A DNA stretch of 64,000 nt from an uncultured bacterium (GCA_963716555.1 CAVQTJ010000018.1:392413-456412); one strand, 5' to 3'. Counted from the stretch's first letter, positions 1-64,000 are shown. Notes: a model not told the origin generated them from the sequence alone. Translations and numbers: made by a program.

Positions 1-1277
1 CTCTCGTGGATGGCGGTTGCGTACTTCTCGCGGTCGCTGTACACCGTCGGCTCGGCGAGGCCGATCTCGTCGGTGAGCTTCGCTTTCCAGATGTCGTCGT
101 AGCGCAGGGATTCGCGTCCGTCCTGGAGGGCAAAGATGATGCCCTCGTTGATCAGGCTCTTGATCCGTGCTCCGGAATACCCCGCGGTGGCCCGGGCCAC
201 GCGGTCGATGTCGATCGGCTCGTGGGCCACGGTGTTGAGGTAGTAGGCGGCGATGTCCTTGCGCCCGGTCTCATCGGGCAGACCGACATGGATCTTGCGG
301 TCGAAGCGTCCCGGGCGCAGCAGCGCCGGGTCGAGGCTGGCCGCCCGGTTGGTGGCGCCGATGACCAGCAGGTTGGAGAGTCGCACCGCCCCGGGGCGGA
401 GATGCAGGGTGCGCCGCAGGAAGCGCCGGTGGCGGGGGAGCTGTTCGATCCCGTCGATCTGGGTGAGCAGCATGTTGACCATGCCGGCGCCGCCGCCCAT
501 GAACATTCCACCCATCATCTGGGGGTCGGTGATGCCCCGGCCGTCGATGCTGCGCTTCACCGAGACACCGCCTCGGCCCTCGCCGATCGAGTCCAGCTCA
601 TCGATGAAGATCACGCAGCCGCCCCATTTGCTGGAGAGCAGCCGCGCCTTGCGGAACATCATCTTGACCCGGAACTGGGGAATGCCCATGAACATGTTGG
701 CGAAACCGGCTCCGCTCGCGTACATGAAGGGCACCCCGGTCTCGCCGGCGATGGCCTTGGCCAGCAGGGTCTTTCCGGTGCCCGGCGGACCCTCGAAGAG
801 GATGCCGTGAGGCGGGTAGGCGCCCACTCGGCGGAACTGCTTGTAGCCCTGGAAGAGCTGCATCACCTCCTGGGTGGCGTTGACCACGTGGGGCATGCCC
901 CGGACGTCATTGAAACCGGTGCTGAACTCGCCAGGCAGGATGGTGTAGCTGACGCCCTTGCTCAGGAACCAGAAGATGGCGACGAACATCATCAGGTTGG
1001 CGCCGATCAGGAAGACGCCGTAGAGCATCAGCGGAAAGACGGTGCGCAGGATCTGGGGGAGCACCGTCCCGATGTTTCGGGTGGCGGTCCCCGGGTCGAC
1101 GCTCTGCGGGGTCGCCCCGGAGTTGGTCAGGTCGGCCCCGACCATCCAGGCCAGGAGCAGGTAGACGGCGTAGAGGATGACCAGCGCGGTGAAGGTCAGC
1201 CGCAGCGCCCGCCGGTGGCGCACCAGCGCCACCGCCAGGTTGGATCGCCGGCGGGGCGGGCTCCCAAAGCTCACGGG
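1..1277 (-). CDS. FtsH-family AAA+ zinc metalloprotease. The N-terminus is in the window and the C-terminus runs off the left edge.
   Basis: My reverse-strand translation gives a Walker A 'GILFEGPPGTGKTLLAKAIAGETGVPF', the second region 'FIDELDSIG', 'GATNRAASLDPALLRPGRFDRKI', then 'REKYATAIHE', which is the start of the HEXXH protease motif. A TM-like segment lies near a GTG start around 1277. The ORF track misses it because the frame has no stop inside the window. Confidence 0.7.
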
Positions 1278-1511
1278 TCGACTCCCAGGTGTCCGCCGGC
1301 GGGCGGCAGGCTCTGATTCACCGATGGCGCCGCAGGGCTCTCTGCTGTTGACATCGTAAGGCGTTTGCCTGCGTTGGACCAGGGACCGAGCTGGGGTATC
1401 GAGGGCAACCCGCAGTCCGGCGGCCGCAGCGCCGGCTGAGGGTGGAGGGGCCGGGACCCCGGGCCGTATTGCGGACCGCCCAGGGGTGATGGGGCGAGCC
1501 ATGATGCCCTC

Positions 1512-3182
1512 GTGCCCAAGGACAGGCGTGGCAGCGGCGGGACTCACCCGGCTCGCGGCGACACCGCACGCAGCGGAGGCCGGCTGACGTCGGCGCTCCA
1601 ATGGCGGGTGCTCCCCTCCCCCCAACGCCGCACCATCATCGGCGTGGTGGCTGGCGGCACGGGGCTGGCCGCCTCGTCGCTGATCGGCGCGGTGATTCCC
1701 AACGGCCAGCCGCTGATCACGTCGGTGGGCGACGAGGTGGTTTCGCTGACGCCGGCGGGGGTCCGGCAGGCGGCCATCGGCGTCCTCGGGACCGCCGACA
1801 AACCGGTCATCCTGCTCTCGGTCGGCGTCCTGACCCTGGTGATCGCGGGGCTGCTGGGCCTGGCCGCGCGTCACGACCGGCTGCCGCTCGCACTCGGTGG
1901 CGGAGTCATGATCGTGATCGGCCTCGCCGCCACCATCGACAGCGCCCCGGCAGCCATCCCCGCCGCGGTCCTGGCCGCAATCGGGGCGGTGATCGCCGCC
2001 GCCTGGACCGTGGAGCGGCTCAGCCGTCCCGAACCTCAGGGGGCGCCGGCCCGGCCGGAGCGGGTGCGCCGGACCCTCCACACCCCGCCCCGGTCGTGGG
2101 CCGAGAAGGAGATCACCCGCCGCCAATTTGCCCTCCTGGCCGCGGTGGTTGCCGGAGCGGCGGCGGTCGGCCAGGGCATCGCCTCGCTGATCACCTCGAT
2201 GAGCTCGACGGCGGTCCAAGCCATGCGGGCCACCATCCATCTCCCCAAGGTCGCCGACCCGCTGCCGCCAGTCCCCGCCGCCGACAGCTTCAACGTCCCC
2301 GGGCTCTCCCCCCTGGTCACCGAGAACGACAACTTCTACCGCGTCGACACCGAGTTCGTGCCCCCAGCCGTCGATGTGACCACCTGGAACCTCACCATCC
2401 AGGGGATGGTGCGCAAGCCCATCACCCTCACCTACGACCAGCTGATGAAGATTCCCCAGGTGCAGGCGGACATCACGCTCTGCTGCGTCAGCAACGACGT
2501 CGGCTCCGACCTGATCAGCAACGCCCGCTGGCAGGGTGTGCCACTCGCCAAGCTGCTGGACATGGCCGGCGTCCTCCCCGGCGCCGACCAGGTCGTCGGC
2601 ATCTCGGTGGACGGTTTCTCCGCCGGCTTTCCCACGCAGCTGGCCCTGGACGGCAGGATGGCCCTGGTGGCGGTGGGGATGAACGGCCAGCCGCTCCCCA
2701 TCGACCACGGCTTCCCCGCGCGGCTGGTGGTGCCCGGCCTCTACGGATACGTGTCCGCGACCAAGTGGCTCACCGAGATCCAGCTCACCACCCTCTCGTC
2801 CTACGACGCGTATTGGGTGCAGCGCGGCTGGGCCCAGCAGGGCGTGATCGTCACCGAGTCGCGCATCGACGTCCCCCAGGGCGGCGCGAACGTCAAGGCC
2901 GGCAGCGTGATCGTCGCCGGCGTCGCCTGGGCCCAGCACCGCGGGATCAGCGCAGTGCAGGTGCGCGTCGATTCCGGGCCCTGGCTCGATGCCCAGCTGG
3001 CGGGTGAATTGAGCATCGACACCTGGCGGCAGTGGCGCCTGGCCTGGCAGGCGACGGCGGGCACGCACACGCTCGAGGTGAGGGCCGCGGACGACACCGG
3101 CACCTTCCAGGTCTCCCGGTTCACCTACCCGTTCCCTGGGGGTGCGACCGGTTACGACCAGATCCAGGTGACCGTGGCCTGA
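1512..3182 (+). CDS. Molybdopterin-dependent oxidoreductase of the sulfite-oxidase / MsrP-YedY family, with an N-terminal multi-TM membrane domain and a Tat-like 'RRTII' motif.
   Basis: 556-aa ORF. The N-terminal 170 aa are hydrophobic and Ala/Gly-rich with twin-arginine 'RRTIIGVVAGG'. The C-terminal half carries motifs typical of the sulfite oxidase family, including 'DITLCCVSN' with a Mo-ligand Cys, 'GFPARLVVPGLYGYVSATKWLTEIQ' and a C-terminal dimerisation-like beta region. Confidence 0.7.
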   Translation: MPKDRRGSGGTHPARGDTARSGGRLTSALQWRVLPSPQRRTIIGVVAGGTGLAASSLIGAVIPNGQPLITSVGDEVVSLTPAGVRQAAIGVLGTADKPVILLSVGVLTLVIAGLLGLAARHDRLPLALGGGVMIVIGLAATIDSAPAAIPAAVLAAIGAVIAAAWTVERLSRPEPQGAPARPERVRRTLHTPPRSWAEKEITRRQFALLAAVVAGAAAVGQGIASLITSMSSTAVQAMRATIHLPKVADPLPPVPAADSFNVPGLSPLVTENDNFYRVDTEFVPPAVDVTTWNLTIQGMVRKPITLTYDQLMKIPQVQADITLCCVSNDVGSDLISNARWQGVPLAKLLDMAGVLPGADQVVGISVDGFSAGFPTQLALDGRMALVAVGMNGQPLPIDHGFPARLVVPGLYGYVSATKWLTEIQLTTLSSYDAYWVQRGWAQQGVIVTESRIDVPQGGANVKAGSVIVAGVAWAQHRGISAVQVRVDSGPWLDAQLAGELSIDTWRQWRLAWQATAGTHTLEVRAADDTGTFQVSRFTYPFPGGATGYDQIQVTVA

Positions 3183-3189
3183 GGACCGG

Positions 3190-3216
3190 GGCCCCGCAGC
3201 GACGCCTGCGGCGGGC
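3190..3216 (+). terminator. GC-rich hairpin (CCGCAG...CTGCGG) directly after the Mo-oxidoreductase stop codon. It has no U-tract.
   Basis: Perfect 6-bp inverted repeat flanking a short loop, 8 bp after the TGA at 3180-3182. Confidence 0.3.
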
Positions 3217-3238
3217 ACACCTGTGTCCCAGGCCGCCC

Positions 3239-3278
3239 GAATACACGAATACGCGAATACGCGAATACACGAATACGT
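3239..3278. repeat. Tandem 8-bp repeat (CGAATACR) x5 in the gap between the Mo-oxidoreductase and sqr.
   Basis: Read directly: CGAATACA CGAATACG CGAATACG CGAATACA CGAATACG. It is relatively AT-rich compared with the ~70% GC surroundings. Confidence 0.9.
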
Positions 3279-3435
3279 GCCCAGGAAGCAACTCCCTCGG
3301 CCCCCCAACCGGGTGCCACCCGCGAGCACGGCGGCCGGGCACCCCGGGGGCACCTTCCGCAGGGTCGAACGGCGGCCGGAGCGGGGCGATCCGGCCCTGG
3401 CGGGTTCACCGCGCTGATGCCATCGTCAAAGGGCG

Positions 3436-4683
3436 ATGAGCGGCCACCAGCAGGTTCTGATCCTCGGTGGCGGCACCGGGGGGACGGTCACCGCCAACCG
3501 CCTGCGCCGGGTACTGCCAGAGTCGATCGGCATCACCGTGGTCGACGGCAATGACGATCACGTCTATCAGCCGGGCCTGCTCTTCGTCCCCTTCGGGTTG
3601 ACCGAGGGCCACGACCTGGTGCGCCCGCGCGGCGAGCAGCTGCACCACGGCATCGATTACCTGCAGGGCACGGTCGAGAGTGTGGACGTGCGCGCCAACC
3701 GAGTTCATTTCGAGGGCGGTCGGACCGCGGCGTACGACGTGCTGGTGGTCGCCACCGGCGCGGTGCTCATGCCCGGGGAGACCGAGGGCCTCGACGGTCC
3801 GGGCTGGGGGAGCAAGGTGTTCACCTTCTACTCCCTGGAGGGAGCGCGCGCCCTCCAGGCCGCGCTGGCCCGGTTCAGCGCCGGCCGGATCGTCGTCAAC
3901 GTCGTCGACATGCCCATCAAGTGCCCGGTGGCCCCGCTCGAGTTCTGCTTCCTTGCCGACTGGTTCTTCCACGAGAAGGGCACCCGCGCCGATGTGGAGC
4001 TCACCTACGTCACGCCTCTCGACGGCGCCTTCACCAAGCCGGTCGCCGCCCAGCGGCTGGGGGAGCTCCTGGCCAAGAAGGGGGTGAAGGTCGTCACCGA
4101 GTTCAACACCGGGAGCGTCGACGGTGAGGCCGGGGAGCTGACGTCATACGACGGCCGGGTCGTGCCCTTCGACCTCGCGGTGGTGGTGCCGCTCCACGCT
4201 GGTGCCGAGTTTGTCAGCCGCTCCCCGGGTCTCGGCGACGAGCTGAACTTCATCCCCACCGACGAGCACACCCTCCAGTCCGCGGCGGCAGCCAACATCT
4301 TCGCCATCGGTGATGCCGCCGGGCTCCCGGTGTCGAAGGCCGGATCGGTGACCCACTTCGAGAGCGAAGTGCTGGCTGAGAACATCCGGCGATTTCTCGC
4401 CGGTGAGGAGCTGGACGCCGGCTATGACGGCCACGCCAACTGCTTCATCGAGACCGGTTTCGGCAAAGCGGTGCTCATCGATTTCAACTATGACACCGAG
4501 CCCTTGCCAGGACACTTCCCCACCCGACTTGGGCTCCCTTTGTTGAAGGAATCCCACCTCAACCATCTCGGCAAGCTGATGTTCCAGTGGTTCTACTGGC
4601 ACGCTCTGCTGCCGGGACGTTCGCTTCCCGGGGTCACGTCCGAGATGCCGACGGCCGGGAAGCACACCGTCGCTGTGTCCTGA
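3436..4683 (+). CDS. sqr: Sulfide:quinone oxidoreductase-like FAD-dependent pyridine nucleotide-disulfide oxidoreductase.
   Basis: 415 aa. N-terminal FAD-binding 'VLILGGGTGGTVTANRL', the redox-active Cys motif 'CPVAPLEFC', and a second Rossmann-like region. Length and architecture fit SQR-type flavoproteins, and the sulfur-relay genes sit immediately downstream. Confidence 0.65.
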   Translation: MSGHQQVLILGGGTGGTVTANRLRRVLPESIGITVVDGNDDHVYQPGLLFVPFGLTEGHDLVRPRGEQLHHGIDYLQGTVESVDVRANRVHFEGGRTAAYDVLVVATGAVLMPGETEGLDGPGWGSKVFTFYSLEGARALQAALARFSAGRIVVNVVDMPIKCPVAPLEFCFLADWFFHEKGTRADVELTYVTPLDGAFTKPVAAQRLGELLAKKGVKVVTEFNTGSVDGEAGELTSYDGRVVPFDLAVVVPLHAGAEFVSRSPGLGDELNFIPTDEHTLQSAAAANIFAIGDAAGLPVSKAGSVTHFESEVLAENIRRFLAGEELDAGYDGHANCFIETGFGKAVLIDFNYDTEPLPGHFPTRLGLPLLKESHLNHLGKLMFQWFYWHALLPGRSLPGVTSEMPTAGKHTVAVS

Positions 4684-4687
4684 GGAG

Positions 4688-5011
4688 ATGATCATGGCAG
4701 TTGCCGGCATCCGTGTCGCTGACGTGGCGCGCAATGACGAGGGCTTCTTCGTGGACCCGTCGCAGTGGTCCGAGGAGATGGTGCCCGACCTCGCTGCCGA
4801 GGAGGGCATCGGGGAGTTGACCGAGCGCCATTGGCAGGTCATCCGCTTCATGCGCCGCGAGTACCTGGAGAAGGGAGCCGGACCGACGGTCCGGGTTCTC
4901 GGCAAGACCTCCGGCGTGGCCATCAAAGAGCTGTACGAGCTGTTTCCCAAGGGTCCGGCCAAGGTCGCCGCACGCATCGCCGGTATCCCCAAGCCGCGCG
5001 GCTGCATCTGA
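4688..5011 (+). CDS. TusE/DsrC-family sulfur-relay protein. It has a single C-terminal Cys, so it is TusE-like rather than a bona fide DsrC.
   Basis: 107 aa ending '...GIPKPRGCI', the hallmark flexible C-terminal arm of the DsrC/TusE family. Only one Cys lies near the C-terminus. Confidence 0.75.
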   Translation: MIMAVAGIRVADVARNDEGFFVDPSQWSEEMVPDLAAEEGIGELTERHWQVIRFMRREYLEKGAGPTVRVLGKTSGVAIKELYELFPKGPAKVAARIAGIPKPRGCI

Positions 5012-5027
5012 TGAGGAGAACCTGACC

Positions 5028-5540
5028 ATGGCCACCATGACCATCGAGGCCAAAGTTGCTGCCAAGGAATTCATGCCGGCGACCATCGAGAAGGTGTCGA
5101 TCATCATCTCCAAGGGCTCCCTGGATGGCGTCTACCCGGGTCTGATCATGGCCAACGGCGCCCGCGCCGAGGGTATCGAGGCCAATCTCTTCTTCACCTT
5201 CTTCGGGCTCGACGCCATCCACAAGGCACGGCACGAGCACATCAAGATCGCCACCGTGGGAAACCCGGGGCTGCACCTCTCCACCTGGCTCGGCGGCATT
5301 CCCGGCATGTCGAGCGTGATGACCCATTACCTGTCGTCGAAGATGGAGAAGCTCGACATCCCCTCGATTCCCGAGTTCGTCGAGATGATCGCCGACACCG
5401 GTTGCGGGCTCTACGCCTGCAGGGCGTCGGTGGACCTGTTCGGGCTGACCAGGGAGGACTTCATCCCCCAGGTTCAGGACATCATCACCGTCGGCGAGTT
5501 CTACGAGAAGGCGGCGGGCGGGCAGATCATCTTCACGTGA
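5028..5540 (+). CDS. DsrE/DsrF-like sulfur-relay (persulfide carrier) family protein.
   Basis: 170 aa, about the size of DsrE/DsrF proteins. It has a Cys-containing 'IADTGCGLYAC' region and sits between the TusE-like and OsmC genes with 16-bp and 8-bp gaps. Confidence 0.55.
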   Translation: MATMTIEAKVAAKEFMPATIEKVSIIISKGSLDGVYPGLIMANGARAEGIEANLFFTFFGLDAIHKARHEHIKIATVGNPGLHLSTWLGGIPGMSSVMTHYLSSKMEKLDIPSIPEFVEMIADTGCGLYACRASVDLFGLTREDFIPQVQDIITVGEFYEKAAGGQIIFT

Positions 5541-5547
5541 GCGCAGC

Positions 5548-5994
5548 ATGGAGCTGACCGTCGACAGCCTGGGTGGCGACCGCCATCGGATCCGGGTGCG
5601 CGGCCACGAGCTGATCGTTGACCAGCCGCGGGAGTCCGGGGGCGAGGATGCCGGACCGACTCCGGTGGATCTCTTCGTCGCCTCCCTGGCCGCGTGCGTC
5701 GCCCACTACGCGCGTCGCGGTCTCGGCCGTGGTGGTGCGGGACCGGGGGTGCGCTGCAGCTGGGCGATGAGCGAGGAACCGCCCTGGCGGGTCGCGGCGA
5801 TCAGCGTGGAGGTCATGCTTCCGCCGGGGACGACCGAGCAACGCGTGGCCGCTGTCCGCAGGGCCGTGGCCCACTGCACGGTGCGGGCCTCGCTGGCCGA
5901 TCCGCCGTCGGTATCGGTTCGCACCGCGGTCGCGCCCAACTCCCGGCCGGCAGGGATCCCTCAGCCCGCTGCCGCCAGACCGTCCGCGGTCTGA
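5548..5994 (+). CDS. OsmC/Ohr-family protein (peroxiredoxin-like thiol enzyme).
   Basis: 'PVDLFVASLAACVAHYA' is the classic OsmC active-site Cys region. The true C-terminus may be shorter than the ORF-track end. Confidence 0.6.
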   Translation: MELTVDSLGGDRHRIRVRGHELIVDQPRESGGEDAGPTPVDLFVASLAACVAHYARRGLGRGGAGPGVRCSWAMSEEPPWRVAAISVEVMLPPGTTEQRVAAVRRAVAHCTVRASLADPPSVSVRTAVAPNSRPAGIPQPAAARPSAV

Positions 5995-6118
5995 GCCGCT
6001 CAGGGCGGCGCCAGCACCCGCCGGTTGCGGGGTGCCACCCGCTCACCGTCGCCGGACCGTGACTCACGCCGAAGCCCCAACCCGATAAGCTTCATGAACC
6101 TAACAATCAGGAGACTTC

Positions 6119-6592
6119 ATGACAGCCCACGCCTCCTCCCCGGGCCGGGCCATACCCCGGGCGGAATTGCTGGAGCGCCTGATCGCGGTTCAGGGGCCGC
6201 TGCGGCAGCGCTTTCGGGCCACCTTCCCTGCCGAGGCCAGGGCCCGGCTGCAGGAGGCCATGGAGCAGGTGACCGCTCCCCAGGTCGAGGCTCTGATGTT
6301 GCTGCGGGAGCATCCCGCGGGGTTGAGCATGCACGAGCTGGCCGCGGCGCAGGGTTCGACACCGAGCTCGGCCACCCAGATGGTGGACCGATTGATCCGC
6401 CTGGGGATGGTGGAGCGCCTCCGCGAGCAGGGCGACCGCCGAGTGGTCCGCGTCCAGCTCTCGGCGTCGTCGCTGGAGCGCTTCCAGGAAGTGATGGTGG
6501 CCCGGGTGCGCGCCGTGGAGGGGGTCACCACCTCGCTCAGCGATGGTGAGCTGGAGACCCTGGTCGGGTTGCTGGAGAAGCTGGCCAGGTGA
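6119..6592 (+). CDS. MarR-family transcriptional regulator.
   Basis: 157 aa with a winged-HTH region 'LSMHELAAAQGSTPSSATQMVDRLIRLGMVERLREQGDRRVVRVQLSASS'. Its stop overlaps the start of the MMPL gene (GTGA). Confidence 0.8.
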   Translation: MTAHASSPGRAIPRAELLERLIAVQGPLRQRFRATFPAEARARLQEAMEQVTAPQVEALMLLREHPAGLSMHELAAAQGSTPSSATQMVDRLIRLGMVERLREQGDRRVVRVQLSASSLERFQEVMVARVRAVEGVTTSLSDGELETLVGLLEKLAR

Positions 6593-8925
6593 GCCGCCTC
6601 TTCTCCCTCCTCGGCCGCTTCGATGTCCGCTTCCGCTACCCGATCGTCCTGGTATGGGTGGTGGTCACCATCCTCTGCGTTCGTGCCCTTCCCGGCCTCT
6701 CCTCGGTCAGCCAGAATGGCGAGAGCAGCTTCCTGCCCAGCAGCGCCCCGAGCGAGCAGGCTGCTCAGCTGCTCAATCCATTCCAGCAATCCGGGCTCGC
6801 CACCGCGACCCTGGTGGTCGCGCGTGGTGGGGAGCAGCTGACCACCGCGGACCAGTCAGCGATCACCCGGCTCACCGCCACAGTCCGCCGCACCACCAAC
6901 GTGGTGAGCGTGCGATCGCTCGGGGTATCCCAGGACGGCGAGGCACTGCAGCTTCAGATCCAGGCCAGCGTCCCCCCCGAGAACGGCAGCGGCGCCGGCG
7001 CGACCCTGGTCGACGCCATCCGCGGCGAGGCCGCCGGCCTGGGTGCTCCGTCCGGTCTGCAGATCCACCTGACCGGGGAGCTGCCCACCGCGGTCGACAC
7101 CCAGGCCGGCTCGGCGAGCTCTTTCAGCGCCACCCAGCGGCTTTCGATCGTGTTCATCATCCTGCTGCTCCTGCTGGCGTTCCGCTCGCTGCTCGCGCCG
7201 TTGGTGACCCTGCTCCCGGCCGCGATCGTCCTGGCCCTCGCGGGTCCGGTGATCACCCTCTTTTCCCATGTGGGGGTGCAGGTCTCCGCGATCACCCAGC
7301 TGCTCCTGGTGGTGTTGGTGCTGGGCGCCGGCACCGACTACGGGCTCTTCCTGGTCTTTCGAGTTCGTGAGGAGATCCGCCGCGGGCTCGCGCCCCGGGA
7401 TGCCGTGGTCCGGGCGGTGGAGACGGTGGGGGAGTCGATCACCTTCTCGGCGCTCATCGTCATCGGCGCGCTGATCAGCCTGCTCATCGCCCAGTTCGGC
7501 ATCTACCAGGGTCTGGGCCCGGCGCTGGCCATCGGCGTGGCCCTGATGCTGCTGGCCGGGCTCACCCTCCTCCCGGCGCTGCTCGCCATCCTCGGGCGGG
7601 CCGTCTTCTGGCCGAGCCGGCTCACGGTTCGGAGCTCCCCCACCAGCGGGTGGTGGGGTCGGGTTGCGGCAGCGTTCATCCGCCGCCCCGGGGTCACCGC
7701 CATCTGCGGACTGCTGATCTTTGCAGCCCTTGCCGTGGGTTCTGTGGGGACCTCGACCGCCGGCTTCGCCGACCAGACCGCCGGACCCTCCGGCAGCGAT
7801 TCGGCGGCCGGCCAGGCCGTCCTGGCCCAGCACTTCCCCACCACCGGAGCCGCGACCTCCACCGCCGCCGTGATGCGCTTCCCCTCCCCGGTGTGGGACG
7901 ACCCCGAAGCGCTCACCGCGGCTCAGCAAGCGCTGCAGGGCTCGAGCGCGCTGACCTCGGTCACCGGGCCGCTGGACCCCGATGGTCCGTCCGAGCCCAC
8001 GTTCACCGCCAGCCAGCTGGCCGAGCTGCATCAGCTGCTGGGCTGGCCGGTCAGCCCCGCCGACCTCACCGCCGCAGCTGCGCGACTGGCGGGAAGCTTT
8101 CCACCCGCGGCGGTGCGAACCGTGGCCCAGGAGTACGCCGCGCTGGTCCGGTATCTGAGCCCTGACGGGAGGACCGTGCAGTGGTCGGTGGCGCCGGCGG
8201 TCGGTCCTCCGGGGAGCGCGGTCGCCACCGCCAACGTGCCGGCGCTGCGCGGAGCGGTCGCCGCCGCCGCGGCTCGCGCCGGGGCCACGAGCAGCGGGAT
8301 CTTCAGCCTCGACGGCTTTGCCTACGACGTGTCCAACATCTCCCAGAACGATCTGGTCCACGTGATTCCCACCGTGGCCGTGATCATCGCCATCCTGCTG
8401 GCGATCGTCCTGCGCAGCGCGGTGGCGCCGCTCTTCCTGGTTCCCAGCGTGGTCCTCTCCTACCTGGCGGCGCTGGGGTTGACGGCTCTGGTCTTCGTGC
8501 ACATCGGGGGACAGAGCGGAGTCGACTTCATCCTCCCCTTCCTGATGTTCGTCTTTCTGATGGCGCTCGGCTCCGACTACAACGTGCTGGTGATGACCCG
8601 GATTCGCGAGGAGAGCCACCGGCTGTCCTTGCGGCGGGCGGTCATCGCCGCCATCGGCGCCACCGGGAGCACGGTGACCACCGCGGGCCTGGTCCTGGGC
8701 GGCACCTTCGGGGTGCTCGGCTGGGCCGCGGGCAGCTCGGCCGGCGCCAGCCAGGTCCAGCAGGTGGCCTTCGGGATCGCCGCCGGGATCCTGATGGACA
8801 CCTTCTTCGTGCGGACCATCGTCGTCCCCGCGGTGGTCGTGCTGGTGGGGAGGTGGACCTGGTGGCCCTCGCGGCTGGCCGTGGCCACCGCCCCGACGGA
8901 GGCTCCTGAGCAAGCCGTCGCCTGA
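6589..8925 (+). CDS. MMPL-family (RND superfamily) membrane transporter.
   Basis: 778 aa. Two blocks of about six TM helices separated by soluble domains. The first TM block contains the conserved 'GAGTDYGLFLVFR' and the second contains 'ALGSDYNVLVMTRIRE', both MMPL hallmarks. Confidence 0.8.
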   Translation: MSRLFSLLGRFDVRFRYPIVLVWVVVTILCVRALPGLSSVSQNGESSFLPSSAPSEQAAQLLNPFQQSGLATATLVVARGGEQLTTADQSAITRLTATVRRTTNVVSVRSLGVSQDGEALQLQIQASVPPENGSGAGATLVDAIRGEAAGLGAPSGLQIHLTGELPTAVDTQAGSASSFSATQRLSIVFIILLLLLAFRSLLAPLVTLLPAAIVLALAGPVITLFSHVGVQVSAITQLLLVVLVLGAGTDYGLFLVFRVREEIRRGLAPRDAVVRAVETVGESITFSALIVIGALISLLIAQFGIYQGLGPALAIGVALMLLAGLTLLPALLAILGRAVFWPSRLTVRSSPTSGWWGRVAAAFIRRPGVTAICGLLIFAALAVGSVGTSTAGFADQTAGPSGSDSAAGQAVLAQHFPTTGAATSTAAVMRFPSPVWDDPEALTAAQQALQGSSALTSVTGPLDPDGPSEPTFTASQLAELHQLLGWPVSPADLTAAAARLAGSFPPAAVRTVAQEYAALVRYLSPDGRTVQWSVAPAVGPPGSAVATANVPALRGAVAAAAARAGATSSGIFSLDGFAYDVSNISQNDLVHVIPTVAVIIAILLAIVLRSAVAPLFLVPSVVLSYLAALGLTALVFVHIGGQSGVDFILPFLMFVFLMALGSDYNVLVMTRIREESHRLSLRRAVIAAIGATGSTVTTAGLVLGGTFGVLGWAAGSSAGASQVQQVAFGIAAGILMDTFFVRTIVVPAVVVLVGRWTWWPSRLAVATAPTEAPEQAVA

Positions 8926-8992
8926 GCCGGCTCGGGGTTGAGCCGCCGCTGCGGCCGGCCCGGGTCGCGGGCCCGCTCAGACCCCGCGAGGA

Positions 8993-9343
8993 TCAGCGGG
9001 GACCGCTGACGGCTGAGGCGCGGTGTCGAGCGACAGCTCGTAGTTGAAGGCGCAGTAGCTCCAGCGTCACCGAGCCCAGCACCCGGCCCGACTCCACCGC
9101 CACCAGGACGGCGGTGCGGCCTGACCGCCCGGCGACGTCGGCGATCCTGGTGAGATAGCCGTCCTCATCGCGGTCGCCGTACAGGGCGGCGTAGCCGGCT
9201 CGGGTGGCCCGGCCCGCCGCCAGCTCCTCCTCGGGACGGACCGCTCGGACCTCGACGCCCCCGGGGGCCGCTTCGCTGCCCAGAGCCGCGGCCGGGTCCG
9301 GCGACTCGCCCTCGAAATTGGGGCGTGCGGCGGTGCCGATCAT
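8993..9343 (-). CDS. Hypothetical protein, possibly a truncated or frameshifted GNAT acetyltransferase.
   Basis: 116-aa ORF. 'TAVLVAVESGRVLGSVTLEL' resembles a GNAT beta-strand core, but the expected C-terminal continuation is in another frame. Weak. Confidence 0.25.
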   Translation of the reverse strand: MIGTAARPNFEGESPDPAAALGSEAAPGGVEVRAVRPEEELAAGRATRAGYAALYGDRDEDGYLTRIADVAGRSGRTAVLVAVESGRVLGSVTLELLRLQLRAVARHRASAVSGPR

Positions 9344-9747
9344 TCCAGCGGCTTCAGCTCCAGTGCCGCGGAGTTGATGCAGTAGCGCTGGCCCGTGGGC
9401 TGGGGCCCGTCATCGAAGACGTGGCCCAAGTGGCTGCCGCAGTTGCGACAGACCACCTCGGTGCGCACCGTCCCGTGGCTGCGGTCGGGACGCAGCTCGA
9501 CAGCCTCCAGGTCGGCGGGTTCGAAGAAGCTGGGCCAGCCGGTGCCGGAGTCGAACTTGGTCTCGGAGCTGAACAGCTCCGTTCCGCATCCGGCGCAGTG
9601 ATAGGCGCCGGTCTCGTGGCTCTTCCAGTACTTCCCGGTGAAGGCGGGCTCAGTATCGCTCCGACGCAGGATCGCGTATTGCTCGGGGGTGAGCCGGGAT
9701 CTCCATTCGGCATCGCTCATGCTCAGGTGGCGAGTTGTCTCAGTCAT
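9340..9747 (-). CDS. msrB: Peptide-methionine (R)-S-oxide reductase MsrB.
   Basis: 135 aa. Two CxxC pairs ('HCAGCG' and 'RNCGSHLGHVF') and 'GWPSF' are canonical MsrB/SelR motifs. Confidence 0.9.
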   Translation of the reverse strand: MTETTRHLSMSDAEWRSRLTPEQYAILRRSDTEPAFTGKYWKSHETGAYHCAGCGTELFSSETKFDSGTGWPSFFEPADLEAVELRPDRSHGTVRTEVVCRNCGSHLGHVFDDGPQPTGQRYCINSAALELKPLE

Positions 9748-9775
9748 TTGCGGCTCCTCGAAGACTGGCCTGATA

Positions 9776-9794
9776 CCAGCCTAGCTGAGGCTGG
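9776..9794. promoter_or_regulatory. Perfect 7-bp inverted repeat CCAGCCT-agctg-AGGCTGG about 30 bp upstream of the msrB start. Candidate operator.
   Basis: Seen directly in the sequence. Its position relative to the msrB start on the minus strand places it in the promoter region. Confidence 0.3.
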
Positions 9795-10270
9795 GGCACC
9801 GCCGCGGCCGTGCTGTGACGTGGATGGGAGCCGTGCATGGCCCGCGCCGAGTGTTGCGTCGTTCGCTTCGAACGTTACGGAACCTCCATCGTCAACACAA
9901 CACGGATGTGACGGGACCCCCCATATCTGTCACTCCACACCGACGGGAGCGGTCGAACCGCGCAATGGTGGGGCACCATGGGCCCACGGCGGACCTGGTC
10001 GCCTGACCTCCAACCACGGCACGCAAGGGAAGCGCATGACCTGGAAGGCCTCTGCTCGGGGATCCGGGACTGGCTTGATCGGCAAGCTGGCCCAGGCGAA
10101 CATCGACGAGGTTGCACCCGTCGACGACGAGGTGATCGTCGTTCGCGACGACGACCCGGGATCGGCACCGCTGCGCCAGCGTCTCGCTGCCACCACCCTG
10201 CTTCGAGTTCAGAGAGGTCACCTGCCTCGAGGATCTCACCGGGCTGATCGAGCCCGGTCGGGCCCGGGCG

Positions 10271-11803
10271 GTGGCACTGTGCCGGCGCGGCCTCTCACTC
10301 GCGGACCTTCACGAGACGGTGGCCGCCACCCGAGCCCTCTGCCCGGGGATCGCGCTGGTGGTGCTGGACGACCAGGGCGGTGCCAGCCGCGAGGCAGTCG
10401 CCGCGCACGCGGGTGCCGATGCCCTGGTGAGCCTCGCCGAGGATTGGAAGGCGGTGGGCGAAGCCGTCCTGGAGGCCGCCCAGCGTCGGGCTCGCACCCG
10501 GGCGATCGACGACGTTCTCCTCCCGGCACCCGATCGGGAGCTGCTCGGCTCGCTGGATTCCCTCTGGCCACTGGCGGTGCTGGTGTTGAAGTTGGAGAAC
10601 CTGAAGACCCTCGCGGGCCGTCATGCCAACGGCGACGTCAGCAGCCTGCTGATGCCGGTGGCGGCGCTCTTTCGCACCCTGCTGCGGCCGAGCGACGTGA
10701 TGGCACGCACCGCTGACGACTGCTTGCTCATCGCCCGCCAGGACGCGGATGAGCTGGCGGTCGCCGCGCTCGCCGACCGTCTGCTGCGCAGCTGCCGGCA
10801 GCCGATTCCCATCGGTGGGGAGGGCGCCGAGGGGGTGCAGATCACCATGGGCATCGGAATCGCCATCCGGGGCCGCCGCGAGGACGATCCCGCGACCTCT
10901 CCGGCCGCTCTCCTGGAGGCCGCGCGCGTCGCCCTGGTGCGGGCGCAGGGGCGGGGTGGCTACGAGCTCGCGGACCGCGATCTCCAGGCGCGGGTGACCG
11001 CTCAGCGCCGCACCGAGGTCGCGCTCCGCCACGCCCTCGACAATCACGAGTTCCGGGTCTTCTACCAGCCGGTCGTGGAGCTGAGCGGCGGAGGGCTGGG
11101 CTCCTTCGAGGCGCTGATGCGCTGGCAGCGTCCGCAGGTGGGGCTGTTCGACGCCGGCTCCTTCGTGGGGGCGGCGCAGCGGAGCGGGCTGATGACCCGG
11201 ATCGGCCAGACCATCCTCCAGGAGGCGGCAGCGGAGGCGGCCGGGTGGGCCGGCCCCGACGCCATCCCGCCCGCGCTGTCGGTCAACCTGTCGCCCCAGG
11301 AGTACTTCATGCCCACGCTGATGCCGAGCGTGGGCAGGATCCTCAGCGAGGTCGGTCTGCAGGCCGACCGCCTGATCCTCGAGGTCCCCTTCCGGCTGCT
11401 CTCGCAGGACCCGCGCTCGGCTCGGAGCATCCTCCGCGACCTCGCCTCGCTGGGCGTCACCCTCCTCGCCGACGACTACGACGGCGATCTGACCGACGAA
11501 GTCCGCCACCTTCCCATTCGCATGGTCAAACTGCGGATGGGACTGCTGGATCAGATCGAGCGCGCGGCCGAGCGCCGGACCCACGTCGCCGCCATGGTCG
11601 CCCAGGTCCATGCCGCCGGCTGGCTCTCGGTCGGCAAGGGGGTGGAGACCCCCACCCAGGCGGCGATTCTCCGCGACCTCGGCTGCCAGGGCGGGCAGGG
11701 CTTCCTCTTCAGCGGCGCGCGCCCCGCCGAGGAGCTGGCCCTGTTCCGCAGCCCCGCCGGGGTGTGGGCCTGGAGCCCGAGGGCTCGCAGCCAGCCTGCG
11801 TAG
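10271..11803 (+). CDS. c-di-GMP phosphodiesterase with a degenerate GGDEF domain and an EAL domain. It has an N-terminal receiver-like region and the true start may lie upstream.
   Basis: The GGDEF position reads 'RTADDCLLIA', which is degenerate. The EAL domain keeps 'FRVFYQPVVEL', 'FEALMRW', 'DDYDGDL' and 'QGGQGFLF'. A REC-like alpha/beta pattern is present N-terminally, and the upstream ORF piece 10036-10200 in another frame may belong to it. Confidence 0.75.
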   Translation: MALCRRGLSLADLHETVAATRALCPGIALVVLDDQGGASREAVAAHAGADALVSLAEDWKAVGEAVLEAAQRRARTRAIDDVLLPAPDRELLGSLDSLWPLAVLVLKLENLKTLAGRHANGDVSSLLMPVAALFRTLLRPSDVMARTADDCLLIARQDADELAVAALADRLLRSCRQPIPIGGEGAEGVQITMGIGIAIRGRREDDPATSPAALLEAARVALVRAQGRGGYELADRDLQARVTAQRRTEVALRHALDNHEFRVFYQPVVELSGGGLGSFEALMRWQRPQVGLFDAGSFVGAAQRSGLMTRIGQTILQEAAAEAAGWAGPDAIPPALSVNLSPQEYFMPTLMPSVGRILSEVGLQADRLILEVPFRLLSQDPRSARSILRDLASLGVTLLADDYDGDLTDEVRHLPIRMVKLRMGLLDQIERAAERRTHVAAMVAQVHAAGWLSVGKGVETPTQAAILRDLGCQGGQGFLFSGARPAEELALFRSPAGVWAWSPRARSQPA

Positions 11804-11978
11804 TGAAGCCAGGCGAGGCGGGCCAGACGACGACTTTCCTCTACCAGGTGTTGAACTCCGCCTCGCCGGGTTGGGCGGGGTTTGAGTTGGTTGGGCGGGC
11901 GTCCCGAGGGGGATACAACCCCTCTCAGCACCCCATCAAGATCTGTTGATGACCGCCCTGGAGCCATGGTCCTGGCCT

Positions 11979-12264
11979 GTCAGGCCAGCTGGCCGTCCAG
12001 TGCAGCGATCCGGATGACATTGTCGACGGCTCCCGCCACCAGAAACCACGCTCGGTTCGTCCGGACCCCGATGTAGCGGAGCTTGCGGCCGCCGCCGAGG
12101 GTCTTCAGCCAGCCAAAGGGCCCGTCGATCCGCTTGCGGATGCGCTGGCTGACCAGGTGCCCGGCATGGCGGGTTGTCCGTCCATCGATCGCACTCTGGC
12201 GGTGGCTGGTGTTAGGAGCGACGTGCGGGGTGATCCGCAGCTCGCGGCAGCCGGCGACGAACCC
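11979..12264 (-). pseudogene. Remnant C-terminal ~95 codons of an IS5/IS1182-like DDE transposase.
   Basis: Reverse translation: '...RIDGPFGWLKTLGGGRKLRYIGVRTNRAWFLVAGAVDNVIRIAALDGQLA*'. It matches the conserved C-terminus of IS5-group transposases (FxWLK...RxLxxRYE...W...AAYNLxRL). There is no upstream catalytic domain and a stop lies immediately 5'. Confidence 0.6.
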
Positions 12265-12293
12265 CCTGGTTTACCGGTTGAGACCGGCCCCAG

Positions 12294-13607
12294 CTACCCC
12301 GCGTAGGTCGCGGTGGGGGAGGTGCCGCCGGACAGGTCGAGGGCGGTGCAGCCCGTGGACGTGGCCACGACCACCCCGAACCTGTCGCCATTGGTCAGCC
12401 CGTTCCAGTACACGGTCACCACGTCGCCATTCTGGGTCACATCCACCGGGGTGCTCGACGGGTCGGAGAGTGAGCTCCACGCCGGAGCCGACCAGCTGCG
12501 CAGCCCGCCATACCAGTCGCCACCCTCCCAACCGGCCACCAGCTGCACCGTGCCGGCACGGTCGATGGGCGATCCTGAGGTCGGGGCGGTGGCGCTGTAG
12601 GGAAGCACGGCGGTGATCAGCGTGACCGACGGGGTGCTCGGCCTCACCGGGCTGGCCAGGGTGATCGAGACATAGGGGGTTCCGAACCCGGTCGCCGGGT
12701 CGGTGCCGATGCCACTCGCGGTGGAGGTGATCGAAAGGCTGGAGGGGACCTGGCCGGTGGGGATGGAGCTGCAGCTCTCGGCTGCGGCGAACAGCGTCGG
12801 CAGGGGCCCCACGGTGGCGACGCTGGAGGGAGGTGGGGTCGGGGCCGGAGTTGGTGCCGCCGGGCCGGCGGTGGGGCCGGGGCCGAGGAAGTAGTGAGCC
12901 GCCACCACCGCGACGGCCACGATCAAGCCGGTGACCAGCAGGGCGGCGATGCCCGCCGCCACTGCCAGGCCGCTGCCCGGAGGGCGGCGCGGAGGTTCGC
13001 CGTCCCCCGCCGGGCGCGGGGGGAGGGGGACGGGGGGCTCGGCCCAGGGGTGCTCCTCCACGACCGGCGGTGCCGGCGGTTGGAAGGCGGGTGGGGCGTC
13101 ATGTGCGGCCTGGTCCGGAAAGCCGGTGGCGCCCCGATCCCACCGGTCGGCGCCGGCGGAGGCGCCCCGATCCCACTGGTCCGAGAGGGGAGCGCCCCCA
13201 TCGCCGCCGGCATAACCCTCCACCGCCGGGGCATGACCCTCCAGAGCCGGATCCGATCCCCGGATCAACCCCTCCATGGGAACGACCGGAGACCCAAACC
13301 TCAGCCGGGCGTCGGCAATGGCCGCCGCCACATCGTCGCGCGATGGCTCGCCGAGGGCCCAGGCCAGCTCGGGGTGGTCGGCGAAGTAGCGCAGCCCGAT
13401 CGAGTACTGGCGGTGCGCGGGGGTGACGTCGCCGATCGCCCCGGGATCCGGGGCGTCCCGTGCCGCCAGTCCTCCGTAGTCCGGACGCCACCGTCCCAGC
13501 GCATCATCCAGCCCGCTCAGCCCGCGCAGGAACTGGAGCAGGTGATGATGCCCCGCCGGATCGGCGGTCCCGGTGGTCGCGCTGTCGTCGATCGCCACGC
13601 TGTGCAC
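12294..13607 (-). CDS. Hypothetical bitopic membrane protein with a cytoplasmic N-domain, one TM helix, a Pro/Thr/Ala-rich linker and a ~140-aa extracytoplasmic C-domain.
   Basis: 437 aa. TM 'LAVAAGIAALLVTGLIVAVAVVAAHYFL'. The linker reads 'PTAGPAAPTPAPTPPPSS'. There is an internal direct DNA repeat encoding 'GAPLSDQWDRGASAG / ADRWDRGATGF'. Confidence 0.5.
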   Translation of the reverse strand: MHSVAIDDSATTGTADPAGHHHLLQFLRGLSGLDDALGRWRPDYGGLAARDAPDPGAIGDVTPAHRQYSIGLRYFADHPELAWALGEPSRDDVAAAIADARLRFGSPVVPMEGLIRGSDPALEGHAPAVEGYAGGDGGAPLSDQWDRGASAGADRWDRGATGFPDQAAHDAPPAFQPPAPPVVEEHPWAEPPVPLPPRPAGDGEPPRRPPGSGLAVAAGIAALLVTGLIVAVAVVAAHYFLGPGPTAGPAAPTPAPTPPPSSVATVGPLPTLFAAAESCSSIPTGQVPSSLSITSTASGIGTDPATGFGTPYVSITLASPVRPSTPSVTLITAVLPYSATAPTSGSPIDRAGTVQLVAGWEGGDWYGGLRSWSAPAWSSLSDPSSTPVDVTQNGDVVTVYWNGLTNGDRFGVVVATSTGCTALDLSGGTSPTATYAG

Positions 13608-13692
13608 CCCTGGCGCGGTGGCCCCAGATCACGCAGGGCCGCTGTCAGGGCCCGATGATGCCCCACGCGAGGCGCAGTGTGGGGGTCTCCGG

Positions 13693-14295
13693 TCAGCGGG
13701 GAGGCTGGCCGTCCCTGACGCTGTAACCGACCGGCTGGGCCGCCTTGGGTTTGTCGAGGGCGTTGCCCGCGTAGCCGGCGAACACCCCGCCCAAGCGGCG
13801 TCCGGTCAGCTCCCGCTGGTGCTGGAGGCGGAAGGCCCAGCGCACCTGGTTGAGCAGCAGCAGGCCGATGGCTCCGCCGGCCAGGCCGAGCGGCAGCGCC
13901 GCGAGGGTGGCTCCCACCGCCAGGGCGCTGGCCCAGACCAGGATCCCCACCGATTCGATGAGGATCACCAGGAAGCGCGCCGGCCGCACCCGGTCGGCGA
14001 GCCGGTACACCAGGTACATCTCGATCGCCGACAGCCCGGCGATGACCATCAGCGCCATCCCGCTGGTGAGTCCCAGAGCCCCCAGCGGCACCACCAGCAC
14101 ATGGGTCGCATCCAGCCTGAAGCTCACCGTCGGCAACCGCTGCGGCAGGAAGCTCACCATCACCAGGACGCTCATGATCCTGATCACCAGGAACCACTGG
14201 CAGGTGGCGATGGCGGTGTGCACCCGGCGGTCGACCGCCTCGGCGCGCGCCACGGCCTCGGCCGCTCCCAGGTCAGACCCGCCCAGGTACGTCAT
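13693..14295 (-). CDS. Hypothetical integral membrane protein with at least four predicted TM helices.
   Basis: 200-aa ORF with good hydrophobic periodicity and Arg-rich cytoplasmic loops. Confidence 0.45.
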   Translation of the reverse strand: MTYLGGSDLGAAEAVARAEAVDRRVHTAIATCQWFLVIRIMSVLVMVSFLPQRLPTVSFRLDATHVLVVPLGALGLTSGMALMVIAGLSAIEMYLVYRLADRVRPARFLVILIESVGILVWASALAVGATLAALPLGLAGGAIGLLLLNQVRWAFRLQHQRELTGRRLGGVFAGYAGNALDKPKAAQPVGYSVRDGQPPR

Positions 14296-14417
14296 CTGGA
14301 TGCCACGTTAGCCAGCCGATCGTGACCGGCTGTGGCGGCCCGGTAACACAAGGGAAACATCGCACCGATCACACCGTCAGCCCCAACCAGACCGTTACCG
14401 GCGGCCTTCGAGAACCC

Positions 14418-14936
14418 TCAGGTCAGGGCCTGGTTGAGGGTGGTCTCGGCTCCCACCAGGGTGCCCAGGAAGCGTCCGACGATCCTGCCGCTGCGGTTCA
14501 CCACCACCAGGGTGGGGGGCGCGGCGACGTCGTAGGCCGCCGAGATGCTGCCGGTCGAGTTGGCGACGCTCTGGTAGGGGACGTGGTAGCTGCTCCGGTA
14601 GGCGTTGGCGGAGTCGTTGTCGTCGTCCATGTCCACCCCGATGAAGGTGACCCCGCGCGACCTGTAGAGGGAGGCGAGCTGGTTGAGGGCGGGCTGCTCC
14701 TCGCGGCAGGGGCCGCACCACGAACCCCAGAAATCCACCGCGGTCACCCCGCCAAGCACGGTGATGTCGACCGGGCTGCCGGTGGTGGAGTTGCCGACGA
14801 TCGCCGCCGCCGCGGTGGTGGTCCCGGCGACCTGCGACCCAGGCAGGTTGGCGATGCTCTGCTGCAGGCTGCAGCCGTCGACGCCAAAGGCGACGACCAC
14901 CAGGACGGAGAGAAGCAGGCAGCGGCCGGACCTCAC
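14418..14936 (-). CDS. TlpA/ResA-like thiol-disulfide oxidoreductase (thioredoxin fold), probably a lipoprotein.
   Basis: Signal peptide with a lipobox-like 'AFGVDGCS'. The thioredoxin motif is 'FWGSWCGPCREE'. Confidence 0.8.
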   Translation of the reverse strand: MRSGRCLLLSVLVVVAFGVDGCSLQQSIANLPGSQVAGTTTAAAAIVGNSTTGSPVDITVLGGVTAVDFWGSWCGPCREEQPALNQLASLYRSRGVTFIGVDMDDDNDSANAYRSSYHVPYQSVANSTGSISAAYDVAAPPTLVVVNRSGRIVGRFLGTLVGAETTLNQALT

Positions 14937-15037
14937 TGCCCGATGATGCTAGCGTGGTCACGATGCCGGCCCCTGCCAGCAACTCGAGGCCTCCACGCCG
15001 ACCCGGGGGGTGGGCGGGGGGCTGGCCCCCCGCCTGA

Positions 15038-15742
15038 ATGGAGCTCAGCGCCCGCAACTCGGCGGGCTTCGAAGCCCCGGCGGGGATGACCGCGCTGCCG
15101 GTGGTCCTCGCTCCCCTGAGCGGCCGCCTCCACGTCCTGCTGGCCCGGCGCGAGCCGCGGACCTGGGCGCTCCCCGGCGGCTTCATGAGCCGCGACGAGC
15201 GGCCCGAGGAGACCGCCCAGCGCAAGCTCACCGAGAAGACCGGGGTGGGAGCGGTGTACCTGGAGCAGCTCCAGACCTACGGTGATCCCGACCGCGATCC
15301 AAGGGGGTGGATCCCCACCGTCGCCTACCTCGCCCTGATCGACGCCGCGGTGCTGCGCGCCGACGAGAGCCAGGCTCGCTGGTGGCCGGTCGACGACCTG
15401 CCCACCCTGGCCCTGGACCACGGCCGGATCATCCGCGACGGGGTGGACCGGCTGCGCGGCAAGCTGTGGTGGTCGAACATCAGCGTGGGCCTGCTTCCCG
15501 AGCGCTTCACCATGCCCCAGGCCCGCCGGGTCTTCGAGGCCATCAGCGGGGTCAGCCACGAGCCCAGCAACTTCCGGCGCGAGCTGGAGCGCAGCGGGCT
15601 GGTCCGGGCCACCGGGATGCTCGCCAAGGGGGGACCGGGCAGGCCGGCCGCGCTCTACGAGTTCGTCTCACGTCAGCCGGCCTGGTCACTGCGCCGCTCC
15701 CGGCCGCCGGCGATTCTCACCCCGGCACGTCGGGCTGGTTGA
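15038..15742 (+). CDS. nrtR: NrtR-type Nudix-related transcriptional regulator (Nudix domain plus C-terminal winged HTH).
   Basis: Nudix box 'GGFMSRDERPEETAQRKLTEKTGV' followed by a ~90-aa C-terminal domain. It sits directly upstream of NAD-salvage genes, which is the typical context for this regulator. Confidence 0.7.
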   Translation: MELSARNSAGFEAPAGMTALPVVLAPLSGRLHVLLARREPRTWALPGGFMSRDERPEETAQRKLTEKTGVGAVYLEQLQTYGDPDRDPRGWIPTVAYLALIDAAVLRADESQARWWPVDDLPTLALDHGRIIRDGVDRLRGKLWWSNISVGLLPERFTMPQARRVFEAISGVSHEPSNFRRELERSGLVRATGMLAKGGPGRPAALYEFVSRQPAWSLRRSRPPAILTPARRAG

Positions 15743-15751
15743 TACAATTAC

Positions 15752-15764
15752 GGTCAATCTGACC
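15752..15764. promoter_or_regulatory. Perfect palindrome GGTCA-ATC-TGACC (extended imperfectly to TTAcGGTCAatcTGACCtaAA) between nrtR and pncBA. Candidate NrtR operator.
   Basis: Seen directly. It lies 10 bp after the nrtR stop and about 25 bp before the pncB start, and overlaps the expected promoter/RBS region. Confidence 0.45.
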
Positions 15765-15788
15765 TAAACCGCGGAGGCACCCTCCATC

Positions 15789-17729
15789 GTGCCCGATCCG
15801 GACCGGGGCCGCGGCCCCGCCAGCCTGGCGCTCTTCTGCGACGAGTACCTGCTCACCATGGCCCAGTCCTTCTGGCGCCATCGGGACAATCGGACCAGCG
15901 TCTTCGAGCTGGCGGTCCGAGAGCTGCCGGCCCACCGCGGCTACCTGATCGCGGCCGGGCTCGAGCCCGCCGTCGAGTACCTCACCGAGCTTCGCTTCGA
16001 GCCCGGGATGCTGGAGTGGCTGGCCGGGCTGGGCGGCTGGGACCCCGGGTTCCTCGAGCACCTCGGGGGCCTGCGCTTCAGCGGGGACGTCGACGCCATC
16101 GCCGAGGGCACGGTGGTGGGCGCGGCCACCCCGCTGCTCAGGATCCGGGCGCCCCGCATCGAGGCCACCCTGCTCGAGTCGGCGCTGCTGGCCATCGTCA
16201 ACCATGAGGTGATGGTGGCCGGCAAGGCCGCCCGCGTCGTGGAGGCGGCCCGCGGCCGGCCGGTGTGGGACTTCTCGCTGCGCCGCCTCCACGGGGTGCA
16301 GGCCGGATTGGGGGTGGCCCGGGCCGCCTTCATCGCGGGGGCGGCGGGGACCGCCACGGTCGCCGCCGGGCAGCGCTACGGCATCCCCCTGAGCGGGACC
16401 ATGGCCCACCAGTACGTGCTCGGCTTCGGGCCGGATGGCGAGCGCGCCGCCTTCGAGCAGTTCCTCGGCGACTACCCCGACCGGGCCGTCCTCCTGGTGG
16501 ACAGCTACGACACCGCCCGCGGGGTGGAGAACGCCATCGCCGCGTCACGGGCGACCGGGGTGGCGCTCACCGCGGTCCGCCTGGACTCGGGCGACCTCGA
16601 CCGGCTCAGCCGGGAAACGCGCGCCCGGCTCGACGCCGCCGGCATGGGCGGCGCCCGGATCATCCTCTCCGGAGACCTGGACGAGTGGCGGATCGACCAA
16701 TTGATCCGAGAGGGTGCCCCCGTCGACTCCTTCGGGGTGGGCACCATGCTGGGGACCTCGGCGGACGCACCCAACCTGAGCGGCGTCTACAAGATGGTCG
16801 CGGTGGGCGGCGCGGACGGCGAGCTGGTGCCGGTCATGAAGTGGAGCGCGGCCAAGGTCTCGGATCCCGGTGTCCACCAGGTGTTCCGGGGCCCGGAGGG
16901 GGACACGGTGGGTCTGGTCGACGAGGGGCTGCCGGGCCGGCCGCTGCTCGAGCCGGTGATGCGCCGGGGGGGGCTGGTGGCGCCGCTGCCCTCGCTGGCG
17001 GTGATCCGGGAGCGCTGCCGCGGCGAGCGCGAGGCGCTTCCCCCCGCGGTGCGCAGGCTCGATGATTTCAGCGTGTGGCCGGTGCGCCGCAGCCCCGGCC
17101 TGATCCGGCTGCGGGCCGACCTGCTGGCTGCGGACAGCATGGAGGATGAGATGCAGGGCGAGCCACAGGACCCGCGGACCGCGCTGATCGCCGTCGACGT
17201 GCAGACCGACTTCCTCCCCGGCGGCTCGCTGGCGGTCCAGGGCGGCGACCTGGTGGTCGGCGAGCTGGTCCGCCTGGCCGAGGAGGTGGACCTGGTGGTC
17301 GCCACCCGAGACTGGCACCCGCCGGGGCATTCGAGCTTCGTGGAGAGTGGGGGGCCGTGGCCGGCCCACTGCGTGGCGGGGACCCCCGGCGCCGCGCTCC
17401 ACCCGCGCATCGACGCCATCGCCGACCTGGTGGTCAGCAAGGGCCAGGACCCCTCCCGCGACGCCCACTCGGGCTTCGACGGCACCGAGCTGGCCGCCCT
17501 GCTCCGGGCCCGGGGGGTGGGCCGGGTGGTGATCGGCGGCCTGGCCACCGACTACTGCGTCCGGGCCACCGCCCTCGACGCGCTGCGCTCCGGCTTCGAG
17601 ACCGAGGTGGCGGAGGGGGCGGTGCGGGCGGTCGACCTGCAGGCGGGTGATGGCCGGCGTGCCCTCGACGAGATGCAAGAGGCCGGCGTCAGGGTGGTCG
17701 GCGGCCGGCCGGCGGAGGTGCGGCGATGA
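15789..17729 (+). CDS. pncB: Bifunctional fusion of nicotinate phosphoribosyltransferase (PncB, N-terminal ~440 aa) and nicotinamidase/isochorismatase-fold PncA (C-terminal ~190 aa).
   Basis: The PncB part includes 'YLIAAGLEPAVEYLTELRFEP', 'SGTMAHQYV' and 'LLVDSYDT'. The PncA part includes 'ALIAVDVQTDFLPGGSLAV', 'DWHPPGHSSF', 'HCVAGTPGAALHP' and 'GLATDYCVRATALDAL', which carries the catalytic Cys. It is one continuous ORF of 646 aa. Confidence 0.8.
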   Translation: MPDPDRGRGPASLALFCDEYLLTMAQSFWRHRDNRTSVFELAVRELPAHRGYLIAAGLEPAVEYLTELRFEPGMLEWLAGLGGWDPGFLEHLGGLRFSGDVDAIAEGTVVGAATPLLRIRAPRIEATLLESALLAIVNHEVMVAGKAARVVEAARGRPVWDFSLRRLHGVQAGLGVARAAFIAGAAGTATVAAGQRYGIPLSGTMAHQYVLGFGPDGERAAFEQFLGDYPDRAVLLVDSYDTARGVENAIAASRATGVALTAVRLDSGDLDRLSRETRARLDAAGMGGARIILSGDLDEWRIDQLIREGAPVDSFGVGTMLGTSADAPNLSGVYKMVAVGGADGELVPVMKWSAAKVSDPGVHQVFRGPEGDTVGLVDEGLPGRPLLEPVMRRGGLVAPLPSLAVIRERCRGEREALPPAVRRLDDFSVWPVRRSPGLIRLRADLLAADSMEDEMQGEPQDPRTALIAVDVQTDFLPGGSLAVQGGDLVVGELVRLAEEVDLVVATRDWHPPGHSSFVESGGPWPAHCVAGTPGAALHPRIDAIADLVVSKGQDPSRDAHSGFDGTELAALLRARGVGRVVIGGLATDYCVRATALDALRSGFETEVAEGAVRAVDLQAGDGRRALDEMQEAGVRVVGGRPAEVRR

Positions 17730-18055
17730 GCCCGCTGGCCGGCGAGAGGTGCGAGGCCTGCCATTCCGGGACGCCCCGGGTGGAGGGAGAGGAGCTGGAG
17801 CGCCTGCGTGGCGAGCTGGGCCCCGACTGGCGGGTGGAGGAGGGACGGCTGCGCCGGCGGATGCGCTTCCCCGACTTCGTCCGGGCGGCGGGGCGGGCCA
17901 TGGAGGTGGCCCTGCTGGCCGAGGCCGAGGGGCACCATCCCGACCTGGGGCTGGGTTGGGGCTACCTGGAGATCGAGCTCAGCACTCACGCCATCGGGGG
18001 GTTGAGCCGCAACGATTTCATCCTGGCGGCGAAGATCGACTCGCTCGATGGATGA
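17726..18055 (+). CDS. Pterin-4a-carbinolamine dehydratase (PCD/DCoH family).
   Basis: 109 aa with 'EGHHPDL...ELSTH', the characteristic PCD signature. Its start overlaps the pncBA stop (ATGA). Confidence 0.75.
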   Translation: MSPLAGERCEACHSGTPRVEGEELERLRGELGPDWRVEEGRLRRRMRFPDFVRAAGRAMEVALLAEAEGHHPDLGLGWGYLEIELSTHAIGGLSRNDFILAAKIDSLDG

Positions 18056-18218
18056 TGGCATCAGCTTCAACGGGATGGTGTTCACGGCGCCGGCGGGGAT
18101 GGTGATCCCGGCGGGATTGGTCCACGAGGCGACCGCGGGTGGGGGCGGCGTCGAGTGCGTGGAGGCGTTTGAGGGGGGCAGGTAGCTGATGTAGAACGGT
18201 CCGTGCTACAGTGACCGT

Positions 18219-18500
18219 ATGGAACGCCGGGTCTCGGTACGCCGGCTCAACCAGCAGACCAGCGCTGTGCTGGCCGAGGTCAGCCGCGGCCGGGCCGTGA
18301 CCATCACCTCGGGCGGAACGCCGGTCGCGCGCCTGGTGCCCCTGCCCGCCACCTCGCCCTCCCTCGACCGTCTGGTCGCCGCCGGACGGGCGGTGGCACC
18401 GAGCAGCTCCGGACCTCTGAAGCCGGCGCCATCAGCAGGTGATCCGCAGCTGGATGTGGCCGCGTTGCTGGCTGCTGACCGCGCCTCCGAACGCTGGTGA
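18219..18500 (+). CDS. Type II antitoxin (Phd/YefM- or VapB-like) paired with the downstream PIN toxin.
   Basis: 93 aa. It opens with 'VSVRRLNQQTSAVLAEVSRGRAVTITSGGTPVARLVP', a Phd/YefM-like N-terminus. Its stop overlaps the start of the next gene. Confidence 0.7.
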   Translation: MERRVSVRRLNQQTSAVLAEVSRGRAVTITSGGTPVARLVPLPATSPSLDRLVAAGRAVAPSSSGPLKPAPSAGDPQLDVAALLAADRASERW

Positions 18501-18904
18501 TCTATCTCGACACCTCGGCACTGGTGAAGCTCACCAGGGCGGAACCGGCGTCGGACGACCTCGCGGGATGGCTTGGGGAGCGCCGCTCCGCCGCGCTCGT
18601 GGCCTCTGCGCTGGTCGAGGTCGAGCTGCCCCGGGCACTCCGCCGGCACGCACCCGAAGCCCTGGGCCAGGTGCCCGCGGTGCTGGCGAGCCTCTACCTC
18701 CTGGACGTCGATGCCCTGGTCCGCTCGGCCGCTGCCGGCTATCCTGACCCGCGCCTGCGCAGCCTCGATGCCATCCACCTGGCAACCGCCCAACTCGCTG
18801 CCAGCGGGGATGAACCGCTGGAGGCGTTCGTCGCCTACGACGACCGGCTCCTCGTGGCCGCCCGGGGCTTGGGGATCTCCGTCGCCAGTCCCGGCCGCGC
18901 CTGA
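18497..18904 (+). CDS. vapC: PIN-domain ribonuclease toxin VapC.
   Basis: 135 aa. 'MIYLDTSALVKL' supplies the N-terminal catalytic Asp, and later acidic residues such as 'SLDAIHLATA' fit the PIN fold. Confidence 0.75.
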   Translation: MIYLDTSALVKLTRAEPASDDLAGWLGERRSAALVASALVEVELPRALRRHAPEALGQVPAVLASLYLLDVDALVRSAAAGYPDPRLRSLDAIHLATAQLAASGDEPLEAFVAYDDRLLVAARGLGISVASPGRA

Positions 18905-18965
18905 TCCGACGCCTGCGATCCGGTCCGAAACAGGAGGGGCATCTGCGCCATGAGCACCCCGCTGC

Positions 18966-19394
18966 TCACGCGGGAGAGTGCGAGCGAAGGCCGGTGAAGC
19001 GTCGGTAGTCGCTGTCGAAGGTGACCATCGTGGCGCCGTGCTCCAGGCACAGGCTGGCGAGGTGGGCGTCGGCAACCAACTCGCCGCCGCGCCCCGCGGC
19101 TGCCAGCAGCCGGCGCAGATGCTGGGCGTGCCGCCGCCCGGGGTGCACCACCACGGCTGCCGGAGCCGCCAGCCAGGCATCGACGGTGTCCATCGCCTCC
19201 TCCAGGGTCCACGGCCGGCGCAAGACCTGCCGGCCCGTCACCAGGCGGATGAAGCCGATCAGGCTGTGCCACGGCAGCCCGAGGGACTCGGGCGGCCCGC
19301 CCAAGGCCCGGCGGAGCCAGGGGTTCGCGGCGGAGTGGCGAAGATCATGCGGATTGACGGCACTGAGCAGGACGTTGACATCGAGAAGGTCCAC
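18966..19394 (-). CDS. vapC: PIN-domain ribonuclease toxin VapC (second copy, convergent with the first pair).
   Basis: 142 aa. 'MDLLDVNVLLSAV' is followed by 'DAHLASLCLEHGATMVTFDSDYRRF', a classic PIN C-terminal motif. Confidence 0.75.
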   Translation of the reverse strand: MDLLDVNVLLSAVNPHDLRHSAANPWLRRALGGPPESLGLPWHSLIGFIRLVTGRQVLRRPWTLEEAMDTVDAWLAAPAAVVVHPGRRHAQHLRRLLAAAGRGGELVADAHLASLCLEHGATMVTFDSDYRRFTGLRSHSPA

Positions 19395-19655
19395 TCATCG
19401 GCCCTCGCGCAGCTTCGCCAGGGCGTACTGGTCATCGAGCTCGCCAACCAGGTGGTTGGCCTTGGTGATGTCCACCAGGAAGGGGCCGCCACAGTCGTGG
19501 ATGGGGAAGTCGTACGGCGTCGGCTCGGGATCGCTGCCCGAGAACGCCCGGCGGACGGCGTCGTTGACCAACCGCGCCATGCTGAGGCCTCGGTCGCGCA
19601 TCCGCTGGCGCAGGATTCGCTCCACGTCGGGGTCGAGGGTGAGCGTGGTTCTCAT
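19395..19655 (-). CDS. vapB: VapB-family antitoxin (ribbon-helix-helix/CopG-like). The probable start is M at 'MRTTLTLD'; the ORF track extends it to 19694.
   Basis: 'MRTTLTLDPDVERILRQRMRDRGLSMARLVNDAVRRAF' is an RHH-like fold. Its stop abuts the vapC start. Confidence 0.65.
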   Translation of the reverse strand: MRTTLTLDPDVERILRQRMRDRGLSMARLVNDAVRRAFSGSDPEPTPYDFPIHDCGGPFLVDITKANHLVGELDDQYALAKLREGR

Positions 19656-19680
19656 AGCATCATGATGCCATACTACGAAG

Positions 19681-20334
19681 ATGCGAGACATCACAGCCGA
19701 TCTGGTCCAGCTGCAGGTGGTGGTCGATCCGATCTTCGACCAGAACTGCTACATCCTCAGGCGACGCGACACCGACCGCTGTCTGGTCGTCGACCCGGGG
19801 TTGCAGGTCCAGGAGACGCTGCGTCTCCTGGAGCAGCAGGGTTGGGGCTGCGACCGCATCCTGGTCACCCATGGGCATCCCGACCACGTGGCCGGAGTGC
19901 CGGCGGTCAGGGCGGCACACCGCTGCTCCGCCGCCATCCATCCCGATGACCGCTTCCTGCTGGAGGGCGCGCCGAGGCTACGCGGGACCAACGGCGACGT
20001 GGGCACGGTGGAGTGCGATGAAGACCTGACCGGCGGACAGGTGATCGCCTGGCGGGAGCTGCGGATCTCAGTTCTGCACACGCCCGGGCACACCCCGGGG
20101 TCGGTGTCCTTCCTGGTCTCGCCCGATCTGCTGAGCGGCGACACCCTGTTCCGCCGCAGCATCGGGCGCACCGATCTGCCCGGCGGTTCGATGGAGGCGC
20201 TGCTGGTCTCGATCCAGGATCGCCTCTACCCGTTGCCTGCTGAGACGGTGGTGCATCCCGGTCACGGTCCGGAGACCACGATCGGCGAGGAGATGCGGTC
20301 CAACCCCTTCGTCCGCCATCCGCGCTACCGCTGA
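19681..20334 (+). CDS. MBL-fold metallo-hydrolase (hydroxyacylglutathione hydrolase-like).
   Basis: 'THGHPDHVAG' is the HxHxDH motif, with later 'TPGHTPG' and 'HPGHG' metal ligands. 217 aa. Confidence 0.8.
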   Translation: MRDITADLVQLQVVVDPIFDQNCYILRRRDTDRCLVVDPGLQVQETLRLLEQQGWGCDRILVTHGHPDHVAGVPAVRAAHRCSAAIHPDDRFLLEGAPRLRGTNGDVGTVECDEDLTGGQVIAWRELRISVLHTPGHTPGSVSFLVSPDLLSGDTLFRRSIGRTDLPGGSMEALLVSIQDRLYPLPAETVVHPGHGPETTIGEEMRSNPFVRHPRYR

Positions 20335-20406
20335 GCCCTGCCCGTGGACCGGGACCATCGCCGGATGGTCCCGGTCACAGGCGAGTGCTGGCTACGGGTT
20401 GGACGG

Positions 20407-23400
20407 CTACGCGCCCACCGTGTACGCGTAGGGGAAGGAGACCAGCTGGTCCGAGCTGAGGGTGTTGAAGTTGAAGGTCTCCAGGCTCAGGAACCCGCTG
20501 ACCTGGGTGCCCACCGGGTCGGTCGGGGTGATCGTCACCGAGATGGTGCCGCTCTGACCGGGATTCAGCACCAGAGGGTCGTAGGTGCTGGTGCCGAGCT
20601 CCAGGTCGCCCCAGAGGTTGCCGGCCGAGGTGGACACATCGCCAGCGAAGGCGTTGGTGACCGCCAGCGCCCCGCAGCTGTAGGTGGTGTTCGGAGCCGT
20701 GGTCGCGAACGGGCCCTGCTCCGACGGGGCGCACGACCAGATCGAGGCCGGGAGGTCGTCGGCCGTCGCCAGCGCGATGGCCGCGTCGCCGAAGGAGAAG
20801 GCCTCCACGTCCGGGGTGCCGAAATCGGGACTGGTATCGAGGGTGATCGGCACAGTCGAGGTCGCCGCCATCTCCATCTCCGGGCTGTACGGCGGGACCA
20901 GGAACTGCGGAATGAGGCCGCCGTTGGTGATCGGCAGCGGCTCATTCGCGGGCGAGGCGAAGAGGGCGGTCAGCGGAAGGATGGTCTGCTGGTCGCGGCG
21001 AGCGTCGACCATGAAGGCCTCCTGCTGCTCGCCGGTGTTGGTCACCTTGATCGTCGCCGTGTCGCTGCTGCCCTGCGGGATCACCGTCTTGGCCTTGTCG
21101 GGCAGCTGGTGCGCCCGCGCCTGGACCTGGTTGTCGGCGAGGGACACCGTGAAGCGGGTGCTGGTCAGCACCGATTCGACATCGTTGACCTGGACCACGT
21201 CGAGGGACCATCGACCGGGCGCCGGGTCCTGCCAGAACAGGGAGATCGTCTGGCCTTGGGCGCCGCTGCCGTTCCACTGCGCCGAGCTCTGAACGTCGTC
21301 CAGCGTGCCGGCGGGATCGACCAGGAAGGCGAGCACCTGGTAACCGGGGTTGTCGATCGTGACATTGGCCTCGATGTCACTCTGGCCGGGCCGGACGTCG
21401 AACTGGTAGGGGAGCTCCTGGCCGTAGAAGGACATCCTCGAGTTGCCACCGGTCATGGTGGCGCTGAACGTCTTGCCCACCCTGGCCAGGCTGCGCAGCG
21501 TGATCGCCACCGTGGCCCGGGCTGGGTCGCCGCCCGGGGCGGGACCGAAGACCAGGGACTCAGAGGTGTCGCCGGGGGTCGCCGGCGTGGTCACGGTGAC
21601 CGCGAAGTTCGCCGACGCCCCGGGGAGGATCACCGCCGACGCCGGAGACACCGCACCGTGCACCGTCTGGAACGACTGCGAGGTGATCGAGTAGGTCAGC
21701 GGTCCGGTGTACTGGTCGGGTCCCGCAAAGGCGGTGTCGAAGGTCACCAGCTCCCACATTCCCGGCTGGGCGTCGTGCACCTCGTCCTGGCTGAATCCGC
21801 CGCCGGCTGAGCCCACCGGGCCCTGCGGTCGTGACTGCAGGACCAGCTGGCCCTCGGGGTTGAACAGGTCGAAACGAACCGTCTGGAAATCCGGGTTGGC
21901 CGCCAGAGACTGCTGCCAGGCGATCGATGCCGCCAGCCGGTCGGTGCCCGCCGGCACCTTGAACTTGACGTAGTGCAGGTCGCCGACGATCTGACCGGTC
22001 TGGTAGACGAAGGTCGGATCGGTCGCCTGATCGAGCGCCAGCGTCCCCCTGGCGATGGTGCTGGCCGGCCCGAGAGCGCGAACCGACGGCGACACGGTCT
22101 GCGCGATCTTCCCGTCATTGGTGACGGTCTCGATGGTCGTGCTCGAGGTGTTGGGAGTGGCGACGCTGCTGATGGAGTTGGTCGAGTAGAGCAGCGCGTT
22201 CCCGGTCTTGGTCGGCAGCTGGTAGGAGAGAGCGGCCTGGACCGCGCGATAGGCGTCGAGAAGGCCGGCACCCTGGTCATCGGCCCGGGTGTCGAGGTCG
22301 CGCGCTGTGCTCATCAGGATCTGCTTGACCACCGCCGGCGACGGGGTGACGCCGCCGTGCTTCTCGCGATAGGCCTGGATCACCAGCGCCGCCACGCCGG
22401 CGGTGAGCGGAGCCGACTCGCTGGTCCCGCCAAAGGCGACGATGGGCTGGGGTGCAGTGCCGTTGTAGATGTCCGCGCACTCGGTGAACACAGCCGTGTT
22501 GGTCGAGCAGTCAGCCCAGCCGGCTTCACCCGGAGCCAGGACGTCGATGGTCTGGTCGCCCTCGGTGATTCCGGAGCTGCTGAGGCCGGAAATCTGATCG
22601 CTGAGCCAGCCACCGCTGCCGTCCAGCTGAATGCCGTACGAGGTGGTCTGCTGGTAGAGCCGGTAATCCGTGGTGGCACCCGCCGAGATGACCCCGGGGT
22701 CGAGCGAGGGCGTGGCGATTGTGTTGGTGCTGCCGGCGTCGCCGCTGCTGACCACCACCGTGATCCCGGCGTTCACGGCGTCCTGGTCGGCGACCGCGAT
22801 CGGGTCGGTACCGGGGTTGGGCACCGGGTTCTCGCCGAAGGACTCGCTGAGGATGTTGACGTGGTCGACGTTGACCGCCCAGTCGATCCCCTGGAGGATC
22901 TCGCTGTTGAAGGCGAAGTTGGTGTCGCCGAATACCTTCATCACCGCCAGGCTGGCTCCGGGGGCGACACCCTCGATCTTGATGTTGCAGCCCGCAGGCA
23001 GCGGATAGGCGGGGTTGACCTCTCCGCTCAGGTCGAAGACCTCGTTGCCCTGGGAGATGATCGAGCTGGCGTCACCGAATGCCTCCTCGCCGCCGGTGAC
23101 CCCTCCGGTCCCCTCACCGCTGAAGTCCTCGTAGTCGAAGATCGCCGATGTCCCGCCGCGTTGGAAGTCGGGGATGTTGGGGTCGAGACCGTCGGGGAAG
23201 ACGGCGACCTTGACCCCGGCGCCGTTGGCCAGCGAGTGTGCCGCAGGTGGGCCACCGGGCCCGAAGTCCACGTCCAGGGACTGGAGCGCCTCAGGCTCGA
23301 GCAGCGGCTTCGATGGGTTGGAGGGGCAGGCCTGGGCCGGCGTCCCCGAGCCCTCTGTGGTGGAGGATGCGCTCGACGAGCTGTCCGCCCCCGCCGTCAC

Positions 23401-23970
23401 CGAGGTGTCGGACGGCACGGCAACCAACTGCGGGGTCGACGGCGACGCTTCGACCTGGGTGTCCGGGACCACCGCGAGCACCGCCGGGTCCTGCTCCAGG
23501 CGGCTCACCTCCGCGGTGGACACGGTGGCGGAGACCGCGTTCACGAACGAGTTGGCGTGGATCCCCGGGGCGTGGAGCTGCGACAGCTCATGGGTGATCG
23601 GGCTCTGGTCGGCGGCGAGCAGGGCGCTTCGACCGGAGCCCGGCGCGGCTGCCTCCGGGTGCTGATCCTTGAGCAGCACGATCACCTTCTGGTTCTCGTT
23701 CTGGGACAGGGACTGGATCTGCTGGGGGGTGAGGGCCGACAGATAGGTCTTGGGGATGGTCGGACCGCTCGCCGCCTGGGCCGCGGTCGGCCCCGCGCCG
23801 GTGGCCACGATCACGCTCGCGGCGGTGCCAACCACCACCGCCCACCAACGCTGTCGGAGAAGCCGTGTGGCCACCTCGCGCCCTCCTTCCTGCACCCGAA
23901 CCTCCTCTCTGGTCGAGGGCGGGTGCCCTTTCGACCAGGAGAATGTACGCTGCCGCACCGCGCGCCACAA
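20407..23970 (-). CDS. Large secreted S8-family (subtilisin-like) serine peptidase with long C-terminal beta-rich extensions.
   Basis: 1187 aa with an N-terminal signal peptide. The catalytic His region is 'VNILSESFG' and the catalytic Ser region is 'GGTSESAPLTAGVAALV'. The C-terminal ~600 aa are Thr/Ser/Val-rich and look like beta domains. Confidence 0.8.
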   Translation of the reverse strand: MWRAVRQRTFSWSKGHPPSTREEVRVQEGGREVATRLLRQRWWAVVVGTAASVIVATGAGPTAAQAASGPTIPKTYLSALTPQQIQSLSQNENQKVIVLLKDQHPEAAAPGSGRSALLAADQSPITHELSQLHAPGIHANSFVNAVSATVSTAEVSRLEQDPAVLAVVPDTQVEASPSTPQLVAVPSDTSVTAGADSSSSASSTTEGSGTPAQACPSNPSKPLLEPEALQSLDVDFGPGGPPAAHSLANGAGVKVAVFPDGLDPNIPDFQRGGTSAIFDYEDFSGEGTGGVTGGEEAFGDASSIISQGNEVFDLSGEVNPAYPLPAGCNIKIEGVAPGASLAVMKVFGDTNFAFNSEILQGIDWAVNVDHVNILSESFGENPVPNPGTDPIAVADQDAVNAGITVVVSSGDAGSTNTIATPSLDPGVISAGATTDYRLYQQTTSYGIQLDGSGGWLSDQISGLSSSGITEGDQTIDVLAPGEAGWADCSTNTAVFTECADIYNGTAPQPIVAFGGTSESAPLTAGVAALVIQAYREKHGGVTPSPAVVKQILMSTARDLDTRADDQGAGLLDAYRAVQAALSYQLPTKTGNALLYSTNSISSVATPNTSSTTIETVTNDGKIAQTVSPSVRALGPASTIARGTLALDQATDPTFVYQTGQIVGDLHYVKFKVPAGTDRLAASIAWQQSLAANPDFQTVRFDLFNPEGQLVLQSRPQGPVGSAGGGFSQDEVHDAQPGMWELVTFDTAFAGPDQYTGPLTYSITSQSFQTVHGAVSPASAVILPGASANFAVTVTTPATPGDTSESLVFGPAPGGDPARATVAITLRSLARVGKTFSATMTGGNSRMSFYGQELPYQFDVRPGQSDIEANVTIDNPGYQVLAFLVDPAGTLDDVQSSAQWNGSGAQGQTISLFWQDPAPGRWSLDVVQVNDVESVLTSTRFTVSLADNQVQARAHQLPDKAKTVIPQGSSDTATIKVTNTGEQQEAFMVDARRDQQTILPLTALFASPANEPLPITNGGLIPQFLVPPYSPEMEMAATSTVPITLDTSPDFGTPDVEAFSFGDAAIALATADDLPASIWSCAPSEQGPFATTAPNTTYSCGALAVTNAFAGDVSTSAGNLWGDLELGTSTYDPLVLNPGQSGTISVTITPTDPVGTQVSGFLSLETFNFNTLSSDQLVSFPYAYTVGA

Positions 23971-24043
23971 GTCCCAGCCGCCACAACCTCCGCAGCCGGC
24001 CTCCGTGGAATGAAAGGCTCAGCCGCACCGATCGCGGTTTTGG

Positions 24044-24616
24044 TCAGGCCGGCCCCAGGCGCTCCAGGAGGTCGTGAACGATGCCGCCGGTGACCCCCCA
24101 GATGGTCCGCCCCCCGGCCTCGTAGAAGTGAACCAGGCGCGCCTCGCCCGAGGCCGTGGGCAGATCACGGACGGTGTGGGGCGCGCGGCGGAGGTGGGCG
24201 AGGGGCAGCCAGAACCATTCGGCCACCTCGTAGCCGTCGCCACGGACTGCGAAGGGGCGCTTCAGCAGTGCGACAACCGGGGTCAGCCAGAGATCGGAGC
24301 GAGCGGTGAGGCGGGCCGGCAGGGTGCCCACCACCTCCACGCCGGCGGGGTCGAGACCCACCTCCTCTCCCGCCTCACGCAGCGCGGTGGCCACCAGGTC
24401 GGGATCATCGGGCTCCCGCGATCCACCGGGAAAGCCGATCTGGCCGGCGTGGAGGCGGAGGTGATCAGCCCGGCGGACAAAGAGCAGCGGCAGTCCTGGG
24501 GTGGTGGGATCGGCGAGCATGAGGACCGCCGCCTCGCGCCGGCCGGGTGGCGGCGCCGGCGAGGCGCCGAGTGCCTGCACCGCGCCGCGCAGCTCGTCGA
24601 CCAGCTCCGGGGTCAC
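24044..24616 (-). CDS. NUDIX hydrolase (CoA pyrophosphatase-like).
   Basis: Nudix box 'GFPGGSREPDDPDLVATALREAGEEVGL'. 190 aa. Confidence 0.75.
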   Translation of the reverse strand: MTPELVDELRGAVQALGASPAPPPGRREAAVLMLADPTTPGLPLLFVRRADHLRLHAGQIGFPGGSREPDDPDLVATALREAGEEVGLDPAGVEVVGTLPARLTARSDLWLTPVVALLKRPFAVRGDGYEVAEWFWLPLAHLRRAPHTVRDLPTASGEARLVHFYEAGGRTIWGVTGGIVHDLLERLGPA

Positions 24617-24678
24617 TCCCCGACTATGCGGTCGCGGCCATCACCGCGGACCGAGTACCCACCCACCCCGGGGCGCCG

Positions 24679-24850
24679 TCAGCGCTGCGAGCCCGCGTGC
24701 TCCAGCGCGGTTTCGAGGCGCCACATCGCGTCGGCCCTGGCGATCGCCTCGCCGAGCAGCCCTGCGAACTGACGCTGGCGGACGTAGCGCTGGGCCGCCT
24801 CGGTCTCGTCGGCGTCCGCCGCGATCTGCTCCGGCCTCTTGGCGATCATT
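24679..24850 (-). CDS. Small hypothetical helical protein of about 57 aa. It is not in the ORF track.
   Basis: My reverse translation reads 'MIAKRPEQIAADADETEAAQRYVRQRQFAGLLGEAIARADAMWRLETALEHAGSQR*'. It has an ATG start and protein-like composition. Confidence 0.3.
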
Positions 24851-24967
24851 CTGGGGCTCTCCTCGTATCCTTACCCGCCGTGTGGTGTGCGGGCCCGGTT
24901 CCCATGAAACGTACGCCGGCCTTGGAGGGATTCGGGTCACGTCCCCTCCGAGGCTCGTTGAAGGTCC

Positions 24968-25360
24968 GTGAAGGCTGTTCAAGGACGTGCGACGGACTGT
25001 GACGGGGTGCAGACGGGCCCCGCGGCTGACGGACCAAAAGTGTCTTTCGAAACGGACGTGCCACGCTCCGTCACACGTCCGGAACGGCCCCCGTGCCCGC
25101 TCTGCGGCGGCGAGCTGCGCTTCTCCCACCGGGAGTACGCGAGGCTCGGTCGCTCGGCGTCGGTGCTGCGCTGCCGGGCCTGCGGTGGCGAGGTCAGGGG
25201 CGAGCAGCGCTCCGACCGTGACCGACCCGGTCAGACCACCGGTCGCCGCCGGCCGATGCCCGAGGGGGGCCAGCCGGACAACTTCGTGCTCGACCCGAGC
25301 ACGGCGGACCGGCTGCTCCGCTCAGCTGGGGGGCGACGAGGCCGAGCCCCCGAGGAGTGA
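24968..25360 (+). CDS. Hypothetical small protein with a CxxC...CxxC zinc-ribbon. The start is uncertain.
   Basis: 'CPLCGGELRF...LRCRACGGEV' forms two CxxC pairs. The composition is Arg-rich, so coding status is uncertain. Confidence 0.25.
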   Translation: MKAVQGRATDCDGVQTGPAADGPKVSFETDVPRSVTRPERPPCPLCGGELRFSHREYARLGRSASVLRCRACGGEVRGEQRSDRDRPGQTTGRRRPMPEGGQPDNFVLDPSTADRLLRSAGGRRGRAPEE

Positions 25361-25370
25361 GCGCCCTGCT

Positions 25371-26108
25371 CTAGGCGGGGCGTGGAATCTCAACCGCCCC
25401 GGGAGCTGGGCAGTATTGGTCAAACCAGGCCATAACGTCGCTTTCGACCTGGTCGCGGTCGACGTCGACGGACATGCCGTGGCCGCTGCGCGGGAACATC
25501 CGGCGGCGCGACGGCGCGGCTGCAGAGCAGCCGGCGCTCGATCTCCGCGGCGTTGGCGGGATCGATGACCTGGTCGCGCTCGCCGTGGAGGATGAGCACC
25601 GGCGCACGGACCGAGACCAGCTCGTCGCGGACCTGGGCGAGCAGGCGCATCAGCTCGTGGATGGAGCGGGTGGAGCGGCGGCCGTAGGACCACAGCTCCT
25701 CGATGCCCTCGGAGGCGGTAGAGGTCGATCTCGCCGTGGGGACGGTCCCAGCGGTAGACGTACTTGACGACGGGGAGAAGCCAGGGGCCCGGTCCGGTGA
25801 GCCAGACCGGGGTGGCCAGGCAGGCGACCGCCGCGATGTCCGGCTCGGTGGCGGCCAGGTGGAGGGCGATCGCGCCCCCCGCCGACTGGCCGGCGATGAC
25901 CACGCTCGCGCACTCGGCGCGGAGCACGGTCGAGGGCCGCCCTCGCCGACTCGGCCCAGTCCGACCAGCTGGTCCGGCTCAGCGCCTCGGGGGTGGTGCC
26001 GTGGCCGGCGAGCAGCGGTCCGTGACACCGCCACCCGTCGGCGGCCAGCCGCTCACCGAGGCGGCGCAGCTCGGGCGCGGTGCCGGCGAAGCCGTGGAGC
26101 AGGAGCAC
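25371..26108 (-). pseudogene. Alpha/beta-hydrolase (carboxylesterase/lipase-like) gene broken into at least four frames.
   Basis: The N-terminal piece 'MLLLHGFAGTAPELRRLGERLAADGWRCHGPLLAGHG' is in one frame. The nucleophile region 'VVIAGQSAGGAIALHLAA' is in a second. 'VLILHGERDQVIDPANAAEIERRL' is in a third. The C-terminal His region 'FPRSGHGMSVD' is in a fourth. The colinear order is preserved across three frameshifts. Confidence 0.6.
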
Positions 26109-26221
26109 CCCTCGCGGCCGGCTCCGATCCGCCAGCCGGCCACCACCTCGGGGTCGAAGGGCTTGTCGGTGCGCGCCGCCATCCGTGCCGAGTGTAGTCG
26201 GCGGTGCTACCGTGCGCCTGC

Positions 26222-27250
26222 CATGACCGACGTGATCGTAGCGCCCTCAATCGGTCGTCGAGGGGCACGACCTCGACGTCGCGACCGCCCGGGAGGTGAT
26301 GGACGGATCATGGAGGGGGCGGCCACCCCGGCCCAGATGGGCGCCATCCTGGCCGCGCTCCGGGTCAAGGGCGAGACCATCGACGAGCTGACCGGGATGG
26401 TGACGTCGATGCGCGACCACGCCGTCCTGGTCGAAGCTCGGCGCTCCGGCGGTCGACACCTGCGGCACCGGCGGCGACCTCTCGCGCACCTTCAACATCT
26501 CGACCGCGGCCGCCCTGGTGGTCGCCGGAGCCGGATGCCCGGTGGCCAAGCACGGCAACCGGGCTCAGCTCGTCGCAGTGCGGCAGCGCGGACGTCCTCG
26601 AGGCCCTGGGGGTGGCCATCTCGCTGCCCCCGGCCGGGGTGGTGCGCTGCATCCGAGGTGCCGGGATCGGGTTTCATGCTGGCACCCGTCTACCACCCCG
26701 CGATGCGCCACGTCGGGATGGTGCGCCGGGAGCTCGGCATTCGCACCGTCTTCAACGTCATCGGGCCGCTGGCCAACCCCGCCCGGGTCCGCCACCAGCT
26801 GATCGGCACCCCCTCGGCCGCGCTGGCGGAGAAGATGGCGGGGGTGCTGCTCCAGCTCGGGCACCGGCGGGCGGTGGTGTTCTCCGGTCCCGACGGCGTC
26901 GACGAGCTGGTCCTCCACGCTCCCTGCCCGCGCCTGGGTGGTGGAGGAGGGGAGGGTCGAGGAGATCGATCATCGACCCCGCCCGGCTCGGGGTCAGCTC
27001 CGCGCCGCTCTCGGCGCTCGCCGGCGGGGACCCCGCCGACAACGCCTAGCGGATGCGCTCGGTGCTCGCCGGAGATGCCGGGCCGCTTCGGGATTGCGTG
27101 CTCCTCAACGCCGGGGCCGCCCTCTACGCGGCGGAGCGGGTGCCGAGCATCGAGGCCGGCATGGAGGAGGCCGAGCGGGCCCTCGACCGGGGCGCCGCCC
27201 AGGCCCGGCTGGACCTGCTCGTCCAGGTCTCGACCGAGGCCGCGGCGTGA
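26222..27250 (+). pseudogene. trpD: Anthranilate phosphoribosyltransferase (trpD) with several frameshifts and an internal TAG at 27047-27049.
   Basis: Colinear TrpD segments lie in alternating frames: 'VVEGHDLDVATAREVMDG', then 'IMEGAATPAQMGAILAALRVKGETIDELTGMV', then '[39 protein letters not shown]', then '[16 protein letters not shown]', then '[37 protein letters not shown]', then 'SIIDPARLGVSSAPLSALAGGDPADNA', then a stop, then 'RMRSVLAGDAGPLRDCVLLNAGAALYAA'. Confidence 0.65.
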
Positions 27251-27941
27251 CCCGGGGCCGCGCCCTTCTCGCCCTTCAGGAGCAGGACGAGAGGATCGCC
27301 GCCCTGCGCCGGGAGATCGCCGACCTGGAGGCGGTCCTGCGCGGCGAGTCCGAGTCGGACCGGCTCCGCGAGCAGTCCGAGGCCGAGGCGGCCCGGCGCA
27401 CCGCCGAGCTCGCCGGACGCAGCGTGGAGAAGGACCTGGCCGGGATCCGCCATCGCGCCCGCACCCTCGAGAAGCGGCTCTACGACGGCTCGGTTCACAA
27501 CCCCCAGGAGCTGCTCGGGATGCAGCACGACCTCGACTCGCTGCGGCCGATGATCGAGGAGCTGGAGGGGCGCCTCCTCGAGTCCATGGAGGTGAGCGAG
27601 CGTGCCGAGGCGGATCTGAGCCAGGCGCGCGCCACGGTGACGGAGCGCGAGGAGGAGCGGCGCTCCCAGGAGGGTCCCCGCCGCGACCGCCTGGCGGCGG
27701 CGGGGCGGGAGCTCGCCGAGCACGCCAGGCGGCCCGGGCAGAGACGGCAGCCGCGATCGACCCCGCTGACCTCCGGGTCTACGATCGGATCGCCGCTCGC
27801 CGCCAGCCGGCGGTGGTCCACCTGGAGGGCGACAGCTGTGGCGGCTGCCACCTCCCGCTCGCCGTCCGCGAGGTCCGGGAGGCCCGCTACGGCGACGGCG
27901 TGGTCCAGTGCAGCCGGTGCGACCGGGTGGTGACCCGCTGA
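27248..27941 (+). CDS. COG1579-type zinc-ribbon/coiled-coil protein, frameshifted once at about 27730-27745.
   Basis: The N-terminal coiled coil 'LLALQEQDERIAALRREIADLEAV...' is in frame 1. The C-terminal zinc ribbon 'VVHLEGDSCGGCHLPLAVREVREARYGDGVVQCSRCDRVV' is in frame 0. A GTG start overlaps the trpD-remnant stop. Confidence 0.55.
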
Positions 27942-27966
27942 CCCCAAGCGCCGCGTTGCGTCCCTC

Positions 27967-28545
27967 GTGCCGCCTAGAGTTGCGGAGATGACCGGGGCGA
28001 AACCTCTCCAGACGATGCCGGGCGCCTTCGACGGGCCCGGCGAGGCGCCCCAGCCCCAACGAGACCTCGCCCGCACCGACCCGGGCCGGCCGGGACCGGT
28101 CCCGTCCCCGCCCCTGCCCGGAGTGGTGATCGCCTACACCGACGGCGCCTGCTCGGGCAACCCGGGGCCGGGGGCCTGGGCGTACCGGCTGGAGTGGCCT
28201 GACGGCACCGTGGATGAGGCGACCGGCGCCGACCCCGCCACCACCAACAACCGCGAGGAGCTGAAGGCGGTCCGCGAAGCGCTGCGTGCGGTGCGGCGCA
28301 AGGTCGGGCCGGCGCCGGAGTGGTTGATCGTGGTCCGCACCGACAGTCTCGGGGTGCTCAACTGGCTGACCGGGAGGTGGCGGCGCAACGTCAACCTCGA
28401 CCTGTTCTCCGAGATCGATCCGATGGTGGACTCCCGGGTGCGTTTTGAGCACGTGCGCGGCCACTCCGGGCATCCGGGCAACGAGCGGGTGGATCAGCTG
28501 GCGGTGGCGGCCATCCGCCGTCTGGTCGCCGAGCGGGGTTCCTGA
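27967..28545 (+). CDS. rnhA: Ribonuclease HI.
   Basis: 'VIAYTDGACSGNPGPGAWAY', 'TTNNREELKAV', 'VRTDSLGVLNWL' and 'VRGHSGHPGNERVDQLA' together supply the DEDD catalytic residues. The N-terminus is probably shorter than the ORF-track start. Confidence 0.85.
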   Translation: MPPRVAEMTGAKPLQTMPGAFDGPGEAPQPQRDLARTDPGRPGPVPSPPLPGVVIAYTDGACSGNPGPGAWAYRLEWPDGTVDEATGADPATTNNREELKAVREALRAVRRKVGPAPEWLIVVRTDSLGVLNWLTGRWRRNVNLDLFSEIDPMVDSRVRFEHVRGHSGHPGNERVDQLAVAAIRRLVAERGS

Positions 28546-28642
28546 GCGCTCAAGACGGGTCGGGTGCCGGGCTCCTTGTGGGGTGCCCAACACCCGAATC
28601 TGGGTGGTGGCGGCGGTTCGGGAGAGGCGGCACAATGGGCGG

Positions 28643-29491
28643 GTGGAGCAAGCGCCGGAGCTGGAAGCGCGGCTGCAGGAGCTCGAGCGCCAGCACCAGG
28701 CGGGCACCATCTCGGAGCTCACCTTCAACCTGCAGCGGAACCTGCTGATCACGAGGTCAGAGGAGCGGGGTCGCAGGCGCGCGGCCGCCACCAGGGTCGC
28801 GCCGCCACCGGTCGCGTCGCCGGCCGGCCGCCATCACCCTCGTCGCCGGCCTGAGCTCCGCGAGCCAGCTCGGCGCCCGGCACCGCCTCCGGTCCCCGTG
28901 CACCGCGCGCCTCTGGCGCGCGGACCAGCACACCGCGTGCAGGTGCAGGTGGTCCTTGTTCTGACAACGGCCGCTGCGGTGCTGATCGCCGTGGTCGCAC
29001 TGGCCGTCAGCCTTCACCGGGCATCACCCCCACCGACCGCGCCGGCCGGTACCCCCTCCGCATCTGACGCCTCGCCGTCCACCGCGGCCACCTCCGCCTC
29101 GACCAGCGCGGATGAGGTGACGATCGGCGTGACCGAGACCGCCCCGGCCGGCGCCACCATCGACCTGCTCGCCTACTCCGACCACTTTGCGCCCGGGAGC
29201 CTCATCAACAACCCACTTCCGGCCGGTGGCTTCTACGCCGCCGCGGATCTGAGGATCTGTGCCACCACGGCGGCGGGGGTGGACGTGTCGCCCTTCGCGT
29301 TTGTCATGGTCGAACCCGACAAGAGCCAGGTCGGCATCGCCTCCGGGCCCGGAGAGGGCCTGCAGCCAGCACTGGCGCTGCAGCAGATGGCTCCCGGCCA
29401 GTGCGTGAGCGGTTGGCTCAGCTACGGCGTCAGTGCACGGCCGACCGCCCTTGAGGACACCGTCGACGGCCTCAGTTGGCCAATCCCCTAG
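28643..29491 (+). CDS. Hypothetical bitopic membrane protein with an N-terminal SHOCT-like motif, a Pro/Arg-rich linker, one TM and an extracytoplasmic beta domain (DUF4352-like). A GTG start is inferred.
   Basis: 'LEARLQELERQHQAGTISELTFNLQRNLLI' is SHOCT-like. The TM is 'VVLVLTTAAAVLIAVVALAV'. The C-terminal ~150 aa are Thr/Ala/Ser-rich. The ORF-track start at 28445 overlaps rnhA and is unlikely. Confidence 0.45.
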   Translation: MEQAPELEARLQELERQHQAGTISELTFNLQRNLLITRSEERGRRRAAATRVAPPPVASPAGRHHPRRRPELREPARRPAPPPVPVHRAPLARGPAHRVQVQVVLVLTTAAAVLIAVVALAVSLHRASPPPTAPAGTPSASDASPSTAATSASTSADEVTIGVTETAPAGATIDLLAYSDHFAPGSLINNPLPAGGFYAAADLRICATTAAGVDVSPFAFVMVEPDKSQVGIASGPGEGLQPALALQQMAPGQCVSGWLSYGVSARPTALEDTVDGLSWPIP

Positions 29492-29675
29492 GGGCGCCAT
29501 TCGGGCTTCGCTGCACGTCCAGGACAGGTGCCCAGCACTCACGGGACGACAGCCCACGGGTCGATGACGCTGCTGATCGCGTCAAGGGCAGGCCGCCCCT
29601 ACGCTCCCGGATACCGCCGAGCCCTCGATTCGGGACGTTGTCACGTGCCGTGGGCCTCATCCGGAGAGTGTCAGG

Positions 29676-30509
29676 GTGCCCGCCGAACTCAAGCTCAGTC
29701 CCAGCCCCACAGTAACCGCTGGGGGCCGGGTCGATGGCCGCCCCGGCGCGCCACTGACGGCGGTGTCGAGGTGGGAGGGTGCGGATTACGATCGTGAGGT
29801 CTTTCTGATCGCCTCGGGTGCAGATCGCGTCTGCGCATCTCTGTACTCGGCGCCGAACCCGACCCACGGCGTGGTGATCCTCCCCGGCTGGGCTCGCGAC
29901 GGCCGCTACCTGCTGGAGTGGAGCCACCAACTCGCGCTTGGTCTGGCCAAGCGCGGGGGATGCGGGGTCCTGATTCAATGGCCGGGCAACGAGGACAGCG
30001 AGGGAGACGTCGATGCGGTGACCCTCGACCGGCTGGTCGAGGTCGCCGCCGATGCGGTGGCCGCCGGACGGCTGCGCCACCCCGGCGCGCGCTGGTCGTT
30101 CGCCGGGCTTCGATTGGGCGGTGCGGTGGCGGCTCTGGCCGCTGGCCGGGCCCGGGCTTGCTCGATCGCCATGGTCCAACCCGACCTGGACCCGGTTGCC
30201 TATTTCGACCACGCGTCGCGTTCCGAGCGCCTCAATCTGCTGAGGGGCGACCCGCATCCGGGGTGGGCCTTCGGCACCCCGATGCCCGCGGGACTTCGCC
30301 AGCCGGACGCGGCCGCGCTGGTCCAACAGGCACTCGGGTCGTTGACCTGCCCAGCGGCGGTGATCCGCCATGCAGCTCCCAAGCTGGCTCCGCTGCCGGA
30401 CAGCGTCGCGGAGATCGTGGTGCCCGGAAACTGGTACTTTCCACCGGGGGGTGATCATCGCCCCCTGCGCCGGCAGGCCCTCAAGTACCTCACCCAACAG
30501 GCGCGGTGA
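29676..30509 (+). CDS. Alpha/beta-hydrolase-fold protein with a substituted nucleophile (G-L-R-L-G where G-x-S-x-G is expected).
   Basis: 'GVVILPGWARDGRYLLEWSHQLALGLAKRGGCGVLIQWPG' gives a strand-helix-strand core. The nucleophile elbow is 'WSFAGLRLGGAVAALAAG'. The stop overlaps the start of its paralog (ATGA). Confidence 0.5.
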   Translation: MPAELKLSPSPTVTAGGRVDGRPGAPLTAVSRWEGADYDREVFLIASGADRVCASLYSAPNPTHGVVILPGWARDGRYLLEWSHQLALGLAKRGGCGVLIQWPGNEDSEGDVDAVTLDRLVEVAADAVAAGRLRHPGARWSFAGLRLGGAVAALAAGRARACSIAMVQPDLDPVAYFDHASRSERLNLLRGDPHPGWAFGTPMPAGLRQPDAAALVQQALGSLTCPAAVIRHAAPKLAPLPDSVAEIVVPGNWYFPPGGDHRPLRRQALKYLTQQAR

Positions 30510-31444
30510 CCTGTCTCATGAAGATTGAGCCTGTCCTCATCAACACATCGGGCGGGGTGGTCGGAGCGATGGTCACGTCACCATCGGGTCCGCCTCGAGC
30601 AACGGCGCTGATCTTTCAGGCCGGCGCCGGATGCACCCGTTCGGGCCTCAACCAGCTGCAGACCCGGATGGCAATCTCGTTTGCCGGCCTCGGCATCCGC
30701 AGCCTGCGGTTCGACTATGTCGGGATCGGCGAGAGTCATCTCGGCGAGCCGAGCCGGTGGGCTGACGTGAGCACCGAGGTCGTCGGCTGGTTTCGCGAGA
30801 ATTGGGGAGCGGATCGTCCCCTGGTGGTTGCCGAATGCGCGGGCATCCTCTCGGCCCATGTCGAGCTCCTGACCGGCCGCGAGGTGCTGGCCGTGGGCCA
30901 CGTCCTCCCGCCGATGTTCAGCCTCACGGCGACCTCCGCGCCGGCCGGGGGGAGGCGGGCGCGCCGCATCGCCGGTCGGGTCAAGCGCTGGCCGCGCAGC
31001 AAGCTGTTCCGGCTGCGATACGGTCCCCCTGATCCGAGGTTGCAGACGATGTGGCCGTCCAGTGCCTATCTGGGCGGCGGTGGAAGCCTCGAGGAACTCA
31101 GTCGAGGACGTGATGGATTCGGCGAGCTGCTGATTGGCATCTCGAAGCGCGCGCCGTTGTGGATTCTGTCGAGCGCGGCCGATCCCTCGACCGCCAAACT
31201 CCAGGCGGTGCACGACCGGCTCGCCGCCGGCGTCGATTACCAGCTGGAGGTCATCCCACGCCCGCAGGGCCAGGGTCGACTCCCGGGCACCGCAGAGGTC
31301 GTCAAGGCCACCGAAGCGTGGGCGATCCGCCGGCTGCTTGTTGCCCAAACGGGGGAGGGGCCACCTCCTGAAATGGTTGCGCAGATGAGCGATGTGTCAG
31401 CGGGAGTTTCGGCGGTCAGCTCGAGTTCGTCGATCTCCGCCTGA
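30506..31444 (+). CDS. Alpha/beta-hydrolase-fold paralog with Cys at the nucleophile-elbow position (A-E-C-A-G).
   Basis: 'ATALIFQAGAGCTRSGLNQLQTRMAISFAGLGIRSLRFDYVGIGES' precedes the elbow 'LVVAECAGILSA'. 312 aa. Confidence 0.5.
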   Translation: MTCLMKIEPVLINTSGGVVGAMVTSPSGPPRATALIFQAGAGCTRSGLNQLQTRMAISFAGLGIRSLRFDYVGIGESHLGEPSRWADVSTEVVGWFRENWGADRPLVVAECAGILSAHVELLTGREVLAVGHVLPPMFSLTATSAPAGGRRARRIAGRVKRWPRSKLFRLRYGPPDPRLQTMWPSSAYLGGGGSLEELSRGRDGFGELLIGISKRAPLWILSSAADPSTAKLQAVHDRLAAGVDYQLEVIPRPQGQGRLPGTAEVVKATEAWAIRRLLVAQTGEGPPPEMVAQMSDVSAGVSAVSSSSSISA

Positions 31445-31452
31445 AGGATGAG

Positions 31453-31698
31453 GTGAGCATGACAACCGACAAGCAGATAACCCGCTTCATCGAGAGAGAG
31501 CTCCTCGATGGCGCCCCTGGCGGTGGGGACCCGCTGGCAGCCTTGGATTCCCTGTCCATGGAGACGTTGATCGCGTATCTGAGCGACCACTACGGCATCA
31601 CCTTCGATGACGAGGATACGGTTGCCGAGAACTTCTCGAGCGTCACGGCACTCGCCAGCTTGGTTGACGCCAAGCGGGCGGCCGGGGCAGCCCGATGA
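31453..31698 (+). CDS. Stand-alone acyl/peptidyl carrier protein (phosphopantetheine attachment site).
   Basis: 81 aa. 'LDSLSMETLIAYL' contains the conserved DSL Ser, and the composition is helical and acidic. Its stop overlaps the next gene's start (ATGA). Confidence 0.75.
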   Translation: MSMTTDKQITRFIERELLDGAPGGGDPLAALDSLSMETLIAYLSDHYGITFDDEDTVAENFSSVTALASLVDAKRAAGAAR

Positions 31699-33369
31699 TC
31701 GAGGCGACCGCGACCGCGGAGACGACCCTGCTGGATCGCTTCCGGCGGTTGGCGGCGGAGGGAGGGGGGGAAGCTCGTCTTCCATCAGGAGGCCGGACCG
31801 GTATCGATCTCGATTGCGGAGCTGTATCCGAGAGCGCTGCTCCGAGCTTCCCAGCTCGCTGCGCAGGGGGTGGGACGGGGTGACGCGGTGGGCGTGGTGG
31901 GGCGCAATGCTCCGGAATGGGCGGAATGGGCCTGGGGCATCTGGCTCGCCGGAGCCGCCCTGGTCCCGCTGCCCGCCCCAGTGCGCGTTCGAGATCGCAA
32001 CGCCTTTGTCCATCAGGTCGGCACGTTCCTCGAGGCCTCGGGGTGCACCCACGTGGTCGGCGAAGCCCGGTATCTCGATGCGCTGGCTCCGGAGCGGTGC
32101 GTCCTGATCAACTGGTCTGTCGAGCCCACGGGGGTCGCAGCCGCTGTGCCTGCCGAGCCGGCGCCTTCCGAGACGGCTCTGGTGATGTGCACGTCTGGAA
32201 GCACTGCCGAGCCCAAGGGGATCCGGGTCAGCCACGCCATGCTGCTGGCGCGGTCGGAAGCGGTCAAGATCGGGGAATTCCTCGGCATCGAGGGACCGGT
32301 TGTCAGCGTGTCCTGGCTTCCCTTCTATCATGTCGGCGGCCTGTCCGCGATCTCCATGCTATCGTCGGAAACCGCGGACCGACACATACTCCCGGTGGAG
32401 CGCTTCGTGAGCGATCCGGCCGAGTGGTTGCGCCTGGTGAGCCTCACCCGCGCGCACCTCACCGGGGGCCCATCCTCGGGATGGGCGGCCGCAGTCAGGG
32501 CGCTGGCGCACCGACCCGGCGAGATCGACCTCTCCTGCATCCGATTCGCCGGGTTCAGCCTCGAGATGGTCGATCCTGACGTCGTGGAAAGGGTGATCGA
32601 GGTCTGCCGGCCGCTGGGATTGCGTCCGGAGACCCTCTCGGCGGCGTATGGACTGTCGGAGGCCGGTGGCGGAACGATGACGCCCCCAGGGAAGGGGATC
32701 AGGATCGACACCGTCGACCTCGATGCGCTGGTGAGCTTGGACACGGCGTTGCCGCCAAAGCCGGGCCGTCCTGTGAAGCGGATCGCCTCCTGCGGATCGG
32801 TGACGCCCAGGACCGACCTGGTGATCGGGTCGCCGCTGGCCCCCCTTCCGGAGCGTCATGTGGGTGAGATCCACCTCCGCAACGCTGCCTCCACGGACGG
32901 ATACGTCAACACCGGCAATGACAATCTGTTCATCGACGGGTGGCTGCGCACCGGTGACCTCGGATACGTGGCCGATGGCGAGCTGTTCATCACCGGTCGT
33001 TCCAAGGAGATGATCGTTCACCTGGGACGCAACTACTACCCGCAGGACGTCGAGTGGGCGGTGTTGCGGGCCACCGGCGCGGCGGCCAACAGCTGCGTCG
33101 CCTTCTCGCCCGTCCGGGGTGAGGAGGGGGATGTCATCGTGGTCCTCGAGGAGGTGCCCGGGACCGATCGGAAGGATCTCCCCGCGATCGCGCGTGCCGC
33201 CGTGGTCAACGCCGTGGGGCTGACCCCGCGAGAGGTTCTGGTGGTCGCGCGGGGCAGCATCCCCACCGCCCACAACGGCAAGCTTCAGCGGCTCCGTGCA
33301 CGGGAGATGTTCGACCGGGGACAGCTCGACGCTGAGCCTGCTGCCGCTCGACTCGCGCCCAAGCCATAG
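31695..33369 (+). CDS. Fatty-acyl-AMP ligase / acyl-CoA-synthetase-like adenylating enzyme, with a frameshift at a G7 run (31764-31770).
   Basis: The adenylation motifs are 'LVMCTSGSTAEPKGIRVSH', 'YGLSEAGGG', 'LRTGDLGYV' and 'ITGRSKEMIVHLGRNYYPQDVE'. The FAAL-like 'FHQEAGPVSISIAELYPRALLRASQLAAQGVGRGDAVGVV' N-terminus is in frame +1 relative to the ATG at 31695. Confidence 0.7.
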
Positions 33370-33506
33370 GCGCAAGTCCCAGGGCGCCGGAGGACATCGG
33401 GGGCGGCCCAGAGGTCGCCCCGCCCAGGACCGCGTGATGGCCCATTCACGGGCGGTGGCCCCACTGCATACGCTCGCGGTGGCCGCTTGACCTTGAGGGG
33501 ATTCGT

Positions 33507-35573
33507 TTGGACATCGGATGGGCGGGAACTCTGCTGCTCGCCACGACCGGCGCGATCGTGGGGGCAGCTTCGCTCTACCTTCTGGGACTTGCGCTTGCGG
33601 CCCTGCGCCCACCGCGGGCCGCCCCCCTGGGTGGCGGCCACAGCCGCCTCGCCGTCATCGTGCCCGCCCACAACGAGGCCGAGCTGCTGCCCCGCTGCCT
33701 GGCTTCGCTGCGCGCCCAGGACTATCCCCCAGATCGTTTCGAGGTCCTCGTCGTCGCCGACAACTGCACCGACAGCACCGCCGCCGTGGCTCGGGACGGG
33801 GGTGCGCGGGTTCTGGTTCGCGACCAGCCGGACCTGCGCGGCAAGGGCCGGGCGCTGCGCTGGGCCATGGACAGCCTGCTGAGCTCGGCGAACCCGCCCG
33901 ATGCGGTGGTGGTCGTCGACGCCGACTCGGTGGCGGACACCGCCTTGCTCCGGTCCCTGGAGGGCGCCATGCTCGCCGGAGCCGAGGCCGTGCAGGCCGA
34001 GTACCTCGCCCTGGGCGAGGCGTCGTCGGGCGCCACGCTGCGCCAGGCGTCGTTTCTGCTCTTCCACCGCACGCGATTTGCCGGAAGGGCGGCGCTGGGA
34101 ATGGCCTGCAGCCTGGTCGGCAACGGAATGCTCTTCACCCGATCGCTGCTCGAGAGGATGCCGTGGAACGCATTCACGGGCGCGGAGGACCTGGAGTATT
34201 CGACCGAGCTCCGCCTTCGCGGGGTCCGGCCGGTCTTCACCTCCGCGGCGGGGGTGGCGGCTCCGGCCGCCGGGTTCGGGAGGGGGGCCGCGACTCAGCG
34301 GATGCGCTGGGAGGGAGGCCGGTTCCACGTCGCCCGGACCCGACTTCCCGACCTGATGACCTCAGCCGTCCGCCGCCGCGACTGGTCGCTCCTGGACGCC
34401 GCGGCCGACCTGGCGGTGCCCCCCCTCGGGCTGCTGGTCATGCTCGCCCTCCTGGGCGGCGCGGCCGGCCTCGCCCTTTGGGTCGCCGGGCTCACCCCGC
34501 TGTGGGTGGGGATCATCTGGTGGGCGGCGCTGCTGGCGATTGCCGGACACGTCCTCATCGGCCTGCGCGCGGCAAGAGCGCCGGCCTCGGCCTATCGGGC
34601 GCTGCTGCAGACGCCACGCTTCCTGGTCGTCAAGCTCGGCACCTACCTGCGGATGTCGCGGGGCCTGCGGGCCGACCGATGGGAGCGCACCGAACGCCCA
34701 TCGGAGGCGGGCCACGGCGTCGACCGACCGAACCCGCCGACCGGCGCGCAGCGGCTCAACGTCTGCGGGGTGCCCATCGACCCGGTTGACCGGGCCCAGG
34801 CGGTGGACCGCATCCTGGCCTCCGTGGGATCGGGGAGCGTTCTCCAGGTGTGCACCGTCAACCTCCAATTCCTGGTCACGGCCCGGAGGCGGCCGGAGGT
34901 TCGGCGAGCTCTCGGCGATGCCGGTCTCAACCTGGCCGACGGCGCGCCGGTCACCTGGCTGGCCCGGCTGCTCGGGCGACCCCTGCCCGGCCGCGTGGCC
35001 GGCGCCGACCTGGTCCCGGCGCTGGCGGCTCGATCGGCCCAGACGGGGGCCCGACTCTTCCTGCTGGGTGGCAGGGATGGCGCCGCTGTCGATGCCGCGG
35101 CGGCACTGCGCCGGGAGCACCCCGACCTCATCGTATGCGGCATTCATGAACCGCCCTTCGCATCGGTCGCGGAGATGGACGACGCGGCCCTCCTCAGCCG
35201 TGTGGAGGAAGCGGCTGCCGACATCCTGCTGGTCGGTTTTGGACATCCCAAGCAGGATCTCTGGATCGCGGCGCACCGGGACATGCTTCCGGTCTCGGTG
35301 GCGATCGGGGTGGGAGGCACCTTCGACCTTCTGGCGGGGCGTCTGCGCCGCGCTCCCCGGTGGGCACGGAGGAGTGGGCTCGAGTGGTGCTTCCGACTGG
35401 CGCAGGAGCCGCGCCGGCTGGCGCTCCGCTACGCAGCCTGCGCGACCTGGCTGATCGGCGTGCTCGTGCCCATGGCAGCGTGGCAGCGAATTGCCGGCGC
35501 CAACGTCACCACGGCGGCCACGGGCTCCGAGGTGGTGGCGGTCGAAGCCCAGGGCGGGAGCGTGTACCCGTGA
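33507..35573 (+). CDS. Two-domain glycosyltransferase: an N-terminal GT2 (PgaC/N-acetylglucosaminyltransferase-like, multi-TM) fused to a C-terminal WecB/TagA/CpsF (GT26) domain.
   Basis: The GT2 part reads 'LAVIVPAHNEAELLPRCLASLRAQDYPPDRFEVLVVADNCTDSTAAVA', 'VVVDADS' and 'QRMRWEGG' (a QxxRW-like motif), followed by TM helices. The GT26 part reads 'LNVCGVPIDPVD', 'LQVCTVNLQFLV', 'LADGAPVTWLARLLG' and 'LLVGFGHPKQDLWIAAH'. Confidence 0.75.
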   Translation: MDIGWAGTLLLATTGAIVGAASLYLLGLALAALRPPRAAPLGGGHSRLAVIVPAHNEAELLPRCLASLRAQDYPPDRFEVLVVADNCTDSTAAVARDGGARVLVRDQPDLRGKGRALRWAMDSLLSSANPPDAVVVVDADSVADTALLRSLEGAMLAGAEAVQAEYLALGEASSGATLRQASFLLFHRTRFAGRAALGMACSLVGNGMLFTRSLLERMPWNAFTGAEDLEYSTELRLRGVRPVFTSAAGVAAPAAGFGRGAATQRMRWEGGRFHVARTRLPDLMTSAVRRRDWSLLDAAADLAVPPLGLLVMLALLGGAAGLALWVAGLTPLWVGIIWWAALLAIAGHVLIGLRAARAPASAYRALLQTPRFLVVKLGTYLRMSRGLRADRWERTERPSEAGHGVDRPNPPTGAQRLNVCGVPIDPVDRAQAVDRILASVGSGSVLQVCTVNLQFLVTARRRPEVRRALGDAGLNLADGAPVTWLARLLGRPLPGRVAGADLVPALAARSAQTGARLFLLGGRDGAAVDAAAALRREHPDLIVCGIHEPPFASVAEMDDAALLSRVEEAAADILLVGFGHPKQDLWIAAHRDMLPVSVAIGVGGTFDLLAGRLRRAPRWARRSGLEWCFRLAQEPRRLALRYAACATWLIGVLVPMAAWQRIAGANVTTAATGSEVVAVEAQGGSVYP

Positions 35574-36778
35574 GCGGCGCCGTGGGATCGGCGGAGCTGC
35601 CCGCACGAGCTTCCCGCCGCCTCGACGGCGTGGACGGCCTGCGCGCCCTGGCAGCCCTCTGGGTCGTGCTGTTCCACATCCGGGCCTTCAGCGGAGCGCG
35701 TCTCGGACCGCTGGACATCCTCGTCCGCAGCGGCTCCACCGGAGTCAGCCTGTTCCTGGTCCTGAGCGGTTTCTGCCTCTACATTCCGGTCGCCCGTGCA
35801 GGGACCCAGAGCTTCGGGGTGGGCCGCTTCCTGCGCCGCCGCGCCACCCGCCTCCTCCCGGCCTATTACGTCTCCCTGATCATCATCCTGGCGGTGACCG
35901 TGGTGGCCGCCGGCCCCCTGGGCCTCGCTCCCCTGAGCGGCACCCAGATCGCGATCCAGGCCGCGACCCACCTGACCATGACCCACTCGCTATTTCCCAG
36001 CACCTTCTATGCCCTGAACGGGGCCTATTGGTCGCTGGGGCTCGAATGGCAGCTCTACCTGGCCCTGCCGATTCTCGTCTTCGGTGTGCGCAGGTTCGGT
36101 TTTGCCCGTACCATCGCGGCGGCAGTCATGGTCAACGTCGCATACCGCCTCGGCCTGCAGTTCGCCTTCGACCTCCATGCCGTCTCCCCCACCTCGCCCC
36201 TCGGCCAGGACGTGCTGCCCAACCTGCTCCCCGGCCGCTGGGCGGAGTTCGCGTTCGGCATGGTCGCCGCTCAGCTGTATGCGTCCCGGCGGATCGCGCT
36301 GTGGGCTCACCGATCCGGCTGGGCGGTGCTCGGGCTCATCCCCCTGACCGGGCTGTCGCTGATCTCGGTCGGAAGCCCCCTCGAGCACCTGCTGTTCGGA
36401 GCTGACTTCTTTCTGCTTCTCTGCATCGTCCTGGCACGTGAGAACTGGGTGTCGCGGATCGTGTCCTGGCGTCCGCTGGCCGCGGTGGGGGTGATGTCGT
36501 ACAGCCTCTATCTGGTCCACCAGCCGATTGTCGCCTCGCTCTCCGCCATCTTTCTGCGGCTCGGCGGATCGCCGCGACTGGTGTTCCTGGAGGTGCTCCT
36601 GCTCCTGCCCGCGATCATCGGCGTTGCCTGGCTGCTCTTCGTCACGGTGGAGCGCCGCACCCTCCGCGCCTCCGGCTCGGCGGAGCCGGGAAGTCCTGAG
36701 GCCCTGCTGCTCACGCCGCTGAATCTCCTCAAGCGTCGTCGCGGCGTGGTGACCCCCACCGTCGTCGACGCCGCATGA
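35570..36778 (+). CDS. Acyltransferase family 3 (OatA-like membrane O-acyltransferase). A GTG start overlaps the upstream stop (GTGA).
   Basis: 'LDGVDGLRALAALWVVLFHI', 'STGVSLFLVLSGF' and 'ATRLLPAYY' are conserved AT3 motifs. It has about 10 TM helices. Confidence 0.8.
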   Translation: MSGAVGSAELPARASRRLDGVDGLRALAALWVVLFHIRAFSGARLGPLDILVRSGSTGVSLFLVLSGFCLYIPVARAGTQSFGVGRFLRRRATRLLPAYYVSLIIILAVTVVAAGPLGLAPLSGTQIAIQAATHLTMTHSLFPSTFYALNGAYWSLGLEWQLYLALPILVFGVRRFGFARTIAAAVMVNVAYRLGLQFAFDLHAVSPTSPLGQDVLPNLLPGRWAEFAFGMVAAQLYASRRIALWAHRSGWAVLGLIPLTGLSLISVGSPLEHLLFGADFFLLLCIVLARENWVSRIVSWRPLAAVGVMSYSLYLVHQPIVASLSAIFLRLGGSPRLVFLEVLLLLPAIIGVAWLLFVTVERRTLRASGSAEPGSPEALLLTPLNLLKRRRGVVTPTVVDAA

Positions 36779-37101
36779 GCGGGCCGAACCGGAGGGGGAC
36801 GCCGCGCTACGTGGTGCGGATGACCCTGGCTGGGGGGTCCAGCACGGATCTCACCTCCGACCTGCCCTGGCGCGAGGCTCGGGGGGCCCTGACCATGGTG
36901 CGCCGCATCTTCGGCCATCCCGACGCGCGGGCCGAGGGCTGGATCGCCTCTTCGATGCACCACGGCTTCGGGGCCTCGAAGGGCGATGTCTCGGTCAGCT
37001 TCACCGTCGAGGACGTCGGTCCCATCGATCTGGTGGGTCGTGCCGGCGCGGAACGCCGCCGGGGGTCAGAGCGATTGTCGATCGAGCAGCGCAGCGGCTG
37101 A
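36775..37101 (+). CDS. Hypothetical small protein, possibly translationally coupled to the acyltransferase by an ATGA overlap.
   Basis: 108-aa ORF of moderate complexity. Uncertain. Confidence 0.3.
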   Translation: MSGPNRRGTPRYVVRMTLAGGSSTDLTSDLPWREARGALTMVRRIFGHPDARAEGWIASSMHHGFGASKGDVSVSFTVEDVGPIDLVGRAGAERRRGSERLSIEQRSG

Positions 37102-37866
37102 TCAGGCGGCGGACGATGCCGGTGCGGCTGCGCGACTGCTGCGCACCGCGGCGCCGAAACGCGCATCACACCGCGGACACTCGGTCAGGTGGCCCTCGAG
37201 AGCGCGGAGCCGGTCCTTGCGCAGCGATGCCAGGCGCAGGTTCTCGAACACGAAGACCGCCTCCCGGCATTCCGCGGGCAGCGATGCCCCCGCCTCGACG
37301 TTGACGTACGCCGTCCTGAAACTCTCTCGGGCGCGGTGGAGGAGGCCCTGAACCGAGCCGCAGGTGATGCCCAGAGCGGCCGCTGCCTCGGCCTCGGAGT
37401 GTCCCATCACGTCGCGCAGGATCAGAACATCACGCTGTCGATCGGGCACCGAGAGGATGGCGGCGCGGACCAATCGGCGGGTCACGTTCAGCTCCAGCGC
37501 CTCTTCGGGGCGGGCGCTGCGATCCTCGTCGATGGCGGTGCTCATCGCCAGCTCCGACGCGGCGGCACCGAGATGGGCCTGCGCCCGCCGGGTCCGGCGG
37601 CGCAGCTCATCGATACAGAGGTTGGCCGCCACCCGGTGGGTCCAAGCACCGATGTCGCTGTCCCCAGGCATCCCGGAGATCTTCTCGAACGTCTGGCAGA
37701 AGGTGTCTTGGAGGACGTCCTCGACGGTCTCCCAGTCGTGCAGGTAGTTCCAGCACATTCCGCGAAGCCGGTCGCTCAGCATCAGCAGATCGAGGACCCC
37801 TCGATCGCCGGTTGGAAGCGGCCGCCGGGAGGCAGCATCCTCCGCGCTATGCGAGTACTCGATCAC
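37102..37866 (-). CDS. ECF-type sigma-70 factor with a C-terminal zf-HC2 (anti-sigma-like) extension.
   Basis: Region 2 is 'DVLQDTFCQTFEKI'. The region 4 HTH is 'RQRDVLILRDVMGHSEAEAAAALGITCGSVQGLLHRARESFR'. About 60 further aa follow, containing 'ECREAVFVFENLRLASLRKDRLRALEGHLTECPRCDARF', which is the HLxxCxxC pattern of an anti-sigma N-domain. Confidence 0.75.
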   Translation of the reverse strand: MIEYSHSAEDAASRRPLPTGDRGVLDLLMLSDRLRGMCWNYLHDWETVEDVLQDTFCQTFEKISGMPGDSDIGAWTHRVAANLCIDELRRRTRRAQAHLGAAASELAMSTAIDEDRSARPEEALELNVTRRLVRAAILSVPDRQRDVLILRDVMGHSEAEAAAALGITCGSVQGLLHRARESFRTAYVNVEAGASLPAECREAVFVFENLRLASLRKDRLRALEGHLTECPRCDARFGAAVRSSRAAAPASSAA

Positions 37867-38117
37867 GAGCTTTCCCCCACGAGCCAGCCCCCTGAAGTCT
37901 CTTCCTCTGCAGGGCAGAGTACGTCATCCGGGTGGGTGTTGTCATCAGGGAAGACCGTGACGTCACCGGTCAGGCTGGGCAGCCCTCCCAATCAGACCGG
38001 GACAGTCCCGATCCGATCTTTTCCGTTCGCGGGGGGTCCCATTGGACATGCGCGACTGCCTCCGTGACAACCCGCGAGTCCCCCATGTGAACAGCCCTGC
38101 TCAGAGATGACGAAGAA

Positions 38118-40858
38118 TCATGGTTTACCGTGACTCTCGACCGCATCCTCCGCCGTCAGGGCCGCCGCCAGCTCCATCCGGGATCGCACACTCAGCTTGG
38201 TGAACACTCTCTGGAGGTGGGTCTCGACCGTGTTGACCGTCACCGAGAGCGACGCGGCGATCTGCCGGTTGGTGCGGCCCCGAGATGCGAGCTCGGCAAC
38301 CCGGCGCTCTCGCGGGGTCAGCTCCATCCCTGAGGTGACCCGGCGCGAGCGCGCTCCCCCCGCCGCCGCGAGCTCGTCGCGGAGCTGTCCAACGAGAAGA
38401 TCGGCTCCGGCGTGCTCGGCTCGGCGCAGGCCCTGGGCCAGCGGGCTTCGGGACTCCACCCGGCGCCCGGTGCGGCGCAGCAACCGGCCCAGCTGGAGCA
38501 GGCCCGCGATCCGGTCCACCTCCAGCCCGCCCGCGTCCGCGGCGCGGATCGCGGCGCGAAGGCCCGCCTCCGCGGCGGGCAGGTCGCCCTCCAGCTCGGC
38601 GAGGATCGCCCGCCCCTGGGCGGCTGCCATTCGCGGCCAGCTGCAGGGCAGGCGGGCGGCGGCCGCTTCCAGCCTCTCGGTGAGCCGGGTGGCGGCGGTC
38701 ACATCGGAGGAGCCGGCATGAGCCTCGATGGCCCGCAGACCCCAGGGGACGACGCACGGCTCCTCCATGCCGAGGCGTTCGGCGATGCGCTCCACCTCTC
38801 GGTAGCCGGTGGCCGCCCTCTGCGGGTCGCCCACAGCCAGGTACCGCTGCGCTCTCACATGGGAGACCCAGAGGGCGGCCAGCGGTTCCTCACCGATCCG
38901 CGTCGCCACCAGCGCGGCTTGGCAGGCTTCCTCGCTCTCCTCGAGTCGACCCTGCTGGAAAAGGATCGCGGCCCGGAGCGCGGCGGCTCGGGCCCGGATC
39001 CCCGGCGCCGCCTCGGCGGACCGCTCAGCCGCCGTGACCAGCGAGGCCGCGTCGTCGAGGCGGCCCAGGCGGAGCCTGGCGTCGGCCCGGGTGACCATGA
39101 GCTGAGCCGCGGCGAGGGGGGCGCCCTCGTGGCGGGCGATGGTCGCCATCACCTGCAGGAAACTGTCCGCGTCTGCCGATTGCCCCGCGTAGATCGCCAC
39201 CGCTCCGAAGAGCTCCGCACTCCCCAGCGGCATGGCCAGCGCGTCGGGGCGCCGCCGTGGATCCTCGAGGCCGCGCCAGGCGGGATCGTTGTGGGCCGCC
39301 GGGCCGGGGGCGTTGCCGGCGACGCTCGCAAGGTAGGCTGCGACCGCCGCCACCCGGGCCCGGCTGGTCTGATCCGGGCATCGTGCCTCGGCCTCGGTCA
39401 GGGCGCGCTGGGTGGCGGGTACGCCGCTCTGCTGCCACAGCATCAGGGCGTGACCGACGAGGCCCTGCACCGCCAGCTCGGGGGCCGAAGAGCCGGCCAC
39501 CTCAGCGGCGCGCAGGTAGTGGCTCGCGGCGCTGGTTCGCCTCCCCGAAGCGCAGCAGGCGTCGGCGAGGGTCAGAAGGACGCGCGCCCGCGCCGCGTCG
39601 TCGGGGATCTCACCGTAGCGCTGGAGCCTCTGGAGCACGCTGCCGGCAGCCACCGGCCGGCCCGACAGCAGCAGTGTCTGGCCGAGCGAGAGGCGAAGAT
39701 CGAAGCTCGCCGAGGCGCCGGCCAGCTCGACCGCTGCTCGGAAGTGCCGCGCCGCAGCGACGGTGGACCCGTCCTCGAGGGCCTTGGCCGCCGCCCGGCG
39801 GACGATGTCGACGGCCCCATCGACCTCGAACAGATCGGCGCTCAGGGCGTGGTCGGCCGCCCGGGATTCGAGCCCGCGACGAGCCAGCGCTGCGAACGCC
39901 CGAGCATGGAAGCGCCGGCGCATCGGCAGCGAGAGGTCGGCGTACAGCGCCTCGCGCAGCAGCGGCTGCGCGAAGTCGAGTGATAGGTCGGACGACTCTC
40001 GAAGGACACCGGCCTGGCAGAGGGTGTCCAGCGCGCTGTCACCCGGCGCTCCATCCATCCGCGCGATCTCGGTGACGAGGTCGGAAGCGAATGGCGCCTC
40101 GAGGACCGTGGCCGCCTGTGCGCATTGCACCGAATCGGGATCGAGCCCGGCCAGAAAAGACCTGACCGTGGTTGGTGAGAGGCGGATGGCCGCCTCTGCG
40201 CCGGCGCCGTTGCTCAACCCGCTCAACGCGCGGACCGCATCGGAAAGGACCAGTGGATTGCCGCCGCAGCTGCGCCAGACCGTCTCGACGGTCGCGTCGC
40301 TCAGCTCGCGGGCGCGTTCCCGGAGGACCCCCGCCGCCTCGGTCAACGTGAGCGGTTCGAGGTCCACGGCGGTGGCCATCCGGTCTCGGCTCAGCTCGGC
40401 GCTGAGGTTGGCCGCACCGGCCGGCCAGGGGCGGAGGGTGGCCATCAATCCCACCCCCATGGATTCGGTGCGCCGGAAGAGGTAGCTGAGCACGGCGAGC
40501 AACTCCAGGTCTGCCCACTGGAGGTCGTCAACTCCGACCAGGGTCGGGCCCGACCAGCGCTGCTCCAACCGGCGGGCCAGCCGCTGAGCGGCGGCGACCC
40601 CTCCGGCTCCGTCACCGTCGGGGCCGGAGCCTGAGGAGCCGAGCAGCTGACGGGCGAGGGCCAACGGCCATTCCTGTTCCAGGGCCGCGGCTCGGACGAT
40701 CACCACCTCGAGCCCGGCACGACGCGCAGCCTCGGCGGTCTCGCTCAGAAGGCTGGTCTTGCCCAGCCCCGCACGGCCGACGATGAAGAGGCCACCACCT
40801 CGCCCGGCGCGCACCCCCGCCACCAGCGCAGACGCCGCCGCCACAGCCTCAGCCATGT
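38118..40858 (-). CDS. LAL/MalT-type large ATP-binding LuxR-family regulator. The probable start is M at 'MAEAVAAAS'; the ORF track extends it to 41054.
   Basis: N-terminal P-loop 'GLFIVGRAGLGKTSLL', a long TPR-like helical middle, and the C-terminal LuxR HTH 'LTPRERRVAELASRGRTNRQIAASLSVTVNTVETHLQRVFTKLSV'. Confidence 0.8.
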
Positions 40859-40916
40859 CCCAGATACCGTCCCCCGCGGCGCATCTACTCTCGCCCGCCA
40901 TTCTCGCATAGCAGGC

Positions 40917-40951
40917 GCTTTTCCACACCCTGGAAGGGCTTTTCCACACCC
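40917..40951. promoter_or_regulatory. Two 14-bp direct repeats GCTTTTCCACACCC with a 21-bp period, in the divergent region between the LAL regulator and the EPS operon.
   Basis: Seen directly: GCTTTTCCACACCC tggaagg GCTTTTCCACACCC. Confidence 0.45.
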
Positions 40952-41088
40952 CGAGTGGGAGGGGTGAGGCTCGTGGGCCGGCCGGCTCCCGGTCGGGCGC
41001 GCCCTCGCCCGATGGGGGAGGACATTCGCCCAGGTTGTAACGGAAACTTCCCATCGCGTCACGAAACGGTGGCAGTCACCATGGAGAG

Positions 41089-42594
41089 GTGATCACTGAG
41101 GGTGAGGTCTCCCTGCTGGGAGTGCCGGTCACGCAGCATCGGCTGCGGCTCAGCGCCGTACCGGCGCTGGCTGCCGGCAACCCGGTGACCAGGATCTCCT
41201 CGCGACAGTGGCGGTCGGCGCTGATGACCGCAGATCTCGGCGCCGGCCTGGGGGCGGCGCTCGCCGCCGTCGTCGGCCGCTTCGGGGTCGACGAGCCGCT
41301 CGGCCCCAGCGGGCCGTACGTGGCACTGATCATCGCGGGCCCCCTGGCATGGGTCTGCCTCTTGATCATGAGCGGCGTCTACGACGAGCGCCGCATCGGC
41401 ACCGGTGGCGCCGAGTTCGGCCGGATCGCCAACGCCGCGCTGTACATGGTGGCGGCGATCGTCGCAGCCTCCTATGTCACCCGCAGCGACATGTCCCGAA
41501 CCGTCACCGCCGTCACCGTGGTCGCGATGGGCGCTCTCACCCTGGCCGTGCACCTCACCGGGCGATTGTTGCTGCGCCGGCGCATCCGGGGTGGGGGGGC
41601 CATCCACCGCGCCGTGGTGGTCGGGCCGGCTCCGGAGGTGCGCGACTTCGTCGACCACCTTGAACGGGTCTCCCATTCCGGGCTCAAGGTGGTCGGCATC
41701 TGCCTTGCGGAAGCCGAGCGGGCGGGCTCCGACGAGCCGGCGGCGACCTCCGCAAGCACCGTCGATGACATCATCCAGGCCGCGCGGCGTGCCGGAGCAG
41801 ACACCATCGCGGTCACCGGGTCGGGGGTTCTCAGTGGCGCCGAGTTGCGCCGCCTCTCCTGGGATCTCGAGGGTACCGGTCTGCGCCTCCTGGTCGCCCC
41901 TGGGGCCACCGAGCTGGCCGGGCCGCGCCTCCTGGTGCACCTGGTCGGGGGCCTGCCCCTGCTCCGCGTCAAGGAGGCTGACTTCTCGGGTCCGAGCTGG
42001 CTGCTCAAGTCGTCGCTCGACCGCTTCACCGCCCTCTTGCTCTGCACCGTGCTGAGCCCGCTGCTGGTCGGGATCGCCGTGGCCATCCGGCTGACCAGCC
42101 CGGGTCCGATCCTCTTCCGGCAGTCCCGCGTGGGCCTCCACGGCAGGGATTTCTCGATGCTCAAGTTCCGGACCATGCGCGACGGGGCTGAGGCCGACGC
42201 CGAGAACCTGCGCGAGCTCAACGAGCACGACGGCGTGCTGTTCAAGATCCGCGAGGACCCACGGGTCACCGGGGTGGGGCGATTCCTTCGTCGCTACTCC
42301 CTCGACGAGCTGCCCCAGCTGTTCAACGTCATCGGGGGCTCGATGTCGCTGATCGGACCACGCCCCCCGCTGCGCTCCGAGGTGGAGCGCTACCCACTCG
42401 ACCTCCGGCGCCGCCGGCTTCTGGTGAAGCCGGGGATGACCGGGCTGTGGCAGGTGAGCGGGCGTGCCGACCTCTCCTGGGAGGAGACCGTCCGCCTCGA
42501 CCTGCAGTACGTCGAGAACTGGTCGGTGCTTCTCGATGCGGTGGTGCTCTGGAAGACGTTCCGAGCGGTGGTCACCGGCCGCGGCGCGTACTGA
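41089..42594 (+). CDS. Polyprenyl-phosphate hexose-1-phosphate transferase (WbaP/WcaJ-type priming sugar transferase, PF02397).
   Basis: N-terminal TM helices and a CoA-binding-like domain, then the catalytic 'GPRPPL', 'SMLKFRTM', 'KPGMTGLWQVSGR' and 'DLQYVENWSVLLD'. Confidence 0.85.
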   Translation: MITEGEVSLLGVPVTQHRLRLSAVPALAAGNPVTRISSRQWRSALMTADLGAGLGAALAAVVGRFGVDEPLGPSGPYVALIIAGPLAWVCLLIMSGVYDERRIGTGGAEFGRIANAALYMVAAIVAASYVTRSDMSRTVTAVTVVAMGALTLAVHLTGRLLLRRRIRGGGAIHRAVVVGPAPEVRDFVDHLERVSHSGLKVVGICLAEAERAGSDEPAATSASTVDDIIQAARRAGADTIAVTGSGVLSGAELRRLSWDLEGTGLRLLVAPGATELAGPRLLVHLVGGLPLLRVKEADFSGPSWLLKSSLDRFTALLLCTVLSPLLVGIAVAIRLTSPGPILFRQSRVGLHGRDFSMLKFRTMRDGAEADAENLRELNEHDGVLFKIREDPRVTGVGRFLRRYSLDELPQLFNVIGGSMSLIGPRPPLRSEVERYPLDLRRRRLLVKPGMTGLWQVSGRADLSWEETVRLDLQYVENWSVLLDAVVLWKTFRAVVTGRGAY

Positions 42595-42606
42595 GGCCGG
42601 ACCGCG

Positions 42607-43287
42607 GTGCTCTGGCTCAACGGGCGGGAACAGCATCCCGACATCGCCATTGTCGGAGACAGCCTGACCGTCGGCGAGCACGCCTCGTCCCCTTTCCGGT
42701 CCTACCCACGCTTGGTCCACGCCGCCCTGAGCGCCGACGCCAATCGACGGCTGAGCTTCCGGGTGACCGCGGTGAGCGGAGCCAGAGTCGTCGACCTGGC
42801 GGGGCGAGAGCTCCCGATTGCGAGACGTGTGGCGATTGTCGAGGCCGGCACCAACGACTGGCTGGGTCAGCGGCCCGCCGGGCCCTGCCCGCCGACCGAG
42901 CTGGATGCGTTCGCGGCCGGCTACTGTCAGCTGCTGGATCGGGTCGACGATGGCCGCGCCGCCGCCCTGGTGTGCCTCGGCATCTGGGGGCCCAAAGGGC
43001 AGCGCGGCCGGATCGGCGGTCGCCTGGCCGAATACGAGGCGGCGATCAGCGCAGCCTGCGAGGTGCGTGGTGGCGTCATGGTCACTCTCTCCCCGGTGTA
43101 CGAGGAGGCCGCCGCACGTGGCCCGGCGGAGCGGCGGACACCATTCGGGGTCTCCGACGAGATGCACCCCAATGACCAGGGCCACGCCCGCATTGCCGAG
43201 CTGGTCATCGATGCCGTCCGGGAGGCCCTGTCACCCCACCGTCCGATCGTCACCCCGGAGGTGGAGTCGGCCGCTGCCGCCGGCTGA
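42607..43287 (+). CDS. SGNH/GDSL-family hydrolase.
   Basis: Block I is 'IVGDSLT', block III is 'GTNDW' and block V is 'DEMHPNDQGH'. Confidence 0.75.
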   Translation: MLWLNGREQHPDIAIVGDSLTVGEHASSPFRSYPRLVHAALSADANRRLSFRVTAVSGARVVDLAGRELPIARRVAIVEAGTNDWLGQRPAGPCPPTELDAFAAGYCQLLDRVDDGRAAALVCLGIWGPKGQRGRIGGRLAEYEAAISAACEVRGGVMVTLSPVYEEAAARGPAERRTPFGVSDEMHPNDQGHARIAELVIDAVREALSPHRPIVTPEVESAAAAG

Positions 43288-43298
43288 TCCGGGTTGGC

Positions 43299-44438
43299 TC
43301 AACCGGTCGCGTCCAGGCGAGAGGCGAAGCGCGGCCGCGATGAACTCCGTGCCGCCGTGGCCGGGGCGCCGAGAACCTCGAGACAAACCGCGGTGACCTC
43401 GGCGGTGCTGAGCCGATCCAGTCCGAGCACGCCGCGGCATGCAGGTGACTCGCACCCGGACAGCACTCCCCACCGTCCCAGCTCGCACCAGCTTCCCGCC
43501 GTGCGGCTGCCACCCGGCTGAAGAATGCGGCGAATCGGGCCCTCCACCATCCCGGTGTAGCGGGCGTCCTCGGGACCGAAGAGCACCACGCTCGGGGTCC
43601 CGACGGCGTCCGCGACCGATGCCGCGGCGCTGCTCACGCAGACCAGGAGATCCAGGCGGCGGATGACCTCGACCAGGGCGCCGAAGCTGGTGCGACCGGC
43701 TGCGCTGATCGGCGGCCGTGGCATCGCCCTCACGACCTCGGCCTGCAGCGCCAGCTCGTTGGAGGAGCCGGTGAGAACGATCCGGGCGCTGGCGTGGTCC
43801 TGAAGTGCCGTGGCCACCTCGGCGAAGCGCTCCGGCAGCCACTGCTGACATGACCAGTCCGAGCCAGGGTGGATGCCAACGAGAGGCCCCGAACCGCTCC
43901 CGATCAGGGTCTCCGCGGCCGCGACGTCGTCTGCTGTGGTGGGCAGCTCGACCGGCCCCCCGTCCTCCGGCACACCGAGGGCAGCCAGGACCCGCGCATT
44001 CTCCCGCCGCGCGAACTCAGGCTCAGTCGGCAGCGGGATCCGCTCTCTGAAGGTCTCCGAGCCATAGGCGAGGCCGGCGCGGATGGGGGATCCGACGGCA
44101 TCGGCGAGGAGGTGCATGGCGCGGACGCCGTTGTGGAGGACGACGGTTGCGTCGTACCGCGCCGGACGCAGCCGCGCGGCCAGAGCGGCGACCAGGGCCG
44201 CCTTTTCCACTCGAGCGAGCGGCTGCCCCTTGCGACGGAAGTCTCCCCATTGCAGCAGCCGGTCGACATGGGGCGAGCGACCGAGGATGGGCTCAGCGCA
44301 ACGGAGTCCAAGCACATCGATCCGCGACCCCGGGAGCGCCTCTCGAAGGCTGCGCAACGCTGGCGTGGCTGCCATGCTGTCGCCCAGATGGCCATAGGCG
44401 ATGATCAGAACCCTGCGGCACCCGGCCAGCTGGCTCAT
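43299..44438 (-). CDS. Glycosyltransferase family 9 (heptosyltransferase-like).
   Basis: 'RVLIIAYGHLGDSMAATPALRSLR' at the N-terminus and 'LDLLVCVSSAAASVADAVGTPSVVLFGP' at the C-terminus are typical of GT9. Confidence 0.7.
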   Translation of the reverse strand: MSQLAGCRRVLIIAYGHLGDSMAATPALRSLREALPGSRIDVLGLRCAEPILGRSPHVDRLLQWGDFRRKGQPLARVEKAALVAALAARLRPARYDATVVLHNGVRAMHLLADAVGSPIRAGLAYGSETFRERIPLPTEPEFARRENARVLAALGVPEDGGPVELPTTADDVAAAETLIGSGSGPLVGIHPGSDWSCQQWLPERFAEVATALQDHASARIVLTGSSNELALQAEVVRAMPRPPISAAGRTSFGALVEVIRRLDLLVCVSSAAASVADAVGTPSVVLFGPEDARYTGMVEGPIRRILQPGGSRTAGSWCELGRWGVLSGCESPACRGVLGLDRLSTAEVTAVCLEVLGAPATAARSSSRPRFASRLDATG

Positions 44439-44466
44439 CGGCGTACCAGGCGCCCAAGCCGCTCGC

Positions 44467-46218
44467 TCAGCGCCACAGCCCCACTGCCACCTTCAGCACC
44501 TGGGCCAGGCGGCCTGCGCGGCCGCAATCAGCGGCCTCCAGGGCTGCGATCAGCAGCCGGCTTCTGGCCGAGAGGGGTTGAGGACGGCAAACTCCGCACC
44601 CACCGGGACGATGCCCGATCTCTTCGGCGACCGCCTGGGCAAATCCCCGCTGAGCGGATCCATTCACCGTCCTGATGCCGGAGCTGCGCAGGGCCTCGGC
44701 GGAGTTGGCAGGGGCGTAGGCCCGCCTGGCAAGCCGCAGCATCGGCAGGTCGGCTTCAGTGTCGCCGATCGCCATCTCGAGCTGATCACCGGCATGCATC
44801 CGCTCGAGCAGGCGCCGGAGCCCCGACGCCTTGTCAACTCCGAGAGGAAGGAAGTCGACCTGGGAAGTTCCGATGACCGGGGTGACGGCGCCATTGGCAT
44901 GCCCGACGGCGCCAGCGACGATGTCGTCGGGCAACCTGCGCCGAACACCCTCGCCGTCGACGCTGTAGGCACGTGCAACGTGCTCATAGCCGGCATCGAC
45001 GTGAACGGGCTGGGTGCGCAGCCAGCCTCGGACGGCCTCGACCGTATGATCCGCGCGGCTGTCGGTCAGTACCTCGGCGCCGCCTGGCTCGTGCACATAT
45101 GTGACAGCTCCATATTCGGCGACGCCCCCAGCCAGCCGGAAGGCCTCGCAGCGCTCCCTGATCTCGGGCAGAGTGCGACCACTCACCAGTACGGCTCGAC
45201 GGCCATGTTTGGCCAGGGCACGCAAGCCGAGCGCCGCCACGGGGGTCATCACCGGGTAGCCCGTGGGCCAGCCCCAGGTACCGGTCTCCAGAACCCCGTC
45301 GATGTCGATGGCGCAAATCGGCCCCCCAGCTGGGGCGGTCAGGTCGGCGAAATAGACCGCGGACAGATACTCCTGGTGCACCCGGGACAGGGCCCGACGC
45401 ACCAACTCGACCTCGACGACCATCTTTCGACGCTCTTCGTCATCCAGATCAGAGACTATCCAAGCCCAACCGAGCTTGGCCAGATAGGCCGTCAGGTGGA
45501 CCGTGCGAAGAAGCAGCCATCGCTCATCATCGATGATCTCCCCGCCCGCGAGCGTATAGCCGCGGCGCACCGCCTCAGAGAAGCCCGGCTGCTCCCTGAG
45601 CACCATGCACGAATCGGCGGCGGCGATCGCAACGTCGAGGGCCGGGTCGCTCGAGTAGGTCTCCAAACCCCGCTCGTCGTAGTCGACCTTCACGGCCGAT
45701 GCTCCAGCTCCGTACCAGCGGTTCAGAGCCATGCTGCCATCGATGACGGCCGGAACCGCGGGCCGAAGCAGTCGCCTACTCGCAGCGTAGAGGAAAGGGC
45801 GAGCCAGCAGCCGACTGGTTTGGAATGGCGGCTGCAGCCAATCGGCGGCGAGTCGCCAAGCTGGAAGCCATTCACCCAGCCTCTCGGTCGGATCGGACGC
45901 GAGGCGGAGGTGATCGCGACGGGCGACTGCATAAGCTGCCACCCGACTGGCCAGGTCGGGCGCGGCGATCGATTCCGCGCTCAATGCCTCGGTCTCCGGC
46001 AGGTATCCCCGGAAGAGGCAGCCGCCTTCAATTCCATAGACCGGTGGATGGAACTCAGTCAGGGGATCGCTCAGGGCGAGCGAATGAACCCCGAAATGAC
46101 CGAAGCCAACGCCCTTCACGTAGATCTCGGCGTCGTGCAGCCGGCTGGATTCGCTCTCGGTCAGTCGGACCTGATACCTGCCCCGCACATGACGTCGAAG
46201 TCGCGATCCGCCCTTCAT
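44467..46218 (-). CDS. Two-domain protein: an unknown N-terminal ~330-aa domain fused to a C-terminal HAD-IIB phosphatase domain. The start is probably M at 'MKGGSRL'.
   Basis: The HAD motifs are 'ICAIDIDGVLE' (DxD), 'VLVSGRT', and 'IGDTEADLPMLRLA'. The N-terminal half has no motif I recognise. Confidence 0.55.
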   Translation of the reverse strand: MKGGSRLRRHVRGRYQVRLTESESSRLHDAEIYVKGVGFGHFGVHSLALSDPLTEFHPPVYGIEGGCLFRGYLPETEALSAESIAAPDLASRVAAYAVARRDHLRLASDPTERLGEWLPAWRLAADWLQPPFQTSRLLARPFLYAASRRLLRPAVPAVIDGSMALNRWYGAGASAVKVDYDERGLETYSSDPALDVAIAAADSCMVLREQPGFSEAVRRGYTLAGGEIIDDERWLLLRTVHLTAYLAKLGWAWIVSDLDDEERRKMVVEVELVRRALSRVHQEYLSAVYFADLTAPAGGPICAIDIDGVLETGTWGWPTGYPVMTPVAALGLRALAKHGRRAVLVSGRTLPEIRERCEAFRLAGGVAEYGAVTYVHEPGGAEVLTDSRADHTVEAVRGWLRTQPVHVDAGYEHVARAYSVDGEGVRRRLPDDIVAGAVGHANGAVTPVIGTSQVDFLPLGVDKASGLRRLLERMHAGDQLEMAIGDTEADLPMLRLARRAYAPANSAEALRSSGIRTVNGSAQRGFAQAVAEEIGHRPGGCGVCRPQPLSARSRLLIAALEAADCGRAGRLAQVLKVAVGLWR

Positions 46219-46219
46219 G

Positions 46220-47203
46220 TCAGGCACCGGGAGCAGGGGCAATTGGCGCATGCTGACGACGGCGCCCACTGTGACCCAGGTGCGGCCTCCGTCTGGTCTC
46301 ACGATCTCGAACTCGGCGCCCGATCAACAGCCGGGCAAGGCTCTCTTGCACCGCGCTGACCTCCAGCTCGCGGTGAATGGCCCATTCCGTCCACGGGAGC
46401 ACGACCGCCTGGAAGGAGCGGAGGCCCTCGGGCAGCTGCTGCTCACCCTTGCCGTACATGACCGGGACCAGCAGGACCATCCCTGCCTCGGGCACTCCCA
46501 CGGCGGCCACCTGCTGCGCGACTGAGCGGTAGGTCCGCCCACTGACCGGCGAGTCGTCGATGACAAGAACCAGGCCCGATCCGGCCGCCGCGCGCATTCG
46601 CCGTGCCTGACGTGCCCCAAACCCGCGATCCGGGCGACAGCTGAGCTCCTCGACGTGGGTGAATCCCAGCCGCCGCAGGGCCGCCCCCACCAATGGAGCG
46701 AGGTAGCTCCCGGATGTCCTGACGCCGAGGACGATGAGTGGCCGGCTCCGCTCGCTCCAAGTCACCGCAAATGCCTCCGCCAGCGCCACGCAGTCGGCTG
46801 GCTTCTGGTCCGCGGAGCGGAAGCAGGCGGGCAGGCGCAGGATCTCGCCTCTGAGCGCGCGCGGAAGCCGGGAAACGCGCCGGACGAGCGACTTCACCGC
46901 CTCCGCGAACCGGGCGCCGTCGGCGAAGGCATCTCCGTCCACGACGGCGTCGGCGGCAAGGCTGACGACCCTCTCGGCCTCTGCCTGCCAGGCGGCGAGG
47001 CGACGATCACCGATGCCCATGGCGCGGAGCCGGAGTCCGCCTCGCCGGCCCCATTCCACAGTCGAGGCGAGCATCGGCGATCTCCGCCGCACGAGCGCGA
47101 TGACCTTTCGCGTCCCGGCGAGGTCCCGCTGGAGGTGGTCTTCGGCGACCTGATTCAAACCGGCGAGACGGAGAAAGGCATTCGCCCAGTCCTCTTGCCG
47201 CAC
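46220..47203 (-). CDS. Phosphoribosyltransferase-domain (PRT type I) protein.
   Basis: 'LVLVIDDSPVSGRTYRSV' is the PRPP-binding loop, and 'LIVLGVRTSGSYLAPLVGAAL' precedes it. 327 aa. Confidence 0.55.
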   Translation of the reverse strand: MRQEDWANAFLRLAGLNQVAEDHLQRDLAGTRKVIALVRRRSPMLASTVEWGRRGGLRLRAMGIGDRRLAAWQAEAERVVSLAADAVVDGDAFADGARFAEAVKSLVRRVSRLPRALRGEILRLPACFRSADQKPADCVALAEAFAVTWSERSRPLIVLGVRTSGSYLAPLVGAALRRLGFTHVEELSCRPDRGFGARQARRMRAAAGSGLVLVIDDSPVSGRTYRSVAQQVAAVGVPEAGMVLLVPVMYGKGEQQLPEGLRSFQAVVLPWTEWAIHRELEVSAVQESLARLLIGRRVRDRETRRRPHLGHSGRRRQHAPIAPAPGA

Positions 47204-47456
47204 CGCCTCAGCCGCTAGCGCCAGCGGCGGTGTCGAAGCTGATGAGGAGGTTCGCCGCCTGGACGTGGCGCCGTCCCCGGGATCGCCGATCGCGTGTGCG
47301 CCGGCTCGCTGCGCGGCGGTGCGGACGTTCCGACCATGTCTCGATCATCACCGGCCCCGAGACGCTGCGGAATAGGAACTGTGCCACCTTCTGGGACGAT
47401 CGCCCGGTTCGCGTGGGACGAGCGTCCGTCCCGGCGCCGGTCCCCGATTGGCCCGA

Positions 47457-49499
47457 TCAAGCGGAGGCTAGCGTATCGACCAGGCGACGCTCCGCGAGGT
47501 GGCGGGCATATCGTGCAGCCGTTCTCGGAGTGACGTTGACCAGCTCCCCGGACGACCCGCCAGCTGCCATCCAGCGGCAGATTTCGAAGAGCGCCCCACC
47601 TCGCCGCCAAATCTCACCGGTGAAGGCCCACAGGCAGGTGTCAAGGGTGCCGATGAGCCATCCCGGTCGGCGGCCACGGAGCAACCGATGCTCGGCTCGT
47701 CGCAGGTCGGAGAGGTGGTTCACGGTGATGAAGGGCGACCAGCCGTCCCACCTTCCAGCGGTGTAGGTGAGGGCCACGATCCCGGGGACATCAACCACAA
47801 CTCGGGGAGGGCCGGAGAAGGACGAGGCAGTGAAGGCGTATTCGAAGCCCGCGTCCCGCACCGCCTCGAGCACCGTCCGGCCGGGCGGGCCCGGGCGGAA
47901 GTCGGTGAAGGGACGGATCGGCTCAAAGAGACGGCGGACGGGCGTCTGGCCGACGGTGCTCCGAAGGGATCGCCGCGAACGCTCGCTCCTTCCGGACTCG
48001 CCGACCGCTGAAGGCGGCCGGGGCTGGTAGCGCAGGCGCACGTATGGAGGGTCGGGGTGGGCGGCCAGCCGCTTCGCCGGCTGGCGGATGAGCGCGGCGT
48101 CCATCAACGGCCACCATCCTCGAGGGACACGCTCTCGCCCTCCAAGGCGGCTGCCGAGGTCGTCGACCGCCCGTTTCAGCGTTGCCGCGAACCGGTCCGC
48201 CGGTGCCTCGAACTCGAGCAACACGCCGAGGCCGGCACAGCCGAGGAGCGGCTCGACACGGGGAGCCAGGCCGCCCGAGCTGAGCGGGAACTCAGTGAGG
48301 GTCAGCGGCGGATGGGGCATGTGGGCGAAGCTCTCGGTGGTCAGCACCAACCCGCCCGCCGCTCCGGTGAGGCTCAGGATGTCCGCAAGCGGGTAGAGGT
48401 TCTCGAGCTCACGCGCCATGCCAGTCCAGAAGATGAGGGTTGACACCACCTTGCGTTGCCGCGCCCAAATCGCCAGCTCCGCGTCGTCAGGCTCATCGCC
48501 GGCCCAGGGGTTGCCCGGGAGAGGGGTACGCCATGCCGTGCCGAACTCGCGAAGCACGGGGAAGGGAGGTCTCCCCGGGTCAATCACCTGGAAGGCAGCG
48601 CCCAACCGTGAGAGAGCGAGGAAGTCGTCATCGTGGTGTTGGCGGCCGAAGACAACGGGGGTCTGGCCCAGCGGCTCCGCGAGACGCTCGATCACCTCCG
48701 TTTGCGGAGACCCGTGGATGGGTGCCCATCCCTCGCGGGTGGCGGTGGGGATCCATCTGCCGACAAGCTCAGCATCTCCGAGAACGAAGCCGCGCGTCGC
48801 CGTGGCCCAGCGCTCGGCCATCCAGGCGGTCTCCTCGGCGACCGACGTCGTCTGCGCGAGTCTCAGCTCCTTCGCTCCGGGAGAAGGGACGTCGGAGGCC
48901 CAGAGCGATTCGACCTCCCTGCCACCGCGAAGCGCGGCAAGGGCGGCCTCATCTCCCTCGGAGATCGCCAACAACCGGCGGTTCACGACCTCGGGGAATG
49001 CGAATGGCGTCAGTGACGATCCGGGGCAGCGACCCCCTCCGATCACGAGGAGAGTGTCGGGAACGGGGATCGGTGAGGACTCGAACATCTCCTGATAGAA
49101 GATGCCGACATCGGGGCTGCGCGAACGGAAGCTGACACCAGCGTCGTCGAGGGTGGCTGCGAGGACTGCCGGGCCCAGAGAGGCCGCTTCACAGTCGAAT
49201 CGCAGCAACAGCAGGAGGAGTTGCTCCAGGTGGTGAGCTCCGGTCAGAAGCCCCCCGCGCATCTGGTTCGGGTCGGACCCAGGAGGGAGGCCGCCGAAGT
49301 GGATGCCGGTCGGCCGGGCATCGTAATAACACTCGAACAGCTTCCCTTCAGAAGCGGCGAGCCAGGCGAGTGTGGCGCACACGGTGTCGCGGTGCGGATG
49401 CTGGGCCGAGGTGAGGAAGAGAAGGAGCCGGGGCCTCTCAGTCACTAACGCGAGTACCAGGGCCGGGCGCTCGACCCCTCCGATCCCCCAGGCGCGCAC
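47457..49499 (-). CDS. Large hypothetical protein of 680 aa, possibly a polysaccharide deacetylase or glycoside hydrolase. The upstream ORF 49445-49834 may be its N-terminus.
   Basis: Protein-like composition throughout, with no signature motif I recognise. The GTG start overlaps the upstream ORF. Confidence 0.4.
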   Translation of the reverse strand: MRAWGIGGVERPALVLALVTERPRLLLFLTSAQHPHRDTVCATLAWLAASEGKLFECYYDARPTGIHFGGLPPGSDPNQMRGGLLTGAHHLEQLLLLLLRFDCEAASLGPAVLAATLDDAGVSFRSRSPDVGIFYQEMFESSPIPVPDTLLVIGGGRCPGSSLTPFAFPEVVNRRLLAISEGDEAALAALRGGREVESLWASDVPSPGAKELRLAQTTSVAEETAWMAERWATATRGFVLGDAELVGRWIPTATREGWAPIHGSPQTEVIERLAEPLGQTPVVFGRQHHDDDFLALSRLGAAFQVIDPGRPPFPVLREFGTAWRTPLPGNPWAGDEPDDAELAIWARQRKVVSTLIFWTGMARELENLYPLADILSLTGAAGGLVLTTESFAHMPHPPLTLTEFPLSSGGLAPRVEPLLGCAGLGVLLEFEAPADRFAATLKRAVDDLGSRLGGRERVPRGWWPLMDAALIRQPAKRLAAHPDPPYVRLRYQPRPPSAVGESGRSERSRRSLRSTVGQTPVRRLFEPIRPFTDFRPGPPGRTVLEAVRDAGFEYAFTASSFSGPPRVVVDVPGIVALTYTAGRWDGWSPFITVNHLSDLRRAEHRLLRGRRPGWLIGTLDTCLWAFTGEIWRRGGALFEICRWMAAGGSSGELVNVTPRTAARYARHLAERRLVDTLASA

Positions 49500-49830
49500 G
49501 CCAGGGTGATGAGGTGTCGGGGTGGGTTGCTGAGGTCCGACGCGATACGGACGCGCGCCAAGTCCAGCCCCCAGCGCGCCGCGAAGCGCATCGCCGTGGC
49601 CCGTTCAGGGACCAGGAGGACGGCGGATCGCCTGGCCTGACGGCGCTCCAACCAGGCTCGAGTACCATGGCCGACAGGTCGAACCGCGGCTGGGTCGAGG
49701 AGGCTGACCAGGCGTCTGCGATCACGGGCACCCAGGAAGGCGCCCAAACCCCCCGCGATGGGCACCACGAGAGGCTCGCTCCCCTTGGGCGCGCCCGATG
49801 CCCGATAGCGCAGCGCGGCAACGACATCCA

Positions 49831-50998
49831 TCATGCCGAGAGGCCGCTGGCCGCCAGCGCGCGAGGTCCGGCGATGTCCTCGTAGACGCCGACCAGCCTC
49901 TCCACCATGAGGTCGAGGTCGAAGTCAGCGGCTCGCCGCTGGGCAGCCCGTCCGATCCGCGCCAGCAGAGCAGGGTCGTCCAGCGCCTTGTCGACCTTCT
50001 GGGCGAGAGCGGTGGAGTCGCCCGGTGCGACCAAGAAGCCATCGACTGAGTCGGTGATCATCTCCGCCAGGCCCGTTCCCTCTGTTGCCACCACGGTGCG
50101 TCCGAGGACCATGGCTTCCAGACATGCGTTGGCGAGGCTCTCGAAGCGCGAGGGCATGACCACCAGGCTCGCACCTGCCACGATCGGAAAGAGGTGATTC
50201 TGCGTCGCGGCGGGCAAGAAATGCAGACGAGCCCACTGGTCACCACAGCGCTCGCGAGCGATGTCGGCGAACGGCCGTCCCTGCATGCCCAGGTCCTCAC
50301 CGACGAAGACGGCATGAATCTCTGGGTGGCTCTTGAGGACGGTGGGGAGCGCCTCGATCCACGTGTCCACGCCCTTGCGTCGCTCGAGGCGCCCGAAATA
50401 AAGAACATAGTCGAGCCCACGGAGGCTCGCGGGCAGGCGAGCAGCGTCGGCGCGGGGGGTCTGGATGCCGGTTGGAACGATGGTCACCGCGCCCGGGGAG
50501 AGCCGCCACCGCTGGGACACCTCGTCCGCGAGCACCCTGGAGGGTGAGATGAACTCGAGCGCTTCGGCGCGTCTGAGATCGCTCCAGCCAGCGTCGGACG
50601 AGCGCCACTGGGGGGCGCCGTCCGGCTGCGCGATCGTGTGCGTCGATGACGAAGTGGGGGGTCGCCAGCCGGGTTACGAGTTTGCCGCCTGCTCGCAGGG
50701 AGTACCACCAGGCCTCTCCCCCCCATTCGCACGCCTGGACGACGTCAAGCCGACCCAGGTGGTGAAGCGTCCGACTGACGACCCACGAGCGTGCCAGAGC
50801 CCTGGGTCGAACGCTGGGACTGGGGACCCGGTGGATCTGGACCCCGTCGACCAGTTCCGTCGTCAACCGGCTGGAGCCTGGCACGATCACATGGACCTCG
50901 TGTCCGAACCCCGCCAGCGCTCGAGCGGTCTTGTCCGTATATGCCCCGATCCCGCCTCCGCTCGGAGGCGACCCCGGACTGATCATGGCGATCCGCAT
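49831..50998 (-). CDS. GT4-family glycosyltransferase split by one frameshift at a G6 run (~50610-50615).
   Basis: The N-domain (ORF 50297-50998) reads 'MRIAMISPGSPPSGGGIGAYTDKTARAL' and the C-domain (ORF 49831-50535) reads 'LYFGRLERRKGVD...PSRFESLANACLEAMVLGRTVVATEGTGLAE'. Removing one C/G at the homopolymer joins 'HDRAAGRRP' to 'QWRSSDAGWSDLRRAEALEFISPSRVLADE'. Confidence 0.7.
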
Positions 50999-51135
50999 GG
51001 GTTATGACCTTAACCAGCTCTTTTGGTTATGACAAGGGTCGCTTCAGCCGAGTGGCGGACGGCTGTCTCACTGGACCGGGACATTCGCCCAGCGCGGTGA
51101 CCGGCCGTCCAGTGAGCGCTCGCATGCGGGCCAGC

Positions 51136-51858
51136 CTACGGATCCGTCCGACAAACGGCGAGGAAGTGCTTCGGCGCGAGGCTCGGCCCGAACGTACGCT
51201 CCTCGACTACGCGCAGGCCGGCGTCGGCGAGCATGCCCTGGAACTCCCGGTGACTGTGATGAGTGACGGTGGCGGCCCACTCCGGGAGAACACCGCCGGC
51301 TCGCCAGGTCTGAAGCCAGCGGGCCGGCCGCCGGCCCACATACGTTGGATACCGCAGCATCCAAAGCGCGTTGCGGTTACTTGCCTCGGCCAGGATCAGC
51401 CCGCCCGGCGCGACAACTCGGGACAGCTCGCGCAGGGTTGCTGTCGGATCGGGGAGGTGGCAGATGAGATCGACCGCGATGGCTGCGTCGAAGGAGCGAT
51501 CCCCAAAGGGGAGGGCCGCTCCCGCGTCCAAGCGAACGGTCTGCAAGGCGGAGGGCTGGATCCCGGCCGCCGCCGCGGTTCTGCGAGCCAGCTCCAGCAT
51601 CTCCTCAGAGATGTCGGCGAGCGTGACATGGTGGTGCTGGGCCAGAGGGACCGCCATCCGCCCCGGCCCGCCGCCGAGGTCGAGCACCCTTCCCGCTGGC
51701 AGCCTCCCGACGATCTCCACGACCGCGTCTCGCTTGGCCGCATACAGGTGGCGGAATGGGTTGTGCCGATCCTCCGGTCGGAAAAGGTCGACGTACTCGC
51801 CCCCCGTGAACACCGACCGTGTGAATGGATGCCTACCGGGCGAGGTGCCGGTCATCAT
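51136..51858 (-). CDS. Class I SAM-dependent methyltransferase.
   Basis: Motif I is 'VLDLGGGPGRM', with the post-I acidic residue in 'TLADIS' and motif II 'AAIAVDLICHL'. Confidence 0.75.
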   Translation of the reverse strand: MMTGTSPGRHPFTRSVFTGGEYVDLFRPEDRHNPFRHLYAAKRDAVVEIVGRLPAGRVLDLGGGPGRMAVPLAQHHHVTLADISEEMLELARRTAAAAGIQPSALQTVRLDAGAALPFGDRSFDAAIAVDLICHLPDPTATLRELSRVVAPGGLILAEASNRNALWMLRYPTYVGRRPARWLQTWRAGGVLPEWAATVTHHSHREFQGMLADAGLRVVEERTFGPSLAPKHFLAVCRTDP

Positions 51859-51898
51859 GCTTGCGGGTTCACAACTGCGCGGCGGGAGGACTGGTCAG

Positions 51899-53152
51899 TC
51901 ATCGCCGCCGCGCCGGGCCTCCGGTCACCTCAGCGTGAAAGGCTTCGAGACGGTTCGCGGCGGCCGTCCACCCGTAGTGGTCCACCATCAGCGAACGGCC
52001 CTCCGCTCCAAGGCGGGCGCCCAACGCGGGGTCGGCCATGAGGCGGAGGATCTGATCCGCCATCGCGTCCGGCTCATCGGCAAGGATCAGGTGCATGCCG
52101 GAAACGACATCGATGCCCGCGGCACCGACTGTGGTGCTGACCACCGGCCTTGCCATGGAGAGCGCCTCAAGGATCTTGAGCCGCGTGCCTCCTCCCGCTC
52201 GCAGCGGAGCGACCACCACGCCGGCCCGCTCGAGAAAAGGCCTGATGTCCGGCACCCATCCGGTGTAACGAACTCCTGCCAGCCCGCGGAGCGACGCCGG
52301 GACCTCGTCGCCCACAACCTCGAGCACCGCACCCGGCCTGACCCGTCGCACTCGCGGCAGGACACGCCGGGCGAACCAGGCGACCGCGTCCGCATTGGGC
52401 CGGTAATTCATCTTGCCGACGAAGACCATCCGCTCCGGGTCCGCAGCCGCCCTGGCGGGCCGCAGCCGATCGGTATCCACGGCGTTGGGCACGACCGTCG
52501 TGGGCAGGCCGGTGCACGTCCGCCTGACCACGGCCTCGTCGCCGAGGGACGTGGTCACGCAGCCATCCGACCGACCCCAGGCCTCCCGCTCGTCGTGTCG
52601 GACCTTGTTGGCCTCGACGGCGCCATAGAGGCGCCGGACCGGAGAGGACTCCACCCGCGCCACCTGCCGAAGAAGGTCGTACTCGATGTTGTGCTCATCC
52701 AAGACCACTGCGGTGGTGCCGAAGTCGAAGCACATCATGGCGCTCGACTCGACCTGGACCATGTCGAAGCCGCCGCCAGCCAGCTCCTCCTGGATGGCCC
52801 GCTGCATCGCCTGGGATCGAAGCGCGCTGAGGTGGAAGGAGGAGCGGCCGCAGAGCGAGATGAGCTGGCGCCGACGTCGGGACCTGAAGGACGGCGGCGG
52901 CTGGACTGGGCGAACCCGGTGGAGGCTGCGGGCGAGCTCCGACCAGTCGCTGAGCTGGGCGGAGGACGCATAGGCGAGGAGGGTCACCCGGTGCCGACGT
53001 GCCAGCTGGGTCGCGAGATGGAAGACTCGCACTCCGAAGCCCCAGGTCGGCGGCGCTGGGGCTTCCGGACACACCAGCAGCACTCTTCGAGCCTCCGGTT
53101 CAACGTCCGCCGCGGGCACCACGCACCGGTCTCCTCGGGTCAGCATCATCAA
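51899..53152 (-). CDS. GT4-family glycosyltransferase.
   Basis: The C-terminal Glycos_transf_1 signature reads 'RVVVAPLRAGGGTRLKILEALSMARPVVSTTVGAAGI'. Confidence 0.7.
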   Translation of the reverse strand: MMMLTRGDRCVVPAADVEPEARRVLLVCPEAPAPPTWGFGVRVFHLATQLARRHRVTLLAYASSAQLSDWSELARSLHRVRPVQPPPSFRSRRRRQLISLCGRSSFHLSALRSQAMQRAIQEELAGGGFDMVQVESSAMMCFDFGTTAVVLDEHNIEYDLLRQVARVESSPVRRLYGAVEANKVRHDEREAWGRSDGCVTTSLGDEAVVRRTCTGLPTTVVPNAVDTDRLRPARAAADPERMVFVGKMNYRPNADAVAWFARRVLPRVRRVRPGAVLEVVGDEVPASLRGLAGVRYTGWVPDIRPFLERAGVVVAPLRAGGGTRLKILEALSMARPVVSTTVGAAGIDVVSGMHLILADEPDAMADQILRLMADPALGARLGAEGRSLMVDHYGWTAAANRLEAFHAEVTGGPARRR

Positions 53153-53324
53153 GCGTGAGAAAGCAATTGTCCGCCGCGCATGGCGCGATCTTAGGCGGGC
53201 GCCACTCGAGGAACCATGGGACCGGGCGGGCGGTGGCGGGACAAACGTCTCGGCTGAAACGACGCCTTGGACACCGTCAGGACGGTGACCGTCGGATCAC
53301 AGGCGGCGCGATATTCATCCTCCT

Positions 53325-54362
53325 TTATCGATGCGACGCCAGGTCGGCGAGGTCCTGAGCCAGGCGACCGGCATACAGCCGCAGGCTGAACCGGGCCACC
53401 GCCTCGTCCCGGGCGTTGCCGCCGAGCCGGCGCCGTTGTGCTGGGCTTTCCAGCAACGTCCGCAGCGCTGATCCAAGCGCCCGAGGGTCACCCGGCGGCA
53501 CCAGCACCCCAGTCTCTCCGTCCAGGACGACTCCCGCCAGGCCCTGCGTCGCAGACACCACGGTGGGTTTGCCCATCGCCATCGCCTCCAAGACCGTGGT
53601 TACCCCGGCAGGGAAGTCCGTTTCGATGAGCGGAACCACCACCACCTGAGCCCGCGCGTAGATCTGGCGGAGCTCCTGGTAGCCGACTCTCCCGCGTTGC
53701 ACGCTCACCGGCCAGTTGATCGGCGCCGAGCGTCGGGCGCCAGGATTGTGGAGGCTGGCATCGGAGACGAAGACCCGTGCCGGCAGGGTGGCACAGGCCT
53801 CAGCCAGGCTGCGGTAATCTCGGTGCTCGCGGCCGGGGGCGGCGATCAGAGGCTCCTCCGCGACGGCCTGCGGCGCCCAGAAGTCGGTGTCGACTCCGTA
53901 GTGCACGAGTTCCACCTTCCCATTGGCGAGCCCAAGGCGGCGCCGTGCCAGTCGGAGCTGGCGCGTGGAATGCACCAGGATCCGATCGATACGCCGTTCG
54001 GCGTGGAGAACGCGGAAGCAGGGCACTTTGGCCGTTGTGGTCAGATGATGGCCGATCATCAGATGGGGGGCGCTGATGCCCAGGGCACGCATCGCCAGGG
54101 CGAGCGGGATTCCAAGGTGCTCGCCATCCGTCAGCACCGCCTCGGCTCGGGCGACGGGGCGCAGCGCCACCCCGACGTGGCGGAGGGATCGGGTCATGCT
54201 GCGGTGTCCCCCCTTCCGATCGGCCAGAGCCGACCAATCCAGGAGGCGCACCCCGTACGCCAACTCGAGCCTCAGAAACTCGGGGCACGGCCGCTGCAGG
54301 TCGGCAACTTCGGACCGGAGACGTGGAGTCACGTCAGCTGAAACCAGCATGATCCGGGTCAC
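53325..54362 (-). CDS. GT4-like glycosyltransferase.
   Basis: 'VVVVPLIETDFPAGVTTVLEAMAMGKPTVVSATQGLAGVVLDGETGVLVPPGD' is the GT-B C-domain E-x7-E region. Confidence 0.65.
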   Translation of the reverse strand: MTRIMLVSADVTPRLRSEVADLQRPCPEFLRLELAYGVRLLDWSALADRKGGHRSMTRSLRHVGVALRPVARAEAVLTDGEHLGIPLALAMRALGISAPHLMIGHHLTTTAKVPCFRVLHAERRIDRILVHSTRQLRLARRRLGLANGKVELVHYGVDTDFWAPQAVAEEPLIAAPGREHRDYRSLAEACATLPARVFVSDASLHNPGARRSAPINWPVSVQRGRVGYQELRQIYARAQVVVVPLIETDFPAGVTTVLEAMAMGKPTVVSATQGLAGVVLDGETGVLVPPGDPRALGSALRTLLESPAQRRRLGGNARDEAVARFSLRLYAGRLAQDLADLASHR

Positions 54363-54363
54363 T

Positions 54364-55554
54364 CTAGGCGACCGCTGTTCCGGCCCGGACCCTCTCGTCG
54401 CGCCTGGCCACCTTGGTCATCACCTCCACGACCGAGCTGTGGCTCCGCAGCTCATCGTGCTCCGCCCATGCCTTTTCGAGGTTCCGGCTCCCGATCACGT
54501 GGCGCAGCTCGGGGTGGTCGATGAGGGTCCCCAGCGCAACCGCGAGTGCCTCCGGTGACGCAGGCGGTACCAGCAGGCCGTTGTCGCCGTCGCTCACCAG
54601 CTCGGGAACAGCGCCGACGGGGCACGTTACCACGGGCAGCGCGCACGCCATCGCCTCGACGATGACGTGCCCGTAGCATTCGCCTCGTGTCGGGAGGGCG
54701 AAGATGTCCGCCCTGCGGTACAGCTCGATCAGCTCGGGGGAATCGGCGGCGATCCCCTGATGGACGCGAACCCGAGCTCCCCGGGGAATGTGGCGCGGTG
54801 CGGCCGTGGTCACCAGGTCGCACTCTGCCCGGTCGCCGATCAGGGCCATCGCCTCCAGGAGATCGGTGCCACCCTTGCGAACGAGATCCCCACCGACAAA
54901 GAGGACCCGGACGGGTCCCTCGAGCCTGCGTGGCCGGGGAGAGAAGCGGCTCAGATCGACTCCTGGGCGGATGACGTGAACCTTCTCCGCAGCCACCCCG
55001 TAGTCGTTCACCAGTGACTCGGCGGCCCACCAGGACCAGGTGATCAGTGCCGCAGCGGTGCCGAACAACGCCTGATAGATCCGGAGCTTCACGGATTCAG
55101 CAAGCCAGCCTTGGCGGCGGTGGTGGTAGGCGGCGCCGAGCCGGTCGTAGTTGGCCGGGGTGGCGTCCATCGAGATAACCGTCGGAACCGTACGGATCAT
55201 GTCGCGCGCCAGCAGCGAAGCGCACTGGGTGTGGATGAAGAGGGCGTCGATGGGTGTGCCCCTCGGGCGGCGCCTGAGGGCAGATCGCGTCTGCCAGCTG
55301 GTCTGGAGAGTGTGGTTGGCAAGCCCGGGAATGTGGCGCGTCGGGCCGCTGTGGGTCGGGGCAACTTGTATGAAGGTCGACGACACTCGCCGGTCGGCGG
55401 CGACCGACCGCTCGAGACGAGCGCCGTAGACCCCGCCTCCCAGTGACTGCTCGAGGACAAAGACGAACTCTGGTCTCACTGTGCCGATCGTATTGGCCTC
55501 GGGGTATGCGAACCATGGGATGACGGGTGGTCCGGCGGGCTCAATGGGTCCCAT
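54364..55554 (-). CDS. GT4-family glycosyltransferase.
   Basis: 'ADIFALPTRGECYGHVIVEAMACALPVVTCPVGAVPELVSDGDNGLLVP'. Confidence 0.7.
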   Translation of the reverse strand: MGPIEPAGPPVIPWFAYPEANTIGTVRPEFVFVLEQSLGGGVYGARLERSVAADRRVSSTFIQVAPTHSGPTRHIPGLANHTLQTSWQTRSALRRRPRGTPIDALFIHTQCASLLARDMIRTVPTVISMDATPANYDRLGAAYHHRRQGWLAESVKLRIYQALFGTAAALITWSWWAAESLVNDYGVAAEKVHVIRPGVDLSRFSPRPRRLEGPVRVLFVGGDLVRKGGTDLLEAMALIGDRAECDLVTTAAPRHIPRGARVRVHQGIAADSPELIELYRRADIFALPTRGECYGHVIVEAMACALPVVTCPVGAVPELVSDGDNGLLVPPASPEALAVALGTLIDHPELRHVIGSRNLEKAWAEHDELRSHSSVVEVMTKVARRDERVRAGTAVA

Positions 55555-55797
55555 CGCGCCGGGAGAATCACCTGGTGATGGGACGGGATGGGGGCGACGA
55601 CCTGGGGGTTGTTGGAATGTCCCTGGGCGAATGTCCCAAGGCGATCGAGATCACACTCTTCGCCATGGGGGCTCCGGCGCCGAGACAGGCGCCCACCGCG
55701 GGCTGCGGCATCCCATGGATCGCCTGGCCGGATTGCGCCTAACCTCGTAGGTGGCATGGAGAGTTGAGCGGACCGGGCGACGCGCGCGAGCATCATC

Positions 55798-56784
55798 GTG
55801 GCCAGCAGAAACCGGCCCGAGAGCCTGAGTCGCTGCCTCTCAAGCTTGGTGGCCGCCCTTCCGCCTGAAGCGGAGATCATCTGCGTCGATCAGAGCGATT
55901 ACCCCCTGGCACGCGAGAAGATCCCCGCTGCGGCACGACTGAGTTACCTTCCATCGCCACGGCGCGGCGCCTGCGCCGCCCGCAATGATGGCGCCGCCGC
56001 GGCCGGAGGCGAGCTCCTGCTGTTCACCGACGATGACTGCATCGTCGCGCCGGGGTGGGTCGAGGCCTGGCTCGGTGTCTTCGATGGGCTTCCCACCGCG
56101 GACATCGGCTTTGGCCCGGTTCGAGCCCTTGAACCTGACTGGGGCGGCGGCTTCACCCCCGGTTTCGACCCCGGTGCCAGGGACCTCCGCCATGGGATGG
56201 GTGTTCTTCGGCGCGGGCCGCAGGCTCTCGGTCTCGGGGCCAATATGGCGATCCGGCGTGCGGCCTGGCGGGACGTGGGCGGGTTCGACGAAGTCCTCGG
56301 TGTCGGCAGCCACTACGCTGGCGCCGAAGAGAGCGACATCGCCTACCGTGTCCTCCGGGGTGGAGGTGAGCTAATCCACCATGCCGGCCCGCCCGTTGTG
56401 CACGACGGGTTCAGGCCTCAGGCTGAGGCAGCTCGGCTCTCCATGAGGTACTCCGCCGGCGCTGGCGCCATGTACATGAAGCACGTCCGGTGCGGCGATC
56501 CTCGTGCGATGGAGTACGCGCTCATCAACACGTGGCGGATGCTCCGAGCGCCGGCGCTGGGTCTGGTCACCGGCAAACGGCCACTTGGCCTCCGAGCGTT
56601 GTGGGCGTACTCGGTCGGAGCGACGTCGTCCCTACGTCTCGGCATCGATCACTCCCGCCGCCGGTACCGATCTGGCAGCCTTGAGAGCCGCACCGCGCCT
56701 GGAGCGCCAGCGCCTGACCCATCCCGCGAGTCGTCATCGAGCCGGAACGCAAGGCCGGGGCTCGAGCGCATGGGGCTCAGGTGA
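55798..56784 (+). CDS. GT2-family glycosyltransferase.
   Basis: 'ASRNRPESLSRCLSSL', 'EIICVDQSD' and 'LLLFTDDDCIVAPGW' (which contains DxD) are typical of GT-A. Confidence 0.7.
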   Translation: MASRNRPESLSRCLSSLVAALPPEAEIICVDQSDYPLAREKIPAAARLSYLPSPRRGACAARNDGAAAAGGELLLFTDDDCIVAPGWVEAWLGVFDGLPTADIGFGPVRALEPDWGGGFTPGFDPGARDLRHGMGVLRRGPQALGLGANMAIRRAAWRDVGGFDEVLGVGSHYAGAEESDIAYRVLRGGGELIHHAGPPVVHDGFRPQAEAARLSMRYSAGAGAMYMKHVRCGDPRAMEYALINTWRMLRAPALGLVTGKRPLGLRALWAYSVGATSSLRLGIDHSRRRYRSGSLESRTAPGAPAPDPSRESSSSRNARPGLERMGLR

Positions 56785-57494
56785 ACGAGCAGCGGCGGAC
56801 CGTGAAACACCAGGGCGGCGGCCGGAGCGCGGGCGTTGCTCGCGCCGCCTTGACCTTCGACGACGGACCCTCGGCCTGGACCGATGCGGTTCTCGAGGCG
56901 CTGCAGCGACGCGGAGCCAAGGCCACCTTCTTTGTTCTCGGCTGCGCGATCGAAGGTCGAGAGGAGGTTCTCCGCAAAGTCATCACCGCAGGGTGTGAGC
57001 TGGGGGTCCATGGCTACTCTCACCGGCCCCTCACAGACCTGTCCAGCGACGAGATACGGGACGAGATGCGCCGGACCATCGCCCTGGTGGAGGAGGCGAC
57101 GGGTCAGCGACCTCGGCTCTGGAGGCCGCCCCAGCTGAGGGCGGACACCCGAGTTCGTGCCGTCTGCGCTGCGCTGCGGCTCCGGGAGGTCTGGATCACG
57201 GTCGACACGAGGGACTACATCGCCGGGCCGGATGAGGTGGTGGAGCGGGCGGTGGCCGGATTGCGGCATCGGGCCATCCTTCTTCTCCACGACGGCCGGG
57301 CGGCGACCGACGCCGCCGAGGAGAGTCAGATGAGCCGCGAGGGCACCGTGATGGCGGTCCCCCGGATCCTGAGTGAGGCGGGACGTCGCGGGTTCCGCAT
57401 GGTCACCGTCTCCGAGATACTGAGGCCACCGTTTCGTTCGCTCTCCCATCCCGCAGTGCTGTGGGCCGCTTCGCGAGCGGTGGTGCGACGGTGA
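56781..57494 (+). CDS. Polysaccharide deacetylase (CE4, NodB homology).
   Basis: 'LTFDDGP' is motif 1 and 'GVHGYSH' is motif 2; 'LLLHD' follows. Confidence 0.8.
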   Translation: MNEQRRTVKHQGGGRSAGVARAALTFDDGPSAWTDAVLEALQRRGAKATFFVLGCAIEGREEVLRKVITAGCELGVHGYSHRPLTDLSSDEIRDEMRRTIALVEEATGQRPRLWRPPQLRADTRVRAVCAALRLREVWITVDTRDYIAGPDEVVERAVAGLRHRAILLLHDGRAATDAAEESQMSREGTVMAVPRILSEAGRRGFRMVTVSEILRPPFRSLSHPAVLWAASRAVVRR

Positions 57495-59128
57495 GTCTCG
57501 CACCGGCTACGCCACCGCCCGCGGCCCAGGAAGGCGGCGCCCCGGCATCGGCCGGCGCTGCCGGTGTCCTAGGGACGGGGGCCATCCCGGTGGGCTCGAC
57601 ACCCCAGTCATCCCAGGGGACGCTGGCCCGCAGCATCTCCTGGCTAACCGTGGGCCAGATCGCGACCTGGGCCCTCACCCTGGTCTGGACAGTCTACGTG
57701 CCGCGCCGCTTGGGATCCTCCCAGATCGGGATCTTCACCCTCAGCGCCGCCGTGGCCGGTGTTCTGATGGTGATCATCGGCCTGGGGATGAGACCGCTCC
57801 TGGTCCGCGAGATTGCCTCTCACCCAGATCGCGCTCCCCGGCTCATCGGCGCAGCCATGGTGCTTCGCGCGCTCTTCGCGGTTCCCGCCCTCGTGATCGC
57901 CGTGCTCCTGGCCTGGTTGGGTCCCTTCCACGGAGAGGAGTCGATTGCCATTCTGCTCGGCTGGTGCGCCTGCGTACTCGGCGCCCTCGCCGAGCCCGTG
58001 GCCGCGGGGTTTCAGGGCGTCGAGAAGATGCGCTATCTCACCTACTTCACTGTGCTGGGAAGCGTTCTCGGGACGGTGAGCAGCATCACCTTGGTGACCC
58101 TCGGGGTGCGCGCCATCGGGCTGCTGCTCAACGGCCTCGCCATCGGCGCCCTGTCGGCCGCGTTGATGCTGGTGTGGGCCCGGCCTCACTTCCGGATTGA
58201 ATGGAGGGTGACCCGGCAGGAGCTCACCAGCCTCCTGGTGCGCAGCCTTCCCTATTGGAGCTTCGCCGCGTTTTACACAATCTACCTCTGGATCGACTCC
58301 CTGATGCTCGGTGCGATGACCACGAGTTCGGTGCTCGGATGGTATGGGGTTCCGACTCGCCTCTTCGGAACTCTGCTCTTCATCCCCAACATCCTCACCA
58401 CTGCATGGCTCTCCCAGCTGGCCCGGGCACACACCGGCGGTGGCAAGGTGCAGCTGCTCCGCGCGGCCAGGCCCGCCATCGAGACGACGATGGTCCTCAG
58501 CTTGCCGGTCTGCGCTGGTTCCGTGCTGGTGGCCGATCCCCTCGTCCACGCGCTCTACGGCTCTGGCTTTGCCGAATCCGGCCCAGTGTTTGCCCTTCTC
58601 GCCCTCTGCGTCCCACCGATGTACATCAACATGATGGCAAATCAGGTGATGGTGGCTCGGGACCAGCAGGTGATCTGGACCAAGATGATGATACTGGCCA
58701 CCGTCGTCAACCCGGTTGCGAACTTCTTTCTCATCCCTTACTTCCAGCGCACTCAGGGCGACGGCGCGATCGGCGCCGCGATCGCGATGGTCATCACCGA
58801 GGTCATCCTGGCGGCGATCGCCATCTTCCTGATACGCGACGCCTTCACTCGGCAGATGGGTGCGCGCCTCGCCCGGGCCGTTGTGGCGACCGGTGGGATG
58901 GCGGCCCTTGTGGTCCTGGGACTCCGGGTCAACCTCGGGATCGGGGTGGTCAGCGGTCTGGTGAGCTTCCCGGTGCTGGCTCTTGCGCTGCGCGTGGTCA
59001 GTGGTGAGGAGCGTCGCCAGCTGTGGTCGCTGGCGCGGCATCTGCGGCGCAGCAGTGAGAACCAGAGCCCGACGGCGCTGCCATTCGAGGGTCCGGCGCA
59101 GGAGCGAGCCGACGGGGCCCCTTCCTAG
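57491..59128 (+). CDS. wzx: Wzx-type oligosaccharide flippase (MOP superfamily). A GTG start overlaps the upstream stop.
   Basis: About 12-14 TM helices with the 'polysaccharide biosynthesis protein' pattern and Arg-rich loops, across roughly 545 aa. Confidence 0.7.
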   Translation: MSLAPATPPPAAQEGGAPASAGAAGVLGTGAIPVGSTPQSSQGTLARSISWLTVGQIATWALTLVWTVYVPRRLGSSQIGIFTLSAAVAGVLMVIIGLGMRPLLVREIASHPDRAPRLIGAAMVLRALFAVPALVIAVLLAWLGPFHGEESIAILLGWCACVLGALAEPVAAGFQGVEKMRYLTYFTVLGSVLGTVSSITLVTLGVRAIGLLLNGLAIGALSAALMLVWARPHFRIEWRVTRQELTSLLVRSLPYWSFAAFYTIYLWIDSLMLGAMTTSSVLGWYGVPTRLFGTLLFIPNILTTAWLSQLARAHTGGGKVQLLRAARPAIETTMVLSLPVCAGSVLVADPLVHALYGSGFAESGPVFALLALCVPPMYINMMANQVMVARDQQVIWTKMMILATVVNPVANFFLIPYFQRTQGDGAIGAAIAMVITEVILAAIAIFLIRDAFTRQMGARLARAVVATGGMAALVVLGLRVNLGIGVVSGLVSFPVLALALRVVSGEERRQLWSLARHLRRSSENQSPTALPFEGPAQERADGAPS

Positions 59129-61113
59129 ACAGTCTTGCGGAATCTGGGCGCAATGTAGGTTCGTGAGCGGCGATCGATGGGGTAGCGGAAGCTGGTTGCG
59201 GCACCTCGACCAAAGGCCACGAAGCTGCGCACCCCCGAGGCAGGCCGCAGGAGGACGAGTCTTCTCCAGCTGATGGTTCGAAGCCATATGAGAACCAGGC
59301 AAAAAACCGCGGCCGGGTCGCCTCGGCGGATGTGCTTCATAACCAGTGCGCCCTGCGAGAACAAGTAACCGGCCTGCAGCCGGCGCCCCTCCGTCTTCCA
59401 CTCCTTGAGCTCATGATGCACCACCGCCGGCTGAGCAACCACCACAACCGCGTACCCGAGCTGCAGAACCCGATACATGAGGTCGAAGTCCTCGCCGGCC
59501 TTGAGCGGAGCCCCCACGCCGAGGAGCTCGTCGAAGCCTCCCGCCGTACGGAGCGGTTCGGTTCGAAAGACCAGATTGGCCCCTCCCAGCCGGCTGACCT
59601 GATAGGCCAACCAACGGGTTCGGTACACCCACTCCCCCGTCGGGGAGAAGGAGGGCGTGTAGTAAGCGTCCGAAGCATCGGCTGCTGCGGTGATCCCCCC
59701 GCAGACCATGGCCGCCTCCGAGTGCCTGGCAAGGATCAGCTCCATGTCGGAGATCCAGCCCCGGGGAACCACGCAGTCATCATCTGTGAAGGCGATGAGC
59801 TCGCCACGGGCTCGAGCCAGTCCTAGGTTGCAGGAGGTGGACCTGCCCGCGGTTTGCGAGCGGACGTACGAGAAACGCGGGTCGTCGCCCACAGTCTGCT
59901 CATAGGCGCGCTGGGCGGTGTCGTCCTGGCTCTGGTCAACGACGATGACCTCGAAGCTCTGGTGCTCCAAACGAGCCAGGCTATCCAGCGTCGGGATTAT
60001 TCCCACGCCGCGATTGCGGGTCGGGATGCAGACGGTGGCACGAGGCGCCCGATCCGAGGCGGGCGGGTTCGGGGCAGTTGCGGTGATAGGGAGTCCGGGG
60101 TCTGCTTCTGGCGCCGTGGGCGACGTGCTGGTGCGCCACCACTCGGCGGGGTCGAGAGCTCGCCGCCTCTTCCTCGCCGAACCGCTGCGTTGAACTCGAA
60201 CGTAGGTCCGGAAACTCCGGTCGATCGGATAGCGGAAACTCATGAGCGCACCCGCGACGAAGGCGGTGAAGGTGGTCACCCCCGTGGGTCGCCGAAGCTG
60301 AGCGATGTTGGCCCACTTGACCTGCCGAGCACCCCGGACGACCAGAGAGGGGACGAAGGCGGCATCGCCGCACCGAAGGTGTTTCATGCATATCGCGCCG
60401 TCTGACATCGAATACGTCCACAGCCGCGGCCTGATCTGCTGCCCGACCCTGTAACCGTAATGCACCACGGCTGGCTCTGGAACGTCCAGGATCCAGTGGC
60501 CGCGGCGCAGCAGCCTGCAGAGCACGTCAGAGTCCGTTCCCGCGCCCACGGGGGCCCCCGGCCCCAGGATCTCATCGAAGCCTCCGATGTCACGCAGCAT
60601 CTGGGCGCGAACCGCCATGTTCGCCCCGATGCCCCTGGACTGGTACGCCAGCAACACCGAGCGGTGCAATCGCGGCCGCGGCGGTGTGAAGGTTGGCACG
60701 AACCCTCGGTCGCGATTGGGCAGACCGGCTGTGACGCCGCCGCAGATCGCTGCCACCCGCGGGACAACCTCCATCGCGCTCTCCATCCCAGCGAGCCAGT
60801 CCGGCGGGGCCACGCAATCGTCGTCAGTGAAGGCGAGGATCGTGCCTCTCGCGCGGCCCAGGGCGAGATTGCAGGCGATGGGCTTGCCGACGGTCTCCGA
60901 GGGGATGTACGAGAAGCGCGGATCATCGCCGACTGTCTTGCGATAGGCGCGCTCCGAAAGCTCGTCGACGCTCTGGTCCACCACAATGACCTCGTAGCTG
61001 TCGTGCTTCTGCCGCCGAAGACTCTCGAGGGTGGGGGCGATGGTGACCCCTCGGTCCCGGGTCGCCAGGCAGACAGTGATCCGCGGGAGCTTTGACGGGG
61101 CTGGCTCGCTCAC
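59125..61113 (-). CDS. Tandem-domain GT2 glycosyltransferase with two complete GT-A modules in one polypeptide.
   Basis: Module 1 reads 'ITVCLATRDRGVTIAPTLESLRRQKHDSYEVIVVDQSVDE...LAFTDDDCVAPPDW'. Module 2 reads 'ATVCIPTRNRGVGIIPTLDSLARLEHQSFEVIVVDQSQDD...IAFTDDDCVVPRGW'. The two internal repeats share about 50% identity by eye. Confidence 0.75.
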   Translation of the reverse strand: MSEPAPSKLPRITVCLATRDRGVTIAPTLESLRRQKHDSYEVIVVDQSVDELSERAYRKTVGDDPRFSYIPSETVGKPIACNLALGRARGTILAFTDDDCVAPPDWLAGMESAMEVVPRVAAICGGVTAGLPNRDRGFVPTFTPPRPRLHRSVLLAYQSRGIGANMAVRAQMLRDIGGFDEILGPGAPVGAGTDSDVLCRLLRRGHWILDVPEPAVVHYGYRVGQQIRPRLWTYSMSDGAICMKHLRCGDAAFVPSLVVRGARQVKWANIAQLRRPTGVTTFTAFVAGALMSFRYPIDRSFRTYVRVQRSGSARKRRRALDPAEWWRTSTSPTAPEADPGLPITATAPNPPASDRAPRATVCIPTRNRGVGIIPTLDSLARLEHQSFEVIVVDQSQDDTAQRAYEQTVGDDPRFSYVRSQTAGRSTSCNLGLARARGELIAFTDDDCVVPRGWISDMELILARHSEAAMVCGGITAAADASDAYYTPSFSPTGEWVYRTRWLAYQVSRLGGANLVFRTEPLRTAGGFDELLGVGAPLKAGEDFDLMYRVLQLGYAVVVVAQPAVVHHELKEWKTEGRRLQAGYLFSQGALVMKHIRRGDPAAVFCLVLIWLRTISWRRLVLLRPASGVRSFVAFGRGAATSFRYPIDRRSRTYIAPRFRKTV

Positions 61114-61338
61114 CCCGGCAGGCTACCGCCAGCCCAGGGCAGGGGCGAATGGGCGTGTGGTCGCGCGTAGATTGTGCGTCCCATCCTCATCGGGACAGCG
61201 TCCCGACTCCTCACAACGCCATCCGGGACCACGGGGCCACCCCGGGACATGCGCCCAGTCGAGGAGGGACAGCACCCACAGCTGCCGATGATCTTCCCAT
61301 TCCCTCCACGGGTCCTAGGTCCGAGACTGGAAAACGTC

Positions 61339-62370
61339 ATGCGGTTCCTGGAGACTTTATTCCGCCACCGGCTCCTGGCCATCGTGCCGATCGTTCTCGG
61401 GCTGGTGGTTGCCGCTGGCTACGAGCTGTGCCAGCCTCGGGAATTCACGTCCACGGCCAGCGTTTGGGTTGACGCCTCCGTTCCTGGGAACGGTCTCAAC
61501 AACTCGAGCGACCAGTACGTCGACCCCTCGACCGTGGAGCAGTCCGAGATGCAGCAGCTGCTCTCCAGCCGCTCCTTCTCGCTGGCGGTCGGAGATTCAG
61601 GGCCGCTGGCGGGCTACCTCGCCTCCCATCCCGCTGCCGAGGTCACCGGTCTCGGCGCCATCCCGGGTCTCGGATCGATGTTCAGCAGCAGTGCCCGGGC
61701 GTCGGTCAGCGACCAGATCGCCAATGACCTCGAGAGCATGATCGACGTCGAGAGCACGGGACCCCAGGTCGTGACGATCACCGTGACCGCGCCCGATCCG
61801 GCGGTCGCCGCAGGGACGGCCAAGGCCTTCCTGACCGAGTACACGGCGCAGACCGTGGCGGCTCAGAAGGCGACCGACCAGACCTCGCTCACCTACTACG
61901 GACAGCAGCTTTCCCAGGCCCAGGTCACCCTCCAGCAGGCGCAGACCGCGCTCTCCAGCTTCCAGAAGGCGAATCCCACCGTCCCCGCCAATGGATTGGG
62001 CAACGCCACAGCGACCGAGCTGCTCCAGGCAGTCACTCTTGACACCACCACCTACCAGTCGGTGCTCAACCAGTATGAGCAGGCCCAGCTGAACCTGGTC
62101 GACGTCAACGCCCAGACCGGCTTCCAGGTCCTCGACTCGCCGACCGCCAACGGCTCTCCGGTGAGCATCTCCAAGAAGCTGCTCGGGGCCGGGATCGCCG
62201 GTCTCGTGGCCGGCCTGCTGGTCAGCATCCTTCTGATCTCCGCCCTCACCGCGGCGGACCGCTCGGCCCGCCGATCCGAGGATGTTCAGCGTCTCGGTCT
62301 CCAGGTGGCCGCCAGCGTCCAGGACCTCCCCCGCGGGACTCTGCCCAGCGCCCCGCTGGTGGAGACATGA
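61339..62370 (+). CDS. wzz: Polysaccharide co-polymerase / chain-length determinant (Wzz, GumC-like PCP). The probable start is 'MRFLETLFRHR'.
   Basis: N-terminal TM 'LLAIVPIVLGLVVAAG', a long periplasmic coiled-coil-like region, then a C-terminal TM 'LLGAGIAGLVAGLLVSILLISAL'. Confidence 0.65.
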   Translation: MRFLETLFRHRLLAIVPIVLGLVVAAGYELCQPREFTSTASVWVDASVPGNGLNNSSDQYVDPSTVEQSEMQQLLSSRSFSLAVGDSGPLAGYLASHPAAEVTGLGAIPGLGSMFSSSARASVSDQIANDLESMIDVESTGPQVVTITVTAPDPAVAAGTAKAFLTEYTAQTVAAQKATDQTSLTYYGQQLSQAQVTLQQAQTALSSFQKANPTVPANGLGNATATELLQAVTLDTTTYQSVLNQYEQAQLNLVDVNAQTGFQVLDSPTANGSPVSISKKLLGAGIAGLVAGLLVSILLISALTAADRSARRSEDVQRLGLQVAASVQDLPRGTLPSAPLVET

Positions 62371-63104
62371 GCAGCGAGCCGCTCCGGGCTGATCACCTCG
62401 CCCGCGTGTCCCCGCTGCATCCCAGCCGTCGGGGCCGTGAGCCGGTCGAGGATCGGTCCTTTGGGCTGGCGGAGGCGGAGCGGCTGGTGCCGGCCGAGGT
62501 TCTGCGCGCGTGCCGAGAGGCGCTGCAGCGCTTCGTCTCGACAGATCCCCCCAGCTACGGCGTCACCAGCGCGATTCGGGGGGAGGGTCGGAGCAGCATC
62601 GCACTCGGCTTCGCCCTGGCAGAGTGGCTCGACCACGAACGCCGGACGGTCATCGTGGACCTGGATCTCGAGGCGCCCGCGCTGCATCGGCGGCTGGGGC
62701 TGCGCGAGCGGCCCGGGCTCGAGCAGGTCGTGGACGGGCAGGCACACGTCGAGGACTACGTTCAGCGAGCCATCGGCGACGTCTGGCTGCTCAGCGCCGG
62801 GGCACCTGGCGTCGATGCCCCGCGCGCCCTCAACCGGTTTGCCCAGAGCACTCTGCTCTCGCAGCTCAGCGAGTGGGCGGAGGCGGTGGTATTCGATCTC
62901 CCGCCACTCCTCGGCTCGCCGACCGGACTGGAGGCCAGCCGGCTCTGCACCACGCCAGTCATGGTGGTGAGGGCAGGGGTCACCCCTCTGCCTCGGGTCA
63001 AGGAAGCGGTGGAGCTTCTCTCGGTCAAGCCACCGGTGGTGCTCAACGGCGTGTCCACCCGCATCCCTCGTTGGTTGCGGCGGGCTGCGGGCGACTGGTC
63101 GTGA
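62367..63104 (+). CDS. BY-kinase / CpsD-like ATPase (MinD/ParA fold) with a degenerate Walker A (GEGRSS where GEGKST is expected).
   Basis: The Walker A reads 'VTSAIRGEGRSSIALGFALA' and the Walker B-like hydrophobic strand plus Asp reads 'VIVDLDLEAP'. Its position directly after wzz is typical for a Wzc-type kinase split. Confidence 0.55.
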   Translation: MSSEPLRADHLARVSPLHPSRRGREPVEDRSFGLAEAERLVPAEVLRACREALQRFVSTDPPSYGVTSAIRGEGRSSIALGFALAEWLDHERRTVIVDLDLEAPALHRRLGLRERPGLEQVVDGQAHVEDYVQRAIGDVWLLSAGAPGVDAPRALNRFAQSTLLSQLSEWAEAVVFDLPPLLGSPTGLEASRLCTTPVMVVRAGVTPLPRVKEAVELLSVKPPVVLNGVSTRIPRWLRRAAGDWS

Positions 63105-63112
63105 TATGGCCC

Positions 63113-63244
63113 ATGCTCATGCTCGCAGGCCTGGTGACGGCCGGCCTGCTCTGGCGTGAGCGTCCCCGGCGCGCCCAGGCTGTCGCTCTGCTGGTGATCG
63201 TCGTCGGTCTCAGCTATGCCTGGCTAGGGCTGGGCAAGGTCTGA
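63113..63244 (+). CDS. Possible small single-TM peptide of about 43 aa.
   Basis: 'MLMLAGLVTAGLLWRERPRRAQAVALLVIVVGLSYAWLGLGKV'. Very short, so confidence is low. Confidence 0.2.
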   Translation: MLMLAGLVTAGLLWRERPRRAQAVALLVIVVGLSYAWLGLGKV

Positions 63245-63248
63245 GCGC

Positions 63249-64000
63249 CGTGGCGCTCGCCACCCTCTCCGCGGCCAACTTCCAACAGGCGCAGAAGAAC
63301 CGGGCGTGGCTCGCGGCGCCGATCGCCATCACTCTGGCCATCCTGCTCGGTCTCCTGGCGGGGATGCTGAGTGGCGGCCGCTCCTTCCTCGCTATCGGCG
63401 TGGTACTGGCCCTGGCTGTGCCCTTTGTGTGGTGGCGGGCGCCGGCATCTGGCGTGGTCACCCTGCTGGGCTGCTCCACGGTGATCGAGCAGTTCCAGTA
63501 TTCGGTTGGCATCCCCGGGCTCGACGCCTTCACCGACAAGATCCCGGTCTTCACGAGCCTCTCCAGCGGTTTGAACGCGACCGGGCTGTTCATGAGCCCG
63601 ATGGACATCGCGGTGGTGGTCCTGCTGCTGGTCTGGCTCACCCGGGGAGTCACTGAGCGGAGCCTCAGGATCCCGCGAACCCAGGTGGCCGCCGCCATCG
63701 GGGTGATGCTGCTGCTCGCCACCCTGGCGCTGCTGAGGGGTCTGACCAGCACCGCCCCCGGGGCCGGGGGCGAGAGCGCGGCGTCGGCCTCCCTGTGGGA
63801 GTACCGACCCTGGATCTACATGGCCGCCGCCTTCCTGTTCTCGTCCCAGGTCATCCGCACTCGACGGGCGGTCCAGGCCGTGCTCTGGGCCTTCGTCCTG
63901 GGCACCGGGTTCAAGGCGGTGCAGGGCGTGTACATCTTCTTCGAGACCCGCAACGAGATCCCCAGGCCGGAGGCCATCCTGGCCCATGAGGAATCGGTCT
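63249..64000 (+). CDS. Wzy-like O-antigen polymerase/ligase-family membrane protein. The N-terminus is in the window and the C-terminus runs off the right edge.
   Basis: My translation from the GTG at 63249 gives a multi-TM protein: 'VALATLSAANFQQAQKNRAWLAAPIAITLAILLGLLAGMLSGG...LRIPRTQVAAAIGVMLLLATLALLRGL...WIYMAAAFLFSS'. It is not in the ORF track because it has no stop inside the window. Confidence 0.55.

Follow-up and report, generated by a model that had tools for sequence, protein, structure and literature searches.

A probable Wzx/Wzy-dependent heteropolysaccharide locus of an uncultured Dormibacterota soil bacterium, with a conserved three-gene block and two frameshifted genes

Gram-positive-type capsule and exopolysaccharide (EPS) loci, such as those of S. 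aureus Cap5/8 (CapA-CapB), S. pneumoniae (CpsC-CpsD) and B. subtilis (EpsA-EpsB), combine a priming transferase (PGT) that is polytopic or of Bac_transf type with multiple GT2 and GT4 glycosyltransferases (GTs), a Wzx flippase and a Wzy_C-type polymerase. In these systems a polysaccharide co-polymerase (PCP) with two transmembrane (TM) helices is followed by a separate, translationally coupled P-loop partner, and an OPX exporter is absent. The same arrangement, with a putative PCP and a partner homologous to CapB, is found in the window (the whole stretch of 64,000 nucleotides that was analysed). The locus differs from the Gram-positive-type loci in being located in Dormibacterota, in carrying in addition a module of a GT9, a 955-aa and a 680-aa protein, and in the absence of a visible cognate phosphotyrosine phosphatase or LCP ligase gene. 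The preliminary description of this DNA proposed a complete Wzx/Wzy-dependent polysaccharide locus, and HMM and synteny evidence are in agreement with that proposal. The gene content argues strongly for the Wzx/Wzy-dependent synthesis of a complex decorated heteropolysaccharide, either secreted, capsule-like or wall-associated. The cluster itself is of the ordinary Wzx/Wzy type; it belongs, however, to a Dormibacterota host and includes the conserved three-gene block and, in this copy, two frameshifted genes. The domain calls were judged by curated HMM cut-offs (Pfam, NCBIfam), which all the earlier calls exceeded except those for the PCP, the BY-kinase-like ATPase and Wzy. The features are as follows.

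33438-35573, plus strand: membrane-anchored GT2 fused to WecG/TagA (GT26), 711 aa; Pfam Glyco_tran_WecG 190 bits, Glyco_tranf_2_3 74 bits
35360-36778, plus strand: membrane O-acyltransferase; Pfam Acyl_transf_3 102 bits; syntenic in contig L013
37102-37866, minus strand: ECF sigma factor; TIGR02937 83 bits
38118-41054, minus strand: LAL-type regulator (AAA_16 ATPase, TPR and LuxR/GerE HTH); Pfam GerE 55.7 bits, AAA_16 48.3 bits
41089-42594, plus strand: priming polyprenyl-phosphate hexose-1-phosphate transferase (large polytopic PGT); Bac_transf 222 bits, TIGR03025 399 bits (cut-off 296)
42607-43287, plus strand: SGNH/GDSL hydrolase; Lipase_GDSL_2 63.5 bits, GDSL motif at residues 17-20
43299-44438, minus strand: GT9-family (heptosyltransferase-like) glycosyltransferase; Glyco_transf_9 83 bits
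44467-47337, minus strand: 955-aa multidomain enzyme gene; Pfam Hydrolase_3 (Pribosyltran in 45 of 94 family members), AF2, Foldseek
47457-49499, minus strand: 680-aa soluble protein of a family without annotation; AF2, Foldseek
49831-50998, minus strand: GT4 glycosyltransferase, frameshifted in the window; N-half and C-half match GT4 models in two frames
51136-51858, minus strand: SAM-dependent methyltransferase; Methyltransf_25 and Methyltransf_11, about 75 bits each
51899-53152, minus strand: GT4 glycosyltransferase, nearest to TIGR03087 'stp1'; Glyco_trans_1_4 93.6 bits, TIGR03087 242 bits (cut-off 317)
53325-54362, minus strand: GT4 glycosyltransferase; Glyco_trans_1_4 66 bits
54364-55554, minus strand: GT4 glycosyltransferase; Glyco_trans_1_4 88 bits, Glyco_transf_4 45 bits
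55798-56784, plus strand: GT2 glycosyltransferase; Glycos_transf_2 59.8 bits
56781-57494, plus strand: CE4 (NodB-type) deacetylase; Polysacc_deac_1 112.5 bits
57461-59128, plus strand: Wzx-type flippase (MOP superfamily); Polysacc_synt 69.8 bits (cut-off 28.2), Polysacc_synt_3 61.7 bits
59125-61113, minus strand: tandem GT2 glycosyltransferase with two GT2 domains, 662 aa; Glycos_transf_2 147.6 bits in two stretches
61339-62370, plus strand: PCP-2b-like polysaccharide co-polymerase; Wzz 24.7 bits (cut-off 25.5), TIGR03007 58 bits (cut-off 279)
62367-63104, plus strand: BY-kinase-family P-loop protein; phmmer against PDB: VpsO 1.2e-12, BceF 4.4e-10, CapB 6e-6
63250-64000, plus strand: putative Wzy, first 250 codons of a 516-aa Wzy_C-domain membrane protein; full-length copy on contig L002

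The host had been taken for one of the Actinobacteria, but a 100%-identical protein is assigned by NCBI to a Candidatus Dormiibacterota MAG, and the source is an uncultured Dormibacterota soil bacterium. Contig JBAUTO010000279.1 (GCA_049582245.1) is 99.8-99.9% identical to the window locus. Dormibacterota are a sister lineage to Chloroflexota, inside Terrabacteria (PMC10608941). As the preliminary description expected, the locus runs past the right edge of the window: three near-identical contigs place the right end of the cluster about 2.5 kb beyond it and carry there, in order, the remainder of the Wzy gene (about 0.8 kb), a hexapeptide acyltransferase and a convergent GH5 gene. The left limit had been set too narrowly at 41089. 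In contig L013, from a relative with protein identities of just 48-62% to the window orthologues, the GT2-GT26 fusion, the acyltransferase-3 gene and the ECF sigma gene are syntenic with the PGT, and we therefore move the left edge out to about 33.4 kb; judged by gene order, the locus would begin near 33.4 kb and end near 66.5 kb (window-equivalent coordinates). The fusion gene, whose L013 orthologue is 62% identical and has the same placement relative to the PGT, probably forms the left part of the locus, and the real start of the acyltransferase-3 gene probably lies downstream of 35573. Besides these genes, L013 shares with the window the 680-aa and 955-aa genes, GT9 and SGNH, the conserved order there being 680 / GT9 / 955 / SGNH / PGT / ECF / AT3 / GT2-GT26. 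Contig L012 has the window order methyltransferase-GT4-680-955-GT9, and in both the window and L012 a single same-strand string with short gaps is observed (GT4-GT4-GT4-methyltransferase-GT4-680-955-GT9).

Two candidate regulators precede the PGT, and both domain calls hold in the HMM searches. The ECF sigma factor bears an H-x3-C-x2-C (ZAS-like) motif in its C-terminal extension, which is kept in the orthologue beside the PGT of L013 (57% identity), and a role in the control of the locus, as proposed earlier, could be envisaged from this syntenic conservation. The case is weaker for the LAL regulator; its gene is transcribed divergently from the PGT and is found in the same-species contig L014, but it is missing from L013 in the synteny comparison.

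The priming transferase call is strengthened by five predicted TM helices and the Wzx call by about 12 (TM scan), while the SGNH, methyltransferase and CE4 assignments likewise stood. The count of at least eight GT genes given before is true only if the PGT is included: seven Leloir GT genes are present (four GT4, a GT2, a tandem GT2 and a GT9). The GT9 protein scores under every LPS heptosyltransferase equivalog cut-off (RfaC, RfaF, RfaQ and heptosyltransferase III), the top one being TIGR02201 with 85.7 bits against a cut-off of 170.2, so that only the family-level Pfam model Glyco_transf_9 passes. The CE4 deacetylase contains TFDDG, HGYSH and LLHD, the canonical metal and catalytic set with the Asp-His-His triad motifs. 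The sequence scan found in it neither a TM helix nor a signal peptide, and since the signal peptide is missing the enzyme probably works on the cytoplasmic side; the SGNH hydrolase has no signal peptide either.

From the established knowledge of these families, the following scheme can be proposed. The polytopic PGT would move hexose-1-phosphate onto polyprenyl phosphate, and on this lipid carrier the repeat unit would be assembled by as many as seven cytoplasmic GTs (the four GT4, the GT2, the tandem GT2 and the GT9). The unit could be decorated by the methyltransferase, by the CE4 de-N-acetylase and by the SGNH protein acting as esterase or acyltransferase, and the hexapeptide acyltransferase just outside the window is a further candidate; the methyltransferase and CE4 matches bear out the methylation and de-N-acetylation functions assigned earlier to the locus. 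Wzx would then flip the unit and the Wzy_C protein would polymerise it, modulated by the PCP-2b-like co-polymerase and its separate BY-kinase-family partner. We infer the order of these steps, the role of the conserved module and the cytoplasmic site of the decorations, the last because signal peptides are absent. No Poly_export domain of an outer-membrane exporter (Wza/OPX) was found in any of the genes scanned or listed, which is compatible with the monoderm-type envelope that is putative for Dormibacterota.

The Wzz/PCP assignment stays below both cut-offs, but the architecture of the protein, with a loop of about 250 aa between two TM helices (approximately residues 67-85 and 342-360 in the numbering of the long ORF), fits a PCP. 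Its gene overlaps that of the BY-kinase-family protein by 4 nt, indicating translational coupling, and the pair lies directly upstream of the Wzy_C gene. The ATPase described before as BY-kinase-like has no Pfam match, and its homology to BY kinases is supported by phmmer and by VDLDL and FDLPP motifs that align with their Walker A' and Walker B motifs. In contrast, its Walker A sequence is GEGRS instead of GxxGxGK[ST], with an Arg where VpsO, BceF and CapB have the Lys in the alignment, and the C-terminal Tyr cluster is lacking, the only two Tyr (residues 64 and 131) both lying outside the last 110 residues. The single distant homologue examined (L011, 39% identical) has GEGRT and likewise no Tyr cluster, so that both differ in these respects from CapB, CpsD and EpsB. 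Lacking both the Walker A Lys and a Tyr cluster, the protein is unlikely to be a tyrosine kinase of the autophosphorylating kind, and a classical phosphorylation cycle at the locus appears unlikely. The 250 codons of the Wzy gene inside the window match no HMM. The full 516-aa protein on L002 (99.9% identical) matches Wzy_C with 42.2 bits (cut-off 31.7) and has at least 10 TM helices; the truncated gene, announced earlier as a polymerase/ligase-family member, is thus a real Wzy_C protein on the near-identical contigs. Wzy_C also covers ligases (WaaL/PglL), and the polymerase function is putative.

About 5 kb of the window (44467-49499), with two large genes, was absent from the preliminary description. 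The first gene encodes the 955-aa protein, which consists in order of a helical N-domain, a type-I PRTase-like domain, an APH/choline-kinase-like domain, a Cof-type HAD-IIB phosphatase and a C-terminal His/Cys motif (AF2 model, pLDDT 89.9). Foldseek supports the HAD-IIB (E=8e-10), APH/ChoK (probability 0.98-0.99) and PRTase (0.97-0.98) assignments; the PRTase-like domain resembles classical type-I PRTases (Pribosyltran, PyrR/APRT), and Pfam Pribosyltran was found in 45 of 94 family members. The HAD catalytic motifs are conserved: DxD (D677/D679), SGR, K835 and GDxxxD (D858/D862). The family comprises at least 380 clusters at 50% identity in Dormibacterota, Chloroflexota and Actinomycetota; to our knowledge it has no characterised member. 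The 680-aa protein and 45 relatives have no match in Pfam, NCBIfam or PDB sequences; in the predicted structure (AF2, pLDDT 90.8) the N-half forms two Rossmann-like domains and the C-half a NodB/GH57-like (beta/alpha)7 barrel (Foldseek: 3rxz 2.5e-5, 1k1x 1.8e-4, ArnD 6e-3). The GT9 / 955-aa / 680-aa block is kept in the related Dormibacterota-like contigs examined, and the two large families turn up again next to Wzx/Wzy-type loci in MAGs, one of them of Mycobacteriales, and in Kitasatospora azatica. Our best guess, taken as a working hypothesis, is that the module performs a PRPP-dependent addition of ribose-5-phosphate (pentose) followed by 5'-dephosphorylation. That it is an undescribed glycan-tailoring module, in which the PRTase fused to the APH-like kinase and the Cof-type HAD uses PRPP to put a pentofuranose or related phospho-sugar on the lipid-linked repeat unit, is a tentative and rather doubtful proposal.

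Other readings of the gene content have to be weighed. The product could be a short glycan ligated to an acceptor, as in protein or S-layer O-glycosylation, a wall-linked polymer or an LPS-like core/O-antigen, with the Wzy_C protein as a WaaL/PglL-type ligase and GT9 in core-type heptosylation. The Pfam Wzy_C model is indeed an 'O-antigen ligase' domain, just one such membrane protein is present, GT9 is classically an LPS-core family and the BY-kinase homologue appears non-catalytic. However, the PCP-2b-like and coupled BY-kinase-family genes directly upstream of Wzy_C are a hallmark of capsule/EPS polymerisation, the scanned regions showed no genes for lipid A, Lpt or heptose nucleotides, GT9 falls far short of the heptosyltransferase equivalogs, and Dormibacterota adjoin the monoderm Chloroflexota in Terrabacteria (PMC10608941); we consider this ligation very improbable. 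Nor is it likely, if somewhat less remote, that independent systems lie side by side, namely a Wzx/Wzy core, a separate GT2-GT26/acyltransferase wall-polymer module and a GT9 / 955-aa / 680-aa module unrelated to the polymer, which would make a soluble or lipid-linked small glycoconjugate, e.g. compatible-solute-like or nucleoside-like. The 955-aa family does occur without the 680-aa family or GT9 (Kitasatospora, L009) and the 680-aa family without the 955-aa family (L010, L011), and HAD-IIB phosphatases are typical of two-step compatible-solute pathways, the 955-aa matches including sucrose-P, trehalose-P and mannosyl-3-phosphoglycerate phosphatases. Yet every informative context places both families within or adjoining Wzx/GT-rich glycan loci, and the window and L012 carry both in the middle of the GT string. 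A single Wzx/Wzy-dependent locus is thus the reading that we retain.

Whether that locus is intact in the organism depends on four frameshifts. Three +1 insertions (at about 47265, 47221 and 46310) cut the 955-aa gene into ORFs at 46220-47203 and 44467-46302, and a 1-nt insertion near 50552 splits the GT4 gene at 49831-50998 into two overlapping ORFs. These could be assembly or sequencing errors of the source contig, a possibility that we take seriously without favouring it: the 955-aa gene is unbroken in three further assemblies (L004, L014 and L015), whose strains are about 99.8% identical, and the GT4 gene, which encodes 384-388 aa elsewhere, is unbroken in two of them; its insertion is absent from L005 and L014. 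Against errors, L004, an independent short-read assembly (ERR12036785), has the same GT4 insertion, the only indels over about 30 kb relative to GCA_049582245.1 are these four, and none is within a long homopolymer. The 955-aa insertions, moreover, are located in the low-confidence N-terminus and in the linker between the PRTase and kinase domains, a placement that seems to suit natural variation that is tolerated, or a fission of the gene, better than random error. Both genes sit in the long minus-strand operon, and because they are frameshifted the glycan of this copy, if one is made at all, may not be the same as in sister strains.

Among more specialised systems, PEP-CTERM/XrtA-associated EPS loci supply the top NCBIfam models for the window PCP (TIGR03007 chain-length determinant), the kinase-like protein (TIGR03018 tyrosine autokinase) and one GT4 (TIGR03087 'stp1'), and the CE4 protein (TIGR03006 deacetylase) and the PGT (TIGR03013) match too. 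In contrast to these loci, all the window scores are well under the curated cut-offs (e.g. 75.6 vs 230.7, 58 vs 279 and 242 vs 317), and the scanned region showed neither an exosortase nor a PEP-CTERM protein. The 680-aa protein resembles the NodB/CE4, GH57 and ArnD superfamily in the predicted barrel of its C-half; unlike these enzymes, it shows no detectable sequence similarity to them, the CE4 Asp-His-His metal triad, with its His-His pair, is not among its invariant residues, and the barrel is fused to the N-terminal double Rossmann-like region.

The closest described counterparts of the 955-aa protein are the gPRT enzymes with a HAD-family PRP phosphatase, dual-domain PRPP-dependent ribofuranosyltransferases (Kelly et al. 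2022, as summarised in PMC11127046 and PMC11194591); these summaries describe a gPRT fold that diverges from every known PRT. The 955-aa protein differs in the classical type-I character of its PRTase-like domain, in the Cof-type HAD-IIB phosphatase and in the APH/choline-kinase-like domain between the two, and phmmer and profile searches of PDB sequences gave no match between it and the ribofuranosyltransferase chains (Thermobacillus composti and Klebsiella gPRT prototypes). In common with the gPRT/PRP enzymes, it joins a PRPP-binding-type domain and a HAD phosphatase in one chain within glycan loci, and by analogy their two-step logic, transfer of ribose-5-phosphate and then 5'-dephosphorylation, would fit it. 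If this is true, the module would represent a second, independently evolved route to PRPP-dependent glycosylation beside the gPRT/PRP enzymes.

The genes were chosen by third-position GC, ahead of annotation, in a window of about 69% G+C, and the products from 41089 to the right edge, which is a dense gene string, were scanned against Pfam and NCBIfam. The genes of the predicted surface-polysaccharide locus and its left flank are as follows.

31699-33369 (+), AMP-binding (adenylate-forming) enzyme, 68 nt upstream of the next gene, same strand
33438-35573, GT2-WecG/TagA (GT26) fusion, left of the regulators
ending at 36778, Acyl_transf_3 O-acyltransferase, left of the regulators
37102-37866 (-), ECF sigma factor
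38118-41054, divergent LAL regulator (AAA_16, TPR and GerE domains)
41089-42594, priming transferase (Bac_transf 222 bits; TIGR03025 399 bits against a cut-off of 296)
42607-43287, SGNH hydrolase
43299-44438, GT9
44467-47337 (-), 955-aa protein
47457-49499 (-), 680-aa protein
51136-51858, SAM methyltransferase
51899-53152, 53325-54362 and 54364-55554, three intact GT4 genes
55798-56784, GT2
56781-57494, CE4 deacetylase (motifs TFDDG/HGYSH/LLHD) without signal peptide
57461-59128, Wzx
59125-61113, tandem GT2
61339-62370, putative Wzz-like co-polymerase (PCP)
62367-63104, BY-kinase-like protein

Nearly all the domain calls of the preliminary description, made from the sequence alone, lie above curated cut-offs on the Pfam/NCBIfam HMM scan. 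The PCP call is supported by its topology, two TM helices flanking a loop of about 250 residues as expected, but not by its scores, which are 24.7 against a cut-off of 25.5 bits for Pfam Wzz and far below the NCBIfam cut-offs. No Poly_export/OPX gene was found in the locus. The locus is an EPS cluster of an ordinary kind and was rightly identified as such; the errors of the preliminary description are interpretive and concern the host phylum, the boundaries, the kinase status, the intactness of genes and two overlooked genes. Elsewhere in the window, ARAGORN calls a 99-nt tRNA-Pro with anticodon AGG at 11897-11995 (-), probably a false positive, and Rfam at the gathering threshold returns no tRNA anywhere in the window. 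A 1203-aa subtilase-family S8 peptidase with a C-terminal Fn3-like domain, encoded at 20407-24018 (-), is unrelated to the glycan locus.

The preliminary description had suggested a comparison with related Actinobacteria. Exact-protein look-up gave three contigs that share 99.7-99.95% identity with the window, one of them JBAUTO010000279.1 of GCA_049582245.1, and a 100%-identical protein is assigned by its NCBI name to a Candidatus Dormiibacterota MAG, so an actinobacterial host is ruled out. The last ORF, which is truncated in the window and has no domain-scan match by itself, is full-length (516 aa) on the near-identical contigs, where it scores 42.2 against 31.7 bits for Wzy_C and has at least 10 TM helices, in agreement with the Wzy-like call made on the fragment. 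On these contigs it is followed 3' by a hexapeptide-repeat acyltransferase, then by a convergent GH5 glycanase, beyond which lie a LuxR-type two-component pair and more GH5/GH16 genes. This order, from Wzy_C to the convergent GH5, indicates that the biosynthetic locus ends about 2.5 kb past the window, which answers the earlier proposal to extend the contig rightward. In contig L001 (ENA ERZ25039509 contig_170766), at 10861-17705, past the right edge of the window, the locus is directly followed by a HisKA_3/LuxR two-component pair surrounded by three GH5 'cellulase' genes and one GH16-like gene; these glycanases may be EPS-linked polymer-processing or -degrading enzymes. Compared with window 54632-64000, L001 shows gaps at 11 positions over 9.4 kb, breaking Wzx and PCP into fragments, and it has the appearance of a long-read assembly containing indel errors, unfit for judging gene integrity.

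The left boundary, previously set at 41089, has to be moved. L013, a contig whose 955-aa orthologue is 48% identical to the window's, carries the SGNH hydrolase, priming transferase, ECF sigma factor, acyltransferase-3 and GT2-GT26 genes in the window's order and orientations (62% identity for GT2-GT26, 57% for the ECF sigma factor), so that the conserved block begins at about 33.4 kb. A possible task of the AMP-binding enzyme is to activate acyl substituents used by the adjacent Acyl_transf_3 protein. Concerning the proposal that the LAL regulator and the ECF sigma factor control the locus, the domain content supports both calls and the ECF gene is kept in L013, but the LAL gene is absent from the otherwise matching block. 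Judged from sequence and synteny, the ECF sigma factor is the better supported of the two putative regulators. Its C-terminal extension contains an H-x3-C-x2-C motif (EGHLTECPRC) with a conserved Cys upstream, the motif being kept as ERHLSACARC in the 57%-identical orthologue (L013 10678-11427), and looks as if a zinc-binding anti-sigma (ZAS) motif had been joined to the sigma factor itself. A free-standing anti-sigma gene is not apparent; ORF 36508-37065(-), considered for this role, was rejected as Arg/Pro-rich junk sequence overlapping the acyltransferase gene.

The product of 62367-63104 had been called a BY-kinase-like ATPase. There is no Pfam match; homology to the VpsO (E=1.2e-12), BceF and CapB kinase domains is clear. 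Alignment with these proteins shows the Walker A Lys replaced by Arg (GEGRS), and of its two Tyr in all neither is C-terminal. As two defining features are missing, we do not class it among the BY kinases. GEGRT, again with no Tyr cluster, is found in a homologue of 39% identity from a distant MAG locus, so the variant is common to at least one distant homologue.

Only four indels, all of them +1 insertions, separate the window from GCA_049582245.1 over some 30 kb; they are located in two tailoring genes of one operon, the 955-aa gene and the fourth GT4. In the latter, the insertion (~50552) is common to the window and the independent short-read assembly ERR12036785, and the gene is intact (384-388 codons), without the insertion, in GCA_049582245.1 and SRR28061374. 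The three insertions in the 955-aa gene (~47265, ~47221 and ~46310) occur in the window only, two of them within the N-terminus, where model confidence is low, and the third at the linker between the PRTase and kinase domains; the window thus shows ORFs 46220-47203 and 44467-46302, overlapping by 83 nt, where three other assemblies have a single 955-codon gene. A long homopolymer is found at none of the four sites. Real strain variation, with loss or fission of tailoring functions, appears somewhat more likely than assembly error, and the GT4 insertion common to ERR12036785 suggests a natural on/off polymorphism of glycan decoration. The locus thereby offers markers for strain comparison, two glycosyltransferase-pathway genes being frameshift-polymorphic between ~99.8%-identical strains. 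Dormibacterota, uncultured bacteria that abound in cold and dry soils, are known chiefly as trace-gas oxidisers; through a well-delimited surface-polysaccharide locus, the question of how they might form a protective matrix can be approached genetically.

The two sizeable genes overlooked in 44467-49499 encode the 680-aa and 955-aa proteins. The AF2 model of the latter (pLDDT 89.9) comprises a helical N-domain, a type-I PRTase-like domain, a middle domain that is APH/choline-kinase-like by Foldseek alone, and a Cof-type HAD-IIB phosphatase with all four catalytic motifs. Pribosyltran matches 45 of 94 family members (best E=1.1e-6); the PRTase-like domain also gives weak profile matches to PyrR and APRT and Foldseek PRTase matches (prob 0.97-0.98), and has a conserved GVRTSG loop and a DDPPxTG PRPP-type motif. 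By Foldseek the HAD domain matches 1kyt (7.7e-10, target-normalised TM-score 0.81), and the family profile supports the HAD-IIB assignment at 5.6e-11. For the middle domain, Foldseek against a small viral library returns aminoglycoside-phosphotransferase/choline-kinase folds (prob 0.98-0.99) with marginal E of 0.02-0.04; its profile has no match in the PDB, hhalign against the Kitasatospora APH domain is not significant, a word-indexed homology search gives two matches, both family members, and an exhaustive profile search finds, among the 150 matches listed, proteins of the same architecture only. An H-x4-C-x2-C motif at the C-terminus is nearly invariant. The family falls into at least 849 clusters when grouped at 50% identity; nearly all share one architecture, and they come from Dormibacterota, Chloroflexota and Actinomycetota. 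A place in the Ter-associated PRTase/StiP/ATP-grasp nucleoside-like pathway was dropped after a domain scan of the 94 members, which gave one marginal PRTase_2 match (0.051), one PRTase-CE match (0.2) and none to TRSP, ATPgrasp_Ter or StiP.

The 680-aa protein (100% identical to cluster P0075 in the homology search) has about 100 homologues, mostly in Dormibacteria; it and 45 relatives have no Pfam, NCBIfam or PDB sequence match. Its AF2 model, built with 45 homologues (pLDDT 90.8), predicts two Rossmann-like domains in the N-half and a (beta/alpha)7 barrel of NodB/GH57/ArnD type in the C-half (Foldseek 3rxz 2.5e-5, 1k1x 1.8e-4, 8t0j 6e-3). The CE4 His pair is not among the invariant residues of the family. 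A 624-aa neighbour of the Kitasatospora 955-family gene was ruled out as a member (BLASTP E=0.8).

GT9, the 955-aa and the 680-aa genes form a module in the related Dormibacterota-like contigs examined. L012, with a 64%-identical 955-aa orthologue, has MT-GT4-680-955-GT9 as in the window, and L013 has the order 680, a 466-aa product, GT9, 955. Elsewhere the two families occur singly, in the contexts examined always in or beside Wzx/GT-rich glycan loci, which indicates that both are glycan-locus accessories, separable from each other. Kinase-type domains recur in such loci: at L006 13066-15516 (Kitasatospora azatica) an 816-aa product encoded directly after the 955-family gene fuses a weak Polysacc_synt (flippase-like) membrane domain to an APH-type kinase domain, and in L010 and L013 the 680-aa family is found together with APH-like or P-loop kinase-like genes. 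We found no characterised member of either family, and both, as well as the Arg-Walker-A Tyr-less BY-kinase variant, merit biochemical attention; real discovery potential is limited to this conserved module and that variant.

A literature search on the PRTase+HAD+GT9 combination and on Dormibacterota EPS returned nothing specific. In gPRT+PRP enzymes, PRPP-dependent transfer of ribose-5-phosphate followed by HAD 5'-dephosphorylation is described as the established logic of ribofuranose incorporation (PMC11127046, PMC11194591). By analogy, the GT9/955/680 module would transfer ribose-5-phosphate from PRPP, the HAD domain then removing the 5'-phosphate, a reading that we consider rather unlikely; alternatively, the module could serve a two-step sugar-phosphate pathway of unspecified product. 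As to ribofuranose incorporation, no ribofuranosyltransferase chain matched the 955-aa protein in PDB sequence searches, and this, together with a type-I PRTase-like transferase domain, a HAD-IIB phosphatase and an additional kinase-like domain, all unlike gPRT+PRP enzymes, led us to reject membership of that family; the resemblance of the 955-aa protein to these enzymes lies in its analogous parts.
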